DNA of 57,637 nt, taken from the IMG/VR virus record IMGVR_UViG_3300030110_000139, positions 1 through 57,637 of that record; one strand, written 5' to 3'. Below the pieces are notes generated by a model. The model was not told where the DNA came from. It did no database searches and saw only the letters and a list, made by a program, of their open reading frames with translations. This DNA comes from a virus. Lineage: Duplodnaviria > Caudoviricetes. The position numbers were made by a program, and so were the translations under genes. Positions 1-57,637 of this stretch are shown piece by piece (positions within the stretch are counted from its first letter, which is position 1; every line of letters starts with the position of its first letter).

Positions 1-77
1 TCTGCTTCAGGTAAAGAAACTTGAATACCTTGTGGTTGCTCTGTGTTTTCTACACCATTTACTTTTTCAATTGCCAT
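1..77. repeat. Terminal overlap, identical to 56572-56648 (start of portal gene); indicates a circular or circularly permuted assembly
   Basis: 77 nt exact match read directly; the sequences diverge immediately after the portal ATG. Confidence 0.95.
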
Positions 78-79
78 AA

Positions 80-508
80 TTATCTAATTTTAAACTTGCC
101 ACCTGCTCTTGCGATACCCATGCCTTTACAAACATTACCGCCACCACCCATTTTGACAGGTTTGACAGAACCACCAAATTTCATGTTTCTTAATATTTCA
201 AAGTCTTCTCCAGAAATCTTGCCGTCTTTGTTCTTATCTAATTTCTTTTGACCACCCTTGAGAGCATTAGCTGGATCACCACCAGCTTCCATTTTAACGG
301 CATCTTCTTTTTTCACTTTATCAATGGCTTCTGCTAATCCACCATCTTTCTTTTGATTTACAAGAGGCAGTATTTCTCTTATTTGTGATCGTAACTTATC
401 CATTCTTTTCAAAGAATCTCTTGAAGATCCAGGGACTTTTCTATCTATTTCATCATAAAGTTGTTTTTCTAATTTTAAAAATTTTTCAAAAGCTTCATCT
501 TTATTCAT
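80..508 (-). CDS. Small Lys-rich protein with repeated xxxGG motifs and an EF-hand-like DKNKDG segment (allele A)
   Basis: GGAG RBS; lies between terL and portal; homologous to 56651-57052. Confidence 0.8.
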   Translation of the reverse strand: MNKDEAFEKFLKLEKQLYDEIDRKVPGSSRDSLKRMDKLRSQIREILPLVNQKKDGGLAEAIDKVKKEDAVKMEAGGDPANALKGGQKKLDKNKDGKISGEDFEILRNMKFGGSVKPVKMGGGGNVCKGMGIARAGGKFKIR

Positions 509-509
509 A

Positions 510-803
510 TTACTCTCCTGTCTCTGGATTAACCATTCTTGATTTAGTCATATTAATTACTTCGCCTCCACCACTCATCATAATTGTTTGCTTTTGAATA
601 CTAAACGGACTTTTTGAGTCTGGAGTAATATCAAGCTTTTGTGGCTTTGCTTTAACTTTAGTCCTTTTTGCTAGTTTTTTCAAATTCTTTGTAAGCAAGG
701 CATCTTTCTTCTTCTGTTTATCAACTGATTTAATGCCAGTTTTGCCACTAGCAATTGTCTGAATAGTTTTAGCTACACTTTTTAGGGGATCTTTTGTTGT
801 CAT
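510..803 (-). CDS. Small basic protein with xxxGG motif (allele A)
   Basis: TAATG coupling to terL stop; homologous to the C-terminal part of 57054-57530. Confidence 0.8.
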   Translation of the reverse strand: MTTKDPLKSVAKTIQTIASGKTGIKSVDKQKKKDALLTKNLKKLAKRTKVKAKPQKLDITPDSKSPFSIQKQTIMMSGGGEVINMTKSRMVNPETGE

Positions 804-2272
804 TAATAATACTCCATCTTTCTTCTGTAGTTTGGCTCAAACTCTTCATCGTCTGGCGTAGTGATAAAACCACCTTGCCTAAATCTTAGTATAGCCTGTG
901 TCATCGAATCTGCCAAGTCATCATGGTCGCCATGTGGAAAACTTGCACATTCCTCTACAACTTCTTCTGCAAAATTAGCATCGGGTCTATACACCATACC
1001 GCTCTCAAACACAGGAGCACAGGCGTTCATACGAGCAAACTTATCTGCACCTTTGCTTGGTGTAAAGGGCGTAACGGGAACACCCATTCTTCTCAACTCT
1101 TGAGTAAGTGGCGTACCACTTGCTTTCTGTTCTATGAGAATCATGTCAGGATCATATGCTTCGCACAGTTCTTGTGCTTTAAGTTTAAGTTCTGGGAAAT
1201 CCCATCTGCCTTTCTCGGCATCAAGCAAGATGATGGCATCTCCTTCACCCTCGATGGGAGTAAAAATACCCCAAGTAGTAATAGCACTATAATCAGAACG
1301 CTCATTCTTAGTAAAAGCCGTGTCGTATGACTGTATGATATAGGAACAGGCAGGTGGCTCACTACGATTCCAAACATTCCACCACTCCCTTTTAATTATC
1401 GCACCTTCTTCGGCTGTCGGATTTTGCATATACTGGGCGTTCCACTTGCCTACGGGTATCGAGGCTTTCACGCCTTCTAATTCGTCTTTGCTCCAATACT
1501 CTGGCCAAAGTACGTTTCCAGTCTCTGGAAATATCGCTGGAAATTCTACTACTTCCCATTTGTCTGCACCCCCTTGAGCTTGTTTCTGTAACACTCTTGC
1601 TGTGAGATCCTTAATCCCCCAACGTGTCATCACTATAATGATAGAGCCTCCAGGTTGCAATCTTTGTCTTGGTCCAGATGTATACCATTCATAAATACTG
1701 TCAAGTGCCGTAGGACTTAAAGCATCTTGTTCAGAAACAGGATCGTCAATAATGAGCAAATCAGCACCTCGTCCAGCCAAAGCACCTCCAACACCAACGG
1801 CATAATATTCTCCACCTTTGTTCGTAGACCATCTACCAGATGCTTTGGCATCTGCAGCTAATCTAATGTCTGGAAATATATCACGGAAATCATCGCTATC
1901 AATTAAGTTTTTAACCTTACGACCAAAACCAACAGCAAGTTCTGCCGTGTGTGTTGCTTGTATAATCTTTAAATCAGGACGCTTTCCCATGAGCCAAGAA
2001 GGAAAAAGATAACTCGCAAACTCAGATTTAGTATGTCTTGGCGGCATATTAACAATCAAACGCTTAATCTTGCCATCAGCCACTTGTTGCAGTTTATCTG
2101 CGTATATCTTGTGATGCTTACCCTCAATAAAGCTAGGCCATATGCGTTTAACAAAATCCATATACAAATCTTGTGAAACCTTCTGTTTCTCAAGCATGGT
2201 CAAGCGTTCAAGCATGGGAGCTATCTTGGATAACTCATCATCACTCAAATACTCTGTGTATTCTAAATTCAT
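803..2272 (-). CDS. terL: Terminase large subunit
   Basis: Walker A-like MPPRHTKS, Walker B LLIIDDP, nuclease motifs SYDTA and HDDLADS. Confidence 0.95.
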   Translation of the reverse strand: MNLEYTEYLSDDELSKIAPMLERLTMLEKQKVSQDLYMDFVKRIWPSFIEGKHHKIYADKLQQVADGKIKRLIVNMPPRHTKSEFASYLFPSWLMGKRPDLKIIQATHTAELAVGFGRKVKNLIDSDDFRDIFPDIRLAADAKASGRWSTNKGGEYYAVGVGGALAGRGADLLIIDDPVSEQDALSPTALDSIYEWYTSGPRQRLQPGGSIIIVMTRWGIKDLTARVLQKQAQGGADKWEVVEFPAIFPETGNVLWPEYWSKDELEGVKASIPVGKWNAQYMQNPTAEEGAIIKREWWNVWNRSEPPACSYIIQSYDTAFTKNERSDYSAITTWGIFTPIEGEGDAIILLDAEKGRWDFPELKLKAQELCEAYDPDMILIEQKASGTPLTQELRRMGVPVTPFTPSKGADKFARMNACAPVFESGMVYRPDANFAEEVVEECASFPHGDHDDLADSMTQAILRFRQGGFITTPDDEEFEPNYRRKMEYY

Positions 2273-4089
2273 TAACTTGCTGCTAAGAAGTCATCTACCG
2301 CTTTGATTAATCCACCATTAGCCATGCCAATCACACCACCTTTTTTGGCTGAAACGACTGGTCTGGCTTGAGCACCCAATAGCTGCTCTATAAGTTTATT
2401 GAGGTCACCACTATCAAAGGTTACTGGCCTTATGTTTGATGATGCTGGTGCAAAAGGACTTGCAACAACAGTATCAGCAGTCACAGGCTGAAGGCTGCCT
2501 AATTGTCCACCTGTGCCACCAATAACATTAGGTGGTAAATCAGGCTTTGGCTCTTCAGGTTTAGGTGTTAGAGGTCTAATGATTGGAGTTGGCTCATTAT
2601 CGCTTGTGGCTCTATCTTGAATACTAAAATCCATACCCTCAATTAAATTGCCAAACCTATCTTTAGCACCCGTTATAGTGCCATCTCTATCAACAACGGG
2701 AATTAAGCCTCTCTCTGTAATGCCTCTCATAACTCTTTGATCAGTAATCTCGGCTAGTTTATTTAATCCTCTGCCTAAAAAGTTTGGTATATTTACACCA
2801 CCTATGTTTGTTGAGGGCTCAAAAATTCTTGACTTATCTTCTACAGACCTAGCGATTAAATCTCTGTCGGCAGCATCTTGTATATTTTTTATGTCTGTCT
2901 CTGTTAATCCAGAGGTTCCTAAACCACCAGATAAAGCTTTTTCAACAACTCCAGGCTTAACATCAAATGATACAAAAGGATCTGTAGTTTCCAGTTCATC
3001 ATCACGAGGATCTATGCTTGACGCAAAACCTATTCTCCCAAAAGAAGATGGTGCTTGATCCAACTCACTTTGACTATCAGGTATTAATCCTAGTTGATCA
3101 GGTCTTTCTGGCTTATCTAAATTCTCTGCAAGTGTGCCTTGCTCTAATGCTCTTTGTATATCTCTTGCTTGATTCCCTACATCAAAAGAAACAAATGGTC
3201 TGCTGGTGTCTGTTGGAGTAATGCCTGGATCAACAGTTCCTCTCATTATTTGATCTGTGTAAGCGGGCACACCTCTAACATCAAAAGGTGTCATGTCAAA
3301 AGCGTCTGCAACTGGCTTTGTTAAATCCACTGCGTCCATGACGTTCTTCTCACCTGTGCCTAAAATATCAGATGCAGTTGGTTGATTAAAGACTGCCCTA
3401 GAATAAGCAGCTGGATTTACGTTAGAGGCTTGGATAATACTATTGACAATATTCTCCCCTCTTTTATCACCATCTATCGCTGCAATTTGAAATTGATTTA
3501 AGGCACCAGCTAAATCATTGTCTTTAGCATAATCTTGCAAAGTCGCAATTGTGTCTTTTTTAAAAACTCTTTGTGCCTCGCTACCCTCTGGCAAATTTCT
3601 CGTGGCGTTTAAAATAGTTTGATTATTAAATGTTACGTTAGGAACAGATGGCGTGTCGTCACCGCCAGTTTGTCTGCCAATATCCGTTGCTTGTTGCAGT
3701 TCATCAGAACTAAAGACATCAGTATAGTCCATGTCACTATCTGGTGAAGAAGTGTCTATATTGTCATCTGAAAGATCAGACCTATCATCATCGGCAACGG
3801 AAGTTACTTCGTCAAAAAAGTCCCCAAAATCAGCAACCCCACCCTCTTGCATCATTTGTATGGGTTGATTGAATATGTCTATATTCGATAAAGCGGGTGC
3901 CATGTTTGGAGTCATAGCACCCATTGCTGGTGCCACGACTGGAGGATTAACTAATGTAGCACCATTCATGTTTTTTAAAAAATTATTAAAATTACCCCTG
4001 CTATCGGCAGTTGTATCTAATTTTACCTGCGGTGGTTGTGCAGGGGCAGCGGGGGTCGGCATAAACCCGCCCATAGGTCCATTTGCCAT
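2272..4089 (-). CDS. 605-aa acidic, Pro-rich hypothetical protein with xxxGG motifs; possible internal virion protein
   Basis: Long ORF, GGAG RBS, TAATG coupling to terL; MQEGG, AKKGG and MANGG motifs. Confidence 0.7.
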   Translation of the reverse strand: MANGPMGGFMPTPAAPAQPPQVKLDTTADSRGNFNNFLKNMNGATLVNPPVVAPAMGAMTPNMAPALSNIDIFNQPIQMMQEGGVADFGDFFDEVTSVADDDRSDLSDDNIDTSSPDSDMDYTDVFSSDELQQATDIGRQTGGDDTPSVPNVTFNNQTILNATRNLPEGSEAQRVFKKDTIATLQDYAKDNDLAGALNQFQIAAIDGDKRGENIVNSIIQASNVNPAAYSRAVFNQPTASDILGTGEKNVMDAVDLTKPVADAFDMTPFDVRGVPAYTDQIMRGTVDPGITPTDTSRPFVSFDVGNQARDIQRALEQGTLAENLDKPERPDQLGLIPDSQSELDQAPSSFGRIGFASSIDPRDDELETTDPFVSFDVKPGVVEKALSGGLGTSGLTETDIKNIQDAADRDLIARSVEDKSRIFEPSTNIGGVNIPNFLGRGLNKLAEITDQRVMRGITERGLIPVVDRDGTITGAKDRFGNLIEGMDFSIQDRATSDNEPTPIIRPLTPKPEEPKPDLPPNVIGGTGGQLGSLQPVTADTVVASPFAPASSNIRPVTFDSGDLNKLIEQLLGAQARPVVSAKKGGVIGMANGGLIKAVDDFLAAS

Positions 4090-4131
4090 GTAAAATCTCC
4101 GAAAAAAGCTTCTTTAGGAGATATTAACCCA

Positions 4132-4563
4132 CTAACTCGCTTTTTGCAATAGCATTGTCATCTCTCGATTGCTCTGATCAAGCAATCTTGATACCCAAAT
4201 CTCATCTTGACGCTTATCTGCCTCGCCTAATGTATGATCTATAGCGTTGCAAAGCTTCCAAATACGATCTTTTTCATGTTTTGTCAAAGGTCTTGCGTCT
4301 TCATCAAAATTTTTTATGTTTTTGGCTACTTTTTCTGCTTTCTTAGCTTCTGTCCAATACAGAACAGCGTATTTTACGGACAGAGGTATGCGATACTTGT
4401 CTGTTTCATAGCATCTGTACCCTCTTTCGCTCAAACCAAGCCTCTTTGCCATGTCTATTTGGCTCAAGTTTAAGTCTTTTCTTTGTGATTTTAGTTTTTC
4501 ACCACTCCAATCACTGAAACTTTGATCGTTCTTTTTCATTTTTGCTCCTTTAACACGCCACAC
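4132..4563 (-). CDS. XRE-family helix-turn-helix regulator (probable start ATG at 4539)
   Basis: LKSQRKDLNLSQIDMAKRLGLSERGYRCYE fits the Cro/C1 HTH pattern; AGGAG upstream of MKKND. Confidence 0.8.
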   Translation of the reverse strand: MWRVKGAKMKKNDQSFSDWSGEKLKSQRKDLNLSQIDMAKRLGLSERGYRCYETDKYRIPLSVKYAVLYWTEAKKAEKVAKNIKNFDEDARPLTKHEKDRIWKLCNAIDHTLGEADKRQDEIWVSRLLDQSNREMTMLLQKAS

Positions 4564-4772
4564 TCAATTAAATCATCTACCAAGTCTTTATCTGCATGAA
4601 ATCTTACTGGCTTTCCAGTCCAATCACACGCAAATGAAGCATAGGTACGTCTCAAATCTTCCCTGGTCTTAAAACCAAGTTTTGAGTTTGTGGTTATCTG
4701 ATCTATAATCTGTGATGGTGTGCCACTGTAAATAGTGCCACCCTCATCTTTATTCATAATGTAGCTCTTCAT
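4536..4772 (-). CDS. Hypothetical protein (MKSYIMNKDE...), probably on a leaderless mRNA
   Basis: 3' part of ORF 4536-4937; the upstream part overlaps a promoter and terminator, so the start was moved to 4772. Confidence 0.6.
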   Translation of the reverse strand: MKSYIMNKDEGGTIYSGTPSQIIDQITTNSKLGFKTREDLRRTYASFACDWTGKPVRFHADKDLVDDLIECGVLKEQK

Positions 4773-4778
4773 ATATGT

Positions 4779-4807
4779 AACATAGGTTTTCAGTGCCGAA
4801 AGGTCAA
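4779..4807 (-). promoter_or_regulatory. Sigma70-like promoter with operator-like spacer
   Basis: TTGACC-17 nt-TATGTT on the minus strand. Confidence 0.6.
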
Positions 4808-4904
4808 GAATTTTTTTTATAAAATTTTTTTGAGGTGCCGTTTTGAAAACATTGGGGGGTGTTTGAGGAAAACCGAGTGCGTTGCACCCTATATATACAA
4901 AACC

Positions 4905-4935
4905 AAAAAAAAGGGGGTGTATATGGCACACCCCC
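4905..4935 (-). terminator. Rho-independent terminator
   Basis: GGGGGTGT/ACACCCCC stem followed by a T run on the minus strand. Confidence 0.75.
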
Positions 4936-4959
4936 ACCGATTTTATATGTAGTTAAAAA

Positions 4960-5166
4960 TTATCTGTTATAAGTATTTCTTAATTGTTTAACTATGTTAT
5001 GAACTTCAAAAACTGTGTCTTGATATTCTTCGGCAATTAGATTTTTTCCATTGTAAGAATCTAATTCATACTCGCCATTTAATATTGGATTCATAACAAA
5101 CTTTAAATGAAAAGTTTTATTATTTAATTTAACTTTTTTATTATTGATTTTTATTCTTCTATTCAC
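4960..5166 (-). CDS. Small hypothetical early protein
   Basis: GTG start preceded by AAAAGGAG. Confidence 0.65.
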   Translation of the reverse strand: MNRRIKINNKKVKLNNKTFHLKFVMNPILNGEYELDSYNGKNLIAEEYQDTVFEVHNIVKQLRNTYNR

Positions 5167-5323
5167 GATTGACTCCTTTTGTTTGTGTTTGTTTTTTAAT
5201 AATTCTTAAAGCTTTGATTAAATTTTTGGTTGTGTTTTTGTTGTGTTCATGGACTTTATCAAACACAATTTCTGCATAATCTTCTAAAAGATTTTCAATT
5301 AAATTTAATTCTTCACTATTCAC
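5159..5323 (-). CDS. Small hypothetical early protein (GTG start at 5323)
   Basis: Same RBS and start context as the downstream gene. Confidence 0.65.
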   Translation of the reverse strand: MNSEELNLIENLLEDYAEIVFDKVHEHNKNTTKNLIKALRIIKKQTQTKGVNRE

Positions 5324-5343
5324 GATTGACTCCTTTTGTTTGT
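5159..5343. repeat. 28-bp direct repeat containing RBS and start codon (5159-5186 and 5316-5343)
   Basis: CTATTCACGATTGACTCCTTTTGTTTGT present twice. Confidence 0.9.
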
Positions 5344-5361
5344 TTGTGAAAGTATTCAAGA

Positions 5362-6474
5362 CTAGTTTCCTAGTCTTGAAATTCTGTTATTAAACCAAGT
5401 CTTTAAAGACTCTGCTAAGTTTGTAAATGGGTGGGAGTCTGCATTGTTATTAATAACAACTTCACCTTGTGACTCCTTTTCCACTTCTAAGGGAATCTTA
5501 TAACCATTTAAGTCGTATGCACCATTTGATGTACCATTTAAATGTCCATAGTATTCTTGATTAAGACATATAACCAAACTACAATCGCCTAGTTTACGTC
5601 TTATAGTATTGATTGTACGTCTTACAGAACGTGCATCGTTAATGCCTACAGTATCCATTATTTCCCTTGTAGTCGCTCCATTATCTGTTTGTAACATCTC
5701 AAATACTTGATGAAGTTTGGTATTTCTTGGCATGGTATTTGTTAACGTATCCATGTATTTAACACCTTGATTTAAGACTTGGATTCTATGGTTAATAGTA
5801 TAATCAAACATATTAACAAGAAACATAATCCAATTCTTTAACTTGATATTATTTACTGTTCCTTGATGTTGTCTAAACTCAATTGTTCCACGTTGATTCC
5901 TAACATCAATATTTCTTAAATTAATAGAATAGAATTTACCAACTATTACATTTTTTAAATCGTTGTAATTTTGGGAGTCTTCTATTCTATTTAAGAAACC
6001 ATCAATGGGACTCGCATATCTTGAATTTCTACGACTTGGTGCAAGAAAACTTGATATGAAGTCTTGATATTGAGCATATCTATAAACAACGTCTTTGATA
6101 ACTTCAAACTGAAACATATCATTTGAATCTTGAAAATATGTATCATTGTCTTTGAATAGTTGAATTGATCTTCTATTAAATTCTTCACTATCCATTGTTA
6201 TTGGTTTAACTCCAATGTGAACATGATGTCCACATTGGCGAGTGATTCTCCCACCATTGGCAATAATCAAGTCATTAACTTGACTTGAATACTCCCAAGT
6301 AGATTCTGCCTTACTACTAAGTGGTGGGAAGATAATCTCGCATCCACTAGTTAAACTCGCATCGTGTTTAACTTTAATAAAGTTTAATGTAGGATGGTTA
6401 GCAAATAGATTACTACCATTTAAGACAGATAATCCATCTACTTCCCTTTCAAATCCTAAAGCTACATCAATCAT
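5362..6474 (-). CDS. Putative amidoligase (COOH-NH2 ligase type 2) with a C-terminal winged-helix-like extension
   Basis: GFERE, HDASL, GCEIIFPPL, CGHHVHIG, YSINL and GTIEFRQHQGT motifs. Confidence 0.8.
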   Translation of the reverse strand: MIDVALGFEREVDGLSVLNGSNLFANHPTLNFIKVKHDASLTSGCEIIFPPLSSKAESTWEYSSQVNDLIIANGGRITRQCGHHVHIGVKPITMDSEEFNRRSIQLFKDNDTYFQDSNDMFQFEVIKDVVYRYAQYQDFISSFLAPSRRNSRYASPIDGFLNRIEDSQNYNDLKNVIVGKFYSINLRNIDVRNQRGTIEFRQHQGTVNNIKLKNWIMFLVNMFDYTINHRIQVLNQGVKYMDTLTNTMPRNTKLHQVFEMLQTDNGATTREIMDTVGINDARSVRRTINTIRRKLGDCSLVICLNQEYYGHLNGTSNGAYDLNGYKIPLEVEKESQGEVVINNNADSHPFTNLAESLKTWFNNRISRLGN

Positions 6475-6599
6475 AAAAAAATCTCCTATAATAGTTAAAA
6501 TGTTTGTTGCGAATCAATCCTAGCATTCTTTGAGCGAACACACAAGCATTGAATACCTATATATAAAATTAATCTTGAGCTATTCGATTAGCTCCAAAC

Positions 6600-7016
6600 G
6601 AATAAAATAGGCGAACAGCTTCGCATTTTTTAATTGTTCGCTCCAAAAGAGCTGGTCGACCAGGAAGCTGCAGCTGCATAGCCTGGCACTCCGACTCCGA
6701 CAGTCCGAGTCCGACAGTCCGATAGACCGAACAATAGTTCGTTGAAGGAGGCAGCAAGCGGATCGACCAGGCTAAATTCACGGCTTTTTCCTGGGTCAAC
6801 AGCATCCGAGACCGAACAATAGTTCGCTCTAGGAGGCGGACGACTGACGCACCAGGCACCAGAGCGAACAATCATTCGTTCAAACAGCTTAACCTGGTCA
6901 AATTAAGCTGGTAGAGCGAACAATCATTCGGCTGCAGCAGAGATCCGACCAGGAACGGAGGCAAAAAAAACCCACGCTAAGCTAAAAGCGTGGGTCTTAA
7001 TCCGAACAATGTCCGA
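6600..7016. repeat. GC-rich noncoding island 1 with CGAAC-N4-RTTCG boxes and TCCGA, CCWGG, GCWGC motifs
   Basis: Boxes at 6728, 6813, 6865 and 6917; five TCCGA copies within 6690-6722. Confidence 0.85.
6963..6995 (-). terminator. Rho-independent terminator
   Basis: ACCCACGCT/AGCGTGGGT stem plus T run on the minus strand. Confidence 0.75.
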
Positions 7017-7018
7017 TA

Positions 7019-7099
7019 TTAGGTGATAATAAGCAAGAACCAAAACGCCACCCACATCATCAAGATGCCAAGCGTGTTAATTAAAAACATCCAAAACAT
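7019..7099 (-). CDS. 26-aa hydrophobic peptide MFWMFLINTLGILMMWVAFWFLLIIT
   Basis: Translated by hand; TAATG overlap with the upstream stop and GGAGG upstream. Confidence 0.6.
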   Translation of the reverse strand: MFWMFLINTLGILMMWVAFWFLLIIT

Positions 7100-7413
7100 T
7101 ATTCTACCTCCTCATAATCTGCTAAATTAATTCCATAATCTTCTAAAGTATCTGAATGATTGCTTTCCAAATCTTCTGCAAAGTTTTCAACGAGAATATC
7201 TTGATAAAGACTTGGAGGATGTGGCATTGTATAAGGGAAAGACTTAATCGCTTTGATGTCCTCAAATAACACATCCCAATCCTCATAATTAGGACTATCA
7301 ACCAAACCATCATCGGCTAAATTATCCATGTAACCACTAACTTCCCCTAATAGGAAGTTAGCGACTTTTTTGTCTTGGATAATATTATTTTTTAATTGCT
7401 CTAGTAAACTCAT
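7099..7413 (-). CDS. Acidic hypothetical protein (start MSLLEQ at 7413)
   Basis: AAAGG upstream; follows the stop of 7415-7738. Confidence 0.7.
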   Translation of the reverse strand: MSLLEQLKNNIIQDKKVANFLLGEVSGYMDNLADDGLVDSPNYEDWDVLFEDIKAIKSFPYTMPHPPSLYQDILVENFAEDLESNHSDTLEDYGINLADYEEVE

Positions 7414-7414
7414 A

Positions 7415-7738
7415 TTAAATATACCTTTCTTTAAGTGCATAACCATCGCCATACAGAACACTCGCAAGAGTGTAAACCATATGAAAACCCATATCCATAC
7501 CACAACCACCAACACCAACGGACATGGTTTTATCTTTGTATGTCCATTTTAAAACATTAGCGACATGAAAAGAAAGCCAACTTAGTTCATTATTTTGGAT
7601 TGAGTGGCAACTTATATGCCTATACATTCCACTTCTTGAAACTTGTCTAATCACAAGCCAAACTGTAGAACCCTTTGGAAAATGTTTTTTTAATAGTTCT
7701 GTTGAGTATTCAACAGTATTCACATATACTTCTGTCAT
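7415..7738 (-). CDS. Conserved phage hypothetical protein (VSRSGM..., GCGMDMGF motifs)
   Basis: Strong AAAAGGAG RBS downstream of a consensus promoter. Confidence 0.75.
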   Translation of the reverse strand: MTEVYVNTVEYSTELLKKHFPKGSTVWLVIRQVSRSGMYRHISCHSIQNNELSWLSFHVANVLKWTYKDKTMSVGVGGCGMDMGFHMVYTLASVLYGDGYALKERYI

Positions 7739-7768
7739 AAAGACTCCTTTTGTTTTGTTTGTATATAT

Positions 7769-7798
7769 ATTATATGGTATTCATTGCCTACTTGTCAA
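7769..7798 (-). promoter_or_regulatory. Strong sigma70 promoter with operator-like spacer
   Basis: TTGACA-18 nt-TATAAT. Confidence 0.8.
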
Positions 7799-7819
7799 GG
7801 AACAATAAAACTTTTTTTT

Positions 7820-8165
7820 GTGTCGAGCTGGTCGATTTTTTGCAGCAGCTTGTCCTGGTGCTGCTCGACTAGAGCGAACAATAGTTCGCCAAACAATTGT
7901 TCGTTTGGTCTTCCCAGGGAGGAGGAGAGGCGGATGTCAGAATGAGGCGGAAGCTAAAACGAACAATAGTTCAGTCCGAGCCCGGGAAAGTCCGACACCG
8001 AACAATTATTCGCTGAACGACCAGGCTGAAGCTGACACCGAACAACGAACAAAAAAAGCACGGCAGAAGCCAGTCCGATGAAGCAGGCACACCGAACAAT
8101 GTCCGAAAGTCCGAGTCCGAAGTCCGAGCCTAGAAGCCCGACCCAGGCGTAAGACCGAACACGCC
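7820..8165. repeat. GC-rich noncoding island 2 with the same motifs as island 1
   Basis: Boxes at 7875, 7890, 7960 and 7999; four GTCCGA copies within 8101-8127. Confidence 0.85.
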
Positions 8166-8176
8166 AAGTGTTTCTG

Positions 8177-8719
8177 CTATTTTGCGGGTATTACGCTATC
8201 ATGTTCTATCTCCAATGGGTCGTTATGGGTCTTTGTGGCTACTTTCATGCGTTTCTGAGCAACTGTTTGAAATTCCTGTAGTTTTTCCAGTATTTGCTCC
8301 CTTGTAAGGTTATCTGCTTGTTCATGTAGCACATGAGCCTTATTAACAAGAAGTCCAGTTGCCTTTAATCTAAGTTCTTCAGCTCTGATAGCATCACCAT
8401 ATTTTTCTCTATCTATGGCTAAATCTCTTATCTTTTTTAAATCACGCAATGACTTCTCAAGCGTTACACCAAACCTAGACCTTGCCTCTTCTTGCATCTC
8501 TTGGTAACGCTCTTGCACTACTGGGTTACGCAACAAGCGAACAGCATCAACTCCAGGATTTGCATAACCAGCTTTTCGTGCTGCAGATGTCTGCGTCATG
8601 TCTTTGTGCATAAAGTTATCAAGGAAAGCCTGCTGTTTATCTGTCAATCTTTTCTGACCAGCAAGCCTTTGCTCTCTTGATAAATCTTCTCCTACTTTTG
8701 GCATTATTTTATCTCCCAT
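8177..8719 (-). CDS. terS: Terminase small subunit
   Basis: LTDKQQAF...TSAARKAGY...LLRNPVV HTH signature followed by a helical oligomerisation region. Confidence 0.85.
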   Translation of the reverse strand: MGDKIMPKVGEDLSREQRLAGQKRLTDKQQAFLDNFMHKDMTQTSAARKAGYANPGVDAVRLLRNPVVQERYQEMQEEARSRFGVTLEKSLRDLKKIRDLAIDREKYGDAIRAEELRLKATGLLVNKAHVLHEQADNLTREQILEKLQEFQTVAQKRMKVATKTHNDPLEIEHDSVIPAK

Positions 8720-9168
8720 CTAAATTTAAGTTGACCATGAATTGGCAACCAATCTCTATTCGGTCTAGTAGTCCAACCTTTGTTTTCTTTCCAACCACCA
8801 GTTTCTCCCATTATTTTCCAACCTACACCACGAAGACTAGCACCAGATTCTTTTTGCAATGTATATGTAATCATTTTTAATCCACCCATTTGTTGCCATA
8901 TTCTCCAACATCTTCCATACAAAAACGAACAAGTATTTTTTGGGGCATTTGGTTTTACGCACACACGCAATACCTCTGCTGTAAATCCGTCATCTAATCT
9001 TCTTGCAATTGGTCTACCCACAATTGCTACACCATGCAATTCATCTAAAGAAGCTCCAATAGAAAATTTACCACCTTGAGTTGGTTTACTATGTCTGTGA
9101 AAGTTCGCAACGAACTCATTAGCTTCTTGTATGCTCATAGGTATGGTTTTAAGTTTCAAAGTTCGCAC
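8704..9168 (-). CDS. XF1762-family (Mom/GNAT-like) protein
   Basis: ANEFVANFHRH, GVAIVGRPIARRLDDG, ITYTL..ESGASL motifs. Confidence 0.75.
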   Translation of the reverse strand: MRTLKLKTIPMSIQEANEFVANFHRHSKPTQGGKFSIGASLDELHGVAIVGRPIARRLDDGFTAEVLRVCVKPNAPKNTCSFLYGRCWRIWQQMGGLKMITYTLQKESGASLRGVGWKIMGETGGWKENKGWTTRPNRDWLPIHGQLKFRWEIK

Positions 9169-9184
9169 CTTTCGGCATCAGTAA

Positions 9185-9410
9185 ATATAGGGTATGGGGT
9201 GGGTTACTTACCACCCACCTATACCCCCTTATAGGGGGGAAGTTGGGTAAGTTGGTAAGTACCAATAAAATCAATGACTTACAAGCCATTATGAACTTAC
9301 CATGACAAGAAGTAAGTTGGGTAAGTAAATTTAATTTATTCAATAATATCAATGTTTTACAACTTCCCATCAAAATCTACTTACCGGTAAGTTGGTAAGT
9401 GGTAAGTAAA
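9185..9410. promoter_or_regulatory. Candidate replication or packaging origin: GGTAAGT/ACTTACC iterons, palindromes and two IHF-consensus sites
   Basis: About eight iteron copies in both orientations; WATCAANNNNTTR matches at 9269-9281 and 9347-9359. Confidence 0.55.
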
Positions 9411-9746
9411 TTACTCATAAATCACCAAAACTTTTGGGTTAGATGTTCGCTTAAACCAAGATCCTTTTATGGTGTTTTCAAAGCCTAATTTTCTCATCAT
9501 ATGTATATTCATAAACCCACAATAATGACAATCATCATCACCAAAACCAGCTTTCTTTGTACAGTTCAGTTTATGCTCAACTTCAATATCACATTTTTGA
9601 GCTATACCTTTCTCAACTGCACAACCAAGACAAATGGTTTTATTATTCAATACAAGTTCTCTGCTTGGCAAAATCATAGCACTACAACTTGTGCAACGAG
9701 TTTTAACTTGCTTTGTACCTTGGAAATCCATCTTCATCTTCCTCAT
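9411..9746 (-). CDS. Cys-rich (zinc-finger-like) hypothetical protein
   Basis: Three CxxC pairs. Confidence 0.6.
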   Translation of the reverse strand: MRKMKMDFQGTKQVKTRCTSCSAMILPSRELVLNNKTICLGCAVEKGIAQKCDIEVEHKLNCTKKAGFGDDDCHYCGFMNIHMMRKLGFENTIKGSWFKRTSNPKVLVIYE

Positions 9747-10017
9747 ATCTTATAATCTGACCTACGTCAAAGTTACTATACAATGGTATGTTATCAAGCA
9801 CACCTGTGCCATTTAAAGCACCACCCTCTGAAATCTTAACCCACATAGCTTCTGACGCAAGATTAAGTTTTCTACCCTTGTCATTAACAGGGAATCTAAC
9901 TTTGGTGTACCCATCTGCAATATGTTCTTCATCACTTGCAAAACCCCACCCTTTGGGTATGTGCATTACATTTTTCTGCTCAAATTTTAAAGCTTTTCTT
10001 CTTTCTTTTTTATCCAT
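9703..10017 (-). CDS. Hypothetical protein (DUF2314-like EAMWV / GVLDNIP motifs)
   Basis: Tightly packed ORF in operon; motif resemblance only. Confidence 0.6.
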   Translation of the reverse strand: MDKKERRKALKFEQKNVMHIPKGWGFASDEEHIADGYTKVRFPVNDKGRKLNLASEAMWVKISEGGALNGTGVLDNIPLYSNFDVGQIIRYEEDEDGFPRYKAS

Positions 10018-10216
10018 TATCTTTCTCCCACATTTTTACAATTGGGGCATTGTAAAGTTCTGATTGTCTTTCAGCCTCTTTCATAGCCTTTTTATAAGGC
10101 ACTTCAAATGCTCTGCCACTTGTCATGCCACTACCATTTCTTTCCCAAGAAACAAGAGAAACATTATAGTTTTTACCACCCCAATGTTTCTCAACTCTCA
10201 CTTCATATGAACTCAT
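10010..10216 (-). CDS. Hypothetical protein
   Basis: TAATG-coupled ORF in operon. Confidence 0.65.
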   Translation of the reverse strand: MSSYEVRVEKHWGGKNYNVSLVSWERNGSGMTSGRAFEVPYKKAMKEAERQSELYNAPIVKMWEKDNG

Positions 10217-10695
10217 TAACTACCTACCTTTCTTGCTAGATTAATATTTAAGTCTTGATACATATAAGCTTCTTCTGCAGCACGACTTAAAAATTTGTTA
10301 TCAAGTGCAAAGTCTTTGTACCCATCATGTATAGAGCTATAATAAGCATCTGAGGGCATACCAATGCCTTTCCTACGCATATAGTAAAGCATAACTTTCT
10401 TGCCTTTAAAACCAGGTACATCAATTTGTAAACGCATCTTCTTATAAAGGTAAGGATAACCCTCAAACCTATCTAAAGACTTTTGACACTCTTTAGTAAT
10501 CTTCCATAAGCCAATAGGCACTTTTGCACTCTTGTCTTTAACAATGTCTGCAACACCATTAAACACAAGCCTATACCCAATTAAATTGAAACCAAGTATA
10601 GGCTTTGCTTTAGGGCAACGCACTTCCATTGCACTCATATTAAGGTTTGCACCATAAGCACCATACAACATTATTCTGCTCCCTCTAAAAAACAA
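10216..10695 (-). CDS. Gamma-glutamylcyclotransferase-like protein
   Basis: YGAYGANLN...RCP, LDRFEGYP..Y motifs. Confidence 0.85.
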   Translation of the reverse strand: MFFRGSRIMLYGAYGANLNMSAMEVRCPKAKPILGFNLIGYRLVFNGVADIVKDKSAKVPIGLWKITKECQKSLDRFEGYPYLYKKMRLQIDVPGFKGKKVMLYYMRRKGIGMPSDAYYSSIHDGYKDFALDNKFLSRAAEEAYMYQDLNINLARKVGS

Positions 10696-11012
10696 GCACC
10701 TAGAATATTCAGCTCTTGGACAATACCAAGACCATAGTCATAGCCTTGCTTGTAGTGATGGCATCTTTTGTCATCATCTTTGTTGCCATGCACCACAGCA
10801 TCAAATATGCCACTTTTATATGAATCTAAATCCTTAGATGTAAGCACATCAGCTTTAACTAATGTGCCAACTGAATCATTATTTAAAGAGTGGAAAAGAA
10901 AATTTTTAGAATTTTCTTTTAGTTCTTCTAAAAACTCTTCTGCATCTGTAGAATCTGTATTCACAATTTTTTCAAGTCTTTCAATTACATAACTGATATC
11001 TATTTTAGTCAT
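10671..11012 (-). CDS. Hypothetical protein
   Basis: Coupled ORF in operon. Confidence 0.65.
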   Translation of the reverse strand: MTKIDISYVIERLEKIVNTDSTDAEEFLEELKENSKNFLFHSLNNDSVGTLVKADVLTSKDLDSYKSGIFDAVVHGNKDDDKRCHHYKQGYDYGLGIVQELNILGACFLEGAE

Positions 11013-11374
11013 TAAGCTACCCTCTTTTCTACAAAATTAATTACTGCATCTAAGTTATCTGCATTAAGCAATAATGAAAACTTAGACTTTGTTATATTCA
11101 TATTATGAACTTCATAACCATTGCCATTTACATAAATAGCTAAATCTTTGGTATGATAGACTTGCACATCACTAAATGAAGCATCAATCCAATTACTAGG
11201 GAACTTTTTAACATGGTCTTGCACATCATTAATCATCTCCCAATACTCAACCACATCTCCATGAACATCTTTATCCTGCTCACACTCATGTCTAAGATTA
11301 GTCCTAGCTTGAGCATTGGTTGAATCGCCAAGAAACGCATTAAGCATTTCATCTGTAATCTTAATGTTCTCCAT
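11012..11374 (-). CDS. Hypothetical protein
   Basis: Coupled ORF with AAGGAG RBS. Confidence 0.7.
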   Translation of the reverse strand: MENIKITDEMLNAFLGDSTNAQARTNLRHECEQDKDVHGDVVEYWEMINDVQDHVKKFPSNWIDASFSDVQVYHTKDLAIYVNGNGYEVHNMNITKSKFSLLLNADNLDAVINFVEKRVA

Positions 11375-11607
11375 TACACAGACTCCTTACTCACACACCA
11401 CTCATCAAATGACTGACCAAAATGGTCATTGGTTTCTATGCAAAAGATTTCATAGTTGGCAAACAGCAAACCTCTTTTGCCAAAATTTTCTTCAACGCAT
11501 TTTAACAACGCATCTTTGTTGTCAAACTCTTTTGTTACAAATTTGCCATTGTCATCAAATGATGGCCAAACGCACTCTTGTACTGCTTCTTCAAATTTAT
11601 TTGTCAT
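11374..11607 (-). CDS. Hypothetical early protein, first gene of operon
   Basis: AAAGGAG RBS downstream of promoter. Confidence 0.7.
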   Translation of the reverse strand: MTNKFEEAVQECVWPSFDDNGKFVTKEFDNKDALLKCVEENFGKRGLLFANYEIFCIETNDHFGQSFDEWCVSKESV

Positions 11608-11639
11608 AACAAAACTCCTTTGTTTAAAATGTTATATCT

Positions 11640-11670
11640 AATATATAGGCACTCATATCCTATATGTCAA
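11640..11670 (-). promoter_or_regulatory. Sigma70 promoter overlapped by palindrome ATATAGG-N9-CCTATAT
   Basis: TTGACA followed 17-19 nt later by TATATATT. Confidence 0.75.
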
Positions 11671-11672
11671 CA

Positions 11673-12860
11673 TTATAAGTCAAATAATTTTAATTGTGGT
11701 TTAACATTTTTAATTCTTGCTTTGGCAATTTCATAATATTCGCTCTCTTTTTCTATTCCTATAAAGCTAAAATCTTCTTCTCTTGCACCCATACCTGTTG
11801 ACCCACTACCCATAAACGGATCAAGCACCACGCCTCCTTTTGGCGTTACCAAGCGAACAAGGTATCGCATCAGCTCAACAGGTTTAACTGTTGGGTGGGT
11901 GTTCGCCTTTATATCACCACCTAAACCAAACTTACGCTCATCTTTTGATGTCTTTGCACAATAAAAATACCTAGACGCATTACCCTGGTCTCCATATGCT
12001 GGCATAAATTGTTCGGTATCAGCAAGCTGACCAGCAGTCCAAATGCCCTTGTGTGTTCGCTCTCTGCTGACCTCCGTGCTGGAAGTTTCAGGAAATATTT
12101 CTTGTATTTGTTCGCTTCCATCGTGCATCACATTGCTTGGCCAACGACCTGTTTGATTATCAACTAAATCCGAATCCGATAGTTGTTTACGCTTGGCGTT
12201 AGATGTCTGACCGAATGATAGCTTGTCCACACCGATTGCAGCCTTACTTTGTTCGCCTTGATCACGGAAGTCTGGCATCGTATTTGGATGTTTGACCTCA
12301 CCCTCAATCCGACAAGCGTCAATGTTTATAGCACCAGTACCGAACTTGTCCATGTTGTCTGCTACCGACTTCTCCGACAAAGGCTTTCTTGCTAATACCA
12401 TTGGTTCATGTGCTGGTTTAAGAGCTGTACCCCAACCATTACCAATGTTATGGCTTTTGGGAAAACCACTACCATAAAGCCAAATACATTGATCACGGAT
12501 TTCAAATCCAGCATCTTCGATAGCAACTGCCATTCTGTGATATGTCCTAGAGCCACTAAACGCAATCATATGACCACCAGGTTTAAGAAGTTCATAACAT
12601 TTACGCCAAGTTTCTACTTGAAACGCTATGTCGCCACCATCCCACTCTTTGCCCATGAAGCCTTTGCTAGACCGAACAAACACGCCATCAGTCCCATGTT
12701 TTGCTGGTGCTGCATCTTCTTTACCGAACCTTTTAACTATTGATGTTAGATGGTACGGCGGATCTGTGACTATACTATCCACCGAACATTTCTCTATTTT
12801 GTCCATGACCTCTAAACAGTCGCCATGATAAACTGTGCTTCCCTCTACAATAATCTCCAT
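11673..12860 (-). CDS. DNA N6-adenine/N4-cytosine methyltransferase (beta class)
   Basis: TDPPY catalytic motif, HPTVKP, LDPFMGSGSTG SAM-binding motif. Confidence 0.92.
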   Translation of the reverse strand: MEIIVEGSTVYHGDCLEVMDKIEKCSVDSIVTDPPYHLTSIVKRFGKEDAAPAKHGTDGVFVRSSKGFMGKEWDGGDIAFQVETWRKCYELLKPGGHMIAFSGSRTYHRMAVAIEDAGFEIRDQCIWLYGSGFPKSHNIGNGWGTALKPAHEPMVLARKPLSEKSVADNMDKFGTGAINIDACRIEGEVKHPNTMPDFRDQGEQSKAAIGVDKLSFGQTSNAKRKQLSDSDLVDNQTGRWPSNVMHDGSEQIQEIFPETSSTEVSRERTHKGIWTAGQLADTEQFMPAYGDQGNASRYFYCAKTSKDERKFGLGGDIKANTHPTVKPVELMRYLVRLVTPKGGVVLDPFMGSGSTGMGAREEDFSFIGIEKESEYYEIAKARIKNVKPQLKLFDL

Positions 12861-12861
12861 A

Positions 12862-13548
12862 TTACCTCTCTAATAAACTTAATTGTTTTGTTTGTTTTTG
12901 TGTCCAACCTATTGGACATTGTATTGAATCTATTTCTCTTGCCATTTTTTCAGGACACCTATTGCTAGTCTTGTAATTCCTTGCAACATTAACAGAATCA
13001 GCAGAAGCAAACGGATAATGTTTACCAGACATATTCAGTCCTCTTAACATATGTATCCACGGCATAGTTTTAAATTTTTTATCTAGCTCATTAAATGCTT
13101 CATTAACTCGTTGTTCCCATGATGCAGAACCCACTTGCCAATACTCACCACTACTTCCAAAACAAACTTTGGGATATTCATTACATAAGTCAATTAAGTA
13201 ATCTAAACTTAAATGTAAGTGCCAAACAGGAACGCCATAACATTTAGAGTACGGCCACGTTTGTAAAAATTCTTTGTTTTCTTTCTCATCTCCACCAATT
13301 ATATCGGGTATAACTGCCCAATGTGGGTGTCCAAGCTTATCATCAAGCCAATTGTAATAAGCCTGGTGATTAAAAGTCTTCCCACTTGTAAATGTTGTAA
13401 AAGCACCATTATCCCACATTACGCTTTGACCTATTTGCAGACATATTTCAGCGTTTCTTGGATCAGCAAAGGAAACACAAAAGTGTTTCCCAGCCATTTT
13501 ATAAAGGTTCTCTTTAGGTGTAAGAGGTGTTCCATGATAATGTATCAT
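12862..13548 (-). CDS. TGT/DpdA-like transglycosylase-fold protein
   Basis: WDNGAF (compare TGT DSGGF), PDIIGG, VPVWH, IHMLRG, ASADS; gene context. Confidence 0.6.
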   Translation of the reverse strand: MIHYHGTPLTPKENLYKMAGKHFCVSFADPRNAEICLQIGQSVMWDNGAFTTFTSGKTFNHQAYYNWLDDKLGHPHWAVIPDIIGGDEKENKEFLQTWPYSKCYGVPVWHLHLSLDYLIDLCNEYPKVCFGSSGEYWQVGSASWEQRVNEAFNELDKKFKTMPWIHMLRGLNMSGKHYPFASADSVNVARNYKTSNRCPEKMAREIDSIQCPIGWTQKQTKQLSLLER

Positions 13549-13781
13549 GTGCTTACAATCTTAACCCCAGAGTGTTCGCCTACGATGGTCACTCTGCCAA
13601 ACATTTCTGACAACATTTTACTTAGTTGTTCTTGCAGATATCTTTTTTCATAAATCTCTTTTTGAAATTGTATAAATTTTTCAACATCTACTTGTTCGTT
13701 TGATTCAACAGTAACATCATATATGTTGACCATGCCATCATATGGACAACGACAAACTAATTTAAACTGATAGTTGTTCAT
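13545..13781 (-). CDS. Minimal QueF-like T-fold protein
   Basis: N-terminal CP motif, VE and LQEQL glutamates; sits between a VUT transporter and a TGT-like gene. Confidence 0.5.
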   Translation of the reverse strand: MNNYQFKLVCRCPYDGMVNIYDVTVESNEQVDVEKFIQFQKEIYEKRYLQEQLSKMLSEMFGRVTIVGEHSGVKIVST

Positions 13782-14253
13782 CTTTGTTTCTCAAGTAAAA
13801 ATAAATAGCTAATGCTGCCAACATTTTACTAACGAACATTGTGATACAAGCAAGCAAGCTAAACTGACCTATCATCAACAAGAAAACTGCACTATCAACT
13901 GGCGTTGATGCTAATGAACTTATTAAGATTCTTTCATGTAAAGGCTTACCAGTAAACGTGTAAACACCCCAATCTGTAAGTTCGCTTATCATAAACGCTA
14001 CAAATGAAGCTACTGCGATGAACGGATTAGCCATAACATAACTCAAGACTGCCCCAATAACCATAGCTCCAATAACTTTATGACCTATCTCCCTTTGTGC
14101 ATAATCTCGTAGTATAAATATAATACCAACAATAATGCTCATTGGTGGATACATGGTGTCATAAAATGGTATTAATGGGACGTAAACGAATCCCACATTG
14201 ATTAATACAACCGATAAAATATATGCGATTGTAAATTTATATTGATTTAACAT
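13762..14253 (-). CDS. VUT/YhhQ-family queuosine-precursor transporter
   Basis: Multi-TM protein with LRDYAQ, ASFVAFMISELTDWGVY and VDSAVF motifs. Confidence 0.8.
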   Translation of the reverse strand: MLNQYKFTIAYILSVVLINVGFVYVPLIPFYDTMYPPMSIIVGIIFILRDYAQREIGHKVIGAMVIGAVLSYVMANPFIAVASFVAFMISELTDWGVYTFTGKPLHERILISSLASTPVDSAVFLLMIGQFSLLACITMFVSKMLAALAIYFYLRNKDEQLSV

Positions 14254-14590
14254 AATTTGCTCCTTCTGTTAAGTTTCTATACTCTATGTTAATCCCCAAA
14301 TTTTTCGCTACTTCCATACCCATTTCCATGCCTTTTGATATACCTTTATCTGTATAGACTGCCATCAAATCTGCGTGACGATACCATTGAAACGCTCTTG
14401 ACATACCCATACCTCTAAGTTCAGGAATTCTGTCATCAAGCACTTGTGTATAAAGAAGATGCGAGGCAAAAGGGGCTTCGCCTCGCAAGAGAGAATCGCT
14501 CATACACTTTTGTGCATATGCGACATTACTTTTAACATCACCCATATAGGGTGATTCTATTATAACTAACATTATGTTGCTTTCAAGCAA
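14237..14590 (-). CDS. Nucleoside deoxyribosyltransferase-like (DUF4406-type) protein
   Basis: IIESPY.GD, APFASHLLY, GISKGMEMG motifs. Confidence 0.55.
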   Translation of the reverse strand: MLESNIMLVIIESPYMGDVKSNVAYAQKCMSDSLLRGEAPFASHLLYTQVLDDRIPELRGMGMSRAFQWYRHADLMAVYTDKGISKGMEMGMEVAKNLGINIEYRNLTEGANYVKSI

Positions 14591-14802
14591 GAGGCTGAAA
14601 CATCATAACCATCTGGTTTATCACCAAATTCTTTTTTTAGCCTTGCAAGTACCAATTTTCTGCTATGGTCAATATCATTATCACAACTCTGTTGTGTATA
14701 ATATTCAACCTGACTAACGTGCCATGTGCATTTTGTTTGTCCACCCATGTATCTAGGCCCCTCAACCCAAATGACACAAATCATTAAAAACATTTTAACC
14801 AT
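14572..14802 (-). CDS. Small Cys-containing, possibly exported protein
   Basis: Hydrophobic N-terminus and four Cys residues. Confidence 0.55.
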   Translation of the reverse strand: MVKMFLMICVIWVEGPRYMGGQTKCTWHVSQVEYYTQQSCDNDIDHSRKLVLARLKKEFGDKPDGYDVSASCLKAT

Positions 14803-14894
14803 TCAATTACCTTTCTGTAAGTACGGATAAATACATTGGGTTTTTTGTGAATGGTTGTTTCTTGAATATGCAACTTCAAATATTTATGTCTCAT
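14784..14894 (-). CDS. 36-aa basic peptide (MRHKYLKLHI...)
   Basis: Translated by hand; GGAG upstream; fills an operon gap. Confidence 0.45.
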   Translation of the reverse strand: MRHKYLKLHIQETTIHKKPNVFIRTYRKVIEWLKCF

Positions 14895-14930
14895 ATTACA
14901 CTCCATGTTATTTACCCAATTATCCTTAAA

Positions 14931-15131
14931 TTACACGCCATAATCAACAATAATCCCATTATCAAGTTGTTCTTCTTTCTTGATAACATCTGCGATATAT
15001 TCATGTCCGTGTTCGCCATAAGTCTCTTTGACTTTGACTAACGCTTGTTTATTCGTTAAGCCATCGTCATTAATTAATCCACCGAAGTATTCTTCTAGCT
15101 CAATTAAATGATTGTTTTGATATGCTGTCAT
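14931..15131 (-). CDS. Hypothetical protein
   Basis: AGGAG RBS. Confidence 0.65.
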   Translation of the reverse strand: MTAYQNNHLIELEEYFGGLINDDGLTNKQALVKVKETYGEHGHEYIADVIKKEEQLDNGIIVDYGV

Positions 15132-15132
15132 A

Positions 15133-16440
15133 TCACTCTCCTTTTGCTTTTTGTAAGTTGTAGTCGTTAATTTTCTTGCCTAGGTTTTTGTTGCCTGCTT
15201 CACATTGCTCAACCCAAACTCTCTTTGTGACATTGCCTCGTGCATCACGATAACGTCTCCAATGCCCTCTTCTCAAGTGCCACCTCTTTGGTGATCCATG
15301 ACCAGTAAAAATCTTTTCATATACTGTCTTACCTCTTGGCTTTGGTAGGTCAATATTGATAAGACTATATTCATTTGTAGGAACTTTTCTGCCATATCTA
15401 ACGTGAGCAATTTTAGTTTTTGCAGGTTCTTTCTTTTGTTGAACAATGAGATCATAATTCAACAAGGATAAAACACTAGCAATAAACCTCATGTCACCGC
15501 CTTGAATCAAAGCTAAATGTGTTGAAGCAATTTCGCTCATTGCTTCTTCCATGTAACCATCTTTGATTTGTTCTTTAGATGAAATCCAATCCATGCTACT
15601 TGACATGATCGTATTAAATCTTGAATACACTTCATTCATGGCTTGATAATCTTGAAGATTATCATCTAAAGTTTTTGCTTTCCAATAATCTTCATTGTTT
15701 TCATATTCACCAAAATGTTTTAAAACATAAGGATAACCTACTAGTTTAACTGCCTCATTAACTTGCTCTTTAATAAAAACATTTTTATCTAATCTTGGCT
15801 TTGTATATTTTTCACCCATGTTTCCTTGTTTAACAGTTGTGTTTAAAAAATGTTCATACATCATATCGTGATTGCACTCTTCATAATTAAAAACAGTATT
15901 AGACATTGGAGACATAATCCATTTGCCTTCTTTTTTTTTATCTCTATCAGGTAAATTACACCACATTTCATAAGAGATAGTGTTATCACCAAATAATGGT
16001 CTTGCTCCTAGATCAGTAACTGGTCTCTCATGAATATGATAACCAATTCTGTCTAAATAATCCGTCGGTTTTTCAATTCTATCTCTGTAGTCTGGCAAAA
16101 TTTTATCATAATACTTACTCATGGCATGAACTCTGTAATGTTCATCCCATTCAATAAACATATTTTTAAAAGGTGGAACTGCCGTCTTAATCATCTCGTT
16201 CAAAACATATGGTCTTGACATAGAGGCTTCGATAGCGTGGTCAATTAAATCATTACTAATCACAAACTTTTGTGCATTAACCAGTTTAACTTGCATCTGT
16301 CTAATAGCTGCTTGTGAATAAGAATGATGTTGATAACCCATAATCGTTCTTTTTGGTTGCGACATAGCACCAATAATTTCACTTGCCATCAATGGTTTAT
16401 TGACAAACTCATCTTTAACAAATTTTTCAAACTTTGACAT
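15133..16440 (-). CDS. 435-aa phage hypothetical protein with C-terminal HLRRGHWR motif
   Basis: Long ORF, GGAGG RBS, own promoter. Confidence 0.8.
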   Translation of the reverse strand: MSKFEKFVKDEFVNKPLMASEIIGAMSQPKRTIMGYQHHSYSQAAIRQMQVKLVNAQKFVISNDLIDHAIEASMSRPYVLNEMIKTAVPPFKNMFIEWDEHYRVHAMSKYYDKILPDYRDRIEKPTDYLDRIGYHIHERPVTDLGARPLFGDNTISYEMWCNLPDRDKKKEGKWIMSPMSNTVFNYEECNHDMMYEHFLNTTVKQGNMGEKYTKPRLDKNVFIKEQVNEAVKLVGYPYVLKHFGEYENNEDYWKAKTLDDNLQDYQAMNEVYSRFNTIMSSSMDWISSKEQIKDGYMEEAMSEIASTHLALIQGGDMRFIASVLSLLNYDLIVQQKKEPAKTKIAHVRYGRKVPTNEYSLINIDLPKPRGKTVYEKIFTGHGSPKRWHLRRGHWRRYRDARGNVTKRVWVEQCEAGNKNLGKKINDYNLQKAKGE

Positions 16441-16479
16441 ACTTCCTCCATTTGCTAGTATTTTGATAGTATATGATAG

Positions 16480-16508
16480 TCATATAGGAAGTCAATGCCA
16501 AATGTCAA
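16480..16508 (-). promoter_or_regulatory. Promoter/operator (TTGACA, weaker -10) upstream of the 435-aa gene
   Basis: TTGACA plus a TAGG-N9-CCAA operator-like copy. Confidence 0.55.
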
Positions 16509-16517
16509 TAATAAAAC

Positions 16518-16600
16518 AAAAAAAAAGACCTGGATTGCTCCAGGCCCTTTTCACAAACATTTTAAAACAAAAGGAGAAATCTTACGATTTCTTTCTTTAT
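16518..16600 (-). ncRNA. Predicted ~83-nt small RNA antisense to early-gene ribosome-binding leaders
   Basis: Own promoter; hairpin AGAAAUC-GUAA-GAUUUCU; linker CCUUUUGUUUUAAAAUGUUUGUG; terminator GGCCUGGA-GCAA-UCCAGGUC plus U run; no SD-led ORF. Confidence 0.7.
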
Positions 16601-16606
16601 AAATAT

Positions 16607-16635
16607 AATATAGGTATTGGGCCGTTTAGTGTCAA
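16607..16635 (-). promoter_or_regulatory. Sigma70 promoter of the small RNA
   Basis: TTGACA-17 nt-TATATT. Confidence 0.75.
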
Positions 16636-16913
16636 GGCATATCATCAATAATACTTGAAGTATTAACATGAGTTGGGTTTCTTCGAACTCTACCAACATC
16701 ATTTTCTTTTAATGCTCTAGGATCATCTTCAAAGAAAGCTTCTTCTTCAACATAAACTGATGGCTTTAAACCATTCAAGTCTACTTTTTTTGGAGAAAAC
16801 TTATTAGCATCTGCTGCTTCACATTTATCGCATAATGGTTTTCTTTTATTTTTAACTTTATGTGCGAGTATTAATCTAGGACAAGCAGAACATCTTTCAT
16901 ACTTTGCTATCAT
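16632..16913 (-). CDS. Small zinc-finger-like hypothetical protein
   Basis: CSAC and CDKC pairs. Confidence 0.6.
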   Translation of the reverse strand: MIAKYERCSACPRLILAHKVKNKRKPLCDKCEAADANKFSPKKVDLNGLKPSVYVEEEAFFEDDPRALKENDVGRVRRNPTHVNTSSIIDDMP

Positions 16914-18342
16914 TATCTGCTTCCTTTATAGCATAAAATATTCGAGCTACCACTTGAGGCACGATGCTATTCCCTAAACATCTAAGTCGGTGTACCCTGT
17001 TGGATACCCCATGAGCCACTCTACCCACGTTGGGTTCAACGTCCCAGGTGATTGGTCTCTCACGGAAGGGTGGTTGCCTAACATCTTTTGCATCTTTCCA
17101 CCCGGTCTGCCCGCCGCATCTTCGTTTGCTGATGGTGTAGGGAACATCTCCTTTTTCTTGTTCTCCCAATAAACTTTTCTTGGCAGACTCATTCTTTGAC
17201 GATTCTCCTTCCAATTTTCCATGTTGCCCGAGTCCTTGTAATCCCTTGCTGTTGGTGTTGGAAACATCTCTCTCTTGGGATAATTCCATTTCTCCATTCT
17301 TGGTGGTCTGAGAGTGCAACCTAGCATCTGCTCTGCTTGTTGTTCGGTCATCTCCCCCGCCTCTACCTTCTTTCTGAAGATCATAGTCTGACCCATTGAT
17401 GCGTGTCCGTACCCCTTTGTTGTCGGTGTCGGCCACATTATCTCTTCCCTTACTCTTGGTGTTGGAAACATCTTCACTTCGTCCACTAATGTTATTGCAC
17501 TTGAGCCGTCTTTCTTCACTTTCTCGTAAAGCTCCTTGCTCTTCGGACCTTGCTTGGCATTCGCTGCTGTTGGTGTCCTCCACATCTTCACGCTGTCTGC
17601 TAAGTTCAGACTGTGACTGCTCTTCCCGTCTTTGCTCAACCTCCTGTTGTTCGGTGTCAACTCCACTTGTGGGTGCTCTATCTCCTGTGTTGTTGGTGTT
17701 GGCCATAAGGTCGAAGATGTCTGTTTGTACATATCCATTGTCTTGTTGTCCACTTGCTCCCTCAAGTTCGCTGGCTTTGTTCGTCCCTTGCGTTGACCCT
17801 CCATCAATTTGATTGTCCCCTCTTCTGAACGAGGTGGCAGATGATCCATTGTGTTCGGTGTGGCCCACAACCCAGCATCGCATTCGTCTATGTTTTGCAT
17901 CGACGGCTGCAGCTGGAATAAGATATGGGATGGCTTTGTATCCGATACTTTCCAGGTCAATGAGACTTCTTCTGAGGCCCATTGGCATTGTAACAAAGCC
18001 TGACACATTTTCGCCAATGACCCATTTAGGCCGTATGTCTTCAATAATCCTAACCATTTCGTGCCAGAGATCTCGGTCGTCTTCGCTTCCTCTCTGAGAG
18101 CCTGCGACACTCCAAGGTTGACATGGGAATCCTCCAACAACGATGTCTGCATCTTTGTATTCTTTTCCATTAAAACTCCTTATATCACTATATATTGGTA
18201 CATCGTGCCAATGTTTACGCAAGACTTTTTGACAATATTGATCTCTCTCAACAAAAGCTACTGTCTCAAAGCCACCTACTATTTGTTCTGCAGCATAACT
18301 AAATCCGCCTATGCCACTAAATAAATCTACTATCTTATACAT
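16897..18342 (-). CDS. C5-cytosine DNA methyltransferase, alpha chain (lacks motif IX)
   Basis: DLFSGIGG (I), GGFPCQ (IV), ENV (VI), HRRMR (VIII), LGNSIVP (X); long low-complexity middle. Confidence 0.9.
   Translation of the reverse strand: MYKIVDLFSGIGGFSYAAEQIVGGFETVAFVERDQYCQKVLRKHWHDVPIYSDIRSFNGKEYKDADIVVGGFPCQPWSVAGSQRGSEDDRDLWHEMVRIIEDIRPKWVIGENVSGFVTMPMGLRRSLIDLESIGYKAIPYLIPAAAVDAKHRRMRCWVVGHTEHNGSSATSFRRGDNQIDGGSTQGTNKASELEGASGQQDNGYVQTDIFDLMANTNNTGDRAPTSGVDTEQQEVEQRREEQSQSELSRQREDVEDTNSSECQARSEEQGALRESEERRLKCNNISGRSEDVSNTKSKGRDNVADTDNKGVRTRINGSDYDLQKEGRGGGDDRTTSRADARLHSQTTKNGEMELSQERDVSNTNSKGLQGLGQHGKLEGESSKNESAKKSLLGEQEKGDVPYTISKRRCGGQTGWKDAKDVRQPPFRERPITWDVEPNVGRVAHGVSNRVHRLRCLGNSIVPQVVARIFYAIKEADNDSKV
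16974..18170 (-). CDS. Nested alternative-frame methyltransferase beta chain with seven (W/F)xTP repeats and a motif IX-like C-terminus
   Basis: 398-codon open frame, internal AGGAG RBS 6 nt before ATG, LNPTWVEWLMGYP. Confidence 0.75.
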   Translation of the reverse strand: MEKNTKMQTSLLEDSHVNLGVSQALREEAKTTEISGTKWLGLLKTYGLNGSLAKMCQALLQCQWASEEVSLTWKVSDTKPSHILFQLQPSMQNIDECDAGLWATPNTMDHLPPRSEEGTIKLMEGQRKGRTKPANLREQVDNKTMDMYKQTSSTLWPTPTTQEIEHPQVELTPNNRRLSKDGKSSHSLNLADSVKMWRTPTAANAKQGPKSKELYEKVKKDGSSAITLVDEVKMFPTPRVREEIMWPTPTTKGYGHASMGQTMIFRKKVEAGEMTEQQAEQMLGCTLRPPRMEKWNYPKREMFPTPTARDYKDSGNMENWKENRQRMSLPRKVYWENKKKEMFPTPSANEDAAGRPGGKMQKMLGNHPSVRDQSPGTLNPTWVEWLMGYPTGYTDLDV

Positions 18343-20512
18343 TGTCTCTCGCTGTAGTCGCCTCGTATTCACCTCTGCTCATTGCACCATCTATAGTGCC
18401 AAGCCATTTCCTACCACCACTTGTGCTAAATGAATACTTTGCAAGTCTACCCTCTTGTATAAGTTCTCTGACAAGACCATCAATCATTCTTTGTGTGCAA
18501 TTGTTTAATACTCGTGGTGCATCAGTATCAGCAGACATACGTTGCGTTATAGCATCTGCACCAGACTGTTGTGTCATAGCTCTGCCTTCTCTTTCACAAT
18601 CTGCAATCCAATTAAATAATGCGGTCTTTTTAATCTCTTTATTTGTACCACTATGCAGTCTTGAGATATCATCACTCTTATCAATCAATAAGCCACTATA
18701 TTCATCTCTAATAAAATGTCTTATGTTTCTGTTTGCAGGTCCATTAGACTTTACTACTGCACCATCAAAGCATTTGTTTCGTTTGTATTCTATTCCTAAA
18801 TCTTGACATCTTCTGCGTCCATTAGCCTCATCTACTTGCCATAATGCAAAAGCACAACGAACACCATCTACCAATGCAGACGTACCTCTAATCATATTTC
18901 TTGCTTGTTCAGGTGTATTTACAACTAAATCTTCTTTAACTTTAGTCATGTGGTGACACATAATAACAGACGCACCGGTTTCTGTAGCTATCTGTGCCAA
19001 TAGTCCAGTTAATGCTGCACCTGCTGCAGGGTCTGAGTTTACATCTGCATGAACAAATGAAGCTAACGGATCAAAGACAATTAGTTTTAAATTTTTCATC
19101 TGTAGTATTTGCTCATAAATTTTATCAAATTCATCGCTTGTTCTGTATCCATCATGTGTTTCTTGTAATATTGGAAATACACCACCAACATTAGGTAAAC
19201 TTACAATTCGTAACTCATGATCATATTCAATTCTACTGCCACTAGCATCAAGTCTTTCAATACGTCTGTGCATCTCTGCTTCGTCATCTTCTGCTGTAAA
19301 TATAATAGAATTACCAAACTCACTAATCATGCCACCAAAAGATTCTTGCATTGACTGACCACTTGATACTTTCATAGCTAAGTCAAGTGTCATCATGCCT
19401 TTACCACTATCACCTGCAGCAGAGAATATTATAGGCACTGCTAAAGGTAATGTGTTTGCTATCAAAAACTTTTGCTCTGGTGCTTGTCCTACAAATCTAT
19501 TAATGAGCATACTGTCATCAAGAAGATTAATATTCTTTTTAACTTGCTTTACATTGGTGTTAAGAAACTCGTTAATGTTAAATTGCTCTGCTATCGCATC
19601 AACAACATCCCATCTTTCAGGCTTACCTCTTGGTGGCGTTAATGTGGTTACTGATTTGACACCAGCGTTTAATGCAAGTTCTTGTACTAGCTCTGCAACT
19701 TTACGACCAGCTGTGTCATTATCTGGCCAAATCACAAGTTCTTTCTCATGTAATGGAGAAAAGTCAAATAAGTTTGCAGACTTTCTTGACAACATACCCG
19801 CACCACCCATAGTACAAGTTGTTGTATAACCTAAGTCATTTAAGGCATCTGCACACTTTTCACCCTCAACCCATATAATTTTTTCAGAGGCTATAATGTT
19901 TGGTATGTTGTATAGTGGGCGAACATCAGGCATACGAGGATAATTACTGCCACCTGTAAACTGTCTAAATTCTTTCTTTGGTTTGCCGTGTGAATCAAGT
20001 ATTGGATTTCCATCTTGATCTATATCGTTGTATCTTCTAACAAGACAAAGTAATTCACCTTGAGCATTTAAATATCTGTGTTCGCTATCATATGGTGTAT
20101 TAATGTTTATTTGTTTAGCTTCAGGTTTAATAATTGAACTTATGCTTTCTATTGGTTGTGGTGCTTCGTTATCCAAATATGAATCAAACAACTCTTTAAC
20201 TTCTGGTAACTTCATGTTTCTACCTTCCATCAAAATTTTAACGATACCACCCACTCCATCTGCACCATTAAAATCTTGCCCTTTCATAAAATAAGGAGAC
20301 CTTGGATTTATATCAATTTTTAAAGACTTTCCAGCTTCGCCATGTAACGAGCCTATTGTAAATTGATCTCCTCTAATTACACCTTGAGGATAGGTTTCTC
20401 TTAACATATCAATTTGTACACTCGCTGGGACTTTTTGACTTATCATTTCAACAAGTTCTTTGGAATCCATACTGCGTTTATTATTGCCAAATTTAATAAT
20501 GTTCATTACCAT
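18335..20512 (-). CDS. Primase-helicase (Toprim domain + RecA-like AAA_25 helicase)
   Basis: WVEGEKCAD and WPDND Toprim motifs; GDSGKG Walker A, IVFDP Walker B, CHH. Confidence 0.88.
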   Translation of the reverse strand: MVMNIIKFGNNKRSMDSKELVEMISQKVPASVQIDMLRETYPQGVIRGDQFTIGSLHGEAGKSLKIDINPRSPYFMKGQDFNGADGVGGIVKILMEGRNMKLPEVKELFDSYLDNEAPQPIESISSIIKPEAKQININTPYDSEHRYLNAQGELLCLVRRYNDIDQDGNPILDSHGKPKKEFRQFTGGSNYPRMPDVRPLYNIPNIIASEKIIWVEGEKCADALNDLGYTTTCTMGGAGMLSRKSANLFDFSPLHEKELVIWPDNDTAGRKVAELVQELALNAGVKSVTTLTPPRGKPERWDVVDAIAEQFNINEFLNTNVKQVKKNINLLDDSMLINRFVGQAPEQKFLIANTLPLAVPIIFSAAGDSGKGMMTLDLAMKVSSGQSMQESFGGMISEFGNSIIFTAEDDEAEMHRRIERLDASGSRIEYDHELRIVSLPNVGGVFPILQETHDGYRTSDEFDKIYEQILQMKNLKLIVFDPLASFVHADVNSDPAAGAALTGLLAQIATETGASVIMCHHMTKVKEDLVVNTPEQARNMIRGTSALVDGVRCAFALWQVDEANGRRRCQDLGIEYKRNKCFDGAVVKSNGPANRNIRHFIRDEYSGLLIDKSDDISRLHSGTNKEIKKTALFNWIADCEREGRAMTQQSGADAITQRMSADTDAPRVLNNCTQRMIDGLVRELIQEGRLAKYSFSTSGGRKWLGTIDGAMSRGEYEATTARDNV

Positions 20513-20552
20513 CTCCTATGATGGCGGTACTTTGCTACCTTCTGTATCGCCA

Positions 20553-21338
20553 TCACCCTTCACTCCAACAAGTATTTGAATACTGACAAAATCTACAATC
20601 AAACACATCTCTATTCTGTGCTATTCTTGGCAGCATTTCATTTTGCTTAGATGCTCTTAATATATTAACTGCTCTATCACTAGCATATTGTGCCAACTCT
20701 TGATTAAACGGAACTAGCTCATAATAGATTTCACTTGTGTTCTTGTTAATAACTGTGAATAAACATGGATTATCTGTCAGTTCCATGTAAGCTTGATACA
20801 AGGCAACTTGTACTTCATATGTAGGATTTGCCTTAATACCTTTAAACCTAAAATCTCTAAACTTTTTCTCATTAGCAGATTTACATTCCCAAAGCATGGG
20901 GTAATCAACATCAAGAGGTCCACCACATATCACGCCATCTATGTGTCCTTTAATCTCATCATCTGCTATTGCAAAGCCAAACTGTTCGCCATTCTTGTCT
21001 ATAGTCCTTAAATCAAAACCCGCATTTCTAATCCATCCAGCCATACTGTTTTCTAACTCATGGCCTAACTGAAATATTCTTAATGTTTGTGCATTAAACT
21101 CTTTGTTTTCATCTGGTTGTTGCCCTTGATAAGTATACTGTATTTTTCTTGCACATTTATCACCTAGCATAGAACCACCTAAATATCTTCTTCTAGGTTG
21201 AGACTTATTCTTCTCAACAATAATCTTATCAATGATTTCTTCAAAAGGGTAATTCATTGTCTGTTGGTTCTGTTTCGTCTTTGCCGTGGACATATTTAAG
21301 AAGTAATCTATCGAGTTCTTGTTTGTTGTATTGTTCAT
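20553..21338 (-). CDS. Cas4-like PD-(D/E)XK exonuclease
   Basis: C.RK, GHELE, GHIDG, WECKS, Q...Y, C-terminal CRFC...C; true start probably MNYPFEE. Confidence 0.82.
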   Translation of the reverse strand: MNNTTNKNSIDYFLNMSTAKTKQNQQTMNYPFEEIIDKIIVEKNKSQPRRRYLGGSMLGDKCARKIQYTYQGQQPDENKEFNAQTLRIFQLGHELENSMAGWIRNAGFDLRTIDKNGEQFGFAIADDEIKGHIDGVICGGPLDVDYPMLWECKSANEKKFRDFRFKGIKANPTYEVQVALYQAYMELTDNPCLFTVINKNTSEIYYELVPFNQELAQYASDRAVNILRASKQNEMLPRIAQNRDVFDCRFCQYSNTCWSEG

Positions 21339-21489
21339 CTTCTTCTACCTTCTTTGAGAATTGCATTATTGTAACTGTGGCTTTTATTTCCTCTTCAGTC
21401 AAATCACTAAGTTTTTTATCCCAACTAAACCTAGTAAAAAGTTTAGTTAAATTTGTTAATGAATCGTCTCCGATATTGGGTTTATCCAT
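21241..21489 (-). CDS. Hypothetical protein
   Basis: ORF in replication operon ending DNELPF. Confidence 0.6.
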   Translation of the reverse strand: MDKPNIGDDSLTNLTKLFTRFSWDKKLSDLTEEEIKATVTIMQFSKKVEEDEQYNKQELDRLLLKYVHGKDETEPTDNELPF

Positions 21490-21740
21490 CTACCTTCTCC
21501 CTCTTTATAAAGTGAACCAGTTAAAATTTCCATGCCATCAAAAAATGCGGAAAAAGTAATTTGTAAAACCTCGTTCTTGTTTAACTTAACAATTCTATCA
21601 AATGTCTTTCCAAGATCATCAGCTAGTATATCTGGGTCTCCACCAAGCTTAAACCACATGAATAAACTACCTTCTTTTACATTTTCTACACCAACTTTAT
21701 TCTCTTCGTGAATAAGATATTTAACTTCCATTCTTGCCAT
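21456..21740 (-). CDS. Hypothetical protein
   Basis: ORF in replication operon. Confidence 0.6.
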   Translation of the reverse strand: MARMEVKYLIHEENKVGVENVKEGSLFMWFKLGGDPDILADDLGKTFDRIVKLNKNEVLQITFSAFFDGMEILTGSLYKEGEGRWINPISETIH

Positions 21741-22023
21741 CTTTTGCCTCTATTGCTAATGCCGCATATCCAATAATGTCAATCATGTTATCTTCTACTT
21801 TTGGATTTTGGCTGTTTCTAATTTGCTTAATACCTATCATTGCTCTGTAAACATCATGTATATCAAGCGGCTCTTTTAATTTCTTTCTTAATAATATGTT
21901 CCACATCTGAGCTATGTAAGTATGTGTCTCTGTAGCGTCACCATGAGATTTCGCTCGTGAACCATTTATTAGTAAGTCTGCTTTTTTTAAAGCTTCACTA
22001 CGCTGCACTATTCCCTCCTTCAT
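21721..22023 (-). CDS. DUF6378-like phage protein
   Basis: R...HGD...IAQMW...K..R...DNMIDIIGYAAL pattern. Confidence 0.7.
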   Translation of the reverse strand: MKEGIVQRSEALKKADLLINGSRAKSHGDATETHTYIAQMWNILLRKKLKEPLDIHDVYRAMIGIKQIRNSQNPKVEDNMIDIIGYAALAIEAKDGKNGS

Positions 22024-23680
22024 AATAATTTAGAATTTTTGCATCAATTTCTTTTTTATTCCACAAGTAATTTAACCAACAAGCGGCTTTGTACTTATTC
22101 CAACTAAAATCCATTGGTCTAACAAACTGACCTAACATAGCTAAAGCGTTCTTTTGTTTCATTGTTACGCCTTGATTTAGCCATCTTTTACCTTTCTTTG
22201 CACCATCACTATCTTCAATGCCTCTCAGAAAGTCATCAGCAGACGCAATAGCTTGTTCTTTAGTACCTACACTAACAACCCTTAAACGCCCTTTGTTACG
22301 CCTTACAAGAGCGACAGAAATGTCATTTAAGTGTGCAACTAATCCAAATCCATTAAACCCACTAGCCATCATACATCTTTTGTTTTCAAACAAATCAAGC
22401 CATCTAAAAGGCGATCTATCAATCAAATCAACCTCAGTCATAGTAAACTCATCAAGAACTTCTTTGTCTTGTGTGCCAAACTCATGTCCACAGATAGGAC
22501 ATTCTCGTGATGACAAAGGTATCTCTGATTGACAATCTGGACAAACTTTAAGTGGCGTTGCACCAGCGTTAGTTGCTTGTGCTCCATCAAGATCAACGCC
22601 CTCATCTAATGAACCATGTGTAAGCACACTTGTTCCAAAATCTAATACAATGCAATTTTTTTTAATCAGACCAGGATATTCTTCTTGATTGACAGTTCTT
22701 AATCCACGACCAATCATCTGTACCATTGTTGATTTATATGAACATGGTCTAGTCAATACAATGCAACTAATTGGTGGTGCATCAAAACCCTCGGTCAATA
22801 CTGCTACGTTTACAACGACTTGAACATCACCATGCTCTAAATCATGTAAAATTTGCTTTCTTTGTTCGCTTGGTGTGTCTCCAGTAACAATTTCTGCTCT
22901 AACATTCTTACGTCTAAATTCATCACATACATCTTGTGCATGGACAATGGTGCTACAGAAGATGACTGTCTTTCTCTCATTAGCTTTGTCTTGCCACTCT
23001 TCAACAATCTTTTCATTAATAGCTCTCTTGTTCATAATCTTTTCAACTTCTGACATATCAAAATCAGTTACAGTCTTACGAACATTCTCTAAATCTTTCT
23101 GTACACCTACATCAACAACATACGTTTTTGGTGGCACTAAAAAGCCTTCTCTAATTAATGTGCTAATCTCAATTTGATGTGAGCAGTTGGTGAATACTTT
23201 TCTTAAACCTTTTCTGTCTCCACGATTGGGTGTTGCAGTAAAACCTACAATCTCAACAGATTCATTGGCTTGTCTAACTTTATCAATAATACGCATATAA
23301 GTATCTGCTACTGCATGATGACTTTCATCAACAACAACAAGATCAAAGTGACTTATGTTATTTAAATTGTTCTCTCTTGATAGCGTTTGCACCATGCTAA
23401 AGATAGTGCTGCCATTCCAATCTTTTTCTGACCCATCAACAATACTGGTTGTGATGTTTGGGTTAACTCTTGAAAACTTTGTTTTGTTTTGTCTTACTAA
23501 CTCATCTCTGTGTTGCAATACCAAAACTTTATTTCCAACTTTAAATCTTTTACCAACCAATGCAGACAACATAATAGTTTTGCCCGCACCAGTAGGTGCA
23601 ACTACAATTGTGTTCTTATGTTTGTCTAAAGCAGTTGAAGCATCGTCTACTGCTATCTCTTGGTATGGTCTTAAAATCAT
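21998..23680 (-). CDS. Superfamily 2 DEAD/DEAH helicase with zinc ribbon
   Basis: LRPYQ, PTGAGKT, DESHH, TATP, TEGFD, QMIGRGLR, CPDC/CPIC. Confidence 0.93.
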   Translation of the reverse strand: MILRPYQEIAVDDASTALDKHKNTIVVAPTGAGKTIMLSALVGKRFKVGNKVLVLQHRDELVRQNKTKFSRVNPNITTSIVDGSEKDWNGSTIFSMVQTLSRENNLNNISHFDLVVVDESHHAVADTYMRIIDKVRQANESVEIVGFTATPNRGDRKGLRKVFTNCSHQIEISTLIREGFLVPPKTYVVDVGVQKDLENVRKTVTDFDMSEVEKIMNKRAINEKIVEEWQDKANERKTVIFCSTIVHAQDVCDEFRRKNVRAEIVTGDTPSEQRKQILHDLEHGDVQVVVNVAVLTEGFDAPPISCIVLTRPCSYKSTMVQMIGRGLRTVNQEEYPGLIKKNCIVLDFGTSVLTHGSLDEGVDLDGAQATNAGATPLKVCPDCQSEIPLSSRECPICGHEFGTQDKEVLDEFTMTEVDLIDRSPFRWLDLFENKRCMMASGFNGFGLVAHLNDISVALVRRNKGRLRVVSVGTKEQAIASADDFLRGIEDSDGAKKGKRWLNQGVTMKQKNALAMLGQFVRPMDFSWNKYKAACWLNYLWNKKEIDAKILNYYEGGNSAA

Positions 23681-23698
23681 GTTTGTGTTCCTTTTGTG

Positions 23699-23770
23699 TT
23701 GGGTAGCTTTGCGGCATCGGTGCTACCCAAAACCGACTCTAGCAGACGAGAAAGGTGTCCTGCCGCTAGA
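23699..23770 (-). promoter_or_regulatory. Structured RNA element (pseudoknot-capable) in the helicase leader
   Basis: Complementary pairs TTGGGTAGC/GCTACCCAA, TCGGT/ACCGA, GCGGCA/TGCCGC, CTAGC/GCTAG. Confidence 0.55.
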
Positions 23771-23781
23771 AATCTAGAATC

Positions 23782-24396
23782 CTACTTCTTTGCCCAATTT
23801 GGAACAACACCACTATTAGGTGTTTGGTTCGGTTGTTGGGTTTGAGGATTAACTTGTGGTTGCTGTGATTGTACTGGTGCTTGACCAGTTGAACCAAGGT
23901 ATTCTTTGCTATTAACAGCTAATGCAACTAACATTTTATTTTTGTCAGCATAACCATTAGTGCCTTTCTCAACAGCAATTTTTACACAAAATTCTGCACC
24001 ATCTAAAACACTTAGATCATTGACCTTTCTTCTGCTTGACGCTTCGGGTGAAGTGTCATTAGGGTCAAGACCAAACGTGCTATTGATGATGTCTCTAAAA
24101 GTTTTTATACCTATTTCTTTGCACCAAGGCATACCAGTTTCAGGGTTCATCTTGCCACCATCACACATGACATTCTGCCAAAACTTACGTTTATCATATG
24201 GTCCACCTACTATGGTAAACTCACAGTCTAAAAATTTAGCACCTGATGACCCTATTTTAAACATCGGTTGAGATGAATAATCTTGGATCACATGATCGCC
24301 TTTCTGCATTTTTAAAATAACACGAGCTACTGTTCCAGCTGGTATTAAATCAAACTCTCTATTAGAGTCATTCGGTACATTATTAAAATCAATCAT
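23782..24396 (-). CDS. Single-stranded DNA-binding protein-like (DUF669-type)
   Basis: FDLIPAG start, LDCEFTIV.G....RKFW, Q/P-rich tail ending PNW; follows a Sak4-like gene. Confidence 0.65.
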   Translation of the reverse strand: MIDFNNVPNDSNREFDLIPAGTVARVILKMQKGDHVIQDYSSQPMFKIGSSGAKFLDCEFTIVGGPYDKRKFWQNVMCDGGKMNPETGMPWCKEIGIKTFRDIINSTFGLDPNDTSPEASSRRKVNDLSVLDGAEFCVKIAVEKGTNGYADKNKMLVALAVNSKEYLGSTGQAPVQSQQPQVNPQTQQPNQTPNSGVVPNWAKK

Positions 24397-25262
24397 TTTT
24401 CTGTCTCCTTTTCGCTAGATTTGATTGAATTAGGATCAACAAAATTCAAGTTAGTTTTTTCTGCTGATCTTCCACTTATTTTTGTCAACAACTTACCAAG
24501 ATGTGGCTCTTCAACTATTTCAAGTTGACCAGACCTATCCTTGGCTGGATAACCCCATTCATTTAGTGTTTGACAAATAAAGGCTCTGTAAGGTCCGTGC
24601 TCTTCACTAGGCATTACTGCCATTGTTATAACTTCATCAACAATACCTGGAAGTTCACGACCAGTTTTTGAACCCTCTATCTGTAGTTCATACAAAGTTC
24701 TGCCGTAATCATCTACTTTCTCATCAAGAATGCCAACAAAGATAACATTCTTATCTCTAATATGTTGCAGATGTGTAAGCCATGCCATCATCTCACGACC
24801 TTGCATACCATAGACTGCTCTAGTATCAATCTTGCCAGTTCTATCAGATTTATTATCTTGATGACCATAACAATATTGAAAGCAAAGTCTGCCTGCAACT
24901 GTAATACTATCTACAAATATAGAATCGTATTTCTGCATAACTGTGAAAGAGTCGCCATACATCTGTGAAACTCTTTCATAATCAACACTACTATAAGGTT
25001 GATCAGTTGGTAAAGCTGGATTTGGTCCACCAAGAAAACAAGCAAAATCTCTGCACTCTTCCCATGTCTTGGGACGAATAACATCAATAGGCCATCTTTC
25101 AATAGCAGCATCACCAGCTTCTAAGTCCATAAATAATGTAGTGTCTGGGTCAAGAGTACGGGCAAGAGTAGTCTTACCCACACCACTTTGACCACAAACT
25201 ACAATCTTATGACCTCTTTTTTCTGCCAATCTTTCATCGGCTGTAATAATTTTAAGAGCCAT
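24393..25262 (-). CDS. Sak4-like (AAA_24) ATPase / recombinase
   Basis: GQSGVGKT, DLEAG, FVDSIT, AKDRSG. Confidence 0.82.
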   Translation of the reverse strand: MALKIITADERLAEKRGHKIVVCGQSGVGKTTLARTLDPDTTLFMDLEAGDAAIERWPIDVIRPKTWEECRDFACFLGGPNPALPTDQPYSSVDYERVSQMYGDSFTVMQKYDSIFVDSITVAGRLCFQYCYGHQDNKSDRTGKIDTRAVYGMQGREMMAWLTHLQHIRDKNVIFVGILDEKVDDYGRTLYELQIEGSKTGRELPGIVDEVITMAVMPSEEHGPYRAFICQTLNEWGYPAKDRSGQLEIVEEPHLGKLLTKISGRSAEKTNLNFVDPNSIKSSEKETEK

Positions 25263-25686
25263 TAGTATCCTCCGTAATATCCACAGTCGTTCCTGTCAGC
25301 TCAACAGTTCTGTGTTCTTGTAGTTTACCTTTAATAACAGGAGGTGCATTGTTATATTTACGCTCATCAATAGCATAAGTTATCCTAGCGTAGTGCCTTG
25401 CATCTTCTTGATCCATATTTAACAAAGTGCTTGCAAGACCTTGTTGATCCCAAGTTACCTTCTGTCTTAAAGTTACTTTAACCTTATAGCCTTGTTCATT
25501 TAATGTAACAGAGCCATAATCTTTGCCATCGTCATTTAACTTGTTTCTTGCTGTATTCCCAAATCTTATGGAAAGTTCTTCGTTAAGTAACGATTGCTTA
25601 TCTTTTAATGCCTGCATCTGCTGTTTAAGTTCTTCTCGATACTTAAATACATCTTGCATAGGCATATGTATAAAATCTAAATCCAT
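25252..25686 (-). CDS. Conserved phage hypothetical protein of the recombination module
   Basis: Coiled-coil N-terminus, KVTWDQ motif, AAAGGA RBS. Confidence 0.7.
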   Translation of the reverse strand: MDLDFIHMPMQDVFKYREELKQQMQALKDKQSLLNEELSIRFGNTARNKLNDDGKDYGSVTLNEQGYKVKVTLRQKVTWDQQGLASTLLNMDQEDARHYARITYAIDERKYNNAPPVIKGKLQEHRTVELTGTTVDITEDTNGS

Positions 25687-25728
25687 GATTGATCCTTTCT
25701 CAAATTATAATAGACACTAGATACCTAT

Positions 25729-25757
25729 AAAGTAGGCATACATATCCTATATGTCAA
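25729..25757 (-). promoter_or_regulatory. Sigma70 promoter of the replication operon with TAGG-N9-CCTA palindrome
   Basis: TTGACA-17 nt-TACTTT; spacer nearly identical to 11646-11670. Confidence 0.75.
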
Positions 25758-25766
25758 TAGTTATTG

Positions 25767-26141
25767 TTATTTTTTTTTGTAAGAAAGGTAAATATCTATA
25801 TTGTGTATGGCTTTCATCATTTTTTGTTTAAGTTTAAATTCGGGTGTCAACATACCTTTTGCATCTTCAACAATCAACTTTGAAAGTCCATTTTCTTCTT
25901 CTAATAAATATCTAAAATCTGCAATATAATTACATATTTTTACATTATTAATACTTAATTCATATTTTATTTGACGCTCTAATTGTGCAACAACGCCAGC
26001 TTTTTCCATAGCTTTAAGTTGTCCCCAACGCTCAGCCTCCCATTTAGAATCAAATGTTAAACCAAAGGCCAATGTTTTTTTTGCAAAATACTTATTGGCT
26101 CTTCTAGTTTTTTTGGGTATAAATGGGTATGAATAGGTCAT
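25767..26141 (-). CDS. DUF1064-family PD-(D/E)XK endonuclease
   Basis: NKY.AKK, FDSK.EA, YIADFRY, VEDAKG. Confidence 0.82.
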   Translation of the reverse strand: MTYSYPFIPKKTRRANKYFAKKTLAFGLTFDSKWEAERWGQLKAMEKAGVVAQLERQIKYELSINNVKICNYIADFRYLLEEENGLSKLIVEDAKGMLTPEFKLKQKMMKAIHNIDIYLSYKKK

Positions 26142-26153
26142 GGAGGTAGTATA

Positions 26154-26351
26154 ATGACAGACATTTCAAAATTCAAGTCGGTTGCTGTAGATATCGATAC
26201 TTACAATAAATTAGAGTTAATTTGTAAAGAAGAGCGAAGAAATAAACGTCAACAACTAGGCTTAATGGTTGACAAAGAGTGTGAAAAATTAAATCTGAAT
26301 ACTGAAAGTAAAGTGCTTGGTCTAGGTGGACTCAACCGCCCTCATCCTTGA
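26154..26351 (+). CDS. Small ribbon-helix-helix-like regulator; only credible plus-strand gene
   Basis: GGAGG RBS; KFKSVAV strand followed by two helices. Confidence 0.65.
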   Translation: MTDISKFKSVAVDIDTYNKLELICKEERRNKRQQLGLMVDKECEKLNLNTESKVLGLGGLNRPHP

Positions 26352-26771
26352 AATTAGGCGATTCGCTCTTTTTGTTACCTGTTTGTGCCAACGGCTGTCT
26401 TCCATCTGAACTGCACATTCTTGCCAATCCTTATTTAGTAAAGCTGTATGAAATTTCTTAAATTTGGAAAATCTTGGACGGCCTAGATTAAACATCATGT
26501 TTGCACATATTTTTTGTACTTCATCTGGTAAATCATTAAAGTTAAAAAATAGTTTTTCACATTCGCTTATTGTTACTTGTATGTCTTGCTCAAATAGTTC
26601 ATTAACTCTTTCATCATCAACACGAGTTCCAACTTCCAATCCATACTCTGGGTCTGATTCTATTACCAAGTGGCCTATCCCAATCGTGGGCAGCGATAAA
26701 TGATCTAAATACACAGCATTGACACGACCTTCGTCCGTCTCAATTTCTTGGCGTAGCTCATCTATGTTCAT
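26322..26771 (-). CDS. GH24 / T4-type lysozyme (endolysin)
   Basis: DEG....Y.D....PTIGIGHL catalytic motif, NMMFNLG, SRW.KQV..RA.RL. Confidence 0.9.
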   Translation of the reverse strand: MNIDELRQEIETDEGRVNAVYLDHLSLPTIGIGHLVIESDPEYGLEVGTRVDDERVNELFEQDIQVTISECEKLFFNFNDLPDEVQKICANMMFNLGRPRFSKFKKFHTALLNKDWQECAVQMEDSRWHKQVTKRANRLISRMRAVEST

Positions 26772-29700
26772 CTAAATAACTCTCCATATTGTTCTTTGGG
26801 TACAGTTAGTGGTGATCCTCTTCTAGCTGCTATAGCTTGGTCTGTTGGTGACAAACCTAATGCAGCACCAGTTCCAGGTTGTGTAATATCTATTTTACCA
26901 ACATTTGTATTAGGATTTACTGCTTGAATACCTTGTAGTTGATTAGTGGTATTTGCTCCAACATTTCTTACTGCTTGATTGATACCAGTGTTTTCTGCAA
27001 CGGCTCTTACTTGATTTGATGTATCGTTTACGCTTTCTTCAACAGATTGTGTGATGGCTTGGCCTGGTCGGAAAGCATTAGACACAGCAGTTAAGAATAC
27101 TCTTTGTTGTTCGGCAGTTGGATTTGCAGTACCCTCTAATTTTTTAGAAGCTTCAACAATCTCTTTCATAGCTTTTTTACCAGTAAATAACTGGCCAAGA
27201 ACGAACATTTTAGCAATTCTACCAACATTATTGAATACATTAGCTAATATACCTGCAGCAACAAGGTCGCCTTTTGGTATATTATTTGATATTCTAGTAA
27301 GTATTTTACCAAAATCTCTAATGTTCGTAGCAACACCAGCAGTATCACCAGTGTTTGGAAAAATTATATCAAGTTTATTACTTTTATCTGCTCTAGCAAT
27401 ATTCTTTGCTAATTGTTTCATGCCATCTGCGTTTGTTACAGCACCAACATTATCAAGCATATTCTCAACATAACTACCTCTGATAGTTTTAAGTTCTGCA
27501 GGTTTAGCTTTGTAAAAGTTCATAACGGCTTTTAGATCGCCACGAGTAGCACCTGGAGACATGACCAAATCCAAAGCCTCTTCTGGGTCTAAATTATTGT
27601 TTCTAATTTTTGCAAACACACTATTAGATCTTAGTCTTGATGTTTCTTGTAACGTATCTAAAGCACCACGCATGGCATTAGCTACACCTTGATCCAAGCC
27701 TTGTGCAACAGCATTTGTAATTACTTCTTCATCTAAATTAGTAAGTTTTAGATCTTCAAATCCTTTAGCAACTTGCTTAAGTTTATTGTATTCTGCTCTA
27801 CCATAAAGCTCTACACCAGTATCACCTAAATCATCTAATGATTTAATAAACTCATTTGGCTTAAAATTTGTTGGATTGATAGAATCAAAACCAGTTTTGT
27901 TTAAAGCACCTTGTAACCAATCTTTACCCATTTGAGTTTTAATTTGATTGTATTGTGTATCATCTAAAGCTTTTTTTAATCTGTTAAGACCAGTTGGTGT
28001 GCCACCATTACCAATTACTTTTTGAGTTAGTCCAGTTAAAGCTCCAGGCCTTGCAATGTTAAATGAACCACTACGCATTTGTTCAACAAGTTCTTTAGAC
28101 CCTAAAGTGCTTGATATATCATCATATAATTGAGTTCCCTCTCTAAATTGTTGTCTTGCTGTAGGCAATAATTTAGATGCAACTTGTATTTTACCAAATG
28201 CGTCTGAACCTAATTGTTCGGTAATGTCTTTAGTAAGTGAATCAATATTTGACCTTAAAAGAAGGTTGTCAACTTTGCGGATTGCGTCTTTCCAAACATC
28301 TGATAAATTTTTAGATCTATCAATTATACTTTTTTGTAAAACTTCAGCTTCTGTTTTTGGTGCGTTTCTAAGATCCCAAAGTTTTCTTCTTAATTGATAT
28401 GCGTCTGTAAATGATGCTTTGTCACCTAATGCTCTTAATTCTTCTACCAAAGATAAACCTACACGACCCTCTTCTGTAGCTAATCTACCAGTTCCAGCTT
28501 GTGCAAATTTCTTTTCTGCCACATCTGCAACTTCTTTAACTAAGGTAGTAGGTATAATTCTAGCATCACCAATAGATGTTTCAATGACCTCATTTATAGT
28601 AGCCCATTGTTGTGACATAGTGTCTTCAAAGTTCTTTGCAGATTGTTGTACAAAGTTAAAAACATTATCATCTATAAGTTGATTACGCTCTAATCCACCT
28701 GCTAAATTATCAGCAGACTGTTTAAGAGCACTCATAATTGAACCATAGGCTTGTGTTTGTTTCTGTGCTAATTCTTTACCAAACTTCTTCTCAAACTCAA
28801 TAAACAAATCACCTGCAGATTTTTGACTACCCTCTGTAGCGGCTTGACTAATAAATTGATTTAATTCACCAATTTTTTTGTCCATAGCTTCTGCTATTTT
28901 TTGAGTTCTTGGTGATCCACCTAACACGCTTTCTTGTAGTTGTTGAAACTTTGCAGCTATAGGTCTACCCTTTATCTGTGCTATTGTTGGTTCTAACCCT
29001 TCTTCAATTCCTTTAGCAGTAATTCTTAAGTCTTCTTTACTTGCTTCTTGTATAAATTTCTTACCAGATGGTGCTATTGCTCGGTAAGCTAATAAAGGTA
29101 TGCCGAACAACAGTTCACCCGCAGCAGCTATACCACCTTCGATTGCCGCATCTTGTGCAATGTCTCCAGCAGTTTGATCTGACACGCCTGCAATTCCCTC
29201 AATAGCCTCTTCTACAAGGGAACCACCGCCACCACCAACAAAGGCACCAACTGCACCACCAAGTAATGTTCCAAATCCTGGTGCAATACCAGTTCCTATG
29301 GTTGCACCTTTAATTGCACCTGCAACACCACCTCCTAGTTCTGGTAGTATACCAACTAAATCAGATAAATCGTTTCTACTAAAACCTTCTTCATCAATGA
29401 GGACATTTTTATCTGTTTGAACGCCAACTTTTTCAGCACCAGTGGGTGTTAAGGCAAGTCTACCTCTATTATCTCTTATATAATCTGACCTAGTAAACCC
29501 TTGTGCAGCCAATATCTTTTCTTGTTCTGCATCATTTTCTGCAACTGACAATGCAGACCTAAGACCAAAATCTTGAATACCAGATTCTGTATCAAAGTTA
29601 GATTGTGTTGGTTGATCTTTAGGTTGAGAAGTTGTTTTAGTTTCTGCAAGTAAATCATCAAAAGTAATATCTCGTCTTTGTTGTCCAAAAAATTGTGATC

Positions 29701-29791
29701 GTATAGCGTCTGATTCTTTTTGAGTTGGTGCATCACCAGCTATTTCAACCTTGACTATTCCTTGTGGGGTTTCAACATTAATTATAGCCAT
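26768..29791 (-). CDS. Large internal virion / DNA ejection protein
   Basis: 1007 aa, helical, Gly/Ala-rich hydrophobic segment; end of the structural operon. Confidence 0.65.
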   Translation of the reverse strand: MAIINVETPQGIVKVEIAGDAPTQKESDAIRSQFFGQQRRDITFDDLLAETKTTSQPKDQPTQSNFDTESGIQDFGLRSALSVAENDAEQEKILAAQGFTRSDYIRDNRGRLALTPTGAEKVGVQTDKNVLIDEEGFSRNDLSDLVGILPELGGGVAGAIKGATIGTGIAPGFGTLLGGAVGAFVGGGGGSLVEEAIEGIAGVSDQTAGDIAQDAAIEGGIAAAGELLFGIPLLAYRAIAPSGKKFIQEASKEDLRITAKGIEEGLEPTIAQIKGRPIAAKFQQLQESVLGGSPRTQKIAEAMDKKIGELNQFISQAATEGSQKSAGDLFIEFEKKFGKELAQKQTQAYGSIMSALKQSADNLAGGLERNQLIDDNVFNFVQQSAKNFEDTMSQQWATINEVIETSIGDARIIPTTLVKEVADVAEKKFAQAGTGRLATEEGRVGLSLVEELRALGDKASFTDAYQLRRKLWDLRNAPKTEAEVLQKSIIDRSKNLSDVWKDAIRKVDNLLLRSNIDSLTKDITEQLGSDAFGKIQVASKLLPTARQQFREGTQLYDDISSTLGSKELVEQMRSGSFNIARPGALTGLTQKVIGNGGTPTGLNRLKKALDDTQYNQIKTQMGKDWLQGALNKTGFDSINPTNFKPNEFIKSLDDLGDTGVELYGRAEYNKLKQVAKGFEDLKLTNLDEEVITNAVAQGLDQGVANAMRGALDTLQETSRLRSNSVFAKIRNNNLDPEEALDLVMSPGATRGDLKAVMNFYKAKPAELKTIRGSYVENMLDNVGAVTNADGMKQLAKNIARADKSNKLDIIFPNTGDTAGVATNIRDFGKILTRISNNIPKGDLVAAGILANVFNNVGRIAKMFVLGQLFTGKKAMKEIVEASKKLEGTANPTAEQQRVFLTAVSNAFRPGQAITQSVEESVNDTSNQVRAVAENTGINQAVRNVGANTTNQLQGIQAVNPNTNVGKIDITQPGTGAALGLSPTDQAIAARRGSPLTVPKEQYGELFR

Positions 29792-31752
29792 TATGTTGTC
29801 TCTTGTGGTCTAAATCTAAAAACATTATCTTCACCAAGAATCATCTTAGTTCCTAATGTTCCAGCACCTTTTCTATCTACTCTAATACCAAATTTTTCTA
29901 AATTGCTATAAGCCTCATCAATCTCATCTTTTTTACTTAAAGTTATTTGTTTAAAAAGTCTATTGAGTTTAGTTTTAAGTAAGCCAATATCAGCGTCTCC
30001 GCTAAATACATCTATAGCTCCAACAATATCATCAACCAACCTTCTATCATTATCAGAAATAGTTTTACCACTTTCTCCTAAAATAGCTGCTGCATTTCTA
30101 GCTTTAAGTTCTGTTAACAAAACATTTAATCGTTTGACTGGATCAGTTTCGCCTTTACCTATTGGTATTCCAAAAGATATGGCTAATTGATTACCAAATG
30201 ATCTTATTTGATCTCCAGCAGATACGCCTGTTTCATTAATTACTTTTGCAATATCTCTAAACTTATCAATACGCCTTGTTAAACCTTTTTCCATTGTTTC
30301 TATTGCGTTTACTGCTATATCAGGAGCAACAACTTTTGATTTTGCACCAGTTGGATTATTTGGATTTGCATAAAAAACATCAAAAGTTATCTTAGATCCA
30401 CCGAACAATGGAACTGATCTAGGCTTTTCTAAATAAGTTTTTTTCTTATCTTTTGTTGAAGCAGTTATAAGAGATTTTGTCATATCTGTATATGTGGCGG
30501 CATCTATAATCGCAAATCGTTTGTTGAACTCTGCATTATTGTCTAAATTGTTTAATTCATAACTGTTAAGTCTTGAAAATCTACCAGTGTTTTGCAATAC
30601 ACTGTTAGCTAAACCACCCTCTTTTGGTATAACAACGTAACCCTTTCTATTCATAGCTTTTTTCTTATCTTCTTCAGTTTTGCCTAATGCGTATGATCCT
30701 GCTTTAGCTCTTATTGCCTCTGCTTTGGCCACTGCTTTTCTAAAATCTGGCATTGCCGCTTCACCTGCTTCACCTACAGATGATAGGATTTTACTTACAT
30801 CAAAACCTTTACCAGCTCTGTTTTGCATGAGTGCTAACCCAAAAGACATTAAAGCTTGTTTAGTATCTGCTTCACCCGATATGTCTAAACCGGTGGCTTC
30901 TCCAAACTCGTTGATATATTGATCAAATGTTTTTGGCTTTTCTTTGCCAGTTTTAACTTCCGACAAAAATGAATCTAAAGCTTTAACAGTTGCTTTTTTA
31001 GCCGCAGTATCTGCACCCTCAACTTCTTCATCAAGAGTTGGAAAATCTGTGTCTGCATCAACACCACCAGTTCCCTCTTGTTCTTTTTGTTCTTCTTTTC
31101 TATCAACTTGTTCTTGTACTTTTTTTATTGTTTCTGTATCTGCAAAATCACCTGCACCAAATGCACTAGGATCTCCAACATTTTTACCTAAAGTTTCTTG
31201 TATTGCTTTAGCTGCCGATGCACTTAGTGCATCTTGACCAGCAGGTGTAAATACATCCATTCCTGGCACGTCTGCCATACTTTTAGCACCAACATTACCT
31301 TTTAAAGACGCTTCTTCAGCACCTTGTGGCAAAAATAATTCTTGACCAGTTGGGTCTTTAAATTTATCTCTTTCTTTTAACCTTTGTTTAAAACCTGCTT
31401 CTGATTCTTGATTAAGATAATCACCAATAATATTTCCTTGAATTGGATCTGTGAAAGCAGATATAATACCACCCGCACCTCTAATTTGATCTAAAGCACC
31501 TAGACCGACATTACCAATATTTCTAAATAAAGAACCTATTTTACTTTCGCCAGCAGATGGCTGAATTTGACCTAATGGTGGAATAAACTTGTCTTTTAAA
31601 GCACCTTTGCCTTGCAATCCTAAGTTATATTGTTGCATGATCTCAGAAAAAGTTCTTGGACGACCTAAAGCTTTTAATAAAGCATCTGTATCACCTATAT
31701 TCAGTCCTGAAATATTTTTAGGAGCCATATTATTTTCCTGTAGGACCGCCAC
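29791..31752 (-). CDS. Internal virion / ejection protein
   Basis: 653 aa; position; ALMSFGLALM segment. Confidence 0.6.
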   Translation of the reverse strand: MAVLQENNMAPKNISGLNIGDTDALLKALGRPRTFSEIMQQYNLGLQGKGALKDKFIPPLGQIQPSAGESKIGSLFRNIGNVGLGALDQIRGAGGIISAFTDPIQGNIIGDYLNQESEAGFKQRLKERDKFKDPTGQELFLPQGAEEASLKGNVGAKSMADVPGMDVFTPAGQDALSASAAKAIQETLGKNVGDPSAFGAGDFADTETIKKVQEQVDRKEEQKEQEGTGGVDADTDFPTLDEEVEGADTAAKKATVKALDSFLSEVKTGKEKPKTFDQYINEFGEATGLDISGEADTKQALMSFGLALMQNRAGKGFDVSKILSSVGEAGEAAMPDFRKAVAKAEAIRAKAGSYALGKTEEDKKKAMNRKGYVVIPKEGGLANSVLQNTGRFSRLNSYELNNLDNNAEFNKRFAIIDAATYTDMTKSLITASTKDKKKTYLEKPRSVPLFGGSKITFDVFYANPNNPTGAKSKVVAPDIAVNAIETMEKGLTRRIDKFRDIAKVINETGVSAGDQIRSFGNQLAISFGIPIGKGETDPVKRLNVLLTELKARNAAAILGESGKTISDNDRRLVDDIVGAIDVFSGDADIGLLKTKLNRLFKQITLSKKDEIDEAYSNLEKFGIRVDRKGAGTLGTKMILGEDNVFRFRPQETT

Positions 31753-32656
31753 TAAAAGGTGCTATTTGTGATAGTGTTGTATATGCACCTATCCCTTGCA
31801 AAAATGGATTTGCAGCTGGTTGTGTGGCTTGTGTAAATGTTGATGGAATACTTGAACTAGGCATACCTTGTAGTAAGTTTTGACCTAATTGTAATCTTGT
31901 AAAAGGTTCTTGTGCTTGCTGTAACATATTTGCTCTTTGTGCATCTAATTGTGCTTGTTGTTGTCTTTGTCTTAATGCACCTAATTGTGATAGTTGAGAT
32001 ATGTCTGCTTGACCTAAAGCTTGTTGTAAACGCCCAATATCGCTTGTTGTACCAGCTAAAGTGCCAAACGCTTGTCCAAGACCACCAGATAGTCTTCCAG
32101 CCTCTTGTGAGGCTTTTAAAGCTTGTCCAAACCCTTGTGATAAAAGTTTTGATAGAGTATCGCCCTTAACATCTTGTAACCCTCTTTCCGTTTCTGCTCT
32201 TTGCACACCCTCTCTTGATCCACCAAAAGCACCAGACCTAATGGCTTGTTGGGCCGCTCCAGCTCTACGCATATCAGCTTGTCTATTAAGTTGACGCATT
32301 GCAACATCAATAACTTGCTCTTGAAATGGGTCTTGAAATTTTTTTATTGATTCGGGTTGTAAAAAGCCTAATCCACTTGTTAAGGCTTGTTGTGCTGCAA
32401 GTGATTGATTGGCTGCACCTTGTAAAAATGGTTGATATTGACCAACCATTTGCTCGCCTAATTCTGCTGCTCTAGCTGTGAGTGGATCCATACCAGCAAT
32501 TTGTATTCCTGGCAGACCAAGAGGACTATCTAATAATCCAGCGGTAGTCTGTTCTTCACCATCAAAAGTACCAAATGCTGATTGTAGTAATCTTTTTTGA
32601 AGACCTTCTAAAAATGGTGGTAATCTTTGTATATTTTCATAAGTTTGTGTTGCCAT
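31730..32656 (-). CDS. Gln/Ala/Gly-rich DNA pilot/ejection protein
   Basis: DPFQEQVID...GAFGGSR motif and composition. Confidence 0.65.
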   Translation of the reverse strand: MATQTYENIQRLPPFLEGLQKRLLQSAFGTFDGEEQTTAGLLDSPLGLPGIQIAGMDPLTARAAELGEQMVGQYQPFLQGAANQSLAAQQALTSGLGFLQPESIKKFQDPFQEQVIDVAMRQLNRQADMRRAGAAQQAIRSGAFGGSREGVQRAETERGLQDVKGDTLSKLLSQGFGQALKASQEAGRLSGGLGQAFGTLAGTTSDIGRLQQALGQADISQLSQLGALRQRQQQAQLDAQRANMLQQAQEPFTRLQLGQNLLQGMPSSSIPSTFTQATQPAANPFLQGIGAYTTLSQIAPFSGGPTGK

Positions 32657-33453
32657 TACGCCCTCGACTCTAAATTATCCATCATGTTATAGGCTCTTTG
32701 TATGCCTTTTCTTTGATTTCCACCACCAAGACCTTTGACAGCATCTTTAGTCAAAACAAACTCTCCAGCCATTAACATAGCTGGAACATCATCTTTTGTG
32801 CCAGAACCCTCAGATGGGTCAATTCCACCTGTTCTTCTTGGAAAACTCATAGGACCACCATCTGCAGCATATGTTATGCCACCTAATTGCCCTCCAGGAC
32901 CACCAAACCCAAATGGCCTTTGTTGAAACTCTCTTTGTTCTTCTTCATCGTCATCGCCAGCAAGCAACTGTGCAATTAATCCAGCTGTAAGACCCTCGCC
33001 AAGTCTTGTATTTAACAATCTTGCTAATAAATTATCATCTGCAATGCCCGCAGATTTTAATAACTCTCCACTAAATGTTCTAGGAGTTCCAGCAATTTTT
33101 TCTCGTGCAACTTCAACTGGTGGCTTTGTACCTGTAGATGTTGCTGTCCCTACAGTTTGATCGCTTCTTGTCATTGCAAAAGGTAGTTTCTCACCAGTTG
33201 GCGTAGAGCGAACATTAGTTCCCTCAACAGGTGCCTGTTGACCAGAAAAATTGTCAAATGCCATACCACCTATACCAGAAAGTAAAGCATTTCGCACAGC
33301 GTCTTTGTTTTTGCCACCCATTAGCTTTGATGTTATTGCTCCTGTGGCTAATCTACTAACAAATGGACTAACTGAAGTACCAGCTATGCCCGGTCCTAAA
33401 GCACTACCAACAACAACAGGTAAAATATCTTTTAGTAGATCTCCTAAACTCAT
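32656..33453 (-). CDS. Virion protein with AADGG motif and a tape-measure-C-terminus-like segment
   Basis: GSGTKDDVPAMLMAGEFVLTKDAV. Confidence 0.65.
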   Translation of the reverse strand: MSLGDLLKDILPVVVGSALGPGIAGTSVSPFVSRLATGAITSKLMGGKNKDAVRNALLSGIGGMAFDNFSGQQAPVEGTNVRSTPTGEKLPFAMTRSDQTVGTATSTGTKPPVEVAREKIAGTPRTFSGELLKSAGIADDNLLARLLNTRLGEGLTAGLIAQLLAGDDDEEEQREFQQRPFGFGGPGGQLGGITYAADGGPMSFPRRTGGIDPSEGSGTKDDVPAMLMAGEFVLTKDAVKGLGGGNQRKGIQRAYNMMDNLESRA

Positions 33454-33485
33454 GTCTTTATATTACCTTACTTTTCATTATTCGT

Positions 33486-33713
33486 CTATGTCTTTACCTT
33501 AATTGTGCCGTTATCATTGAACAAAGCACCTACTTCTAAATCTGTATCACTTGTTGGCAAGTCCGTCAAAGTAATCTTAGTGCCTCGAAGTTCACCAGGA
33601 TTTTGCAATTGTGTTACTAATTGACTTAAACTTCTTACCATTTCATTAAAATACTGAACATCATATTCGCCAGGTGGCAATGAAAAGGTTGGTGGTACAA
33701 GTTGTCTACTCAT
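33486..33713 (-). CDS. Small tail-associated protein
   Basis: ATGA coupling; LPTS....GALFND fibre-like motif. Confidence 0.65.
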   Translation of the reverse strand: MSRQLVPPTFSLPPGEYDVQYFNEMVRSLSQLVTQLQNPGELRGTKITLTDLPTSDTDLEVGALFNDNGTIKVKT

Positions 33714-35761
33714 CTATCTCCATCCGCTCTTAAATCTACTCTTGGTGTTCCAAGTCTCCAATTAACTTTTTGTGATGTGCTTTCTACTCTAAGACCAAAT
33801 GATCTCCCACGCAACCTTAAATGATTAAGCTCCGTGGTTGGTGTAACAGTATTCGTTGATGTCTTAATAAAACCACCGCCTGGACTTCTTTGAGCTTTAA
33901 GTGAGAATATTGCCTGCTTGTCACTTGTGCTTATGTCAGAATCACTATTGTCAAAACTTACATCAGGTAACATTCGTCTTAAAAATACAAATTGATCTCC
34001 ATCTTGAATGTCTATAGGACTCGATTCTATAAATGATGTAAACGCAGTGCCATCATTGTCATTACCTTTTTCATGGTTGTAGACAAGATTAGAGTCTGTT
34101 GCCATTGGGTATTGATATACACCTCTGTCTATCCAAGAACTCCGTGCAAGACTACCGACATACCAAATTTTTTGGTCGTAATTATAAACCACATATTTGT
34201 CATTTTCGCCAGTGCCATTATTTGATAGAGAATTTGTTTGTGATGGGTAAAACCAAAACACTTCTCCAAAAGCTGAGTTTACACCTGCATATATTTTATC
34301 AGTTTGTGTTTCATTAAAATCTTGAAAAACATGATCTCTAACAGAACAAGGGATAACTTGAACACGACCATCATAAATATAAAAACGATCATATCCCATC
34401 CAAAAAACAGCGTCACCTACGGCAACAGCACTATTAAACCCACGAACAGTAATGTTACTAGCAAGTTGATTAATACCAAAAGTAAAAGGTGGACCGATAA
34501 ATTGCATTGAAAACACAGAAGTGTCAGTCAATACAATCATTTCTCGTCTTGTTTTAACTGCCGTAATAATTTCAGAACCAGAACCTACTCTTAAGTCACC
34601 AGCAGTATTGGTTGCAGTAGGAGTCCAGAGAAATGGGTTTTCTTGCGAACTAAATCTAATTAACAATCTGTCTTGTGCAGTTTGACCTATTGGATTTGCA
34701 CCAAAACAAATAACATGACGATCTCTTTCAGACACTATAACTTTTCTTGATTTTGTTGGTGCTTGATCAGACAGTTCTATTAAATTTTGTGCTCTTGAAG
34801 TAAGTCCCAATGTTTTGTCCCAATAAAAAACAGCACCATCTCGTTCATTAAAGATTAAATCTTCACCAAAATTATCTTGTGACCATAAACGTAAAGTGCC
34901 ACCCGTGCCTGCTGTTTCAGTTGCCTCTATACCAATTCCACCACTAGCCTCAAAGACCGCAACATTATCAGCATGAGTTGTAGCTGTTGTGCCTGCACTA
35001 CCTCTAATTAAACCAGTAAAAGTTGTGCTTGTTTTACCTGTATACTGTATTATTTCATCTTCTATTTTTAAAAAACCACTTGATTCAAATGATGCAGTTG
35101 AGTCTACAGTCACTGTAGTTGCCGAAGTGTCTGAAGTTAAATCACTACCATTAATCAAAGTAACATAATCATCACTTGCTGCGGCATTACCTAAAGCTAA
35201 ACGAACTGTGTTAGGAGTAATAGTTGCAGGAGTTCCAACACCTGCCTCGTCATTTACTTGAGTTGTGACTCCATGCCCTCTTGTAACAGTTAAGGTATTA
35301 GTGCTTACATTTGTAACAAGCATAAGCTCCCCTCTTACTTGAATGACATCAGTGCTTGCAATACCTGTAGCATCTGTAACATCTATTGCCGTTTCATCTT
35401 TCTCTAGTTCCTCTGCTAAAGTTGTAGATAAAGTCGTTGTGTTTAACTCACCATTCCAAGGTCCTGCACCCCAACCACTTCCTGGAACAACTGTATTTAT
35501 GCCTATGTTTAATTGATAATCTGCATTAACTGAGCCCGCACTAGACAGTGCAGCAGCAGCATTTGATGCTAAAGTTATTGTGTAAGTGTTTCTTGTAGGA
35601 ACACTTTGTATTTCATGTTCTATGTCCAGTTGTGCGTTTAAAGTTGAATTACCAGTGTTAGCATTTGCAAATGTAACAAAATCTCCCACCAACGCACCAT
35701 GAGACTCATCATTTACAGTTACAGTTGTGCTATCAGTTGCAGTTATAAAAGTAATTGCCAT
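33710..35761 (-). CDS. Tail nozzle / stabilisation protein, main (C-terminal) part
   Basis: Beta-rich repeats: LWSQDNFGEDL, IRFSSQE, FWMG, EVFWFYPS, YVVYNY. Confidence 0.7.
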   Translation of the reverse strand: MAITFITATDSTTVTVNDESHGALVGDFVTFANANTGNSTLNAQLDIEHEIQSVPTRNTYTITLASNAAAALSSAGSVNADYQLNIGINTVVPGSGWGAGPWNGELNTTTLSTTLAEELEKDETAIDVTDATGIASTDVIQVRGELMLVTNVSTNTLTVTRGHGVTTQVNDEAGVGTPATITPNTVRLALGNAAASDDYVTLINGSDLTSDTSATTVTVDSTASFESSGFLKIEDEIIQYTGKTSTTFTGLIRGSAGTTATTHADNVAVFEASGGIGIEATETAGTGGTLRLWSQDNFGEDLIFNERDGAVFYWDKTLGLTSRAQNLIELSDQAPTKSRKVIVSERDRHVICFGANPIGQTAQDRLLIRFSSQENPFLWTPTATNTAGDLRVGSGSEIITAVKTRREMIVLTDTSVFSMQFIGPPFTFGINQLASNITVRGFNSAVAVGDAVFWMGYDRFYIYDGRVQVIPCSVRDHVFQDFNETQTDKIYAGVNSAFGEVFWFYPSQTNSLSNNGTGENDKYVVYNYDQKIWYVGSLARSSWIDRGVYQYPMATDSNLVYNHEKGNDNDGTAFTSFIESSPIDIQDGDQFVFLRRMLPDVSFDNSDSDISTSDKQAIFSLKAQRSPGGGFIKTSTNTVTPTTELNHLRLRGRSFGLRVESTSQKVNWRLGTPRVDLRADGDR

Positions 35762-36327
35762 TAAGATTCATTCCTAAAATCGGTTACAGTTACGTCTCCA
35801 TTGGTCGTTTCAATAGTAACTTCACCCAACGCACTAGCCATTGCAGGATTTTCTAAGTTAAATGTAACAGTGCCAATTTCTCCAGTCGAACTCACACCAG
35901 TTGGTAAAGCTGGAGCTAATGTATCATTAGATTGTGCGTTTATCACTTCTTCTCCAAGACCCGTGGTTCCTGTTACGCCAGTCACGGCAAAGGCAATAGC
36001 ATTGCCATTTATATCAAACACGACCTCACCATTAAGCACTTTTCGTCTTAGTGGCGTGATATCATTGTAACTTTGTGACTCTTCAATATAAAATTTTATT
36101 TCTGTTCCAACACCTAAATACTCATTTCCTTGCAGATTTGCCCAAGCGTGTAAAGATCGAGAGACTCCAAGAAAAGTGTTTGGTGAATATTTTTCCCAAC
36201 CACCAAGTTTCTCTGGGTAACCAAAACGAAAACGAACTTTATCACAATCGTTCCACCCACCTTTGTTCGTATAAGACGTTGTTTCTTTGTTAATACCTGG
36301 TCTGAACTTTAAAGACGTTATTGGCAT
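35761..36327 (-). CDS. Tail nozzle N-terminal part fused to a fibre-like repeat segment
   Basis: FRPGINKE...GGWNDCDKVRFRFGYPEKLGGW, then VTGVTGTTGLG repeats. Confidence 0.65.
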   Translation of the reverse strand: MPITSLKFRPGINKETTSYTNKGGWNDCDKVRFRFGYPEKLGGWEKYSPNTFLGVSRSLHAWANLQGNEYLGVGTEIKFYIEESQSYNDITPLRRKVLNGEVVFDINGNAIAFAVTGVTGTTGLGEEVINAQSNDTLAPALPTGVSSTGEIGTVTFNLENPAMASALGEVTIETTNGDVTVTDFRNES

Positions 36328-36333
36328 AATTTA

Positions 36334-36591
36334 TTATTCCTCTGGTGCTACATAATCTGCAACAGTTCCATAATCCCCTGCTTTTGCTTTTTCATATATT
36401 TGTCTGCCATGCTCTTCAACATCATCGGGAGTTGCACCAAATTCGTAGTAACCATCATTATCCGTCAATCCCATATCAGCATAATGAGAAAATTTACATT
36501 CTAAAACAATGCAGGTCTTTTCCTCATCCATCCATTTTGGGTTTTTTGCATCAACTAAAGTTGCACCATTTATTTTTATTTTTATTGTCAT
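36334..36591 (-). CDS. Tail fibre assembly-like small protein
   Basis: F.ATPDD.E.HGR.IY....G.YG.V..Y pattern; position after fibre genes. Confidence 0.55.
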   Translation of the reverse strand: MTIKIKINGATLVDAKNPKWMDEEKTCIVLECKFSHYADMGLTDNDGYYEFGATPDDVEEHGRQIYEKAKAGDYGTVADYVAPEE

Positions 36592-36593
36592 TT

Positions 36594-36953
36594 TTAAGAT
36601 ATCCTATGCCAAAGTGTTGTATTGTTTGCATCATAATTATAACTATTTGTATATCCCATAGTTCTCCAAGTTCCACTGCTGGTAAAGTTTGCAGAGGAAC
36701 TAGAGCTATAAGCACCAGCTGCATTAGCTGCCCAAAATCGATATGTGGTATTAGCTGCTTGCGTTGTGTCTCCATTTTTCGGAAGAATCATTATTGCGAA
36801 AACATAAGAGCCTACGTTTTTCCAAGATGATGCGGTAGAACCAGGTACACTTGTTAAATTTGCAGCACTTATTGCTGGTAAATCACCAGTTAATTTTGTT
36901 GCGTCTAAAGTTTGTGTACCAGTTACTGTAGTGCCACCAACAATTAAAGCCAT
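36594..36953 (-). CDS. Short tail fibre / receptor-binding tip protein
   Basis: TKLTGDLPAIS repeat-like N-terminus, SGTWRTMG C-terminus. Confidence 0.6.
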   Translation of the reverse strand: MALIVGGTTVTGTQTLDATKLTGDLPAISAANLTSVPGSTASSWKNVGSYVFAIMILPKNGDTTQAANTTYRFWAANAAGAYSSSSSANFTSSGTWRTMGYTNSYNYDANNTTLWHRIS

Positions 36954-36954
36954 A

Positions 36955-38166
36955 TTACATCTCCTCTAATTTAAATTTATATTTTTTACCATTTAATCTA
37001 TTTAATAAAAATAAATCATCTGAACCTTCTTGTATTGTCCAAGAGCCTCTAGTGCCATCTACTTCATTATCTCTTGTTTTAGTGTTATTTAAATTTATAT
37101 CACCAGTGTATATATCTCTCCATTGTTTTGAAGAAGATCCTAAATCATGTGTGTCATCTGCGGCTGGTAATATTGCTCCACCAAATACCGCTCCTGCATT
37201 AAATGTTGCTAATCCTGCCTCACTACCATCTATTGTAAGAAATGTTGTATCAGAGGATCCATCTGTACCTTTAAATATAATATCAGTATCATTGCCTTGA
37301 GCATCAATAGTTATATTACCTGCGGATGTTGCTAATGTAGATGCCGCATCACCTGTTGCTATGTCATCTAAGGCTGTGGTCGTGCTTACTGTACCAAAAG
37401 AAAGTGCTCCAGATCCATCTGTTTTTAAAAACTGTCCGTCAGAACCATCAGAGTTAGGTATTGTAAATGTTGTACCACCAGAGGTTAATTTTAAGTTTGT
37501 GCCGTCTGATAAAACAGCCTCGTCTGAATCATGTAATTGTAGTGTTGGTGTTCCTCCAGTGTCTGTCAAAAGCAATCCAGTATCATGCACATGAGTTAAT
37601 GCAATTTCAGAATTAGCACCAAAAGATACAATAGCTCCGTCTGAGGTTAAATTTACATCATCTCCAACATTTAAATCATCAGTGACTGTAAGATCATCAG
37701 TGACTGTAAGGTCATCATCTACAGTAAGATCAGCTACAGCTAAATGTGCAAAAGCATCTACTACTGCTGCACCAGAACCTGCACCATCTAAGTAAACAAC
37801 TCTTGCAGTGCCTGGTGCTATTGTAACATTAGCTCCAGATCCTTGTGATATAATTATATTTTGTGAACCACTTGTTCCGTTTTCAATAATATGAACTCTG
37901 TTTAAAGTGTTTGGTGCTATAGTAATAGTACAAGCAGAATCTAATGTTCCAGTGTATTTAATAAACATAGCTCTACCAGGATCAGTAGAAGCATCTGCAA
38001 CTGTGGTTGTATGAGTATCTGCGTTTGTTGTTATGCCTTCTGTGCCAAAACCTAATGCTTCACCTATAAGTTCTAAATTGGTGTTTGTTTTTGTACCCCA
38101 GTTACCCGACTGCTCTCCAGTCGCCATTTCTTCAAGTCTAAGATTATTTACAAATGTACTAGCCAT
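36955..38166 (-). CDS. Tail fibre protein
   Basis: GEQSGNWG..TN.NL N-terminus, LTVxDD repeats, GQFLKTDGSG, C-terminal WTIQEG..DLFL.N...GKKYKF. Confidence 0.8.
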   Translation of the reverse strand: MASTFVNNLRLEEMATGEQSGNWGTKTNTNLELIGEALGFGTEGITTNADTHTTTVADASTDPGRAMFIKYTGTLDSACTITIAPNTLNRVHIIENGTSGSQNIIISQGSGANVTIAPGTARVVYLDGAGSGAAVVDAFAHLAVADLTVDDDLTVTDDLTVTDDLNVGDDVNLTSDGAIVSFGANSEIALTHVHDTGLLLTDTGGTPTLQLHDSDEAVLSDGTNLKLTSGGTTFTIPNSDGSDGQFLKTDGSGALSFGTVSTTTALDDIATGDAASTLATSAGNITIDAQGNDTDIIFKGTDGSSDTTFLTIDGSEAGLATFNAGAVFGGAILPAADDTHDLGSSSKQWRDIYTGDINLNNTKTRDNEVDGTRGSWTIQEGSDDLFLLNRLNGKKYKFKLEEM

Positions 38167-38181
38167 ATTACTTTTCCTTTA

Positions 38182-41100
38182 TCATGCTGCCCATTCTGGA
38201 CTTTGTGATGGACTTATCGTGCTATAACTTGTTGTTGCACCTGTGACCTCAGTATAACTTGTTGTTGTGCCCGTGACCTCAGTATAACTTGTTGTTGCAC
38301 CTGTGACCTCAGTATAACTTACAGAAGTCTCATTGGCAATAAGTCCGTATAAATTTATAATTCCTAGTGCTCCAGTTGCCTCAACTCCAGTTATACTGAT
38401 GTTGTTGATTGCTAAAATAGATTCATTGCCCAAAGACGTTGTTCCAACAACTGTTGTTACATTTACTGGTGTGACTGTAAGAACAGTAGTTGTTCCCACT
38501 GCACTTGTACTTGTAGCCGCACTTGGAACAACAGTTGAGCCACCTGTTACGTTAAAAATCGAATCAGAAGTAAAGACAGTGTTACCCATATTACTATGGT
38601 TAGTACAGTAGTAATATAACGTAGGAGCATCACTAGCCACAGTAATTTCTGTATAAGCACCAGAACTTCCAGGTGTTCCATATGTTGTTACACCAGTTGT
38701 GTATTCTGAACCACTTGCGTGTGTTCCATTTGCAGTTGTAGAAAGACGTAGAGGGTGTGCTCCACCTGTGCCATTTGAAGAATCACTTTGATCAAACCTA
38801 TAAGTTTTACCCTCAACCAATGTCAAAACTGGACGTTCAACTCCGTTTATATAATAGGCGTTACTACTACCAGAGTCATATGATGATTTAGAGGCTACTG
38901 TAATGGTAAAAGTAATAGTTCCAGTATCTGTATTACCTATACCTCCAGTAGCGGACACACCCGTGACAGATAAATTAGCGTCACCACTTACGGCTTCGTC
39001 ACCAATATTAACAGTTCCAGTTAAAGCTGTTTCAGTAACTTTAGCTCCACCAGCAGCTAATACGTCACCAACTGAACCAGTGGCTGCAAATCCAGCAGCT
39101 TCAAATGTTATTGAAGGTAAGGCTGTTGCAGTGCCTAATGATGTAGTGGCTGCAACTCCAGTGACGGAAAATTCTATTAAAGGTAAAACTGTTACAGTGC
39201 CTAATCCAGTCGTGCCAACTTGACTTGAGGCTTCAAATGTTATTGAAGGTAAGGCTGTTACACTTCCTAATCCAGTCGTGCCAGTCAACCCAGTTTCAAC
39301 AACAACTACGTTAGAAAAGGCTATTTCATCTCCAATTTGCCCAGTGCCTTCAACGCCAGTGACTGAAAATGTTGCAAGTCCCGTTGTAGCCTCACTTCCA
39401 AGTGCTGTTGTTCCAACTACAGATGTAAGAGAAACAACTGTTTGAGGAGCAGCCGTTGCAGTTCCCACTGCACTTGTTCCTACTACACCTGATGCAGTAA
39501 ATACGCCTTGAGGTATTGTAGCTTCATCGCCAACGGAAGATACTCCTTCAACGCCAGTGACAGCAACAACCGAAGTTCCTGTCATAAATCCAGCAAAATT
39601 TCTTAGTCCAAAAAGATTCTCTTCATTGTCTGCACTATCATCCTCAAGAATAGCACCTACTGGAACTTCAGAAACAAACCTCATTCCAGCAGTTAAATCA
39701 TAACTTTTTGCTGATCCCGTAAGATTACTATCCGTTGTAGAATTACTAATAAGTTGAAAATTTGTAGGAAAATCAGATCCTGTATCGCTTGTGGCTAATT
39801 GAACTGTATCAACTAAATTTCCACTTGAATTAAAAACTTGTATGTTACGACCATTTGTTCCTGGTGCTCCCATAAAACAAACAAACTCTGCTGCTTCTAT
39901 TAATCTAAACTCATGTGCAAAACAGCCTTCTGCAATAAATGATGTTTTTTCTCCACCATCTGAATCAGCTATTGAAAAACCAGAGGAACTTGACGCTGTT
40001 TGATACCTATTTGTAGGTCCAGTAAAATCAGTGCCATTTGCAAAACTACCATTCGTTGTGCTAATAGTGCTACTGTTTGAACCACCATTACTGTCAAATC
40101 TTGTAAAGCTAGTTGCAGTTTCTCCATATCCATCAACTCTAACAGCTTGTGCACTCCCACTCGCTATGCCATATAAAAAGTCTGTGGTTGCAGGAAAAGC
40201 TGGTCTTGTATCTGTGCTTAAATCTGCATTACCAGTTTTGAAAACAATAATAGGTAAATCAGAAAAGACTGTGTATTGTGGATCACTCGAATCGTCAGCA
40301 TAAGTTTGAGTTGTAGTTGACGTACTACCAACAGAAATTGTTGCATTTAAAGAACCATCTTTAAATATTTTAACCTCTGCCGTTCCATACAAAGCTCTCA
40401 TTTGTAGTATAAAACCAGTACGAGAATTGAAAAAACCAAAAGAAGTTCCAGCCCAAGAAGTTGGAACACCAGTTGACTCATTGTTAGTATTTTGTAGTGT
40501 TATCGGCTTATCTGCCGATATTAACTTATTTTCATAATTAGAAGCAGCGACATCTAAAGTACCCCCAGCAGAAGAAATTGTTCCTAACGAAGATCCATCT
40601 GAAAATACTTCTGTGGTTGCCTCATAGGAAATGACTTTTACTGTAGGATCATTACTATCAGTAGGCACAAACCATTCGGCATGAAATGCTCCAGCTAAGT
40701 CTGGATTACCAACGGCTTGATGACCACTTGCACTAACTACGCATTGTGGGACTACAGTTTCACTGCCAACTGAAGTTGTGCCAGAAACGCCAGTAACACT
40801 AAATGCTACAGTTTGTGTTGTGGCTACAGTTTCACTGCCAACAGCAGTAGTTCCAACAACACCCGTTACTGCAACTGTAATTGCAGGAAGTGCAGTTACA
40901 GTTCCTACTGATGTCGTGCCTTCAGTTTCAACAGCACCTTTAACAGAAATTGAATCAACTGATAAAACATGACCAGTGCCAGAGGAATAAGGGTATAATC
41001 TAAGTTGATTTGTACCACTGTTTGCCGTGAAAGTAAGAGTAGTTGTCCCAACAGCTACATTTGCATAATCTGTTACACTAGACCCATCGTGGATAGCAAC

Positions 41101-41382
41101 AAAAAAACTGCCTGTTTCAGCCGTTACTAAAACTGATATTGTGTAGCTTCTACCAGCGTCTAAAGTTAAATTTTGACTAAAAGTGTGATACTGATTTGCA
41201 GTAATTGTAACAATACCATCACTGACAGAGGCACTAGAATTAGAACTGGTTGACCAGCCAGTAGTATCAGAGTCAAATTCTCCATTGGTAACTTGCTCTA
41301 TTCCAGATACAACAACAGGTATGGGAGCGTTCCACGCTCCTTCACCCCATGCACCTCGACCCCAACCAGTAATGTTCGCCAT
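38182..41382 (-). CDS. Long Thr/Gly/Val-repeat fibre protein with inserted globular domains
   Basis: GWG..AWG start, VTGV.GT..VG repeats, CBM-like insert, LYYYCTNHSNMG cupredoxin-like insert. Confidence 0.75.
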   Translation of the reverse strand: MANITGWGRGAWGEGAWNAPIPVVVSGIEQVTNGEFDSDTTGWSTSSNSSASVSDGIVTITANQYHTFSQNLTLDAGRSYTISVLVTAETGSFFVAIHDGSSVTDYANVAVGTTTLTFTANSGTNQLRLYPYSSGTGHVLSVDSISVKGAVETEGTTSVGTVTALPAITVAVTGVVGTTAVGSETVATTQTVAFSVTGVSGTTSVGSETVVPQCVVSASGHQAVGNPDLAGAFHAEWFVPTDSNDPTVKVISYEATTEVFSDGSSLGTISSAGGTLDVAASNYENKLISADKPITLQNTNNESTGVPTSWAGTSFGFFNSRTGFILQMRALYGTAEVKIFKDGSLNATISVGSTSTTTQTYADDSSDPQYTVFSDLPIIVFKTGNADLSTDTRPAFPATTDFLYGIASGSAQAVRVDGYGETATSFTRFDSNGGSNSSTISTTNGSFANGTDFTGPTNRYQTASSSSGFSIADSDGGEKTSFIAEGCFAHEFRLIEAAEFVCFMGAPGTNGRNIQVFNSSGNLVDTVQLATSDTGSDFPTNFQLISNSTTDSNLTGSAKSYDLTAGMRFVSEVPVGAILEDDSADNEENLFGLRNFAGFMTGTSVVAVTGVEGVSSVGDEATIPQGVFTASGVVGTSAVGTATAAPQTVVSLTSVVGTTALGSEATTGLATFSVTGVEGTGQIGDEIAFSNVVVVETGLTGTTGLGSVTALPSITFEASSQVGTTGLGTVTVLPLIEFSVTGVAATTSLGTATALPSITFEAAGFAATGSVGDVLAAGGAKVTETALTGTVNIGDEAVSGDANLSVTGVSATGGIGNTDTGTITFTITVASKSSYDSGSSNAYYINGVERPVLTLVEGKTYRFDQSDSSNGTGGAHPLRLSTTANGTHASGSEYTTGVTTYGTPGSSGAYTEITVASDAPTLYYYCTNHSNMGNTVFTSDSIFNVTGGSTVVPSAATSTSAVGTTTVLTVTPVNVTTVVGTTSLGNESILAINNISITGVEATGALGIINLYGLIANETSVSYTEVTGATTSYTEVTGTTTSYTEVTGATTSYSTISPSQSPEWAA
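38223..38320. repeat. 30-bp tandem repeat x3.3 encoding SYTEVTG(A/T)TT
   Basis: Read directly; in frame within the fibre gene. Confidence 0.9.
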
Positions 41383-41396
41383 TGGTTAGCCTTTTA

Positions 41397-41861
41397 TTAG
41401 GCTATTCTAATAATAGCGTTTGATGCGTCTGCTGTTGGAAATTGTATTGTAAATGTGCCTGATGTTGATGTTTTATTATTTGTAAAATCTAACACACATA
41501 CTGCTTTATCACTGCTAGTGTCATTATATATTAATGCACCCATTGCAGTAATTGTTGCAGTTGTAAAACTTAAATCAACAAAATCTGTAAATGCAGTTGC
41601 CGAAGAAGTTGAACTAGCAACAGACGGAGCAACTTTAGTCAAAGCTCCACCACCAGCACTGTAACTACCACTGTTAGCAATTTCGCCAGTTGTTGTATAA
41701 GCTGTTGTTCCATGACCTAAAGTAGCAGTTGTACTAGATTTACCACCACCACCTTCTGCATATAGTGCTAGTTTAAAAGCATTGCCATTAGTGGCAAAGT
41801 TATGTGTGCCAAGCATCAGTTCTTTTTTAAATGCGTTGCACATTGCTTGGGTTATAGCCAT
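41397..41861 (-). CDS. Virion structural protein
   Basis: FKKELM.G.HNF, FKLALY, GALIYND, FTIQFP motifs; structural operon. Confidence 0.65.
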   Translation of the reverse strand: MAITQAMCNAFKKELMLGTHNFATNGNAFKLALYAEGGGGKSSTTATLGHGTTAYTTTGEIANSGSYSAGGGALTKVAPSVASSTSSATAFTDFVDLSFTTATITAMGALIYNDTSSDKAVCVLDFTNNKTSTSGTFTIQFPTADASNAIIRIA

Positions 41862-41862
41862 A

Positions 41863-42150
41863 TTAGAGTCTCCTTATATATTCAGCCGTTTCCTTTTGAC
41901 CACTTGATCGCAAGGCTTGAATGATTGTAGCACGCTCTTCCTTTCTTGCCAAGATAAGATAATGGTATAAAATTATTTTAAGGTGCTCTTTAAACACTTT
42001 AGCTTGTTGTCTTATGTGTGGTGGAGCTTGATCAGAAATACTTGCAATCTTATCAACAGCAAGATCAGCTATCTGTTCATTAGTTAAGCCTCCTCCATTT
42101 GAAGTTTTAATATTAACACTGCCTACTTGTGATACATTGACATTAAACAT
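41863..42150 (-). CDS. Hypothetical protein
   Basis: Coupled ORF. Confidence 0.65.
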   Translation of the reverse strand: MFNVNVSQVGSVNIKTSNGGGLTNEQIADLAVDKIASISDQAPPHIRQQAKVFKEHLKIILYHYLILARKEERATIIQALRSSGQKETAEYIRRL

Positions 42151-42929
42151 TATGAGACTGCTCCATTTTTAAAATGAGTGAATACTACGTTTTGTTTTAA
42201 ATTTTTATTTACTTTAAGTTTTACGGGATGAGAGAATACCATATATCCTAAAACAGTGCCTTTCTTTATATTTATTTCGTTTATTTGTTTAGTCGTATCC
42301 ATCTTATATAACACATTGAGTTGTAAATCACTATGTTCTTTATATACATTAAAACATCCACCTGGTGGTACATCAAAAGGTAATTCATTGTGCCAATAAG
42401 GTGATGTAAATATATATGAGTGTGATGATGAAACTTTGAAAGGATAACAAAATTTTAAGTTTCTGTAATCTTTGAATCTGTCACTACCAGAAGAAAACTG
42501 ATTATTAGAGTGAGTTTGTATTTCCAACATTGCAGGAAACAATGATTTATTAATAATAAAACTGTCCTGTCCCTCATCTTTAATAAAAATATCAATATCT
42601 ATAGGAGCTTTTAAAAGTATTGTTGATTTAAATAAACCTGTTATTCCTGGACAAGTTTTCATTGTGGAGCGATTGTAGTCTGGCTTTTTTGCACTTGCAA
42701 CAGCCATATTATTTTTCTTCATATAATCAAAAACAGTTAAAGGATTAAAATAATTTGTAGCTTTTTTTAATGATTGAAACCATGAACTACTACTGGGGAC
42801 ACACGGCTCCATCCATAAATTTGTATTGTCGATTATTTCCTCTGGTGTCATATTCATTTGATCACAACAATTTTTTCTAATATTATAAGATAAAAAACTT
42901 ACATCCTTTTCTGTTAACAATTTAAACAT
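42150..42929 (-). CDS. AT-rich hypothetical protein (MKTCPG motif; possible dUTPase-like beta fold)
   Basis: TMKTCPG and IKKGTVL segments; fold assignment tentative. Confidence 0.5.
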   Translation of the reverse strand: MFKLLTEKDVSFLSYNIRKNCCDQMNMTPEEIIDNTNLWMEPCVPSSSSWFQSLKKATNYFNPLTVFDYMKKNNMAVASAKKPDYNRSTMKTCPGITGLFKSTILLKAPIDIDIFIKDEGQDSFIINKSLFPAMLEIQTHSNNQFSSGSDRFKDYRNLKFCYPFKVSSSHSYIFTSPYWHNELPFDVPPGGCFNVYKEHSDLQLNVLYKMDTTKQINEINIKKGTVLGYMVFSHPVKLKVNKNLKQNVVFTHFKNGAVS

Positions 42930-43641
42930 CTTTTTTCTCCTCGTAACTTACTCCAGGTATATCCTCTCTTCCTATTAAATTAGAATGAGAGTCTAAAGGT
43001 TCTGGTGGTTCTAATTTTGATTTTCTTTTAATTACTAAACTACCCTCAGATACACTTGATATTAGAGGATTTTCTAATCTATGATATCCATAAAGCTTTT
43101 CATCATCTGGCACATTAGTGTCTAACAAAGATGAATTGTAAGCAATGTTAATTTTAATTCCTTTTGATATAGCTATAGCCAACCAAAACTCACAACAACC
43201 TCTACCAGCCTCTGCAAAAGCAACATTTTTGTGAGTAAAATCAATACCATATAAATGTAATTCTTTTACCTCTTGTGCTACTGCATAAGCTATTGCATAG
43301 GCAACAGTATTATTTAAATAAGCATAACCAGTTTTTTTAAGAACCTTCTCTAATGGGTATTCCACAACATCAGGACATCTTTCATCTAACGTGCAAGAAA
43401 AAATAGGTATGCCTAATTTCTTTTTCAATCTTTCAGACATTACATCTGTTTGTTTACCTGCATTTGGAGTATCCAAAAATCTTGATGGAGGATCCATCAT
43501 AAACATTTTATCGTGAAATATTACAGAAGAAACAGAGTTGATAGCCCATGTTTCATCAAACTTTTCACTTCTAATTTTTGCCATCATGTATTCGGCACAA
43601 CTATTGCCTAATGCGACAATAGCAACACTTTTATTTTTCAT
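42922..43641 (-). CDS. Sialyltransferase/Maf/MptE-like Rossmann-fold protein
   Basis: VAIVALGNS, WAINS, LHLYGIDF motifs. Confidence 0.55.
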   Translation of the reverse strand: MKNKSVAIVALGNSCAEYMMAKIRSEKFDETWAINSVSSVIFHDKMFMMDPPSRFLDTPNAGKQTDVMSERLKKKLGIPIFSCTLDERCPDVVEYPLEKVLKKTGYAYLNNTVAYAIAYAVAQEVKELHLYGIDFTHKNVAFAEAGRGCCEFWLAIAISKGIKINIAYNSSLLDTNVPDDEKLYGYHRLENPLISSVSEGSLVIKRKSKLEPPEPLDSHSNLIGREDIPGVSYEEKKDV

Positions 43642-43653
43642 TTTGCTACCTTT

Positions 43654-44301
43654 TTATTGATTTCGAGTTCTTACTAATCCCTCCCTATAAGCATCTGTGT
43701 TTTCTTTAGCCTCTGCGTATATTTTTAATCTGCTAATGGCTTCAGTAAACCGAGCTGTATAAAGTTGTAATAAATCGTTTTCACCTTTCATAAATGTGTA
43801 TGCTTCTATGAGAGTTGCATATAACAAAGCATCTGGTGCATTTGTGCTAATCCACGTTGAGCCAGAACCATCTGTTGTCAATGAAGTTGGTCTATAATAA
43901 TAATGCACCTCAACAGTAAAATTACTATTTGGTGTTGGTGCAACGATAAAATTATCTACATCAAAAGAAGCGTAAAACCTTGGAGTTCCAGTTGTGGCTG
44001 GATTAGGATGAAATTCTTGTAAATAGTTTACATCTTTTTGTAATAAAAAAACATTTTCACTACTAGAGTTTACAAAAGACAAAGAAAAATTTGCTAACCA
44101 ATCTGATGGTTTTTGTAAAAATTTATTGCCATTTGTCATAGTACCTGTGGCATTTTTTCTAAAATATTCTAAGTCAACAACTTTAAATATTCTTTCTTCT
44201 GCATTTTTAATAAAAAATGGTATCTCAGCAACAAATGTACTTTCGTCATTTTGCGTCCATTCTTGTACTGAAGCTGTAAGTGTTGTTAATGTAAAACTCA
44301 T
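43654..44301 (-). CDS. Tail tubular / adaptor protein
   Basis: FIKNAEERI, GTPRFYA, APTP, PDALLYA.L.EA. Confidence 0.7.
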   Translation of the reverse strand: MSFTLTTLTASVQEWTQNDESTFVAEIPFFIKNAEERIFKVVDLEYFRKNATGTMTNGNKFLQKPSDWLANFSLSFVNSSSENVFLLQKDVNYLQEFHPNPATTGTPRFYASFDVDNFIVAPTPNSNFTVEVHYYYRPTSLTTDGSGSTWISTNAPDALLYATLIEAYTFMKGENDLLQLYTARFTEAISRLKIYAEAKENTDAYREGLVRTRNQ

Positions 44302-44612
44302 GATGTACTCACTGTAACTGTTCCAACAGAAGTTGTGGCACTAAATGTTGTTAATAAAGTTCCCAAGTTGCCTAAACCAGTATTAGTGTACAATATAAAC
44401 TTTTTGTTATCATCTTTAATATCTGGTCTTGCATCTTGAATTGCCTCAGCGTCAGGCGTTGATCTTACTGGCTCTAATTGTGGGTGCTTTTCTTCATATT
44501 CGTCTTTACCTACTACTGAACCATTCCACTCTTTTCTTGTGTCTTTAATACGATACCTAAAACCAGACCTATCTGATATTCTATAAGCATATTTACCACT
44601 AGCAAAAGGCAT
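44298..44612 (-). CDS. Conserved phage protein
   Basis: ISDRSGFRY, EWNG, KHPQL motifs. Confidence 0.7.
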   Translation of the reverse strand: MPFASGKYAYRISDRSGFRYRIKDTRKEWNGSVVGKDEYEEKHPQLEPVRSTPDAEAIQDARPDIKDDNKKFILYTNTGLGNLGTLLTTFSATTSVGTVTVSTS

Positions 44613-45280
44613 TATCCAACCCTATAATAATCAAGTTTGGGTGTTACATTAAATGCTGATCTATCTCTATCTTCAGCCATCGCTCTTTCAAACTCTTCTT
44701 CATACACAGATTTAAGAAGTTGTATTCTATCGGGTGCTCTTTTCATAGCTATATAATAAGCCAATCCAGCTGTTAGACAAGGTATAAATCTAAAGGGTAT
44801 CTCAAGAGTGTTAACTTGCGTATCAGCGTCTTGCATCCTTGTTAAAGCATCAAAGACAATAACATCTGTGCTGTTTTCGGGTGTTGGGTATAATTTTAGA
44901 TTAGGAGTTATTTGTCTATCCAAAAAATATTGTGTTGGTCTACCTGTTGATGTCTTGTTTGGTAGATTAAGAAAGGTATCTCTGCTAATTCTAGTCATGC
45001 TAAAATCCGTGCCACTTCTTTTTACAACCACTGATAAAATATCTATTATATCTGTTGACAAGCTGTACTCTGAATCATTTGATGTCAATGCTTGAGTTCT
45101 TTGCTCAATAGTCCATTGATTAAGGCCACGATTTGCCCACTCAGCAAGCATAATATTTAAAGAACGCCTAGCAGTTTGCAAATCATAACCAGTTTTAGCC
45201 TCTAAGCCACATCTCTCAAAAGCCTCTTCAATGTACTCAGCTACATCTAAATTAAAGTCAGTAGAGCTTGAAGTGGTCAT
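44612..45280 (-). CDS. Head-tail adaptor-like protein
   Basis: EEAFERCG, ARRSLN...EWANRG, GRPTQY, GLAYY. Confidence 0.7.
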   Translation of the reverse strand: MTTSSSTDFNLDVAEYIEEAFERCGLEAKTGYDLQTARRSLNIMLAEWANRGLNQWTIEQRTQALTSNDSEYSLSTDIIDILSVVVKRSGTDFSMTRISRDTFLNLPNKTSTGRPTQYFLDRQITPNLKLYPTPENSTDVIVFDALTRMQDADTQVNTLEIPFRFIPCLTAGLAYYIAMKRAPDRIQLLKSVYEEEFERAMAEDRDRSAFNVTPKLDYYRVG

Positions 45281-45441
45281 TAGGCTTTACCACCTTTTTT
45301 CATTTTCTTCATAGCCATTCCACCACCACGCATTTTCTTAGCCATTCCACCGCCACGCATTTTTTTTGGTTTCATAGCCATGCCACCACCTCTCATTTTT
45401 TTAATTCCAGATGCTTTCATTTTTCTAGGACTCATTGCCAT
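45280..45441 (-). CDS. 53-aa basic protein built of KKMRGGGM repeats (absent from ORF track)
   Basis: MAMSPRKMKASGIKKMRGGGMAMKPKKMRGGGMAKKMRGGGMAMKKMKKGGKA; AGGAG RBS; TAATG coupling. Confidence 0.85.
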   Translation of the reverse strand: MAMSPRKMKASGIKKMRGGGMAMKPKKMRGGGMAKKMRGGGMAMKKMKKGGKA

Positions 45442-46007
45442 ACTTCACTCCTTTTAAGTTTGTTATAGTATTGTTGTCTTTGCTCATAAATATCTTCAAC
45501 ATTGTACTCATTATAATATTTATCATAATATCCAAGTTTCTTCAATTTATTTGCACTTTCTTGTAACTTTGTTAATCGTTGTACGAAAATCAAAGCATAT
45601 TCTTCCTTAACAATATTTGCAAATGTGCCGTCATCAATAAGTTCATTTACATCATCGTTAGGGTGAAATCCCATCAACCAAATATCTTTTTGTTTGTATT
45701 TGCCTTCTTGAATTTTTTCATTTACATCACTTAAATGTTTATGAAATTTTTCATTATTTTCAAAACACATATCAACAATAATTATTAAATCTTTGTTATC
45801 TTTAAAACAATCTATCAAAGTATCTAAACAATAATATGAACTGGTGTTTTTAAATGCAAAGCTTACTTTTTTGTCTTTCCAAGCTGTTTTTGCAAAAGGA
45901 CAAGATGGAAGATTGTTATAATTTTTGTTTGGCTTTTCTAATGCAAATCTTGACCATTCACGAATTTCTTCACAAATATGATCCTCAAGATTTTTATACT
46001 CATCCAT
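45432..46007 (-). CDS. DUF1415-like protein
   Basis: CPFA and FHP motifs. Confidence 0.55.
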   Translation of the reverse strand: MDEYKNLEDHICEEIREWSRFALEKPNKNYNNLPSCPFAKTAWKDKKVSFAFKNTSSYYCLDTLIDCFKDNKDLIIIVDMCFENNEKFHKHLSDVNEKIQEGKYKQKDIWLMGFHPNDDVNELIDDGTFANIVKEEYALIFVQRLTKLQESANKLKKLGYYDKYYNEYNVEDIYEQRQQYYNKLKRSEVWQ

Positions 46008-46288
46008 TACTTTGTCTTCCTACGCCTAGCTGCAGCTACTCTTCTTGGCTTACCAGCTGGTTGACCTAATCTTTTCTTTTGTGCGATACGTTTTCTTTTT
46101 TCTGAGGCAGACATCTCCGAAGCAGTTTTCGGAGTTTTCTTACTAATCCTTTTACTTGGACGACAATAAGGCGTACCACGCTTCTCACCCTTTTGACGAC
46201 CACATTTTTTACCTGTCTTAACATCTTTCCAGTCCTCCTTAAACCATCGTTTGAGAGCTAAACCAGCTTTTGTTTTTCTCACAGCCAT
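46007..46288 (-). CDS. Highly basic small protein
   Basis: LKRWFKEDW, PYCRP; Lys/Arg-rich; coupled. Confidence 0.75.
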   Translation of the reverse strand: MAVRKTKAGLALKRWFKEDWKDVKTGKKCGRQKGEKRGTPYCRPSKRISKKTPKTASEMSASEKRKRIAQKKRLGQPAGKPRRVAAARRRKTK

Positions 46289-46569
46289 TATCTAAACTTT
46301 GTTACTTTTCTTCTATTGCTCATAACTGCACCACAACCCCTTGCAATATTAGGATTTTTAGATGGTCGTTTAACTTTACCCTTTGACACATTTCCGCCAT
46401 TTTTCATTTCTACTACACCACCCATAGCTTTTTTCTTTGCTTTTTTACCACCTTTACCATAGTTGGCTGCTCCTACCTTTCGGCATTTTGCGATGGCTCC
46501 TGAAGCATAAGCTGATGGAAAAACCCTATATCTAGCTTTTACTTTACGATAACAAGCGTCTTTAGGCAT
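46288..46569 (-). CDS. Basic small protein with xxxGG motifs
   Basis: PSAYASG, KAMGG, MKNGG, ARGCGA. Confidence 0.75.
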   Translation of the reverse strand: MPKDACYRKVKARYRVFPSAYASGAIAKCRKVGAANYGKGGKKAKKKAMGGVVEMKNGGNVSKGKVKRPSKNPNIARGCGAVMSNRRKVTKFR

Positions 46570-46645
46570 AATTTATCTCCTTGATAATTTCCAACAAGTG
46601 CACATCCACTCTTTTTTTTTGCATTTTAAACATACTTTAATCGGT

Positions 46646-46807
46646 TCACCTCTTACGACCTCTCCTTTTTTTAGCGGCACAATGTGCTTTTTCAGAAAAT
46701 CCTTTAGGTCGTTTACAATTGATTTTCCTCTTCCTCTTGACATTAAACTTCCTTTTCTGCGGAGGCTTTGACACTTGTTGTGCCATTTGAGACCTCCCCA
46801 TAACCAT
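46646..46807 (-). CDS. 53-aa basic protein (INCKRPKGFSEKAHC)
   Basis: Translated by hand; abuts the upstream stop. Confidence 0.65.
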   Translation of the reverse strand: MVMGRSQMAQQVSKPPQKRKFNVKRKRKINCKRPKGFSEKAHCAAKKRRGRKR

Positions 46808-46966
46808 TTAAATAAACTTATGTAAAAATGGCGTTATAACAATTAAAACAGCTAAACCCCAAACTTTTAAATCTAATTTATCAAGACTTTTTTCTATTTT
46901 TTCATAACGTCTATTACACTCAGATTCGTGCTTTTCTAATAATTTTAAAACTTCATTCGCTCTCAT
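46808..46966 (-). CDS. 52-aa coiled-coil plus C-terminal TM protein (XhlA-like architecture)
   Basis: MRANEVLKLLEKHESECNRRYEKIEKSLDKLDLKVWGLAVLIVITPFLHKFI. Confidence 0.65.
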   Translation of the reverse strand: MRANEVLKLLEKHESECNRRYEKIEKSLDKLDLKVWGLAVLIVITPFLHKFI

Positions 46967-46967
46967 T

Positions 46968-47252
46968 TTAACACTTCCATCTTCTTCTTGCTTGTCTTAA
47001 CCTACTGTTTGGATTCTTGGCTGCCTTTGGAAACTTTTTCATTTGACCTGCTGATCTTGCACAAAAGGACTTTCTTCTTTTAGCTGCCTTGCTTCCCTTT
47101 TTAACTTTACCTGTTACGGCAGTTTTTAATTTACTGCCTGGATTGTCACGTCTATATCTTGCAACACCCGCTTTAGTCATTCCCGCTCCACTCTTGGTGG
47201 AACGGAAATACTTTTTAGTTTTAGGAGGCTGTTTATCTTGCCTTCTAGCCAT
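46968..47252 (-). CDS. Highly basic small protein
   Basis: GMTKAG, NPGSKL, RRKSFCAR, RRRWKC. Confidence 0.75.
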   Translation of the reverse strand: MARRQDKQPPKTKKYFRSTKSGAGMTKAGVARYRRDNPGSKLKTAVTGKVKKGSKAAKRRKSFCARSAGQMKKFPKAAKNPNSRLRQARRRWKC

Positions 47253-47653
47253 TAATAGCTCTTTCTAATCTGCATTATTACAGTGTAAGTATCTGCTGAA
47301 CTATGCCCTACTGTTGTAAACATAATATCACCAGTTACACCAGAACTAGCAGGATTAATCAAACCTCCAAATGATGTGTAATCGTGATGTCCACTTTGAT
47401 TCTCACCAAGCTCTATACAAAAATCATCTGTTGAAGCGTCAAATAAAATTTTTACTTTCATTCCATTGCATTGCCACCACATTTTTTCAATTGTAGCTTT
47501 TGTACAAGCTTCACCACGAACATTTGTTGATAATGCAGAAACATCAACTTTTTTTACTGCATCTTCGCCAGAGCCATCAGATATATTAGTAAACTTCAAA
47601 ACAGCGATTTGATTACCATCAACTAAGGTTTGAGAGGTAACTGCGTCTGCCAT
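47252..47653 (-). CDS. Virion structural protein (beta-rich)
   Basis: GGAG RBS; position downstream of capsid. Confidence 0.65.
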   Translation of the reverse strand: MADAVTSQTLVDGNQIAVLKFTNISDGSGEDAVKKVDVSALSTNVRGEACTKATIEKMWWQCNGMKVKILFDASTDDFCIELGENQSGHHDYTSFGGLINPASSGVTGDIMFTTVGHSSADTYTVIMQIRKSY

Positions 47654-47665
47654 ATTACTCTCCTA

Positions 47666-48295
47666 TTAGTAAACTGAGTATTCTATTTCAAGAGTGCCAC
47701 GGAAAGCGGTTAAAGCAGCATCACAAGCAGCACCCGCACCTAAGTAAAGATTTTTACTAGCTATAGCTGCACTTATATTTGGTGTAAACACATGAAACGT
47801 ACCAGCGGTTGCATCTAAATCTATATCTACTTCTGTTACTGAGTCTGTTGCAGATATTCTTGGATTAAAAGAAGTTACTCCTGCACCAACAATCTCTGTG
47901 CCAGATGATATTGCAGCATTAGTCGCAGTACCAGAAGTCGCACTTAACTGTAAATTTGCTAAAGATTGTGCATCACTAGCAGCAGCAGTTGTTATACCAA
48001 GAACTACTTTGTGAATAAAAAACTTACTAGCAGTTACTAAAGCATCTGGATGATCTGTATTCAAAGCACCAAGTTCTACAAGAACATCATTATCTCCATA
48101 CGTTACTGAAGCTGCATTAGTATCAGCTAAACTTATAGCGAATGTTTGTATCTTTCTGGTTCCTAAAGAAATAAGTTGTCCAGTTGAGTTAACTGAAAAT
48201 CCAGTTTCCGTAATTGCACCACTTGTGCTGTCTTCATTAATTACGTTGAATCCAGCCTTAGAACGGACTGGACCTGAAAAGGTTGTGTTAGCCAT
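47666..48295 (-). CDS. Virion structural / decoration protein
   Basis: MANTTFSGPVRS N-terminus; AAGGAG RBS; follows capsid. Confidence 0.65.
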   Translation of the reverse strand: MANTTFSGPVRSKAGFNVINEDSTSGAITETGFSVNSTGQLISLGTRKIQTFAISLADTNAASVTYGDNDVLVELGALNTDHPDALVTASKFFIHKVVLGITTAAASDAQSLANLQLSATSGTATNAAISSGTEIVGAGVTSFNPRISATDSVTEVDIDLDATAGTFHVFTPNISAAIASKNLYLGAGAACDAALTAFRGTLEIEYSVY

Positions 48296-48359
48296 GTCAA
48301 TCTCCTTGTCTTGGCCAATGTCGAAGTTAATTCTTCGTCAAGGTAATTTAAGTATACAC

Positions 48360-48388
48360 AAAAAAAAGGGGTCTGCATAGACCCCTTA
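48360..48388 (-). terminator. Rho-independent terminator after the capsid gene
   Basis: AAGGGGTCT/AGACCCCTT stem plus T run. Confidence 0.85.
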
Positions 48389-48406
48389 AAAAATATGTAA
48401 TTATTT

Positions 48407-49318
48407 TTATGCGGCTCCTGGTGAACCAAAGACAGCACGAGGATCTGAAAAACCAAAGGCATAACGCTCTCTAGCTTTATATCTCATGTTGCCTGTATCG
48501 AAATCAGCTTCCATGCTTGTACTTAATGGGATTCTTTCAAAATATTTAAATCCATTAGGTGCATCTGTTTTGATAAAAAACGCATCTGTGTCTGTTAAGA
48601 AGTGGTTAATTGTATAACCCTCTGGTAACATACCCATATTTTTAATTGCGTTTAAATCATTGTCAGAAGTGCCAACTCTTAAAGTTGACTCAAGCAGTCT
48701 GTCTGCAACAAATTGCAATGCAGGTGGAATAATTAGTTTCATTCCTCTTAAAGCAACAATCATATTTCTCTCATCAACAAAGTTTGAAATGTCAATAAGA
48801 GCATTTTCTAATGATGTTTCATTAAGATCTGCTGCAGTTGATGGCTCGTTTCTAAACGTACCACCGCCACCTAATGGGTGGTCTGTTGCACAAAGCTCTT
48901 TGCCATCACCACCTGTAAAGCTTGAATTAAACGCATTGTTTAATGTAGCAGCAGATTTGACTTGCTTTGTGTGTGCCATTGACCTTGCTAATGCTCTTGT
49001 ATATCTTGCTCCAAGTTGGTCATACAAATTATCTTCCATTGCTTCTTCTGTTAAGGCAAAAGCTAACGCAATAGTTTCCATTGTATATCTTGAAGTATAG
49101 ACTTCATTTGCAGAATCAAAGGTTACACCAGCACCTTCTGATTTTGTTGCAGCATTGCCGAAACCACTCAACATTACCTCTTCTTCAAAAGCTCTATCAG
49201 AAGATTCTGTTTCATAAATTTCAGTATGCTCTTGATCATAACGATCATATTCCATGCCGAATAAAGCGTTAAGACCAGGTTCTAACTCTTTTACGAGTTG
49301 TGCTCTTGATATAGCCAT
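48407..49318 (-). CDS. Major capsid protein (HK97 fold)
   Basis: MAISRAQL.KELEPGLNALFG, LIIPPAL, KARERYAFG.SDPR; followed by terminator. Confidence 0.88.
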   Translation of the reverse strand: MAISRAQLVKELEPGLNALFGMEYDRYDQEHTEIYETESSDRAFEEEVMLSGFGNAATKSEGAGVTFDSANEVYTSRYTMETIALAFALTEEAMEDNLYDQLGARYTRALARSMAHTKQVKSAATLNNAFNSSFTGGDGKELCATDHPLGGGGTFRNEPSTAADLNETSLENALIDISNFVDERNMIVALRGMKLIIPPALQFVADRLLESTLRVGTSDNDLNAIKNMGMLPEGYTINHFLTDTDAFFIKTDAPNGFKYFERIPLSTSMEADFDTGNMRYKARERYAFGFSDPRAVFGSPGAA

Positions 49319-49331
49319 AATCTAATCTCCC

Positions 49332-49916
49332 TTACGCTAATCCTGCACCCTTAACACCAAAGATGTGATTTTGAATCACAACTAAGACATTAGTGGCATC
49401 TGACCCAACATCACTGTTCTCTGGATCTTGTGATATATCTATCGCTTTGATCGGAAGATTAGTGTTTGTTGCACCTGTTGTTACATCCAACTCTGCACCA
49501 GAAATACCAGTTACAGTAGAACCTGCACTTGTATATACGATATCAAAGTTACCTAATAAATCTGCAACTGGAAATGCGGCATCAGCTTGAACTTCAAAGA
49601 CAACATTCGGATCGTCTATAATAAAAGCTTCAATATCTGACGCATTTGTGCTTGCAGGGTAAAAGTTTGAAAAAGTTTCCTTTTTCGTTGTAGGATCTGT
49701 ATACCTACAACCATTGAACACCCCAATTATTGGAACAGTTCCGCCATCGGCATGAACTTCAATACCACCTCCTGTGACTTGCATTACCATGTCACCTTGG
49801 AAAATAGCAGTTCCGTAATCGGCAGCGATTCTATATCGGCTTTGACCACCAGTGTAGGGAGCTCCCCCTATCATCTTAACTGGTCTCATGCCAAAAGCAG
49901 CATCTTGATTTGCCAT
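49332..49916 (-). CDS. Capsid cement / decoration protein
   Basis: MAN.DA.FG.RP, IFQGD.V, DDPNVVFEVQ; directly upstream of the capsid gene. Confidence 0.65.
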   Translation of the reverse strand: MANQDAAFGMRPVKMIGGAPYTGGQSRYRIAADYGTAIFQGDMVMQVTGGGIEVHADGGTVPIIGVFNGCRYTDPTTKKETFSNFYPASTNASDIEAFIIDDPNVVFEVQADAAFPVADLLGNFDIVYTSAGSTVTGISGAELDVTTGATNTNLPIKAIDISQDPENSDVGSDATNVLVVIQNHIFGVKGAGLA

Positions 49917-49941
49917 TTTTAACTCCTAAGTAAGAATTTTA

Positions 49942-50394
49942 TTAACTTTGCCTCTTGCCACCAAAAGCGACTTGAGACTTCCTTTCTTTAGATATTGGCA
50001 TCGCAGGATTTGACTCTTTCATCAAATCTCTATCAACAGCCTCCATCTGTGTATTGGTTTTATCCATGAAGTATTTATTTCTTTCTTCAACAATTTCTTC
50101 TGGAATCCGTGCTAATAAAAGTCCTCCTTGACCAATTACTCCAGCATTTTTGCCTTCATCAATCACGGGAAAATCTGCATCTGGATAGTCTTCTGCACGC
50201 ACTAATTCATATCCTTCTCTTTGTCGTTTATGGATATTTGCTTTATCATCATAATCCATAACACGTTCTCTAATCCACCTGTGTTTATATCCTACAGGTG
50301 CTGGTGGAGCATCTAAAACTGATGGTGGTCTCCAAGCTTGTTTTCTTTCCTGTTTTTCACGAGTTGCAGACTCTCGATTAGCTCTATCTACCAT
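49942..50394 (-). CDS. Conserved head-module protein (start MVDRANR)
   Basis: AGGAG RBS; W.PPS.L.AP....GY.HRWIR, GGLLLARIP. Confidence 0.7.
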   Translation of the reverse strand: MVDRANRESATREKQERKQAWRPPSVLDAPPAPVGYKHRWIRERVMDYDDKANIHKRQREGYELVRAEDYPDADFPVIDEGKNAGVIGQGGLLLARIPEEIVEERNKYFMDKTNTQMEAVDRDLMKESNPAMPISKERKSQVAFGGKRQS

Positions 50395-50395
50395 C

Positions 50396-51331
50396 TTAGG
50401 CTCCTTTCCTGGAATCAATTTTAGCCACCTCTTTAGCATATTGCTCCAAAGGTATTCTCATTTTTTTAGCAAACGCAACTTGTCCAGGGGTTAGTTCTAT
50501 TTGCTTCTTCCGCCCACTATTAGAAACGGCTTTGCCGTTCACAGGTGCAACAGTCTGGGCGACTTTTCTGTCACTCTGAAATTTTTGTGGAAATTCTTTT
50601 CTCATACGTTTATCAATTTCCATATAATACTCATCTGTAGATGGGTCTATTCCATCTTCAGCAACAACTTGTTCATGTATGGCTTGAGCACCTCTTGTCA
50701 TAACCATGTCTTTGCCAAACCATGAATTTTTATCAAGCCAACCTTGTAACTTTGGATCTAACTCTTGTTTTTGCGGGGTCTGCCTCTTTGGGGTTTCAGA
50801 TTGTCCCTCATCTTTTTTAGTTCCTTCAGTTTCGGTTCTAAGTTTTTGTATTCTGAGTCTTTCGTTCTCAATAGCGAGTTTAGCCATGAGGTCACTTGCC
50901 TCAGACATTTTTTCAGCATCTCCAGCATCAAAAGCCTCCTTATAAAGTTTTTTTGCTTGTGCGGTTTGTGCTTCTATTCTGTTTCCAAACTCAGAAGTGT
51001 AACCAGAATTAAGTTGTGATAGCTGTTTTTGCAACTGATCATTCTTTTTCTTTTGTTCTTCTGCATATTTAAAAGCAGCATCAGCCTCTTCCAAAGCTTG
51101 TTTTCTTTTGGCTGTTAATTGGTTTATACGTTTTTGAACATTTTCAGAATAATTCTCTAGTTCATCTTCTGGTTGTTCAGAACGAACTTCTGTTCGCTCT
51201 TCTTCTTTTGCTTGAACTTTTGGAGTCTCTTCTTTTTTTTCTTCTGACTCTTCAATATCAACAATTACATTTTCTTCAGGAGCTTGTTGCTCTACAATTT
51301 TTTCTTGTGCTTCATTCATCATTACCTCCAC
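50396..51331 (-). CDS. Capsid scaffolding protein
   Basis: Acidic N-terminus, coiled coil VQKRINQLT, C-terminal LT..Q...AKK...PLEQYAK. Confidence 0.7.
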   Translation of the reverse strand: MEVMMNEAQEKIVEQQAPEENVIVDIEESEEKKEETPKVQAKEEERTEVRSEQPEDELENYSENVQKRINQLTAKRKQALEEADAAFKYAEEQKKKNDQLQKQLSQLNSGYTSEFGNRIEAQTAQAKKLYKEAFDAGDAEKMSEASDLMAKLAIENERLRIQKLRTETEGTKKDEGQSETPKRQTPQKQELDPKLQGWLDKNSWFGKDMVMTRGAQAIHEQVVAEDGIDPSTDEYYMEIDKRMRKEFPQKFQSDRKVAQTVAPVNGKAVSNSGRKKQIELTPGQVAFAKKMRIPLEQYAKEVAKIDSRKGA

Positions 51332-51807
51332 TATACATAAGAAACATCTGTTGGATCAAGTATTTTCGCTATAATATTATCATCATTTATAAGCCTTAAC
51401 TCAAGACCCTCCACTTTGAACCTATTTCCAGCATATCTTCCCATAAGTACCCATTCTTTCTCAGAACAGTATGCTCCAGTTGGGAATTTATCTTTGTCTT
51501 TATAAGCGTCAGGGCCCATTTTTACAACATATGCAACAACTGTTGCAAATGATTCTCTGTCTCGTGTTGCATCTGGTATGTAAATCCCCCCTTTTGTCTT
51601 TTCTTTTGGATAATATGGAACAACTAATATTCTATAACCAGTTGGTTGAGGTAATCTGTCAATCACAGAAGAATCTATTTTTGATGGATCATCTTCATTT
51701 TTGTTGGGTTCTTTATCTTGACCAAATCCTTTTCCTATAGCTGGTGGAACTGGATTAATCTGTTTTTTTGCCAATAATCTATCTGGCACATAAAGTTTTT
51801 TATTCAT
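51331..51807 (-). CDS. groES: GroES-like co-chaperonin
   Basis: PTGYRILV, KTKGGIYIP, VVKMGPDAY, RYAG, LINDD.I. Confidence 0.85.
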   Translation of the reverse strand: MNKKLYVPDRLLAKKQINPVPPAIGKGFGQDKEPNKNEDDPSKIDSSVIDRLPQPTGYRILVVPYYPKEKTKGGIYIPDATRDRESFATVVAYVVKMGPDAYKDKDKFPTGAYCSEKEWVLMGRYAGNRFKVEGLELRLINDDNIIAKILDPTDVSYV

Positions 51808-51991
51808 CGTCTATACCTTTCATCGAGGTTCTAATTTCTTCCTCACACCAAGTCAGTCCTCGTATTTGACCTGTTATGAACCGATAATCTTCTATTGAAG
51901 ATATCGAACCATCTGCCAAAGATTGAATTAATTCATCTCTTCTTTGACGTATGTTCTTTAATAAAGTTTGTGCTACCTTCACGCCATCCAT
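51800..51991 (-). CDS. Conserved small phage protein
   Basis: Y....GQIRGL helical hairpin; coupled ORF. Confidence 0.7.
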   Translation of the reverse strand: MDGVKVAQTLLKNIRQRRDELIQSLADGSISSIEDYRFITGQIRGLTWCEEEIRTSMKGIDDE

Positions 51992-52107
51992 TATTCTTCC
52001 TTATCCTTTATTTCTTGAACTGTCAAACACATAGGACACCTATAAATGTCATCGAGTTCTGTTTTACGCAGTGCAATCTTACATCTTTCACATAATATTA
52101 TTTTCAT
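51991..52107 (-). CDS. 38-aa zinc-ribbon peptide
   Basis: Translated by hand: CERC...CPMC; TAATG coupling. Confidence 0.55.
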   Translation of the reverse strand: MKIILCERCKIALRKTELDDIYRCPMCLTVQEIKDKEE

Positions 52108-52151
52108 TTTATGACTCGTATGTATTCTTAAATGTCTGAATAGATCTTGTG

Positions 52152-52559
52152 TTATTTTTTCATGTTCTCCCTAGCTACACCTTTTGACTTTTCAAAAGAT
52201 CTCATTCCTCCCAATCCTAATAATGAAAGGGTTAACGTCATAAGTTCACCCGTGGCTAGGCTAGGCAAAGTTACCTCTGGCATCCATATAGCTGTTGCCC
52301 ATTCTGCAATAGGCATGATAAAAAACTGAGTTAATAACCCTAGAGCACAGATCCACATAATCGCTGGACGAGCTCCTGCAACGAATAATGAAGGGTGTTT
52401 CGCTTGTTCTTTGTTCGTTTCGATTTGACCTTTTGCAAGCTGTAAGGCGTGTTTTTCTGCCATCGTTGCCAGGTCATGTGCCAATTTATTTTTTTGATCT
52501 TTGTCTTCTATAAATTTTCCAACCAGTTTACTGACTGGACCTATTAAAGCTGTTAACAT
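52152..52559 (-). CDS. 3TM holin-like protein
   Basis: FVAGARPAIMWIC, LLGLGGMRSFEK. Confidence 0.78.
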   Translation of the reverse strand: MLTALIGPVSKLVGKFIEDKDQKNKLAHDLATMAEKHALQLAKGQIETNKEQAKHPSLFVAGARPAIMWICALGLLTQFFIMPIAEWATAIWMPEVTLPSLATGELMTLTLSLLGLGGMRSFEKSKGVARENMKK

Positions 52560-52568
52560 TGCTACCTC

Positions 52569-52766
52569 CTAATACACTTTAGTTCTTTTTTCATCTATAT
52601 ATTGCACAAGTTTACACATACATTTATAACTTTCAACCTTTTCTGGTACTTGCACAGATTGCTCTGTAAGTTTTTCAGCATAATACAGACAATTATTTAC
52701 ATCTTTAAAGTAAATTCTCGCATCAATATTCATATTTAAAAAACAAGTTAATAAAAATGCACTCAT
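52569..52766 (-). CDS. Small Cys-containing hypothetical protein
   Basis: ATGA-coupled ORF. Confidence 0.6.
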   Translation of the reverse strand: MSAFLLTCFLNMNIDARIYFKDVNNCLYYAEKLTEQSVQVPEKVESYKCMCKLVQYIDEKRTKVY

Positions 52767-53047
52767 GTTTTTCTAGTTTTTTTTAACGCTTCTTTTGCTT
52801 TTTTAGCTATCTTAACAACTTCTGTTTTTTTCATTACTTTTGCCCTTTGTTCCATGACAGTAAGGATTTGAATTTTTCGAGCATAAGGCTTGCTAATACG
52901 CTTAACTTTTCTAACTGTTGCACGAGCATCAGCAGGAGTTGCAAATTTAATCTTAACAGTATCTTTTGGATTTTCGTCAGTATAAAGTCTTCTACCTGAA
53001 CCTTTAGGTTTTTTTCCTGTACCAACTTTTGGATCTTTTTTTGCCAT
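52763..53047 (-). CDS. Highly basic small protein
   Basis: KDPKVGTGKKPKGSGRRLYTDENP. Confidence 0.72.
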   Translation of the reverse strand: MAKKDPKVGTGKKPKGSGRRLYTDENPKDTVKIKFATPADARATVRKVKRISKPYARKIQILTVMEQRAKVMKKTEVVKIAKKAKEALKKTRKT

Positions 53048-53410
53048 TTACTTACCATTCTTTTGCATATACGCACTCGTACCCATGTATGTACCAACAA
53101 TACCAGCACCACTTAAAAATATTAAATCTGTAACTGCAGCAAGTCCTTTTAATTTCTCGTCTGAACACCAAGGCGAAGCTAAAAATATTGCGTATAATCC
53201 CATAAATATTAACGTATATCTAGCCATTCTAAGTTGTGCTAAATTTTTTCTTAATCTTGTTTCAGTTTCTTTAATCTCTTTAGCATGGTTTAATTCTGCA
53301 TCAGAAACAATGCCATCACCATCTTCGTCATAATCTGCATAAATAGATTGTTTTTGTAATCTTTTCTGTGTCATCCTATCGTTAATCCTAAAATAAAAGC
53401 CATTGACCAA
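53048..53410 (-). CDS. Membrane protein with DxDxDG EF-hand-like loop and two TM helices
   Basis: DEDGDGIVSDAE followed by two hydrophobic segments. Confidence 0.65.
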   Translation of the reverse strand: MVNGFYFRINDRMTQKRLQKQSIYADYDEDGDGIVSDAELNHAKEIKETETRLRKNLAQLRMARYTLIFMGLYAIFLASPWCSDEKLKGLAAVTDLIFLSGAGIVGTYMGTSAYMQKNGK

Positions 53411-53447
53411 ATTCCAAGTGTTAAATAAATAAAAGTATTATCTTTCA

Positions 53448-53930
53448 TTATCTTTTTTCCTTATATAACCATGCAAGAAATATTATAAATCCAATTACAG
53501 TTATGACAAGAATTGTCAAACCAATCCATTCCCAAATTTTTCTTACAAATTCTTGTCTCTCATAAATCTCTTCTTTTCGTCTTTTTCTAATCTCAGCTTC
53601 CATTTGCAAAATCTCATTCCACGAATTAGCTCCGTAGTGGAAATTTAAAAATGATTTAAGTTCTTGTCGTTGTGCTTCAAATTTTTTTTTAGCTGTAAAA
53701 GCTTCAATAGCCGAGGCTTCTATTTCTTTTCCTTTAAATAGTTTTCTAAGTGGTGAGGCATTTTTAGCAGATTTTTCAGTATTCTCAACATCTGAAACGG
53801 CTCCCATCCAGCGTGACAGGTCTTTTCCCATAGACTCAATTTCACGGCCTGCGGCAAAGCCACGTTTTATGGCGTTAAATGCCGTATTAGCGGCTGTAAT
53901 GGCTATGCCAATTGAAGCGGGATCGAGCAT
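53448..53930 (-). CDS. Coiled-coil protein with C-terminal TM anchor
   Basis: MLDPAS N-terminus; hydrophobic C-terminus. Confidence 0.7.
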   Translation of the reverse strand: MLDPASIGIAITAANTAFNAIKRGFAAGREIESMGKDLSRWMGAVSDVENTEKSAKNASPLRKLFKGKEIEASAIEAFTAKKKFEAQRQELKSFLNFHYGANSWNEILQMEAEIRKRRKEEIYERQEFVRKIWEWIGLTILVITVIGFIIFLAWLYKEKR

Positions 53931-54163
53931 TAAAATATCCCCTTGAATTTTTGTGGTTTTGCTATTTCAGAAAACTTTTTAATTATGCCGCCGTCACGTT
54001 TTTTTACGGGTTTTCTTCGCTTTCTTTTTTGGCTTGTTGACTTTGATTTCCCCGCCGTTGACAACGCTATCGCTATTGCTTGTCTCTGCGGATACTTTTC
54101 TGACCTCAACTTCCTTATATTCTGGCTGATTGTTTTCTGGCTCTTGCCTTTCTTCAACGGCAT
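53930..54163 (-). CDS. Basic small protein with KRDGG motif
   Basis: [16 protein letters not shown]...[12 protein letters not shown]; AAGGA upstream; TAATG coupling. Confidence 0.72.
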
Positions 54164-54245
54164 GACCTTGCTCCTTTGCTAATCTTCTTTGCCTTTTCTT
54201 CTCTTTTTCAACTTGCCATATTTTTTCTCTAATAGAACTAACCAT
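53994..54245 (-). CDS. Possible small protein after portal, overlapping 53930-54163 in another frame
   Basis: AAAGGA RBS just after the portal stop; large overlap lowers confidence. Confidence 0.45.
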
Positions 54246-54248
54246 AAT

Positions 54249-56648
54249 TTATCCTTTCATTGATCTCATAGCAGCTACATCACGAGTTGTTTGATCTCTT
54301 TGTGCCGCTATTTCTTCTTGTTGATCTAATCTTTGTTGATCAAGTAAAACATCATTTCTTTCTTTTTCTTTATCCAATGTTTGCTTTTGTTCAAACTGGT
54401 CTTGTTTCTGTGCAATTTCTTGTCCTCTTAACGCTAACTCTTGTTTTCTAATTGTTACAAGCGGGTCTTCACTTGGTGGTGGTGTTAACGCTTGTGCATA
54501 TTGCTCTTGTATTTCTGCTGCTAACTCAGCACTTCTTGAAGCCACTTGTGTAGCCATTTGTTGCATTGCATTAGGGTCTTGTTGCATCATTGCTTGTTGC
54601 TCTGGTGGAACAGCAGCCATGACTTCTTGTTGTGCTTGTAGTTCAGACATCATTGCTATGTGTTCTGATATGTGTCCTTGTAATGTCATAAGTATTGCAG
54701 CATTAGCTTGTGCCACGGGTGTACTAATCATAGCTAAATGAGCTGTAATATGTGCTTGATGATTTTGTTCTGGAAAAGCTTGAAGACTACCACCCTTTAA
54801 TGCCTCTTGATTTTCTTTCGCTGGATTCATGGGCATTGGCTGTGGGGGAGGTTGCAACACAGCCTCTATGTTTGTAACCCCTAACGCTTCATACATTTTT
54901 CTATAGGCTTGGTACATTCCATTTGGCCCATGAATATCTGGATTGCTTTGTGCTAATTGTAACTGTGTTTGTGCCAAAGCAATACGTTGTGACATTGAAA
55001 ATATATTTGGATCTGAAACAGGAAGTATATCAATTCTGTCATCAAAATCTGTTTGTTTAATCTCTGGTGGTGCTCCTGGTACTTGATAAGGGTACATAGG
55101 AACATCCATAGCAAATAAACGTGCAAGTAACTTAAACTCTATCTTTTGTGAGTAGTGTAAGCGTTTATGAATTGCAGACATTACCTTTGTGCCACGTTCC
55201 ATAATAGCCATAGTTGTACCAACTGGTGCGTTGCCTTGCATCTCGCCAACTTTCATGTCAGCCATTGATGCAAAGCGTCTACCAGAGTCGATAAGCGTTC
55301 CAAGTAATGAATACAAGGTTTGAGATGGCTCCTTAAATGGCAACGGCATAATTGCTTGACGCAAATCCATGCCAACCATATCTACATCTCTGAACTCGCC
55401 AGGATTTAGCGGAGTTTCGTCATCTCTAATCCTTGCACCTCTTGCTTTAAATCCTGCAGGTAAGTTTGATAAAGTACCTGCGTCAATGAGTTGTCTAAGT
55501 ATTGATGTTGAAGCTCTTGATAGCCCACCTATCATGTGAGTAAGACCAAAGCCATAAAACCCAAGACCAGGTAAGAACTTATAATGAATAAAATAAGGGA
55601 TCTTCCTACGGAACGGATCACCCTCATTGAAATTACGTTTGATCGATAATATTTCACCAGATTTCTCCACTATTGTGACGACATAGGGCATTTTTAATCC
55701 AGTGGGTTCTTGGTCTTGACCAATATCTTCAAACCCAATTAAATCTAAATCTGTGTGAATTTCATATAATGTTATTTCTTCATTATCGCTTGTGCCTTTT
55801 CCTACACCCTGAATATCGTCTATTGTTTCTTTGACCTCATCATAATTGGTACCTCCACTATCTGATGAGGGTAAATCTATATCTCTATAAAACCCTTGAA
55901 GTTGTAACTTCCTAACCTCATTTTTGCCCATACGGACTACATGAGTTATGCGTGAAGATGATCGTAAGTCTGTTGCATTGTATGGCACAATTAAATCTTC
56001 TGCATGAACAAACTTTGAAACAGCCCTTTGCATAGAAGGGTCAAAATAAACTTTTTTAAATGCTGAACCTACAACGGGAAGATAAAATAACATTTGATCT
56101 AACTCAGGATCATATTCTTCCATCTCGTAAGTTATTTGATAATTCATATAATTTTTAACACGCTCTGCTTGTGCTAAAAGTTCTGGACTTTCTGCACCAA
56201 CAATATGTGTTCTAACAGGTCCACTTGCAGGTAACATCTCTCTGTACGCTTGTGCCTGAAACTGTGTAACGCTTTCTGCTAATAAAGGATGAACTACTCC
56301 AGAAGCACCTTCAAAAGGTTCTGCTCTGTCTTCATAGTTCATTCCAAGTAATTCTAATCCACCTTTATACTGTTCTTCCCAATCTCTTCTTGAAGATATA
56401 TCGTCATCAATGGCACCAACTAAATCGCTTGAAATAACACCCAAATCACCATCTTCAATTAATTCAGCTAAGTTAGCATCAAAAGGAACTGGCATTGTTG
56501 CCTGTATTTCTTGTTGCATTTCACCAATAATGGCAGAGCCATCATCAAGTTCAGTTACACCTGGAGTAATCTCTGCTTCAGGTAAAGAAACTTGAATACC
56601 TTGTGGTTGCTCTGTGTTTTCTACACCATTTACTTTTTCAATTGCCAT
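54249..56648 (-). CDS. Portal protein
   Basis: 799 aa; HPLLAES, GSAFKKVYFD, GFYGFGL, LRQLIDAG, Gln-rich C-terminal coil; downstream of terL on the circle. Confidence 0.88.
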   Translation of the reverse strand: MAIEKVNGVENTEQPQGIQVSLPEAEITPGVTELDDGSAIIGEMQQEIQATMPVPFDANLAELIEDGDLGVISSDLVGAIDDDISSRRDWEEQYKGGLELLGMNYEDRAEPFEGASGVVHPLLAESVTQFQAQAYREMLPASGPVRTHIVGAESPELLAQAERVKNYMNYQITYEMEEYDPELDQMLFYLPVVGSAFKKVYFDPSMQRAVSKFVHAEDLIVPYNATDLRSSSRITHVVRMGKNEVRKLQLQGFYRDIDLPSSDSGGTNYDEVKETIDDIQGVGKGTSDNEEITLYEIHTDLDLIGFEDIGQDQEPTGLKMPYVVTIVEKSGEILSIKRNFNEGDPFRRKIPYFIHYKFLPGLGFYGFGLTHMIGGLSRASTSILRQLIDAGTLSNLPAGFKARGARIRDDETPLNPGEFRDVDMVGMDLRQAIMPLPFKEPSQTLYSLLGTLIDSGRRFASMADMKVGEMQGNAPVGTTMAIMERGTKVMSAIHKRLHYSQKIEFKLLARLFAMDVPMYPYQVPGAPPEIKQTDFDDRIDILPVSDPNIFSMSQRIALAQTQLQLAQSNPDIHGPNGMYQAYRKMYEALGVTNIEAVLQPPPQPMPMNPAKENQEALKGGSLQAFPEQNHQAHITAHLAMISTPVAQANAAILMTLQGHISEHIAMMSELQAQQEVMAAVPPEQQAMMQQDPNAMQQMATQVASRSAELAAEIQEQYAQALTPPPSEDPLVTIRKQELALRGQEIAQKQDQFEQKQTLDKEKERNDVLLDQQRLDQQEEIAAQRDQTTRDVAAMRSMKG

Positions 56649-56650
56649 GT

Positions 56651-57052
56651 TTATCTAAGCTTAAATTTTCCGCCTGCTCTGGCAGCACCCATGCCTCTAC
56701 AGACACCGCCACCTGAACCCATCTTAACAGGTCCACCTCTTTCAAACTTTTTTGCCATACCTGGGTCCATCTTTTCTTGAACAGCTTCTGGTAATTTTGA
56801 AAACCCTTTAAACTTTTTTGGCACCGCTTCACCACCAGTTTCCATTTCTTTAGCCTTAACCTTTTCAATGGCTTCTGCTAATCCACCATCTTTCTTTTGA
56901 TTTACAAGAGGTAATATTTCTCTTATTGCTGCTCGTAACTTATCCATTCTTTTCAAAGAATCTCTTGAAGATCCAGGGACTTTTCTATCTTTTTCATCAA
57001 AAAGTTGTTTTTCTAATTTCAAATATTTTTCAAAAGCTTCATCTTTATTCAT
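56651..57052 (-). CDS. Allele B of the xxxGG protein at 80-508
   Basis: Near-identical N- and C-termini, different central module. Confidence 0.8.
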   Translation of the reverse strand: MNKDEAFEKYLKLEKQLFDEKDRKVPGSSRDSLKRMDKLRAAIREILPLVNQKKDGGLAEAIEKVKAKEMETGGEAVPKKFKGFSKLPEAVQEKMDPGMAKKFERGGPVKMGSGGGVCRGMGAARAGGKFKLR

Positions 57053-57053
57053 A

Positions 57054-57530
57054 TTACTCTCCTGTCTCTGGGTTAACCATTCTTGATTTTGTCATATCTA
57101 CAACTCCACCCTCACTAGCCATCATAATTGATCGCTTCTGAATACTAAAAGCACCTCCTGGCTTTGGCGTAATATCCAAAGTTTGTGGCTTTGCTCTTAC
57201 TTTAGTCCTTTTTGCTAGTTTTTTCAAATTTTTTGTTAATGCTGCGTCTTTACGCTTTTGCATATCAACTGTCTTAATACCTGTCTTACCTTTTTCTATG
57301 TTGGTAATCATCTTTGCTAAACCTTTGAGAGGGTCTACATTTCCACCAGCTTTAAATAATTTTAACTGTTTTATTTTGCCAGGATTAACTTGTTTTATTT
57401 TAGACCCTTTATCAAACATACGATTATTTGTATCTTTTCCTCTTGCCTGCAAGTCTTTGTAAACCATGTCTCTGTCAGCTTGCTCACTTGCAAGACCTAC
57501 AAATTTGCTAAAGTCTTTTTTGCCTGGCAT
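57054..57530 (-). CDS. Allele B of the protein at 510-803 with an extra N-terminal extension
   Basis: Homology begins right after FKAGG. Confidence 0.8.
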   Translation of the reverse strand: MPGKKDFSKFVGLASEQADRDMVYKDLQARGKDTNNRMFDKGSKIKQVNPGKIKQLKLFKAGGNVDPLKGLAKMITNIEKGKTGIKTVDMQKRKDAALTKNLKKLAKRTKVRAKPQTLDITPKPGGAFSIQKRSIMMASEGGVVDMTKSRMVNPETGE

Positions 57531-57637
57531 TAGTAATACTCCATCTTTCTTCTATAGTTAGGTTCAAACTCTTCATCGTCTGGCGTAGTGATAAAACCAC
57601 CTTGCCTAAATCTTAGTATAGCCTGAGTCATCGAATC
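57530..57637 (-). CDS. terL: 3' end of terL, second allele (partial)
   Basis: Matches 803-910 with five synonymous substitutions. Confidence 0.9.
   Translation of the reverse strand, partial: DSMTQAILRFRQGGFITTPDDEEFEPNYRRKMEYY

Follow-up and report, generated by a model that had tools for sequence, protein, structure and literature searches.

The T4 internal proteins and the MuF toxins encoded beside portal genes are packaged with the phage DNA, and each joins a constant targeting part to a variable payload. In T4 the capsid targeting sequence is N-terminal and is removed by gp21; in the MuF polymorphic toxins a folded N-terminal domain is what stays constant, joined to payloads that can be recognised as toxins. 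The Lys-rich DNA-condensing proteins include bacterial histone H1-like proteins, protamines and RGG boxes. Double-glycine leaders, ∼15–30 N-terminal residues ending in GG, are encoded near a C39 peptidase–ABC transporter, and GG-specific proteases occur elsewhere as coronavirus PLpro and the Ulp-type enzymes. The adenovirus protease follows the rule (M/I/L)XGG-X or (M/I/L)XGX-G, with Met-Arg-Gly-Gly as a model substrate (PMC4246237, in excerpt). In encapsulins, short conserved terminal peptides, or motifs repeated within disordered regions, on unrelated cargo proteins dock in a shell of HK97 fold (PMC8346489, in excerpt).

The DNA analysed here, referred to throughout as the window, is the whole of a 57,637-nt (57.6-kb) IMG/VR record of a podophage, to which the Pelagibacter phages HTVC023P and HTVC027P are distant kin. 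The portal is 50% identical to those of both phages over 87–91% of its length, and the order of portal, small genes, GroES, scaffold-like gene and capsid is common to all three. Judged by its shared portal, capsid, GroES-like protein and gene order, the window phage is an HTVC023P-type marine podophage. The record ends and principal head genes are as follows:

1..910, no strand, left record end, overlapping 56572–57637 (blastn; search of the record against itself)
56572..57637, no strand, right record end, a second copy of the TerL end, gene B, gene A and the portal start
803..2272, minus strand, terminase large subunit, TerL (phrog_38, E 2e-113)
54249..56648, minus strand, SU10-type portal (profile and relatives)
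48407..49318, minus strand, 303-aa major capsid protein (PHROGs/Pfam)
50396..51331, minus strand, 311-aa acidic Glu/Lys/Gln-rich protein, scaffold by composition and position
51331–51807, GroES homologue with its own TKGG-IYIP loop

The two ends are 78% identical over the small genes and 95% identical over the 3′ end of TerL (blastn). Because they overlap, the record covers the whole of a circular or terminally redundant genome and continues into a second variant, and the "two terminal alleles" of a sequence-only reading made earlier are a single TerL-to-portal locus in two population variants: the segment differences it described are there, but not as two genes of one genome. The 303-aa capsid protein shows no evident N-terminal delta domain. 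Its matches in public metagenome data number more than 8000, the 120 listed being 87–97% identical, so that this is a very common type of marine virus. The 311-aa protein, which found neither a family nor a PDB match, is presumably the scaffold. TerL served as the anchor for gathering 77 related loci.

Between TerL and the portal lie two small genes, A and B, each present in both variants:

80..508, minus strand, gene A, left-end variant, 142 aa (translation)
56651..57052, minus strand, gene A, right-end variant, 133 aa (70% identity to 80–508)
510..803, minus strand, gene B, left-end variant, 97 aa (translation)
57054..57530, minus strand, gene B, right-end variant, 158 aa (long form)

The left variant of gene A begins with a helical head (residues 1–50), followed by a KKDGG joint (nt 338–349), an LAEAIDKVK helix and MEAGG; then come an EF-hand-like cassette (∼nt 170–277), MKFGG, MGGGG and the conserved tail VCKGMGIARAGGKFKIR. 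The stretch DKNKDGKISGEDF fits the canonical 12-residue EF-hand loop pattern; against the Pfam EF-hand models the cassette reaches at best 25.5 bits for a gathering score of 30, as a single loop and not a pair. In the right variant head and tail are as in the left, and the EF-hand-like cassette is replaced by a PKKFKGFSKLPE cassette, which bears out the segment swap proposed between ME[AT]GG and [FR]GG. Both cassettes reappear in other contexts in the related loci. Across an alignment of 78 sequences, G56, G57, G112, G113, G124 and G129 are invariant and the last 17 residues nearly so. AlphaFold2 predicts residues 3–50 to be helical, mostly at pLDDT ∼80 and down to 64 in block 21–30, and residues 51–142 to be disordered, with pLDDT below ∼55. 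None of the 255 homologues of gene A is named. The left variant of gene B has a basic core, GKTGIKSVD, a single GG unit, MMSGGG, and the tail EVINMTKSRMVNPETGE, whose C-terminal TGE is constant in every B-tail copy printed from related loci. Its right variant carries 61 extra N-terminal residues ending in FKAGG-NV, where about 60 had been reported, and this long form is also found in L003, L012 and L013. In P0011, L007 and L011, B and A are fused, joined GG to GG.

The claim under study was that a pentapeptide of the form [MFKA]..GG recurs in late genes and marks module boundaries. Every pentapeptide named was found in a minus-strand ORF at the position assigned to it. Measured against within-protein shuffles, M..GG occurs 15 times with the duplicated right-end genes included (3.7 expected; 0/2000 shuffles reach 15) and 13 times without them (12 late, 1 early; 3.6 ± 1.8 expected; 0/400 shuffles), counts that are not independent, as MRGGG x3 is a tandem DNA repeat and MMSGG and MSGGG overlap. 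The extended motif [MYF]..GG.[VIFA] gives 13 against 2.7 (0/400). The loose form is modestly enriched (42 against 27.6; 4/400) and plain GG hardly at all (150 against 126; 20/2000). Each of three more distant, related full records shows enrichment of the extended motif (11 against 3.1, 15 against 3.1 and 10 against 3.2), whereas strict M..GG is clear in one only (11 against 4.1; 1/300 shuffles reach it) and not enriched in the other two (8 and 5, each against 4.6).

When the 77 loci are compared, the motif resolves into a better-defined unit, ∼9–11 residues long, [KR]-[MYF]-x-x-G-G-x-V-K, with tandem units spaced 8–11 residues apart. In a logo of 380 G-runs from 101 dereplicated proteins of these loci, M stands at −3 in 29% (4x), V at +2 in 44% (8.8x) and K at +3 in 32%, and G is enriched at ±8. 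GG-K-V-K is the commonest unit; a subset reads GG-VV, GG-VI, GG-LI or GG-II. The runs are biased to the C-terminus (median 6 residues from the end against 30 in shuffles), and the tail after the last GG is short, at 2–34 residues. At least two GG runs are present in at least one TerL–portal protein of 73 of the 77 loci, and 64 of the 77 carry one of two tail types. The motif proteins have pI values of 9.7–12, except for the 605-aa and 265-aa proteins, which fall outside the 22 most basic. Like the Lys-rich DNA-condensing proteins, they are very basic and disordered, with short repeats of variable number; we know of no such family with a Met/Gly-rich unit and a fixed GG-x-V core.

These small, Lys/Gly/Met-rich and largely predicted disordered proteins share one plan: they begin with a variable head, may carry cassettes, contain GG units in differing numbers and end in a strongly conserved tail. 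In gene A homologues, 21 unrelated head types, none of which matches a Pfam family, meet one constant part at K-D-G-G; the anchor KDGG-LxEAI is found in 99/120 homologues, and DNA homology begins at the KDGG codons, AAR AAA GAT GGY GG. Microhomology at the joint is only ∼8–12 nt, which is short for homologous recombination. Of the ends of high-identity blocks, 78% lie no more than 3 residues from a GG run, where 36% would do so at random; the test is biased in that a stretch of identity may be extended by a conserved GG. The control dipeptide AK stands at 0.74x. Over all 1317 boundaries of BLAST HSPs there is no enrichment near GG, and the predicted coincidence of breakpoints with the motif thus holds for high-identity blocks alone. 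Among 12 loci with TerL 94–98% identical there are 9 architectures, and an 11-residue unit is repeated six times in one and five in the other of L037 and L040. That the genes are strings of exchangeable pieces with the motif at their joints is thereby upheld, by the heads, the start of DNA homology, the block ends and the unit number: at the level of sequence, comparison of the loci shows pieces swapped, fused, split and copied at GG units.

Such exchange might also be a by-product, a low-complexity repeat that propagates itself by slippage in dispensable genes under weak constraint and has no function. Tandem DNA repeats and copy-number change, together with predicted disorder, are what this would produce, and the genes are missing here from some relatives: in CRP-902 the portal directly follows TerL, and in HTVC027P one 892-aa protein takes their place. 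Yet the GG positions are invariant in 78 sequences despite swapped flanks, the tails are nearly invariant, and M/Y/F at −3 and V at +2 are preserved even where the codons differ. The motif is, moreover, shared by unrelated proteins encoded at several genomic positions and recurs in 73 of 77 loci; we regard a functionless origin as rather unlikely. The further motif genes bear on the same question:

2272..4089, minus strand, 605-aa low-complexity protein upstream of TerL (translation)
45280..45441, minus strand, 53-aa Met/Lys/Gly peptide gene (KKMRGGGMA x3 and MKKGGKA)
46288..46569, minus strand, 93-aa motif protein (translation; phrog_727 match)
53930..54163, minus strand, 77-aa protein directly after the portal gene (translation; PHROGs)
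32656..33453, minus strand, 265-aa Gly-rich protein upstream of the ejection-protein genes (translation)

The 53-aa gene is built on a tandem DNA repeat (45308–45402; TRF periods 27 and 36 nt) and is found at a like position in 32/32 loci examined (32 of 52 fetched), where its frame and both ends are kept and the GG runs vary in frame from 3 to 6 per copy, a constancy that a functionless repeat would not be expected to show. The 605-aa protein has an N-terminal MANGPMGG, an MQEGG and the C-terminal tail AKKGG-VIG-MANGG-LIKAVDDFLAAS. Pre-TerL ORFs of related loci (n=63, with 55 distinct tails) range from 63 to 1310 aa, and most of their tails consist of hydrophobic-x-x-GG followed by a conserved ending of ∼12–18 residues. 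The 93-aa protein consists of a SAYASG module (residues 3–38), the units KGG, KAMGG-VV and MKNGG-NV, and a tail, ARGCGAVMSNRRKVTKFR, that resembles the tail of gene A; residues 3–30 match cyanomyophage proteins, and in P0042 the SAYASG head is fused to the constant part of gene A. The 77-aa protein has an N-terminal phrog_2423 module, a basic linker and a further 23 residues; the module corresponds to the first 38 residues of the head maturation protease of Acinetobacter phage AB1. HTVC023P gp32 opens, by eye, like the 77-aa protein (MPL.., ..KAAGG) and ends in a gene A-type tail, and gp30 of the same phage has GG runs. In the 265-aa protein, of which only the C-terminal 60–70 residues match relatives, GG is near expectation (9 against 6.6) and M..GG is absent; its AADGG, listed earlier as a member of the motif, may therefore be chance.

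A resemblance to adenovirus protease sites is apparent in the GG motif, the upstream Met and the several late, basic, DNA-associated-looking proteins, and the sequence-only reading had suggested that the genes' products are cut at, or packaged through, the motif. A GG-specific phage or host protease would release cassettes and, from the tandem arrays, cationic peptides of 9–12 residues. The substrates would be basic and core-like, as in adenovirus, the GG sites lie in predicted disordered regions and would hence be accessible, and the short tails after the last GG are reminiscent of ubiquitin-like precursors. A possible catalyst is encoded beside the 53-aa gene, with which it is coupled:

45432..46007, minus strand, 191-aa DUF1415-like protein, its stop overlapping the start of the 53-aa gene

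This candidate enzyme, in which C36, H89, H115, D118 and D119 are invariant, has no PDB relative by profile search; faint links to DUF6875, a family now described as a thiolate-haem protein, mean that its Cys need not be a nucleophile. MRGG-G of the 53-aa gene matches (M/I/L)XGG-X, and MRGG is the AVP model substrate (PMC4246237, in excerpt).

The remaining evidence speaks against cutting at the motif, which we consider quite improbable. No peptidase family was detected on the 86 ORFs (PHROGs E≤1e-5; Pfam E≤1e-3; 20 unknowns re-scanned at E≤5), in agreement with the earlier remark that no prohead protease was recognisable. The one protease-named PHROG match was rejected, as it falls on the capsid portion of a profile that is a fusion. 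Among longer homologues none is fused to a known domain, a protease included; PDB sequence searches with four head-block unknowns were empty, and one model of a head-block protein with no family match has a pLDDT of 36. A capsid protein that lacks a delta domain, with a separate scaffold-like gene, is usual in protease-free phages such as T7 and P22. The adenovirus rule (M/I/L)XGG fits 77 of the 380 G-runs in the related proteins (20%) and 9 of the 32 in seven window genes, M/I/L is commoner one place further out (120/380), and no cysteine protease was found, all of which speaks against adenain-type (clan CE) GG-specific maturation. Double-glycine leaders with C39 export do not fit either, the motifs being internal and C-terminally biased and neither a C39 nor an ABC transporter match being present. 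Among the sequences of the loci inspected by eye, no protein was seen to end in GG. Sites of GG cleavage seldom show so strong a V at +2 and K at +3 and, as V at +2 is as conserved as the residues before GG, a two-sided binding or structural motif fits at least equally well. The phage itself, tailed and with an HK97-type capsid, stands outside the PRD1/adenovirus lineage. We give still less credence to a scheme in which the tails dock changing peptide heads and cationic GG arrays in the capsid and an unrecognised activity cuts the units as in adenovirus or T4; the source of that activity could be the 191-aa Cys/His candidate or an enzyme of the host. If it were true, freed payloads and protamine-like peptides of 9–12 residues would enter the host with the DNA.

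The extreme variability of these genes beside conserved neighbours (TerL 94–98% identical; capsid 87–97% among the 120 matches listed) would also suit intracellular, host-directed proteins for takeover or counter-defence, made variable by an arms race and binding a host factor through the GG unit. GroEL is a candidate partner, since GG followed by two hydrophobic residues, as in a subset of the units, resembles the GroES mobile loop, and the phage has a GroES-like protein with such a loop of its own. The commonest unit, GG-K-V-K, however, has no hydrophobic triplet, the genes lie within the late packaging and head block, and related modules belong to a GenBank-labelled 'structural protein' and to the prohead protease of another phage. 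No match to a defence-related or other named family was seen in PHROGs or Pfam. We consider host-directed roles unlikely.

We tentatively prefer, short of holding it probable, that these are modular, disordered, basic head-module proteins in which the GG unit serves as a repeat or hinge motif and as a recombination joint. Genes A and B, the 605-aa pre-TerL gene and the 53-, 93- and 77-aa head-block genes would form one family, and the motif would form the core of a short repeat unit rich in Lys, Met and Gly. Each protein would be a mosaic of an exchangeable head, optional cassettes (a single EF-hand-like loop, PKKFKGFSKLPE or SDADR repeats), GG units and one of a few conserved tails. Joints would form at GG since the coding sequence there, short and repeated (AAR ATG/GAT .. 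GGT GGN), offers recombination and slippage a place to start, and only in-frame products that retain the unit would survive. The unit may act as a flexible, cationic, multivalent linear motif whose flanks, in which Lys alternates with hydrophobic residues, could align with DNA or with the inner surface of the capsid, and the invariant tails may be peptides that dock and so keep the proteins in the head. Proteolysis would be unnecessary.

Packaging into the head is plausible. The conserved tails, the location of the genes in the TerL–portal–capsid block and the presence of related modules in virion or prohead proteins of other phages point that way. A short conserved terminal peptide is found on unrelated proteins (78 sequences, 21 heads), and a third conserved tail, on the pre-TerL protein, adds to the two types in the 64 loci. 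As in T4 internal proteins and MuF toxins, the window proteins combine a constant with a variable part, are encoded in the head block and are putatively packaged; in contrast to the T4 targeting sequence and MuF domain, the part that stays constant lies at the C-terminus and is disordered, and the heads are 40–100 residues of no Pfam family. As in encapsulin cargo, conserved C-terminal tails follow Gly-rich disordered linkers behind 21 different heads, and some pre-TerL tails end in GLGSL, near the TVGSL-type motif (PMC8346489, in excerpt). The tail sequences nevertheless differ from known cargo-loading peptides, the particle would be a DNA-filled phage head and the docking is putative. In-silico docking of the capsid protein with gene A residues 104–142 (39-residue tail) gave no docking, a result neither for nor against.

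The locus beside the most conserved genes thus changes architecture by the exchange of short cassettes at one linear motif, a case in nature of cassettes being shuffled at a joint defined by the protein, and this offers an explanation of why assemblies break or mis-close between TerL and the portal. The GG unit and invariant tails offer a sequence-defined handle on small proteins that such phages pack or deploy. Should the tails prove to be signals for capsid loading, they would connect phage heads with the loading of encapsulin cargo and could serve to bring proteins into phage capsids.

Two neighbouring genes belong to the same small basic head-block class and have no motif:

46007..46288, minus strand, 93-aa basic DUF5872 module protein
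46968..47252, minus strand, 94-aa basic DUF6321 module protein, pI 12

Their modules and the SAYASG module are shared with cyanomyophage S-RIM8 gp114 and the S-B68 'structural protein' (T4-like GC0119), the cyanomyophage record bearing the note 'Phage T4-like structural protein'. In S-RIM8 gp114, DUF5872, SAYASG and DUF6321 are fused in one protein, whereas in the window they are split over 46007–46288, 46288–46569 and 46968–47252; the cyanophage proteins have neither the GG unit nor the tails.

The GG motif belongs to a family of mosaic, basic and largely predicted-disordered proteins. A conserved GG unit is the point at which their pieces are swapped, fused, divided and duplicated, and the proteins end in strongly conserved tails. 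The motif described in the sequence-only reading is confirmed and its modular interpretation supported. The window has a podophage gene layout, with all long ORFs on the minus strand (PHROG and Pfam scans of its 86 ORFs):

Window, minus strand: TerS, DNA-modification cluster and replication genes (PHROG/Pfam)
Window, minus strand: lysozyme, large internal/ejection-like proteins and fibres (PHROG/Pfam)
Window, minus strand: two SU10-type adaptors and a series of small basic proteins (PHROG/Pfam)
Window, minus strand: capsid protein, GroES-like protein, SU10-type portal and TerL (PHROG/Pfam)

The closest cultured phages, with a portal 50% identical, are HTVC027P and HTVC023P of Pelagibacter, followed by the Roseobacter phages CRP-901/902.

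The IMG/VR entry is a virus contig of 57,637 bases, class linear and 100% complete. Positions 1-910 match 56572-57637, with 78% identity across two small genes and 95% across the TerL 3′ end. The 'two terminal alleles' noted earlier are therefore genuine sequence variants but not two loci: TerL, gene B (the small gene next to TerL; 510-803 and 57054-57530), gene A (the small gene next to the portal; 80-508, 142 aa, and 56651-57052, 133 aa) and the portal form one locus read twice in two co-occurring variants. With its ends as diverged copies of one stretch, the true genome measures ∼56.6 kb. The record closes on the second strain variant although its IMG/VR class is linear; a related record, G004 (58,398 bases), is listed with direct terminal repeats. 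Both gene A variants occur separately in public data: one protein matches the 142-aa form at 97%, and other matches, at 65-70%, are 133 aa long. Parts of positions 1-4100 are present in 20 public runs, in short contigs throughout. Four public runs compared with positions 1-2400 give fragmented pieces and single-contig joints (e.g. 350 to 506, 134 to 300), which adjoin the cassette and the KDGG joint. The sequences on either side of these joints, 22-45 letters at 85% likeness, are too weak to count, and stretches without coverage carry no weight.

Each of the pentapeptides listed earlier is found in the window. The motif M..GG occurs 15 times against 3.7 in within-protein shuffles (reached in 0/2000), a count that, like the others, is inflated by a tandem repeat and overlapping matches; without the duplicated end genes it occurs 13 times against 3.6 (0/400 shuffles), and 12 of these 13 lie in the late block. 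The loose form [MFKA]..GG reaches only 42 against 27.6, and plain GG 150 against 126. Since M..GG stands far above the shuffles and plain GG little, the signal is the context of GG and is not explained by glycine content. One supposed carrier drops out, as the AADGG gene (32656-33453) is merely Gly-rich and not above chance. The extended motif [MYF]..GG.[VIFA] is enriched in all three related full records (11, 15 and 10 against ∼3). The strict form M..GG shows clear enrichment in only one of them (11 against 4.1, reached by 1/300 shuffles), because Y and F take the place of M further out.

Motif codons are mostly GGT GGT/GGA, and internal ribosome binding sites were discarded as an explanation because these codons do not resemble the Shine-Dalgarno-like GGAGG. 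The octamer GCTGGTGG, the E. coli Chi octamer, occurs 6 times against 0.9 expected (279, 39047, 41650, 50300, 51740, 57343); two copies encode the Ala-Gly-Gly in MEAGG and in FKAGG. Its excess is probably a by-product of the preference for GGT codons in GG.

The unit is best defined in relatives. Eighty IMG/VR loci were collected via TerL, of which 77 contain the TerL end and the portal start; the interval holds one to four small ORFs (Lys 14%, Gly 14%, Met 7%). Flanks of 380 G-runs in 101 dereplicated proteins favour M at position -3 (29%, 4x background), or Y or F, V at +2 (44%, 8.8x) and K at +3 (32%), with G again enriched at ±8, giving a unit of approximately [KR]-[MYF]-x-x-G-G-x-V-K. At least one protein with at least two GG runs is found in 73 of the 77 loci, and one of two C-terminal tails in 64: either ...GRGG-x-[FY]KG-xx or ...[CS]RG-x-GAA-xx-G-xx-F-x-G-V-x, the latter with the variant ...CKGMGIARAGGKFKIR in the window. 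Units may stand in tandem, as in KGMKNGGKVxT, repeated six times in locus L037 and five in L040. A functionless repeat is a possible alternative reading of the motif. Each of the seven window genes has its last GG run at a distance of 2-34 residues from the C-terminus; in related proteins the median distance is 6 residues, against 30 in shuffles. Gene A has no tblastn match among 50,697 phage records.

The proposal that these genes are exchangeable pieces joined at the motif is borne out by gene A. Across 78 homologues the only invariant residues are L90 and six glycines (G56, G57, G112, G113, G124, G129); the final 17 positions are close to invariant, and the part before KKDGG is unalignable. 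Among the homologues listed, 99 of 120 have at least 15 residues upstream of the anchor KDGG-LxEAI, and these heads form 21 unrelated clusters, including the SAYASG module, which in the window opens the 93-aa protein at 46288-46569 (homologue P0042), and the gene B core (P0011, junction ...ITMA|KDGG). DNA homology begins exactly at AAR AAA GAT GGY GG, with unrelated sequence before it. Two cassettes, an EF-hand-like loop and PKKFKGFSKLPE, tell the window's alleles apart, and both are found again in other proteins; the PKKFKGFSKLPE cassette also opens separate genes (MPNTPKKFKGF...), so that a start codon can stand where a GG joint stands elsewhere. Nine gene architectures are found among twelve loci whose TerL sequences share 94-98% identity.

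The expectation that breakpoints in homologues coincide with GG holds in part. All BLAST HSP ends, taken as 1317 boundaries, show no excess, with 33% against 33% within 3 residues of GG. For high-identity blocks (≥65% identity, ≥20 residues; 142 boundaries from 242 HSPs after trimming to identity runs), 78% of ends fall no more than 3 residues from a GG run, against 36% of random positions. This test leans towards such a result, since an identity run can be prolonged by a conserved GG. Block ends lie near GG in 99/128 distinct contexts, and the control dipeptide AK, outside the unit, gives 0.74x. The alignment and the DNA joints are free of the identity-run weakness. It may be that the repeated coding sequence of the unit offers joints for slippage and recombination, while selection would retain the unit and the reading frame.

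Two late proteins each contain a single EF-hand-like loop: DYDEDGDGIVSDAE belongs to a 120-aa membrane-like protein (53048-53410) and DKNKDGKISGEDF to gene A (170-277); every Pfam score for them is below threshold.

The same pattern extends to other genes. The 53-aa gene (45280-45441) is present in 32/32 loci examined (chosen from 52 fetched, mostly with downstream flank), with fixed ends MAMSPRKM... and ...KKMKKGGKA around 3 to 6 GG runs. The pre-TerL protein (2272-4089), of 605 aa in the window, ranges from 63 to 1310 aa across 63 related ORFs and in most cases finishes with hydrophobic-x-x-GG plus 12-18 conserved tail residues (...GG-LIKAVDDFLA.., ...GG-AVTPNIDRFM.., ...GG-SVSMGLGSL). A further mosaic follows the portal:

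53930-54163, minus strand: 77-aa protein with phrog_2423 head, basic linker, KRDGG and tail

By eye, HTVC023P gp32 has an opening similar to that of this 77-aa protein, and it ends in a gene A-type tail, ...RGVGAAIRGHKFIGVK. The 53-aa peptide consists of ∼23% Met, 23% Gly and 34% Lys+Arg. Cultured relatives of this phage infect SAR11, a host said to need reduced sulphur and glycine from outside, which makes so Met- and Gly-rich a peptide surprising.

The mosaic proteins may be counted among phage head-block accessory proteins that carry a constant, targeting-like part, although the pointers to the head are indirect. GG-motif genes lie within the TerL/portal/capsid/adaptor block, and their products have a pI of 9.7-12; the exceptions are the 605-aa and 265-aa proteins, both outside the 22 most basic. 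DUF5872, SAYASG and DUF6321, three separate small basic genes at 46007-47252, form one 592-aa fusion (gp114) in Synechococcus cyanomyophage S-RIM8; SAYASG and DUF5872 occur together in an S-B68 protein that is annotated 'structural protein' and whose note reads 'Phage T4-like structural protein, cyanophage only T4-like GC0119'. The phrog_2423 module (residues 1-38 of the 77-aa protein) corresponds to the first 38 residues of the Acinetobacter phage AB1 head maturation protease (457 aa). Judged from sequence, head targeting of the mosaic basic proteins is plausible, and a host-directed role outside the virion is a possible alternative. In other phages the phrog_2423 module adjoins minor head protein genes.

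The AF2 model of gene A (78-row alignment) has two N-terminal helices, residues 3-22 and 30-50, mostly at pLDDT ∼80, followed by residues 51-142 below ∼55, which contain all GG units and the invariant tail. As modelled, a disordered segment with a nearly invariant end would resemble a docking peptide. Docking of the capsid protein (127-row alignment) with gene A residues 104-142 scored 0.00 in both runs, which had no controls, and carries no weight. If head targeting is correct, the tails would dock the mosaic proteins in the head, and the GG unit would act as a flexible cationic linear motif; in GG-K-V-K-x-K-G-M-K-M, lysine and hydrophobic residues alternate as they might in an extended strand on a DNA or protein surface. 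Comparable shell-targeting parts on varied cargo are the T4 capsid-targeting sequence and those of MuF polymorphic toxins, and Lys-rich repeat DNA condensers are comparable to the GG-unit proteins. The tails are also likened to the cargo-loading peptides and disordered loading domains found on varied encapsulin cargo (PMC8346489). All these likenesses stop short of membership in any of the systems named.

The head block also encodes a GroES-like co-chaperonin (51331-51807) with an N-terminal extension of ∼50 residues, likewise in HTVC023P and HTVC027P, and a mobile-loop region TKGG-IYIP.

Cleavage at the GG units, also suggested earlier, is a possible alternative that these data leave unsupported. 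PMC4246237 gives adenovirus protease sites as (M/I/L)XGG-X or (M/I/L)XGX-G, with Met-Arg-Gly-Gly as a model substrate. MRGG-G of the 53-aa gene obeys this rule, as do 77/380 G-runs in related proteins and 9/32 in the window; the favoured hydrophobic residue lies one position further out, and the flank after GG is as conserved as that before it. The adenain-type and C39-type definitions fail on the tested features of the GG-motif proteins. PHROG and Pfam find no peptidase family on the 86 window ORFs; the sequence-only reading likewise recognised no prohead protease. The sole protease-named match, phrog_4523 on the capsid protein, was rejected as covering the capsid part of a fused profile. Four head-block unknowns have no PDB relatives by sequence, and the 10 longer homologues (at most 314 aa) include none with a known domain. 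The capsid protein is without a delta domain and the genome has an acidic scaffold-like gene, a combination typical of protease-free phages. The 194-aa protein before the capsid gene has a mean AF2 pLDDT of 36 (32-row alignment, 81-95% identical), and for the 165-aa protein the atlas gives unnamed viral clusters and no others.

The remaining protease candidate, on sequence grounds, is the conserved 191-aa protein (45432-46007), whose stop overlaps the start of the 53-aa gene to which it is translationally coupled. Residues C36, H89, H115, D118 and D119 are invariant. It matches DUF1415 weakly in 15/20 members (below threshold, best E 1e-4), and 2/20 show a faint match to DUF6875; its atlas clusters include DUF6875 (14-23% of members) and DUF1415. 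DUF6875 was recently described as a thiolate-ligated haem family (bioRxiv 10.64898/2025.12.11.692455). An enzyme is unexpected within the structural block.

A Pup-like tagging system, combining the ...TGE end of gene B with Amidoligase_2 and the GGACT-type enzyme, was considered and rejected. The enzymes sit in a DNA-modification cluster (5362-14590), with a C5 methylase nearby:

5362-6474, minus strand: Amidoligase_2
8704-9168, minus strand: Mom-like
10216-10695, minus strand: GGACT/AIG2-like cyclotransferase
11673-12860, minus strand: N6/N4 methylase
12862-13548, minus strand: DpdA-like queuine tRNA-ribosyltransferase homologue
13762-14253, minus strand: Vut_1-like
14237-14590, minus strand: DUF7768/nucleoside deoxyribosyltransferase-like
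16897-18372, minus strand: C5 methylase, near the cluster

The amidoligase is present in 5/5 related records, with or without a B-type gene at the TerL-portal locus, and thus does not co-vary with it. Gene B ends in ...[MI][TN][KR]S.[MI][IV]NP.TGE (510-803, 57054-57530 and loci L001-L024), with the C-terminal Gly-Glu kept in every copy of the tail viewed; the C-terminus of Pup is GG[QE], to which this end is superficially similar.

Literature searches on HTVC023P/HTVC027P, phage Gly-Gly/capsid maturation, DUF5872/DUF6321/phrog_727/GC0119 and DUF1415/DUF6875 yielded no description of the motif or the mosaic proteins, nor did the passages of PMC9599517 that concern protease, glycine, hypervariable or portal. 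The mosaic proteins belong to a very abundant marine phage group, and the pattern is widespread and directly testable.

Two further features stand apart from the motif. The 1066-aa fibre-like gene contains tandem repeats of 30 nt (x3.3, 38223-38320) and 66 nt (x2.9, 39097-39283). In many relatives (loci L041-L077) the gene immediately preceding the portal codes for an acidic Cys-rich protein of ∼140 aa that is absent from the window, with a C..C.YY motif and the end ...DIF (e.g. 144 aa in L043 and 143 aa in L060).

Follow-up and report, generated by a model that had tools for sequence, protein, structure and literature searches.

Does the segment at positions 16518-16635 (minus strand) of an uncultured marine phage genome encode a small RNA (sRNA), and does this RNA act in trans on the leaders of several genes of the same phage, as a preliminary description of the locus had proposed? 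The window, i.e., the whole stretch of DNA that was analyzed, is an entire IMG/VR virus record of 57,637 bp with a CheckV completeness of 100, and nearly all of its genes are on the minus strand. Using the window and sets of related loci, we compared the architecture of the segment, its conservation and its complementarity to gene leaders with shuffled, reversed and sRNA-free controls, and weighed the alternatives to base pairing.

Genome setting and anatomy of the locus

The main genes, in the order of minus-strand transcription, are the following:

54249-56648: portal
48407-49318: major head protein
about 26-41 kb: tail proteins
21998-23680: helicase, with a Cas4-like exonuclease next in transcription order
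18335-20512: primase/helicase, two genes upstream of the sRNA unit
16897-18372: C5 DNA methylase
16632-16913: 93-aa ORF (p93), immediately upstream of the sRNA unit
15133-16440, minus: 435-aa ORF (p435), no family, downstream of the sRNA unit
downstream of p435: DUF7768, Vut_1-like and queuine-tRNA-ribosyltransferase-like proteins, an N6/N4 methylase and many small ORFs
5362-6474: amidoligase (Pfam Amidoligase_2, 4e-13), with an HTH protein further on
803-2272: large terminase

For the terminase, phage 023Pt_psg01 and the Pelagibacter phages HTVC027P and HTVC023P have counterparts with an identity of 56-60%, which makes a SAR11-type host plausible; by the same comparison, the carrier phages appear to be related to the HTVC023P-type Pelagibacter phages. 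The genes at 12862-14590 together with the amidoligase gene (5362-6474) form a cluster that suggests a 7-deazaguanine-type DNA modification. The members of this cluster are a queuine-tRNA-ribosyltransferase-like protein (phrog_887), a Vut_1-like membrane protein, a DUF7768 protein, which is nucleoside 2-deoxyribosyltransferase-like, and, further on, the amidoligase; two DNA methylases are also present in the genome. The two ORFs at each end of the record (56651-57530 and 80-803) are paralogous pairs with near-identical leaders, which could reflect either a tandem duplication split by the record ends or a diverged terminal repeat.

The locus itself is composed of the following elements, all on the minus strand:

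16607-16635: sigma-70-type promoter of the sRNA, with the -35 box TTGACA (16635-16630), a 17-nt spacer and the -10 box TATATT (16612-16607)
16518-16600: predicted sRNA of ~83 nt, its 5' end inferred from the -10 box and its 3' end placed in the T-run
16575-16592: hairpin 1, a 7-bp stem AGAAAUC/GAUUUCU with a GUAA loop
16553-16574: seed, the single-stranded G/U-rich 22-mer CCUUUUGUUUUAAAAUGUUUGU
16518-16552: intrinsic terminator, with the stem at 16552-16521, a GCAA loop and then a T-run
16466-16509: tandem promoter-like boxes for the 435-aa gene (16501-16473 and 16495-16468, 10/12 each)

The promoter scores 11/12 and is the joint best of 43 promoter-like sites found in a scan of 10000-22000; the sequence and the coordinates that the preliminary description gave for it (TTGACA-17-TATATT at 16635-16607, minus strand) are exact. 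Equally exact was its account of a unit of ~83 nt with two hairpins, the second of which is an intrinsic terminator, in agreement with the terminator scan and with the fold of the 83-nt RNA (16600 to 16518; -27.8 kcal/mol, z -4.9); none of 200 shuffled sequences was as stable. In the minimum free energy structure, the seed is unpaired except for weak A-U and G-U pairs with the 5' AUAAAG.

The presence of a dedicated promoter and an intrinsic terminator is indicative of an independent transcription unit, as expected of a trans-encoded base-pairing sRNA. The promoter-like boxes upstream of the 435-aa gene are kept in relatives, and because they are located between the terminator and this gene, the sRNA unit is not its leader. 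The TGA stop of the 93-aa ORF falls within the -35 box of the sRNA promoter; thus, the upstream primase-methylase-p93 operon has its 3' end in the unit and is terminated by the sRNA terminator as well. A 23-nt direct similarity (74%) connects 16491-16513 with 16631-16653, around the -35 boxes of the downstream promoter and of the sRNA promoter, respectively, and is compatible with the sRNA unit having arisen or inserted through duplication of a promoter region. The contigs of one seawater metatranscriptome (X1) cover parts of the 435-aa and methylase genes, and none extends over 16376-16911; it should be noted that contigs cannot show an 83-nt RNA. A discrete transcript, repression, an 'early' timing and any chaperone are features that we infer for this system.

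Several other identities of the locus were considered and rejected. A small ORF in the linker (ATG-TTT-GT) has no SD and reaches a stop after 3 codons in most relatives, and the frame of a plus-strand ORF (16400-16651) is broken by indels of 1-5 nt among the variants. A riboswitch or attenuator (e.g., preQ1; queuosine-type genes are nearby) is contradicted by the preQ1-II score of 17.3 bits vs 47, on the opposite strand, and, as far as the 435-aa gene is concerned, by the conserved promoter boxes that intervene after the terminator.

Distribution and structural conservation in related phages

We retrieved 32 IMG/VR loci via the 435-aa protein and searched them with a covariance model, R1, that was built from 11 variants. 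The sRNA unit was found upstream of the 435-aa homologue in 13 of these 32 protein-anchored relatives (L002-L012, L017 and L028), with no R1 match in the other 19. For these 13 relatives, the window and L034, the E values were between 1e-10 and 1e-14, the window itself scoring 100.2 bits (E 2e-14). Scans with the 22-mer pattern matched 20 IMG/VR, 30 metagenome and 3 genome-contig stretches; R1 recognized the unit in 29 of the 30 metagenome stretches and at 8 further IMG/VR loci that were new. In total, the family includes 27 distinct variants. The preliminary description had made conservation in relatives a test of its proposal, and the unit passes it, with these 13 relatives, the further IMG/VR and metagenome contigs and the 27 variants; at the level of sequence, the claim of a stand-alone small RNA gene with its own promoter and terminator holds.

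The distribution is patchy. Four sRNA-free relatives that were searched over their whole length contain no sRNA unit, and in eight more distant relatives the 93-aa homologue is directly followed by the next promoter, with neither the unit nor a terminator. In three relatives (L025, L026 and L031, positions 2920-2993 in each), a tRNA-Cys(GCA) gene lies directly upstream of the 435-aa homologue, in the region of the sRNA slot. The unit-free junctions and these tRNA genes imply that the slot holds an accessory small-RNA gene, and the p93-p435 junction seems to accommodate accessory genes for small RNAs. Absence from 19 of the 32 relatives and from the four nearest GenBank phages also means that the sRNA is dispensable for this phage type: of HTVC027P, HTVC023P, 023Pt_psg01 and DSL-LC04, two gave R1 matches with E values of 0.19 and 0.8, and the remaining two gave none. 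Among GenBank phages, megablast of 15800-17400 returned a methylase fragment only, and blastn of the 220-nt intergenic sequence returned only chance matches of 24-36 nt.

The search of Rfam, another check that had been proposed, was run on the whole window and found no family at its gathering score. With permissive thresholds, 16400-16700 gave 19 weak matches (E <= 10), the best being ncr1015 with 31 bits vs 60; these matches, all far below the cut-offs, are probably driven by the terminator. The GcvB family proper (RF00022) was rejected at 12 bits vs a gathering score of 42. An immunity antisense RNA of the c4/sar type was rejected as well, there being no such family among the 19 matches with E <= 10 and several unlinked candidate targets. 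Among cellular genomes (185,579 species representatives), three unrelated MAG contigs contain a single copy of the 22-mer each; these sites lack the terminator and most of the model (E 0.02-0.36) and are therefore treated as chance. The 22-mer never forms an array in cellular genomes (the three single MAG sites being the only occurrences), which speaks against an RNA anti-CRISPR or a solitary CRISPR repeat.

In the alignment of the 27 variants, which was fitted to the model, 88.4% of the cells pair, compared to 72.3 +/- 1.2% in shuffles, and the covariation score is 0.511, compared to 0.228 +/- 0.017; in both cases, none of 500 shuffles reached the observed value. When the 3' partners are slid by 1-3 columns, pairing falls from 88% to 25-60%. 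Helix 1 is 99.5% paired in the 27 variants, with six of its seven pairs changed on both sides; its stems read, for example, AGAAAUC, GUAAUC, GGUGAUC, GGAAUCA, AAAAUCA or AAUGGUG, and the loop lengths differ. Helix 2, the terminator, covaries too (4/9 pairs changed on both sides). Structural covariation is therefore present in both stems. The GNRA tetraloops that had been pointed out on both hairpins do exist in the window (GUAA and GCAA), but they are not a conserved trait, being found in only 3 of the 27 distinct variants.

The promoter is similarly constrained. A TTGAC(A/T)-17-TATA.. promoter, ending 5-6 nt before a conserved AU(A/G)AAG start, is present at 33 of the 37 loci with distinct flanks; of the four exceptions, three contain N and one (L097) has an unrelated upstream sequence. 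The length of the spacer is fixed at 17 nt, and its sequence differs between clades. The sRNA promoters of relatives repeatedly contain a spacer motif, (A/G)TGCCTAT or AATACCTAT, which is related to a motif, TTGACATATAGGATATG(A/T)(G/A)TGCCTA, that is shared by two other minus-strand promoters of the window, at about 11625-11660 and about 25720-25760; the former also has an inverted repeat, ATATAGG..CCTATAT, between -35 and -10, which is operator-like.

The seed is the most conserved part of the RNA in the loci found via the neighboring protein, which were thus collected independently of the seed: in the seed, 5 of 23 columns are variable vs 39 of 59 elsewhere, and pairwise identity is 0.93 vs 0.67. 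A conserved seed is embedded between variable, covarying modules, as is the case for trans-encoded base-pairing sRNAs. The CU of the CUCC element is part of the 3' arm of hairpin 1, which is variable, and is replaced by AC, CG or UU in relatives, so that only the CC and the U-run are conserved, and the conserved single strand is the 22-mer rather than a full anti-SD sequence. The conserved target is a C/A-rich stretch just 5' of the SD and not the SD core. This weakens the earlier suggestion of general binding to SD regions.

Complementarity to phage leaders

The candidate target leaders in the window, all on the minus strand, are listed below with the exact complementary blocks and their ranks among 79 leaders:

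7744-7762: p107 leader (gene 7415-7738), ACAAAC-AAAAC-AAAAGG(AG); exact block 7744-7756 (13 nt); cofold gain -15.9, rank 2/79; adjoins, downstream, its own TTGACA-17-TATAAT promoter
6482-6507: amidoligase leader (gene 5362-6474), ACAAACAUUUUAA ... AGGAGA; exact block 6495-6507 (13 nt); cofold -17.8, rank 1/79
5330-5351: p54 leader (gene 5159-5323, GTG start), candidate target; exact blocks 5330-5341 (12 nt) and 5341-5351 (11 nt); linker energy -26.2 kcal/mol, best of 79; cofold rank 4
5173-5192: p68 leader (gene 4960-5166, GTG start), candidate target; exact block 5173-5184 (12 nt); cofold rank 3
11615-11633: p77 leader (gene 11374-11607), weaker candidate target; exact block 11623-11633 (11 nt); linker -17.3; cofold -11.1, rank 7; z -2.7
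15137-15146: p66 leader (gene 14931-15131), weak candidate target; match mostly SD plus an A-run; cofold rank 5; 22-nt seed alone not significant (fraction 0.07-0.34)

The complementary blocks named in the preliminary description are all exact, and all of them are located in leaders of minus-strand genes. Its five target leaders are indeed complementary to the linker; they are not five independent targets, though, because the p54 and p68 leaders (5323 and 5166) are paralogous copies with the identical RBS GGAGUCAAUCGUG, which leaves four. Short tandem repeats occur in the small-gene region between the candidate target operons, at 6690-6730 (TCCGACAG x4.6, or TCCGACTCCGACAG x2.4) and at 8101-8128 (GTCCGAAAGTCCGA x2.1), and are possible iterons or binding sites for proteins. 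A perfect hairpin, UCAAGACUAG-GAAA-CUAGUCUUGA (5362-5400, minus), directly follows the amidoligase stop, just before the p54 leader; as it has no T-run, it may be an element of RNA stability or processing rather than a terminator.

A comparison of all leaders with shuffled controls had been proposed, and two such tests were carried out on the 79 minus-strand genes, which were called crudely by ORF length and SD strength, so that some starts are surely wrong. In the linker test, the anti-SD part of the 31-nt linker was held fixed and the rest was shuffled 500 times. The observed best energy (-26.2, p54) was reached by 1.8% of the shuffles, the fifth-best (-20.5) by 0.2% and the sum of the top five by 0.6%; the median over all leaders was the same for the observed and the shuffled linkers. 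In the cofold test, the whole sRNA was paired with each leader, with charges for opening structure, and the central 17 nt were shuffled 94 times. The top seven of the 79 leaders were those of the genes starting at 6474, 7738, 5166, 5323, 15131, 23680 and 11607, with energies of -17.8 to -11.1, compared to -8.8 or weaker for the others. None of the 94 shuffles reached the best, the fifth-best or the top-five sum, and one reached the third-best. Thus, the five leaders originally named are within the top seven and beyond the 94 seed shuffles.

Other statistics argue against this reading. When the entire transcribed strand is scanned by raw duplex energy, the p54 and p68 leaders are the only ones to emerge (-27.7 and -23.7), with the amidoligase (-21.7) and p107 (-21.5) leaders interleaved with coding-region sites of about -22; in a related genome (G003), the best raw site is within a gene. 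For the bare 22-nt seed in the window, the top-three statistic is weak (z -1.3, fraction 0.09). The seed and the leaders are partly of low complexity, (UUUG)n vs (CAAA)n.

For the comparison of leaders, nine related records were fetched; since these genomes are related, the replication is not fully independent. The z-scores of the seed were -1.3 to -2.3 in six sRNA-bearing genomes, compared to +0.2 to +0.4 in three sRNA-free genomes and -1.1 in a fourth one. In four sRNA-bearing genomes, the top-five sum was -71.5 to -76.3 for the seed vs -52 to -57 for the reversed seed, which has the same composition and repeat content; in two sRNA-free genomes, the corresponding values were -58 to -61.5 and -57.5 to -61.

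An orthologue of p107 (78-81% identity) was found in all four sRNA-bearing genomes in which the region is covered, but not in the two informative sRNA-free genomes; the leaders of these orthologues all read ACAAAC..AAAAC..AAAAGGAG. The leaders of the amidoligase orthologues have diverged, one of them (G009) having a different promoter region; each keeps 9-14 nt complementary to the center of the seed, in differing registers. Compared with 1000 shuffles in G000, G001, G002 and G009, the amidoligase leader had z-scores of -3.6 to -5.7 and the p107 leader of -2.7 to -4.1; the p435, HTH, helicase and p66 leaders were mostly not significant, an exception being the helicase leader of G001 (z -2.9). 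Further contigs contributed four amidoligase leaders with z -2.1 to -4.2 and five p107 leaders with z -2.2 to -3.8. Two of six amidoligase rows had z about 0, which we attribute to miscalled start codons (internal ATG).

Covariation between the sRNA and its leaders had been suggested as a check. In an 8 x 8 matrix of sRNAs by p107 leaders, the pairing was -19.7 kcal/mol for own and -19.0 kcal/mol for cross combinations, and there is no clear general co-variation. A possible compensatory change, GUUUU to GUUUC in the seed with AAAAC to GAAAC in the leader, is a single event in one lineage and needs a 2-nt bulge. Taken together, the comparisons of sequence suggest a complementarity to several translation-initiation regions that exceeds chance and is kept in relatives, as would be expected of a base-pairing sRNA.

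Proposed mechanism, alternative explanations and known systems

We lean, by a modest degree, toward the view that, in a clade of uncultured marine phages, the locus encodes a trans-acting base-pairing sRNA as a gene of its own, and that the seed of this sRNA represses several phage leaders. Host RNA polymerase would initiate at the conserved sigma-70-type promoter and stop at the intrinsic terminator, producing an RNA of ~83 nt that would consist of a variable 5' hairpin, a near-invariant 22-nt single strand and the terminator hairpin. The seed is predicted to pair with C/A-rich leader segments immediately 5' of, and running into, the SD of promoter-proximal cistrons, namely amidoligase, p107 and p54/p68, and more weakly p77. 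Such pairing would make ACA-type enhancer elements, together with the 5' half of the SD, inaccessible to the 30S subunit, and the outcome would be lower translation and possibly lower mRNA stability. By analogy, this action would resemble that of GcvB, with the difference that the RNA would be phage-encoded and aimed at the phage's own mRNAs from the replication and DNA-modification region. The sRNA thus probably turns down translation of the phage's own mRNAs. The idea of an antisense RNA against multiple leaders is the leading hypothesis, not a proven one, and its anti-SD and GNRA aspects are to be dropped.

The same RNA could be directed mainly at host mRNAs, e.g., like GcvB, at abundant transporter mRNAs with C/A-rich leaders, a leader style that the phage would merely share. 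A moron-like, dispensable unit that contains an invariant 22-nt seed and has a promoter and a terminator of its own is typical of host-directed phage sRNAs such as VpdS and PreS (PMC12197685), and the conserved part of the seed avoids the SD core. Yet the orientation-specific complementarity to phage leaders is seen only in sRNA-bearing genomes, and p107 with its matching leader accompanies the sRNA in 4/4 sRNA-bearing and 0/2 informative sRNA-free genomes; we regard the host-directed function as unlikely. Somewhat less likely still is that the unit does not pair at all and serves the upstream operon as its 3' UTR and terminator module, and/or acts as a sponge or protein-binding RNA whose invariant U-rich stretch would bind Hfq or another RNA-binding protein, with incidental complementarity to the leaders. 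The unit is, after all, also the 3' end of the primase-methylase-p93 operon, and the own-vs-cross matrix shows no clear co-variation. A U-rich stretch beside a terminator with a long U-tail, moreover, is the classical Hfq-binding layout. Against this, a dedicated promoter with a fixed 17-nt spacing is present at 33 of 37 loci, relatives that lack the unit manage without any terminator at the junction, and the complementarity beats shuffled and reversed controls of identical composition.

We give very little credence to an element acting at the level of DNA or replication, such as a primer or R-loop RNA at an origin near the primase/helicase gene, or an AT-rich operator or unwinding element. 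The primase/helicase gene (18335-20512) is indeed located two genes upstream, with the C5 methylase and p93 in between, and the invariant stretch is AT-rich and contains the palindrome TTTTAAAA. Conversely, there are no iterons or repeated boxes in 16300-16800, the tandem short repeats being elsewhere (6690-6730 and 8101-8128), the unit is missing from half of the relatives that have the same replication genes, and the compensatory stem changes, combined with loops of variable length, point to selection on RNA structure.

If repression of the phage's own leaders is the correct reading, a multi-target sRNA would serve lytic marine phages to time or balance the expression of their genes, and a circuit of a G/U-rich seed and C/A-rich leaders would exist outside Enterobacteria. 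The RNA family is compact and well delimited; its 27 natural variants amount to a built-in mutational series, with variable stems and a fixed seed, and there are concrete candidate targets, so that the hypothesis is directly testable with reporters even though the phage is uncultured.

Among the known systems, the closest in action is GcvB, an RNA of about 200 nt. In the original work on C/A-rich elements, GcvB reportedly pairs with such elements upstream of the SD. The pairing takes place at ACA enhancer motifs, just upstream of the SD and reaching into it (PMC3879156). The marine sRNA shares with GcvB (RF00022) a conserved single-stranded G/U-rich seed, structured flanks, an intrinsic terminator and several unlinked targets; unlike GcvB, to which it has no homology (12 bits vs 42), it is ~83 nt long and phage-encoded, and its best candidate targets are the phage's own leaders. 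Phage immunity antisense RNAs are another point of comparison, P4 CI being of the same kind as c4 and sar. P1/P7 c4 and P22 sar are described as blocking ribosome binding on phage mRNAs (PMC12197685). The likeness is that these, too, are phage small RNAs that pair around the RBS of phage mRNAs. In contrast to the marine sRNA, they belong to temperate phages, have a single antirepressor or immunity target and are cis-encoded or part of the same operon; the marine unit is equipped with a promoter and a terminator of its own, and its several unlinked candidate targets are at distances of 1.3-11 kb. The cultured relative HTVC027P is described as lytic (PMC12753301).

Stand-alone, trans-acting phage sRNAs are exemplified by VpdS of vibriophage VP882 and PreS of lambda (PMC12197685; bioRxiv 10.1101/2024.10.31.621285). 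Both regulate host mRNAs, and VpdS regulates phage mRNAs as well (PMC12197685). They differ from the marine sRNA in that there is no relation in sequence or structure, the hosts are others, they are Hfq-dependent, and their key documented targets are host genes. Among the phage sRNAs described in PMC12197685 are VpdS, PreS, 24B_1, the PAK_P4 asRNAs, sar, OOP, aQ, IsrK, AgvB, AsxR and c4; trans-acting ones have been reported for a small number of enterobacterial, Vibrio and Pseudomonas phages. The marine sRNA is unrelated in sequence to the phage sRNAs named here, none of which comes from the HTVC023P-type group. The terms sRNA, small RNA, non-coding RNA and promoter do not occur in the searched text of the paper on HTVC023P-type phages (PMC9599517), and the first three are equally absent from that of the HTVC027P transcriptome paper (PMC12753301). 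In a limited search of the literature, no sRNA was found described for marine HTVC023P-like phages. The unit represents a new family of phage sRNAs of a known kind and probably works like GcvB.

T4 RegA is a protein repressor that shuts off several phage mRNAs at their initiation regions. In a more far-reaching reading, which we put forward tentatively and think rather doubtful, the marine RNA would be a master sRNA and the RNA counterpart of RegA, using a GcvB-like G/U-rich seed to silence ACA-rich enhancers in the promoter-proximal leaders of its own phage (amidoligase, p107 and p54/p68). The sRNA and the target leaders would have been gained together as an accessory circuit, in a clade related by its terminase to the most abundant pelagiphage type of the ocean (the HTVC023P type), and the RNA would possibly reach host mRNAs as well. 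If so, this phage group would have its first described regulatory RNA. The outcome would match that of RegA, the effector being a protein in T4 and, as proposed here, an RNA in the marine phages.

Follow-up and report, generated by a model that had tools for sequence, protein, structure and literature searches.

Gene layout and open frames at the locus

The window analyzed here is the whole 57,637-nucleotide stretch of viral DNA, and its minus strand carries an outer ORF with a second, inner ORF wholly inside it in the +1 frame. We refer to their products as the alpha chain and the beta chain, respectively. The features of the locus are listed below in the order of translation.

16897..18342, minus strand: outer ORF (alpha chain), 481 aa when counted from the probable start ATG at 18342, per the ORF call
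18304..18321, minus strand: outer motif I, FSGIGG, residues 8-13, read from the translation, with G10 and G13 unchanged across 45 outer sequences
18176..18181, minus strand: Shine-Dalgarno sequence AAGGAG, inside the outer codons D-I-R-S; the inner ATG (18170-18168) follows 5 nt downstream
16974..18170, minus strand: inner ORF (beta chain) of 398 aa, nested within the outer ORF in its +1 frame, from the ORF call
17871..18170, minus strand: inner N-terminal region, residues 1-100 (helix, helix, beta-hairpin), overlapping outer motifs IV-VIII
18109..18132, minus strand: outer motif IV, residues 71-78 (GFPCQPWS), in which Cys74 is catalytic, from the translation and sequence
18004..18012, minus strand: outer motif VI, ENV, residues 111-113; E111, N112 and V113 do not vary among 45 outer sequences
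17878..17892, minus strand: outer motif VIII, HRRMR, residues 151-155; no variation at H151, R153 or R155 among 45 outer sequences
17046..17870, minus strand: seven xPTP modules, inner residues 101-375, from the translation
17032..17826, minus strand: outer-frame filler, residues about 173-437 (~265 aa), hydrophilic, predicted disordered, not conserved as protein, stop-free
16977..17045, minus strand: inner C-terminus, motif IX-like, GTLNPTWVEWLMGYPTGYTDLDV, from conservation and position
16957..17010, minus strand: outer motif X region, G445...LGN456-458...P462, partly on the same bases as the inner motif IX

The outer frame is open from a GTG at 18372 (ORF 16897..18372, minus strand), and the inner ORF starts 202 nt past this GTG. 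The two frames are open together over 1.2 kb (an overlap of 1197 nt), and the third frame contains 29-30 stops over the same span (23-36 in a wider count). This double openness exceeds chance. When the inner protein was held fixed and its synonymous codons were permuted, the outer frame acquired a mean of 14.2 stops and was stop-free in 0 of 5000 permutations; with the outer protein held fixed instead, the inner frame acquired a mean of 10.0 stops and was likewise never stop-free (0/5000). Across the nested loci, at most 2 of 200 shuffles were stop-free for the outer frame in 54 of 54 loci and for the inner frame in 45 of 54. The overlap stretch is poor in T (204 of 1197 bases) and has a GC content of 0.488, compared with about 0.33-0.39 in the flanks.

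The inner ATG lies 44 nt before the PCQ codon. The AAGGAG site (18181-18176) is identical or near-identical in loci L005-L013, and in a lenient scan 38 of 55 loci had an SD-like site and a start located 41-68 nt upstream of the PCQ codon. An initial annotation of this DNA had described two frames open over about 1.2 kb, an outer frame with motifs I-VIII and X, an inner frame with its own ribosome-binding site, seven repeats in the inner product and a motif IX-like end, and all of these were recovered, with motifs I, IV, VI, VIII and X each found in the outer chain.

The two chains and the selection acting on them

The outer chain matches Pfam PF00145 (E 9.5e-49) and TIGR00675 (E 1.3e-42, above the family cut-off). 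In motif IV, the residues G71, P73, C74, Q75, P76 and S78 are invariant in 45 outer sequences, and the same bases also encode inner D-S-H-V-N-L-G; in the motif X region, G445, R449, R452, L456, G457, N458 and P462 are invariant in the same set. Judged by its motifs (I-VIII and X), the outer chain is the catalytic half of a C5 cytosine methyltransferase. In the AF2 model of this chain, residues 1-170 and 442-480 are ordered, the latter being C-terminal helices that include the motif X region (pLDDT block means of 44, 61, 63, 87 and 82 over residues 431-480). The model (range 1-481) aligned to M.HhaI (2i9k_A) with Z 24.5 and an rmsd of 2.6 Å over 206 of 327 residues, and the outer chain is thus predicted to adopt the large-domain fold of M.HhaI, its motif X helix packed back on the domain. 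The outer chain showed neither an ordered nor a conserved segment between motifs VIII and X, and neither a target recognition domain (TRD) nor a motif IX was found there; pLDDT is below 50 across most of residues 173-437. The filler that occupies this place is selected for openness only.

The inner chain carries the repeats LWATP, LWPTP, MWRTP, MFPTP, MWPTP, MFPTP and MFPTP, all located in its translation at residues 102, 156, 197, 235, 246, 303 and 343, so that the modules start at W102, W156, W197, F235, W246, F303 and F343; the module at F235 is an 11-aa remnant. The protein ends in LNPTWVEWLMGYPTGYTDLDV, and in this C-terminus G376, N379, P380, V383, E384, M387 and P390 are invariant in 45 inner sequences. 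Because PF00145 picks up no motif IX in the inner chain, naming the C-terminus motif IX rests on its position, its conservation and the consensus of motif IX, and we call it motif IX-like. The N-terminal region has a pLDDT of 62-75 over residues 21-90, and S35, G36 and W73 are invariant in 45 inner sequences; the first 30 residues are weakly conserved (identity 0.77). When the outer gene was shuffled synonymously 100 times, this region scored above every shuffle against the inner N-terminal HMM in 46 of 54 loci and did not do so in 8 of 54. We would like to note that shuffled outer genes still score 11-69 bits on average against this HMM, and part of the score is a by-product of the outer gene.

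Structural and database searches with the inner chain gave little. The AF2 monomer alone folds poorly (mean pLDDT 60.3, pTM 0.27), Foldseek found no PDB match at E<=0.001, and a wide VIA-align search returned a best Z of 6.3, to generic helical hairpins over residues 13-69 only. Neither the inner profile nor the module profile matched any PDB sequence at E<=10, and no family for the inner protein was found in Pfam and NCBIfam. The inner protein does match phrog_1008 ("DNA methyltransferase") with E 1.4e-33, its residues 3-241 aligning to positions 34-205 of the 329 in the profile.

The pattern of substitution differs along the overlap. Over inner residues 2-100, substitutions are most frequent at the wobble position of the outer frame, and identity is 0.94-0.95 in the outer frame and 0.77-0.88 in the inner. 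Over inner residues 101-375, it is the inner wobble position that changes most (outer codon position 1 is inner position 3), and identity is 0.84-0.94 in the inner frame and 0.67-0.74 in the outer. Selection hands over between the frames: it acts on the outer frame over motifs I-VIII, on the inner frame over the modules and the motif IX-like end, and on the outer frame again at motif X. Among close relatives, synonymous change in the outer frame was not lowered over the overlap with the inner N-terminus (0.14 vs 0.11 per site).

Whole modules have been gained, lost and swapped among 7 close relatives. In 333 proteins we counted 1412 modules of 270 types in 289 distinct module strings, with types clustered at 50% identity and 80% coverage; single-linkage clustering at E<=1e-4 was rejected, as it placed 1206 of the 1412 modules in one group. 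Module type T0 came first in 184 of its 234 occurrences and type T4 was never among the first two modules, and at least these two types look like constant framework and not like specificity units. The substitution pattern of each frame, together with the nested layout in relatives, bears out the earlier claim that both are real, conserved coding frames, and the module exchanges do the same for the claimed turnover of modules in the inner frame.

Relatives of the nested pair and alternative explanations

We compared 94 loci, of which 81 were informative in that the outer N-terminal, inner IX and outer X parts were all present. The nested layout was found in 75 of the 81: strict +1-frame nesting holds for 69, and another 6 have an inner stop that falls 10-13 nt beyond the outer one. 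The motif IX-like and pre-X segments share bases in 51 of the 69 strictly nested loci. The hosts include Bacillota, Bacteroidota, Pseudomonadota, Spirochaetota, Saccharibacteria and others, and many phages and prophages share the arrangement. The inner protein has 3091 homologues, and its family comprises 44,647 representative clusters at E<=1e-3 and 30,715 at E<=1e-10; it was found in 0 of 14 control genomes. A tblastn search of the inner protein against 50,697 phage records matched 58. In Paenibacillus phage Bloom both CDSs are annotated, with the same 202-nt offset, and in the RefSeq and PLSDB plasmid tables the outer gene alone is listed under the match in 16 of 21 records. A full-text literature search, with subscription journals outside its coverage, did not find a nested recognition subunit described as a family trait.

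Small members of the family have chains of 275-351 aa and 191-234 aa. One of them, when compared to 5,426 E. coli genomes by blastn, gave no match. The plasmid names M38 and C23 hint at the 38 and 23 kDa chains of M.EcoHK31I, which are close in size to these small members; we mention this as a lead only.

Other relatives divide the motifs differently. In P0043, P0089 and P0030, motif IX is followed by motif X at normal spacing in one inner-type chain, and in L058 and L091 both motifs are also on the inner-type chain and the outer frame stops after motif VIII. None of these five IX-X chains is matched by PF00145, and P0043 gave only a chance-level match to PDB sequences. PF00145 is carried by 6 of the best 120 of the 3091 inner homologues, and all 6 are frame-switch chimeras that lack essential motifs. 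We considered such chimeras as fused single-chain forms and rejected them: they switch frame at four different places, are without essential motifs, and look like errors or broken genes.

Three other explanations of the locus were weighed against a two-chain enzyme. If the inner frame were untranslated, its openness and conservation would be by-products of a purine-rich composition and of the conservation of the outer gene, as the T-poor region and the HMM scores of shuffled outer genes (11-69 bits on average) might suggest. Substitutions across the modules nevertheless follow the inner frame and not the outer, the third frame of the same strand has 23-36 stops, the inner frame stayed open in none of the 5000 permutations, and the inner family reaches 30,715 representative clusters at E<=1e-10, so that we regard this explanation as extremely improbable. 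It is unlikely, but less remote, that the inner ORF encodes a real protein that is no methyltransferase subunit (such as an overprinted DNA-binding or anti-defence protein) and that the outer chain acts alone. The outer chain keeps all catalytic motifs, and the small domains of solved methyltransferases gave no detectable match to the inner chain in sequence or fold. Against this, the outer chain has no ordered or conserved segment at the place of the small domain and motif IX, the inner C-terminal motif directly precedes motif X in one chain of the P0043-type relatives, and the two ORFs occur together in 75 of 81 loci; in the available text of PMC2836561, moreover, the alpha chain of M.EcoHK31I is inactive without beta.

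The remaining alternative is a single polypeptide that arises through two programmed frameshifts, one of +1 past motif VIII and one of -1 past motif IX, which would restore the order I-VIII, TRD, IX, X. It would also produce the codon-position hand-over at exactly the two boundaries observed, and metagenomes contain proteins that change over from outer to inner frame (P0017, P0058, P0080 and P0107), although the four differing switch sites and absent essential motifs of these chimeric database entries give them the look of errors or broken genes. A double frameshift leaves unexplained the outer stop-free run of ~265 filler codons, the openness of the inner frame for 100 codons upstream of the boundary, the conserved internal SD and ATG, and the extra conservation of the inner N-terminus. 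Furthermore, because IX and the pre-X segment share bases in most strictly nested loci, a frameshifted chain would lose the conserved R-x-x-R-L-x-x-LGN lead-in. We therefore consider this explanation very unlikely.

A proposed two-chain methyltransferase and comparison with known systems

The nested locus probably encodes a C5 methyltransferase of two chains that resembles M.EcoHK31I but has its entire recognition half encoded by the inner frame. In the proposed enzyme, alpha would supply a complete catalytic large domain, with the filler (~265 residues) in place of the ordinary small domain. The sequence of the filler would be set by the other frame, and the filler would serve only to remain free of stops, letting translation run on to motif X. 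Beta would start at its own AAGGAG-ATG, dock onto alpha through residues 1-100, and contact DNA through its xPTP...LxxxV modules as proposed recognition elements; with motif IX, it would replace the small domain missing from alpha, by analogy with the beta chain of M.EcoHK31I. We infer both the binding of the subunits and the recognition of DNA by the modules. More than one specificity is conceivable, and we suggest it tentatively. Because relatives differ by shuffled modules and the scanned ORFs (15 of the window's 42 ORFs of >=150 aa, flanking replication genes included) yielded no restriction enzyme, the role is likely orphan anti-restriction methylation, with a target set that shifts by module exchange.

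Taken together, these observations allow a broader reading, which we offer as speculative and somewhat doubtful: a very large unnamed family (at least 30,000 clusters at 50% identity) of two-chain cytosine methyltransferases would have its entire recognition half overprinted in the +1 frame, the catalytic chain would retain no more than a frame-dictated disordered tether, and the target range would evolve by exchange of xPTP cassettes in doubly coding DNA. Under this reading, M.EcoHK31I would belong to the family as a minimal form, and the published placement of its TRD in alpha would be mistaken.

At 1197 nt, the inner ORF is very long for a phage gene nested on the same strand, and both frames have clear and differing signatures of selection. 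The locus is a strong natural case of two proteins sharing one sequence and of tolerance for a disordered linker dictated by another frame. It also suggests that many phage and prophage "dcm" genes may be half an enzyme. If the modules set specificity, phages would have in this family a system of cassettes with which to escape restriction; it would also offer naturally split methyltransferases for targeted methylation.

The closest precedent is M.EcoHK31I from E. coli HK31 (target YGGCCR), as the initial annotation had noted. In the available text of PMC2836561 and PMC3404938, its beta chain is encoded wholly within the alpha gene in another frame, activity needs both chains, the TRD is placed in alpha, and beta supplies motif IX only. 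The available text of PMC2836561 adds that the N-terminus of beta drives binding to alpha, and that N-terminal deletions of beta weaken alpha-beta binding. The inner ORF of the window similarly lies wholly inside the outer ORF in the +1 frame and has a motif IX-like end. In contrast to M.EcoHK31I, the variable region of alpha in the window is an unconserved disordered filler and not a TRD, and the whole variable array is in beta. M.EcoHK31I is also part of a restriction-modification system, whereas no restriction enzyme was found among the scanned ORFs of the window.

M.AquI is a natural two-chain C5 methyltransferase in which, in the available text of PMC3404938, alpha holds motifs I-VIII plus a portion of the variable region and beta holds the rest with motifs IX-X. 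The relatives L058, L091, P0043, P0089 and P0030 resemble it in carrying IX and X on the inner-type chain. The window differs: its motif X is on alpha, its beta is fully nested, and a second chain with both IX and X was not found there.

The C5 methyltransferases of the Bacillus phages SPR, phi3T and rho11s are orphan, multispecific enzymes of a single polypeptide with several tandem recognition units in the variable region. The modules of the window are likewise in tandem and exchanged between relatives, but its array lies on a separate, nested chain. As an indirect test of a sequence link, the 58 phage records matched by tblastn included no Bacillus phage.

Finally, pairs of CDSs in Paenibacillus larvae phages (e.g., BLOOM_56 and BLOOM_57) belong to the same family and have the same nested layout. 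The available text of two P. larvae phage papers names both gene products, and no comment on the nesting was found in it. The inner protein of the window is larger than its P. larvae phage counterpart, at 398 vs 234 aa, and has seven modules where the latter has three.

Two overlapping reading frames in the methyltransferase gene

The record is that of a tailed phage and is complete at 57,637 bases. Its genes include those for terminase, portal, tape measure and tail fibre, together with a replication block. The methyltransferase locus and the window genes discussed with it are as follows:

11673-12860 (minus): second DNA methyltransferase gene (phrog_67, E 1.7e-75)
12862-13548 (minus): queuine tRNA-ribosyltransferase-like gene (phrog_887, E 2.2e-44)
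16632-16913 (minus): small Cys-rich ORF of 93 aa (CxxC...CxxC), flanking the nested pair on one side, its start overlapping the outer ORF end by 17 nt; no match to PHROG
16897-18372 (minus): outer ORF, 481 aa from a probable ATG at 18342
16974-18170 (minus): inner ORF, 398 aa, in the +1 frame inside the outer ORF
18335-20512: primase/helicase gene, flanking the nested pair on the other side

The outer chain (alpha) matched PF00145 (E 9.5e-49) and TIGR00675, while the inner chain (beta) retrieved no match to Pfam and NCBIfam models, its sole family match being phrog_1008, which is named 'DNA methyltransferase' (E 1.4e-33). The inner ATG is preceded by AAGGAG at a distance of 5 nt, and translation of the inner ORF reproduced exactly the seven repeats and the C-terminal LNPTWVEWLMGYP described in the initial annotation.

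That annotation had also claimed two open frames, and their joint openness goes beyond chance. The shared span holds 29-30 stops in the third frame versus 0 in the outer and inner frames. When synonymous codons were permuted with the inner protein fixed, the outer frame acquired a mean of 14.2 stops, and with the outer protein fixed the inner frame acquired a mean of 10.0; none of the 5000 permutations in either direction was stop-free. The nested stretch is poor in T (204 of 1197 bases), and window positions 17001-18000 have a GC content of 0.488 and an AT skew of -0.375, compared to a GC content of about 0.33-0.39 in neighbouring kilobases. Such T-poor, GC-raised composition is the expected product of stop avoidance in two frames, and this compositional island is the mark of the doubly coding stretch.

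Counting the gene at 11673-12860, at least two methyltransferases are encoded by this phage. DpdA-like phage genes insert 7-deazaguanines into DNA; the gene at 12862-13548, if DpdA-like, would add a further anti-restriction DNA modification beside the methyltransferases.

Conservation of the nested layout and of each frame

Using tblastn, the inner protein matched 58 phage records, 48 of them Paenibacillus phages and the remainder including Lacticaseibacillus phages and the phages C72C1 and C75C1. The frame matched in Bloom, R9.1, C75C1 and C72C1 likewise lies at +1 to the annotated methyltransferase gene, and each nested ORF terminates in ...LNPxWVE(W/C/Q)LMG(Y/F/L)PxGWT; in Bloom both CDSs are annotated, offset by 202 nt as in the window. 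Nine relatives were found among viral contigs, and both frames are open in all eight with enough sequence. When prokaryotes were scanned with one genome per species, 149 of the 172 pattern matches were confirmed as relatives, from which 80 loci representing many phyla were retained.

Four small HMMs (outer N-terminus, outer motif X, inner N-terminus and inner motif IX) were mapped on all 94 loci. Of these, 81 have the outer N-terminus together with inner IX and outer X, with strict +1-frame nesting in 69; in six more the inner stop lies 10-13 nt beyond the outer stop, the layout being otherwise the same. Among the 69 strictly nested loci, motif IX finishes before the X region in 18 and shares bases with it in 51. 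The remaining six loci (L029, L044, L051, L057, L058 and L091) deviate. The outer frame of L044 is interrupted by an in-frame stop at 3058-3060, L029 and L051 have motif IX in another frame, and L057 has it on a second, downstream ORF. Shuffles were stop-free in at most 2 of 200 for the outer frame in 54/54 nested loci and for the inner frame in 45/54 (L020 is invalid for the latter count), a description of these loci and not a test, as this set was preselected as nested; the fairer conservation figure is 75 of 81 loci nested.

The inner family is very large as counted by sequence matching. There were 3091 matches among 5334 candidates sharing short words with the query, and a profile search of representative clusters retrieved 44,647 at E≤1e-3, 30,715 at E≤1e-10 and 4,622 at E≤1e-30. 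Named members are called 'hypothetical protein' or bear a methyltransferase name, and the closest ESM Atlas clusters are unnamed and mainly viral. The inner-frame protein was also found in plasmid and megaplasmid records (H47-H67) of the Bacillus cereus group, Paenibacillus, Ralstonia and others, for example NC_018502.1 of Bacillus thuringiensis. In 16 of 21 plasmid records the gene table under the match lists the outer gene alone ('dcm' or 'DNA cytosine methyltransferase').

Codon-position comparison of the window with six close relatives gave the following pattern.

Change by codon position and amino acid identity along the inner ORF
Inner residues 2-100 (over outer motifs IV-VIII): change maximal at inner position 2, the outer wobble position (0.22 and 0.11 per site); identity outer 0.94-0.95, inner 0.77-0.88
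Inner residues 101-375 (modules): change maximal at inner position 3 (0.24-0.27, versus 0.02-0.13 at positions 1 and 2); identity outer 0.67-0.74, inner 0.84-0.94
Inner residues 376-398 (motif IX): conservation in both frames; identity outer 0.88, inner 0.95

The outer gene ends outside the overlap behave as ordinary coding sequence. From these peaks and identities, the selected frame passes from outer to inner directly after motif VIII and returns to outer at motif X. Over the stretch shared with the inner N-terminus, synonymous change in the outer frame is not lowered (0.14 versus 0.11 per site), which counts against strong constraint on the inner N-terminus among the close relatives. Across the wider set of loci, the real inner N-terminal HMM score exceeded all 100 synonymous outer-gene shuffles in 46 of 54 loci; shuffled outer genes alone already score a mean of 11-69 bits, and conservation of the inner N-terminus is thus partly a by-product.

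Proposed recognition modules and predicted structures

Each module consists of (W/F/Y)-P-T-P, a variable loop and L-x-x-x-V-x-M. The module start P-T-P-T-A-x-D-x-K is, in our view, reminiscent of the T-L recognition loop of ordinary enzymes, a resemblance that none of the searches brought out. Between close relatives the differences involve whole modules: one (L007) has an additional module, another (L011) has one type swapped and a third (L009) has a different set. In the window, the site of a 38-aa module in relatives holds an 11-aa remnant, FPTPRVREEIM, and an extra module follows further on. Clustering at 50% identity and 80% coverage sorted 1412 modules from 333 inner-type proteins into 270 types (164 singletons), the proteins showing 289 distinct module strings, counts that are biased in that the sampled proteins were the best matches to the window. 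The window string reads T0-T2-T7-(remnant)-T3-T1-T4. Type T0 stands first in 184 of 234 occurrences and T4 occurs only at positions 3-7, never as the first or second module, a pattern suggesting that some modules form a constant framework. Modules with xPTP were also seen downstream of motif IX (P0101, P0060 and P0092) and upstream of the conserved N-terminal region (P0134, P0240 and P0176).

The model of the outer chain, for which 45 sequences were used, has high confidence at residues 1-170, has pLDDT <50 over most of 173-437 and is helical again at 442-480; the catalytic residues are invariant across 45 outer sequences. It aligned to M.HhaI with Z 24.5 and rmsd 2.6 Å over 206 of 327 residues, which we take to be about the size of the M.HhaI large domain. 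Alone, the inner chain is predicted to fold poorly (mean pLDDT 60.3), with an N-terminal helix, a helix and a hairpin, short helices within the modules and a final helix, and neither a fold search nor a PDB sequence search retrieved a match.

A proposed two-chain enzyme and its known counterparts

The locus is best read as encoding a two-chain enzyme, in which alpha would provide the large domain and a tether dictated by the inner frame, and beta would bring the docking region, the recognition modules and motif IX. The chains would bind each other, the modules would recognize DNA, and the enzyme may be multispecific, as initially proposed. A double programmed frameshift yielding one chain would predict the same hand-over of codon periodicity, but it does not explain why the filler is open, nor the internal start, the conservation of the inner N-terminus and the split variants, all of which the two-chain reading accounts for. 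Six metagenome proteins do join the outer frame to the inner (P0017, P0058, P0070, P0080, P0091 and P0107, with P0070 switching back); given that their switch points differ and that they lack PCQ, ENV, VIII or X, they probably reflect misassembly or broken genes. An unrelated overprinted protein as the inner product, or an untranslated inner frame, fits worse still than the double frameshift.

In the split variants L058 (2251-3439) and L091 (1501-3406) the outer frame ends shortly beyond motif VIII, with both IX and X on the inner-type chain; likewise, P0043, P0089 and P0030 carry IX, about 25 residues, the usual lead-in and motif X in one chain. All five share an M.AquI-like split which, judged by motif content, shows the inner-type chain to be the C-terminal half of a methyltransferase.

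The literature searched holds no description of a whole variable region encoded by a nested frame as an array of shuffled modules, of an outer variable region serving as a mere tether, or of the nested layout as a cross-phylum family trait. Annotations of P. larvae phages include overlapping CDS pairs, and the accessible portions of the papers on these phages do not discuss them. M.EcoHK31I had already provided a nested beta chain carrying motif IX. According to PMC2836561 and PMC3404938, alpha and the nested beta are both needed, removal of the beta starts by alpha-silent changes abolished activity, and beta N-terminal deletions raised the Kd. M.EcoHK31I, with its beta nested as here, is on that account a tested precedent for the two-chain reading.
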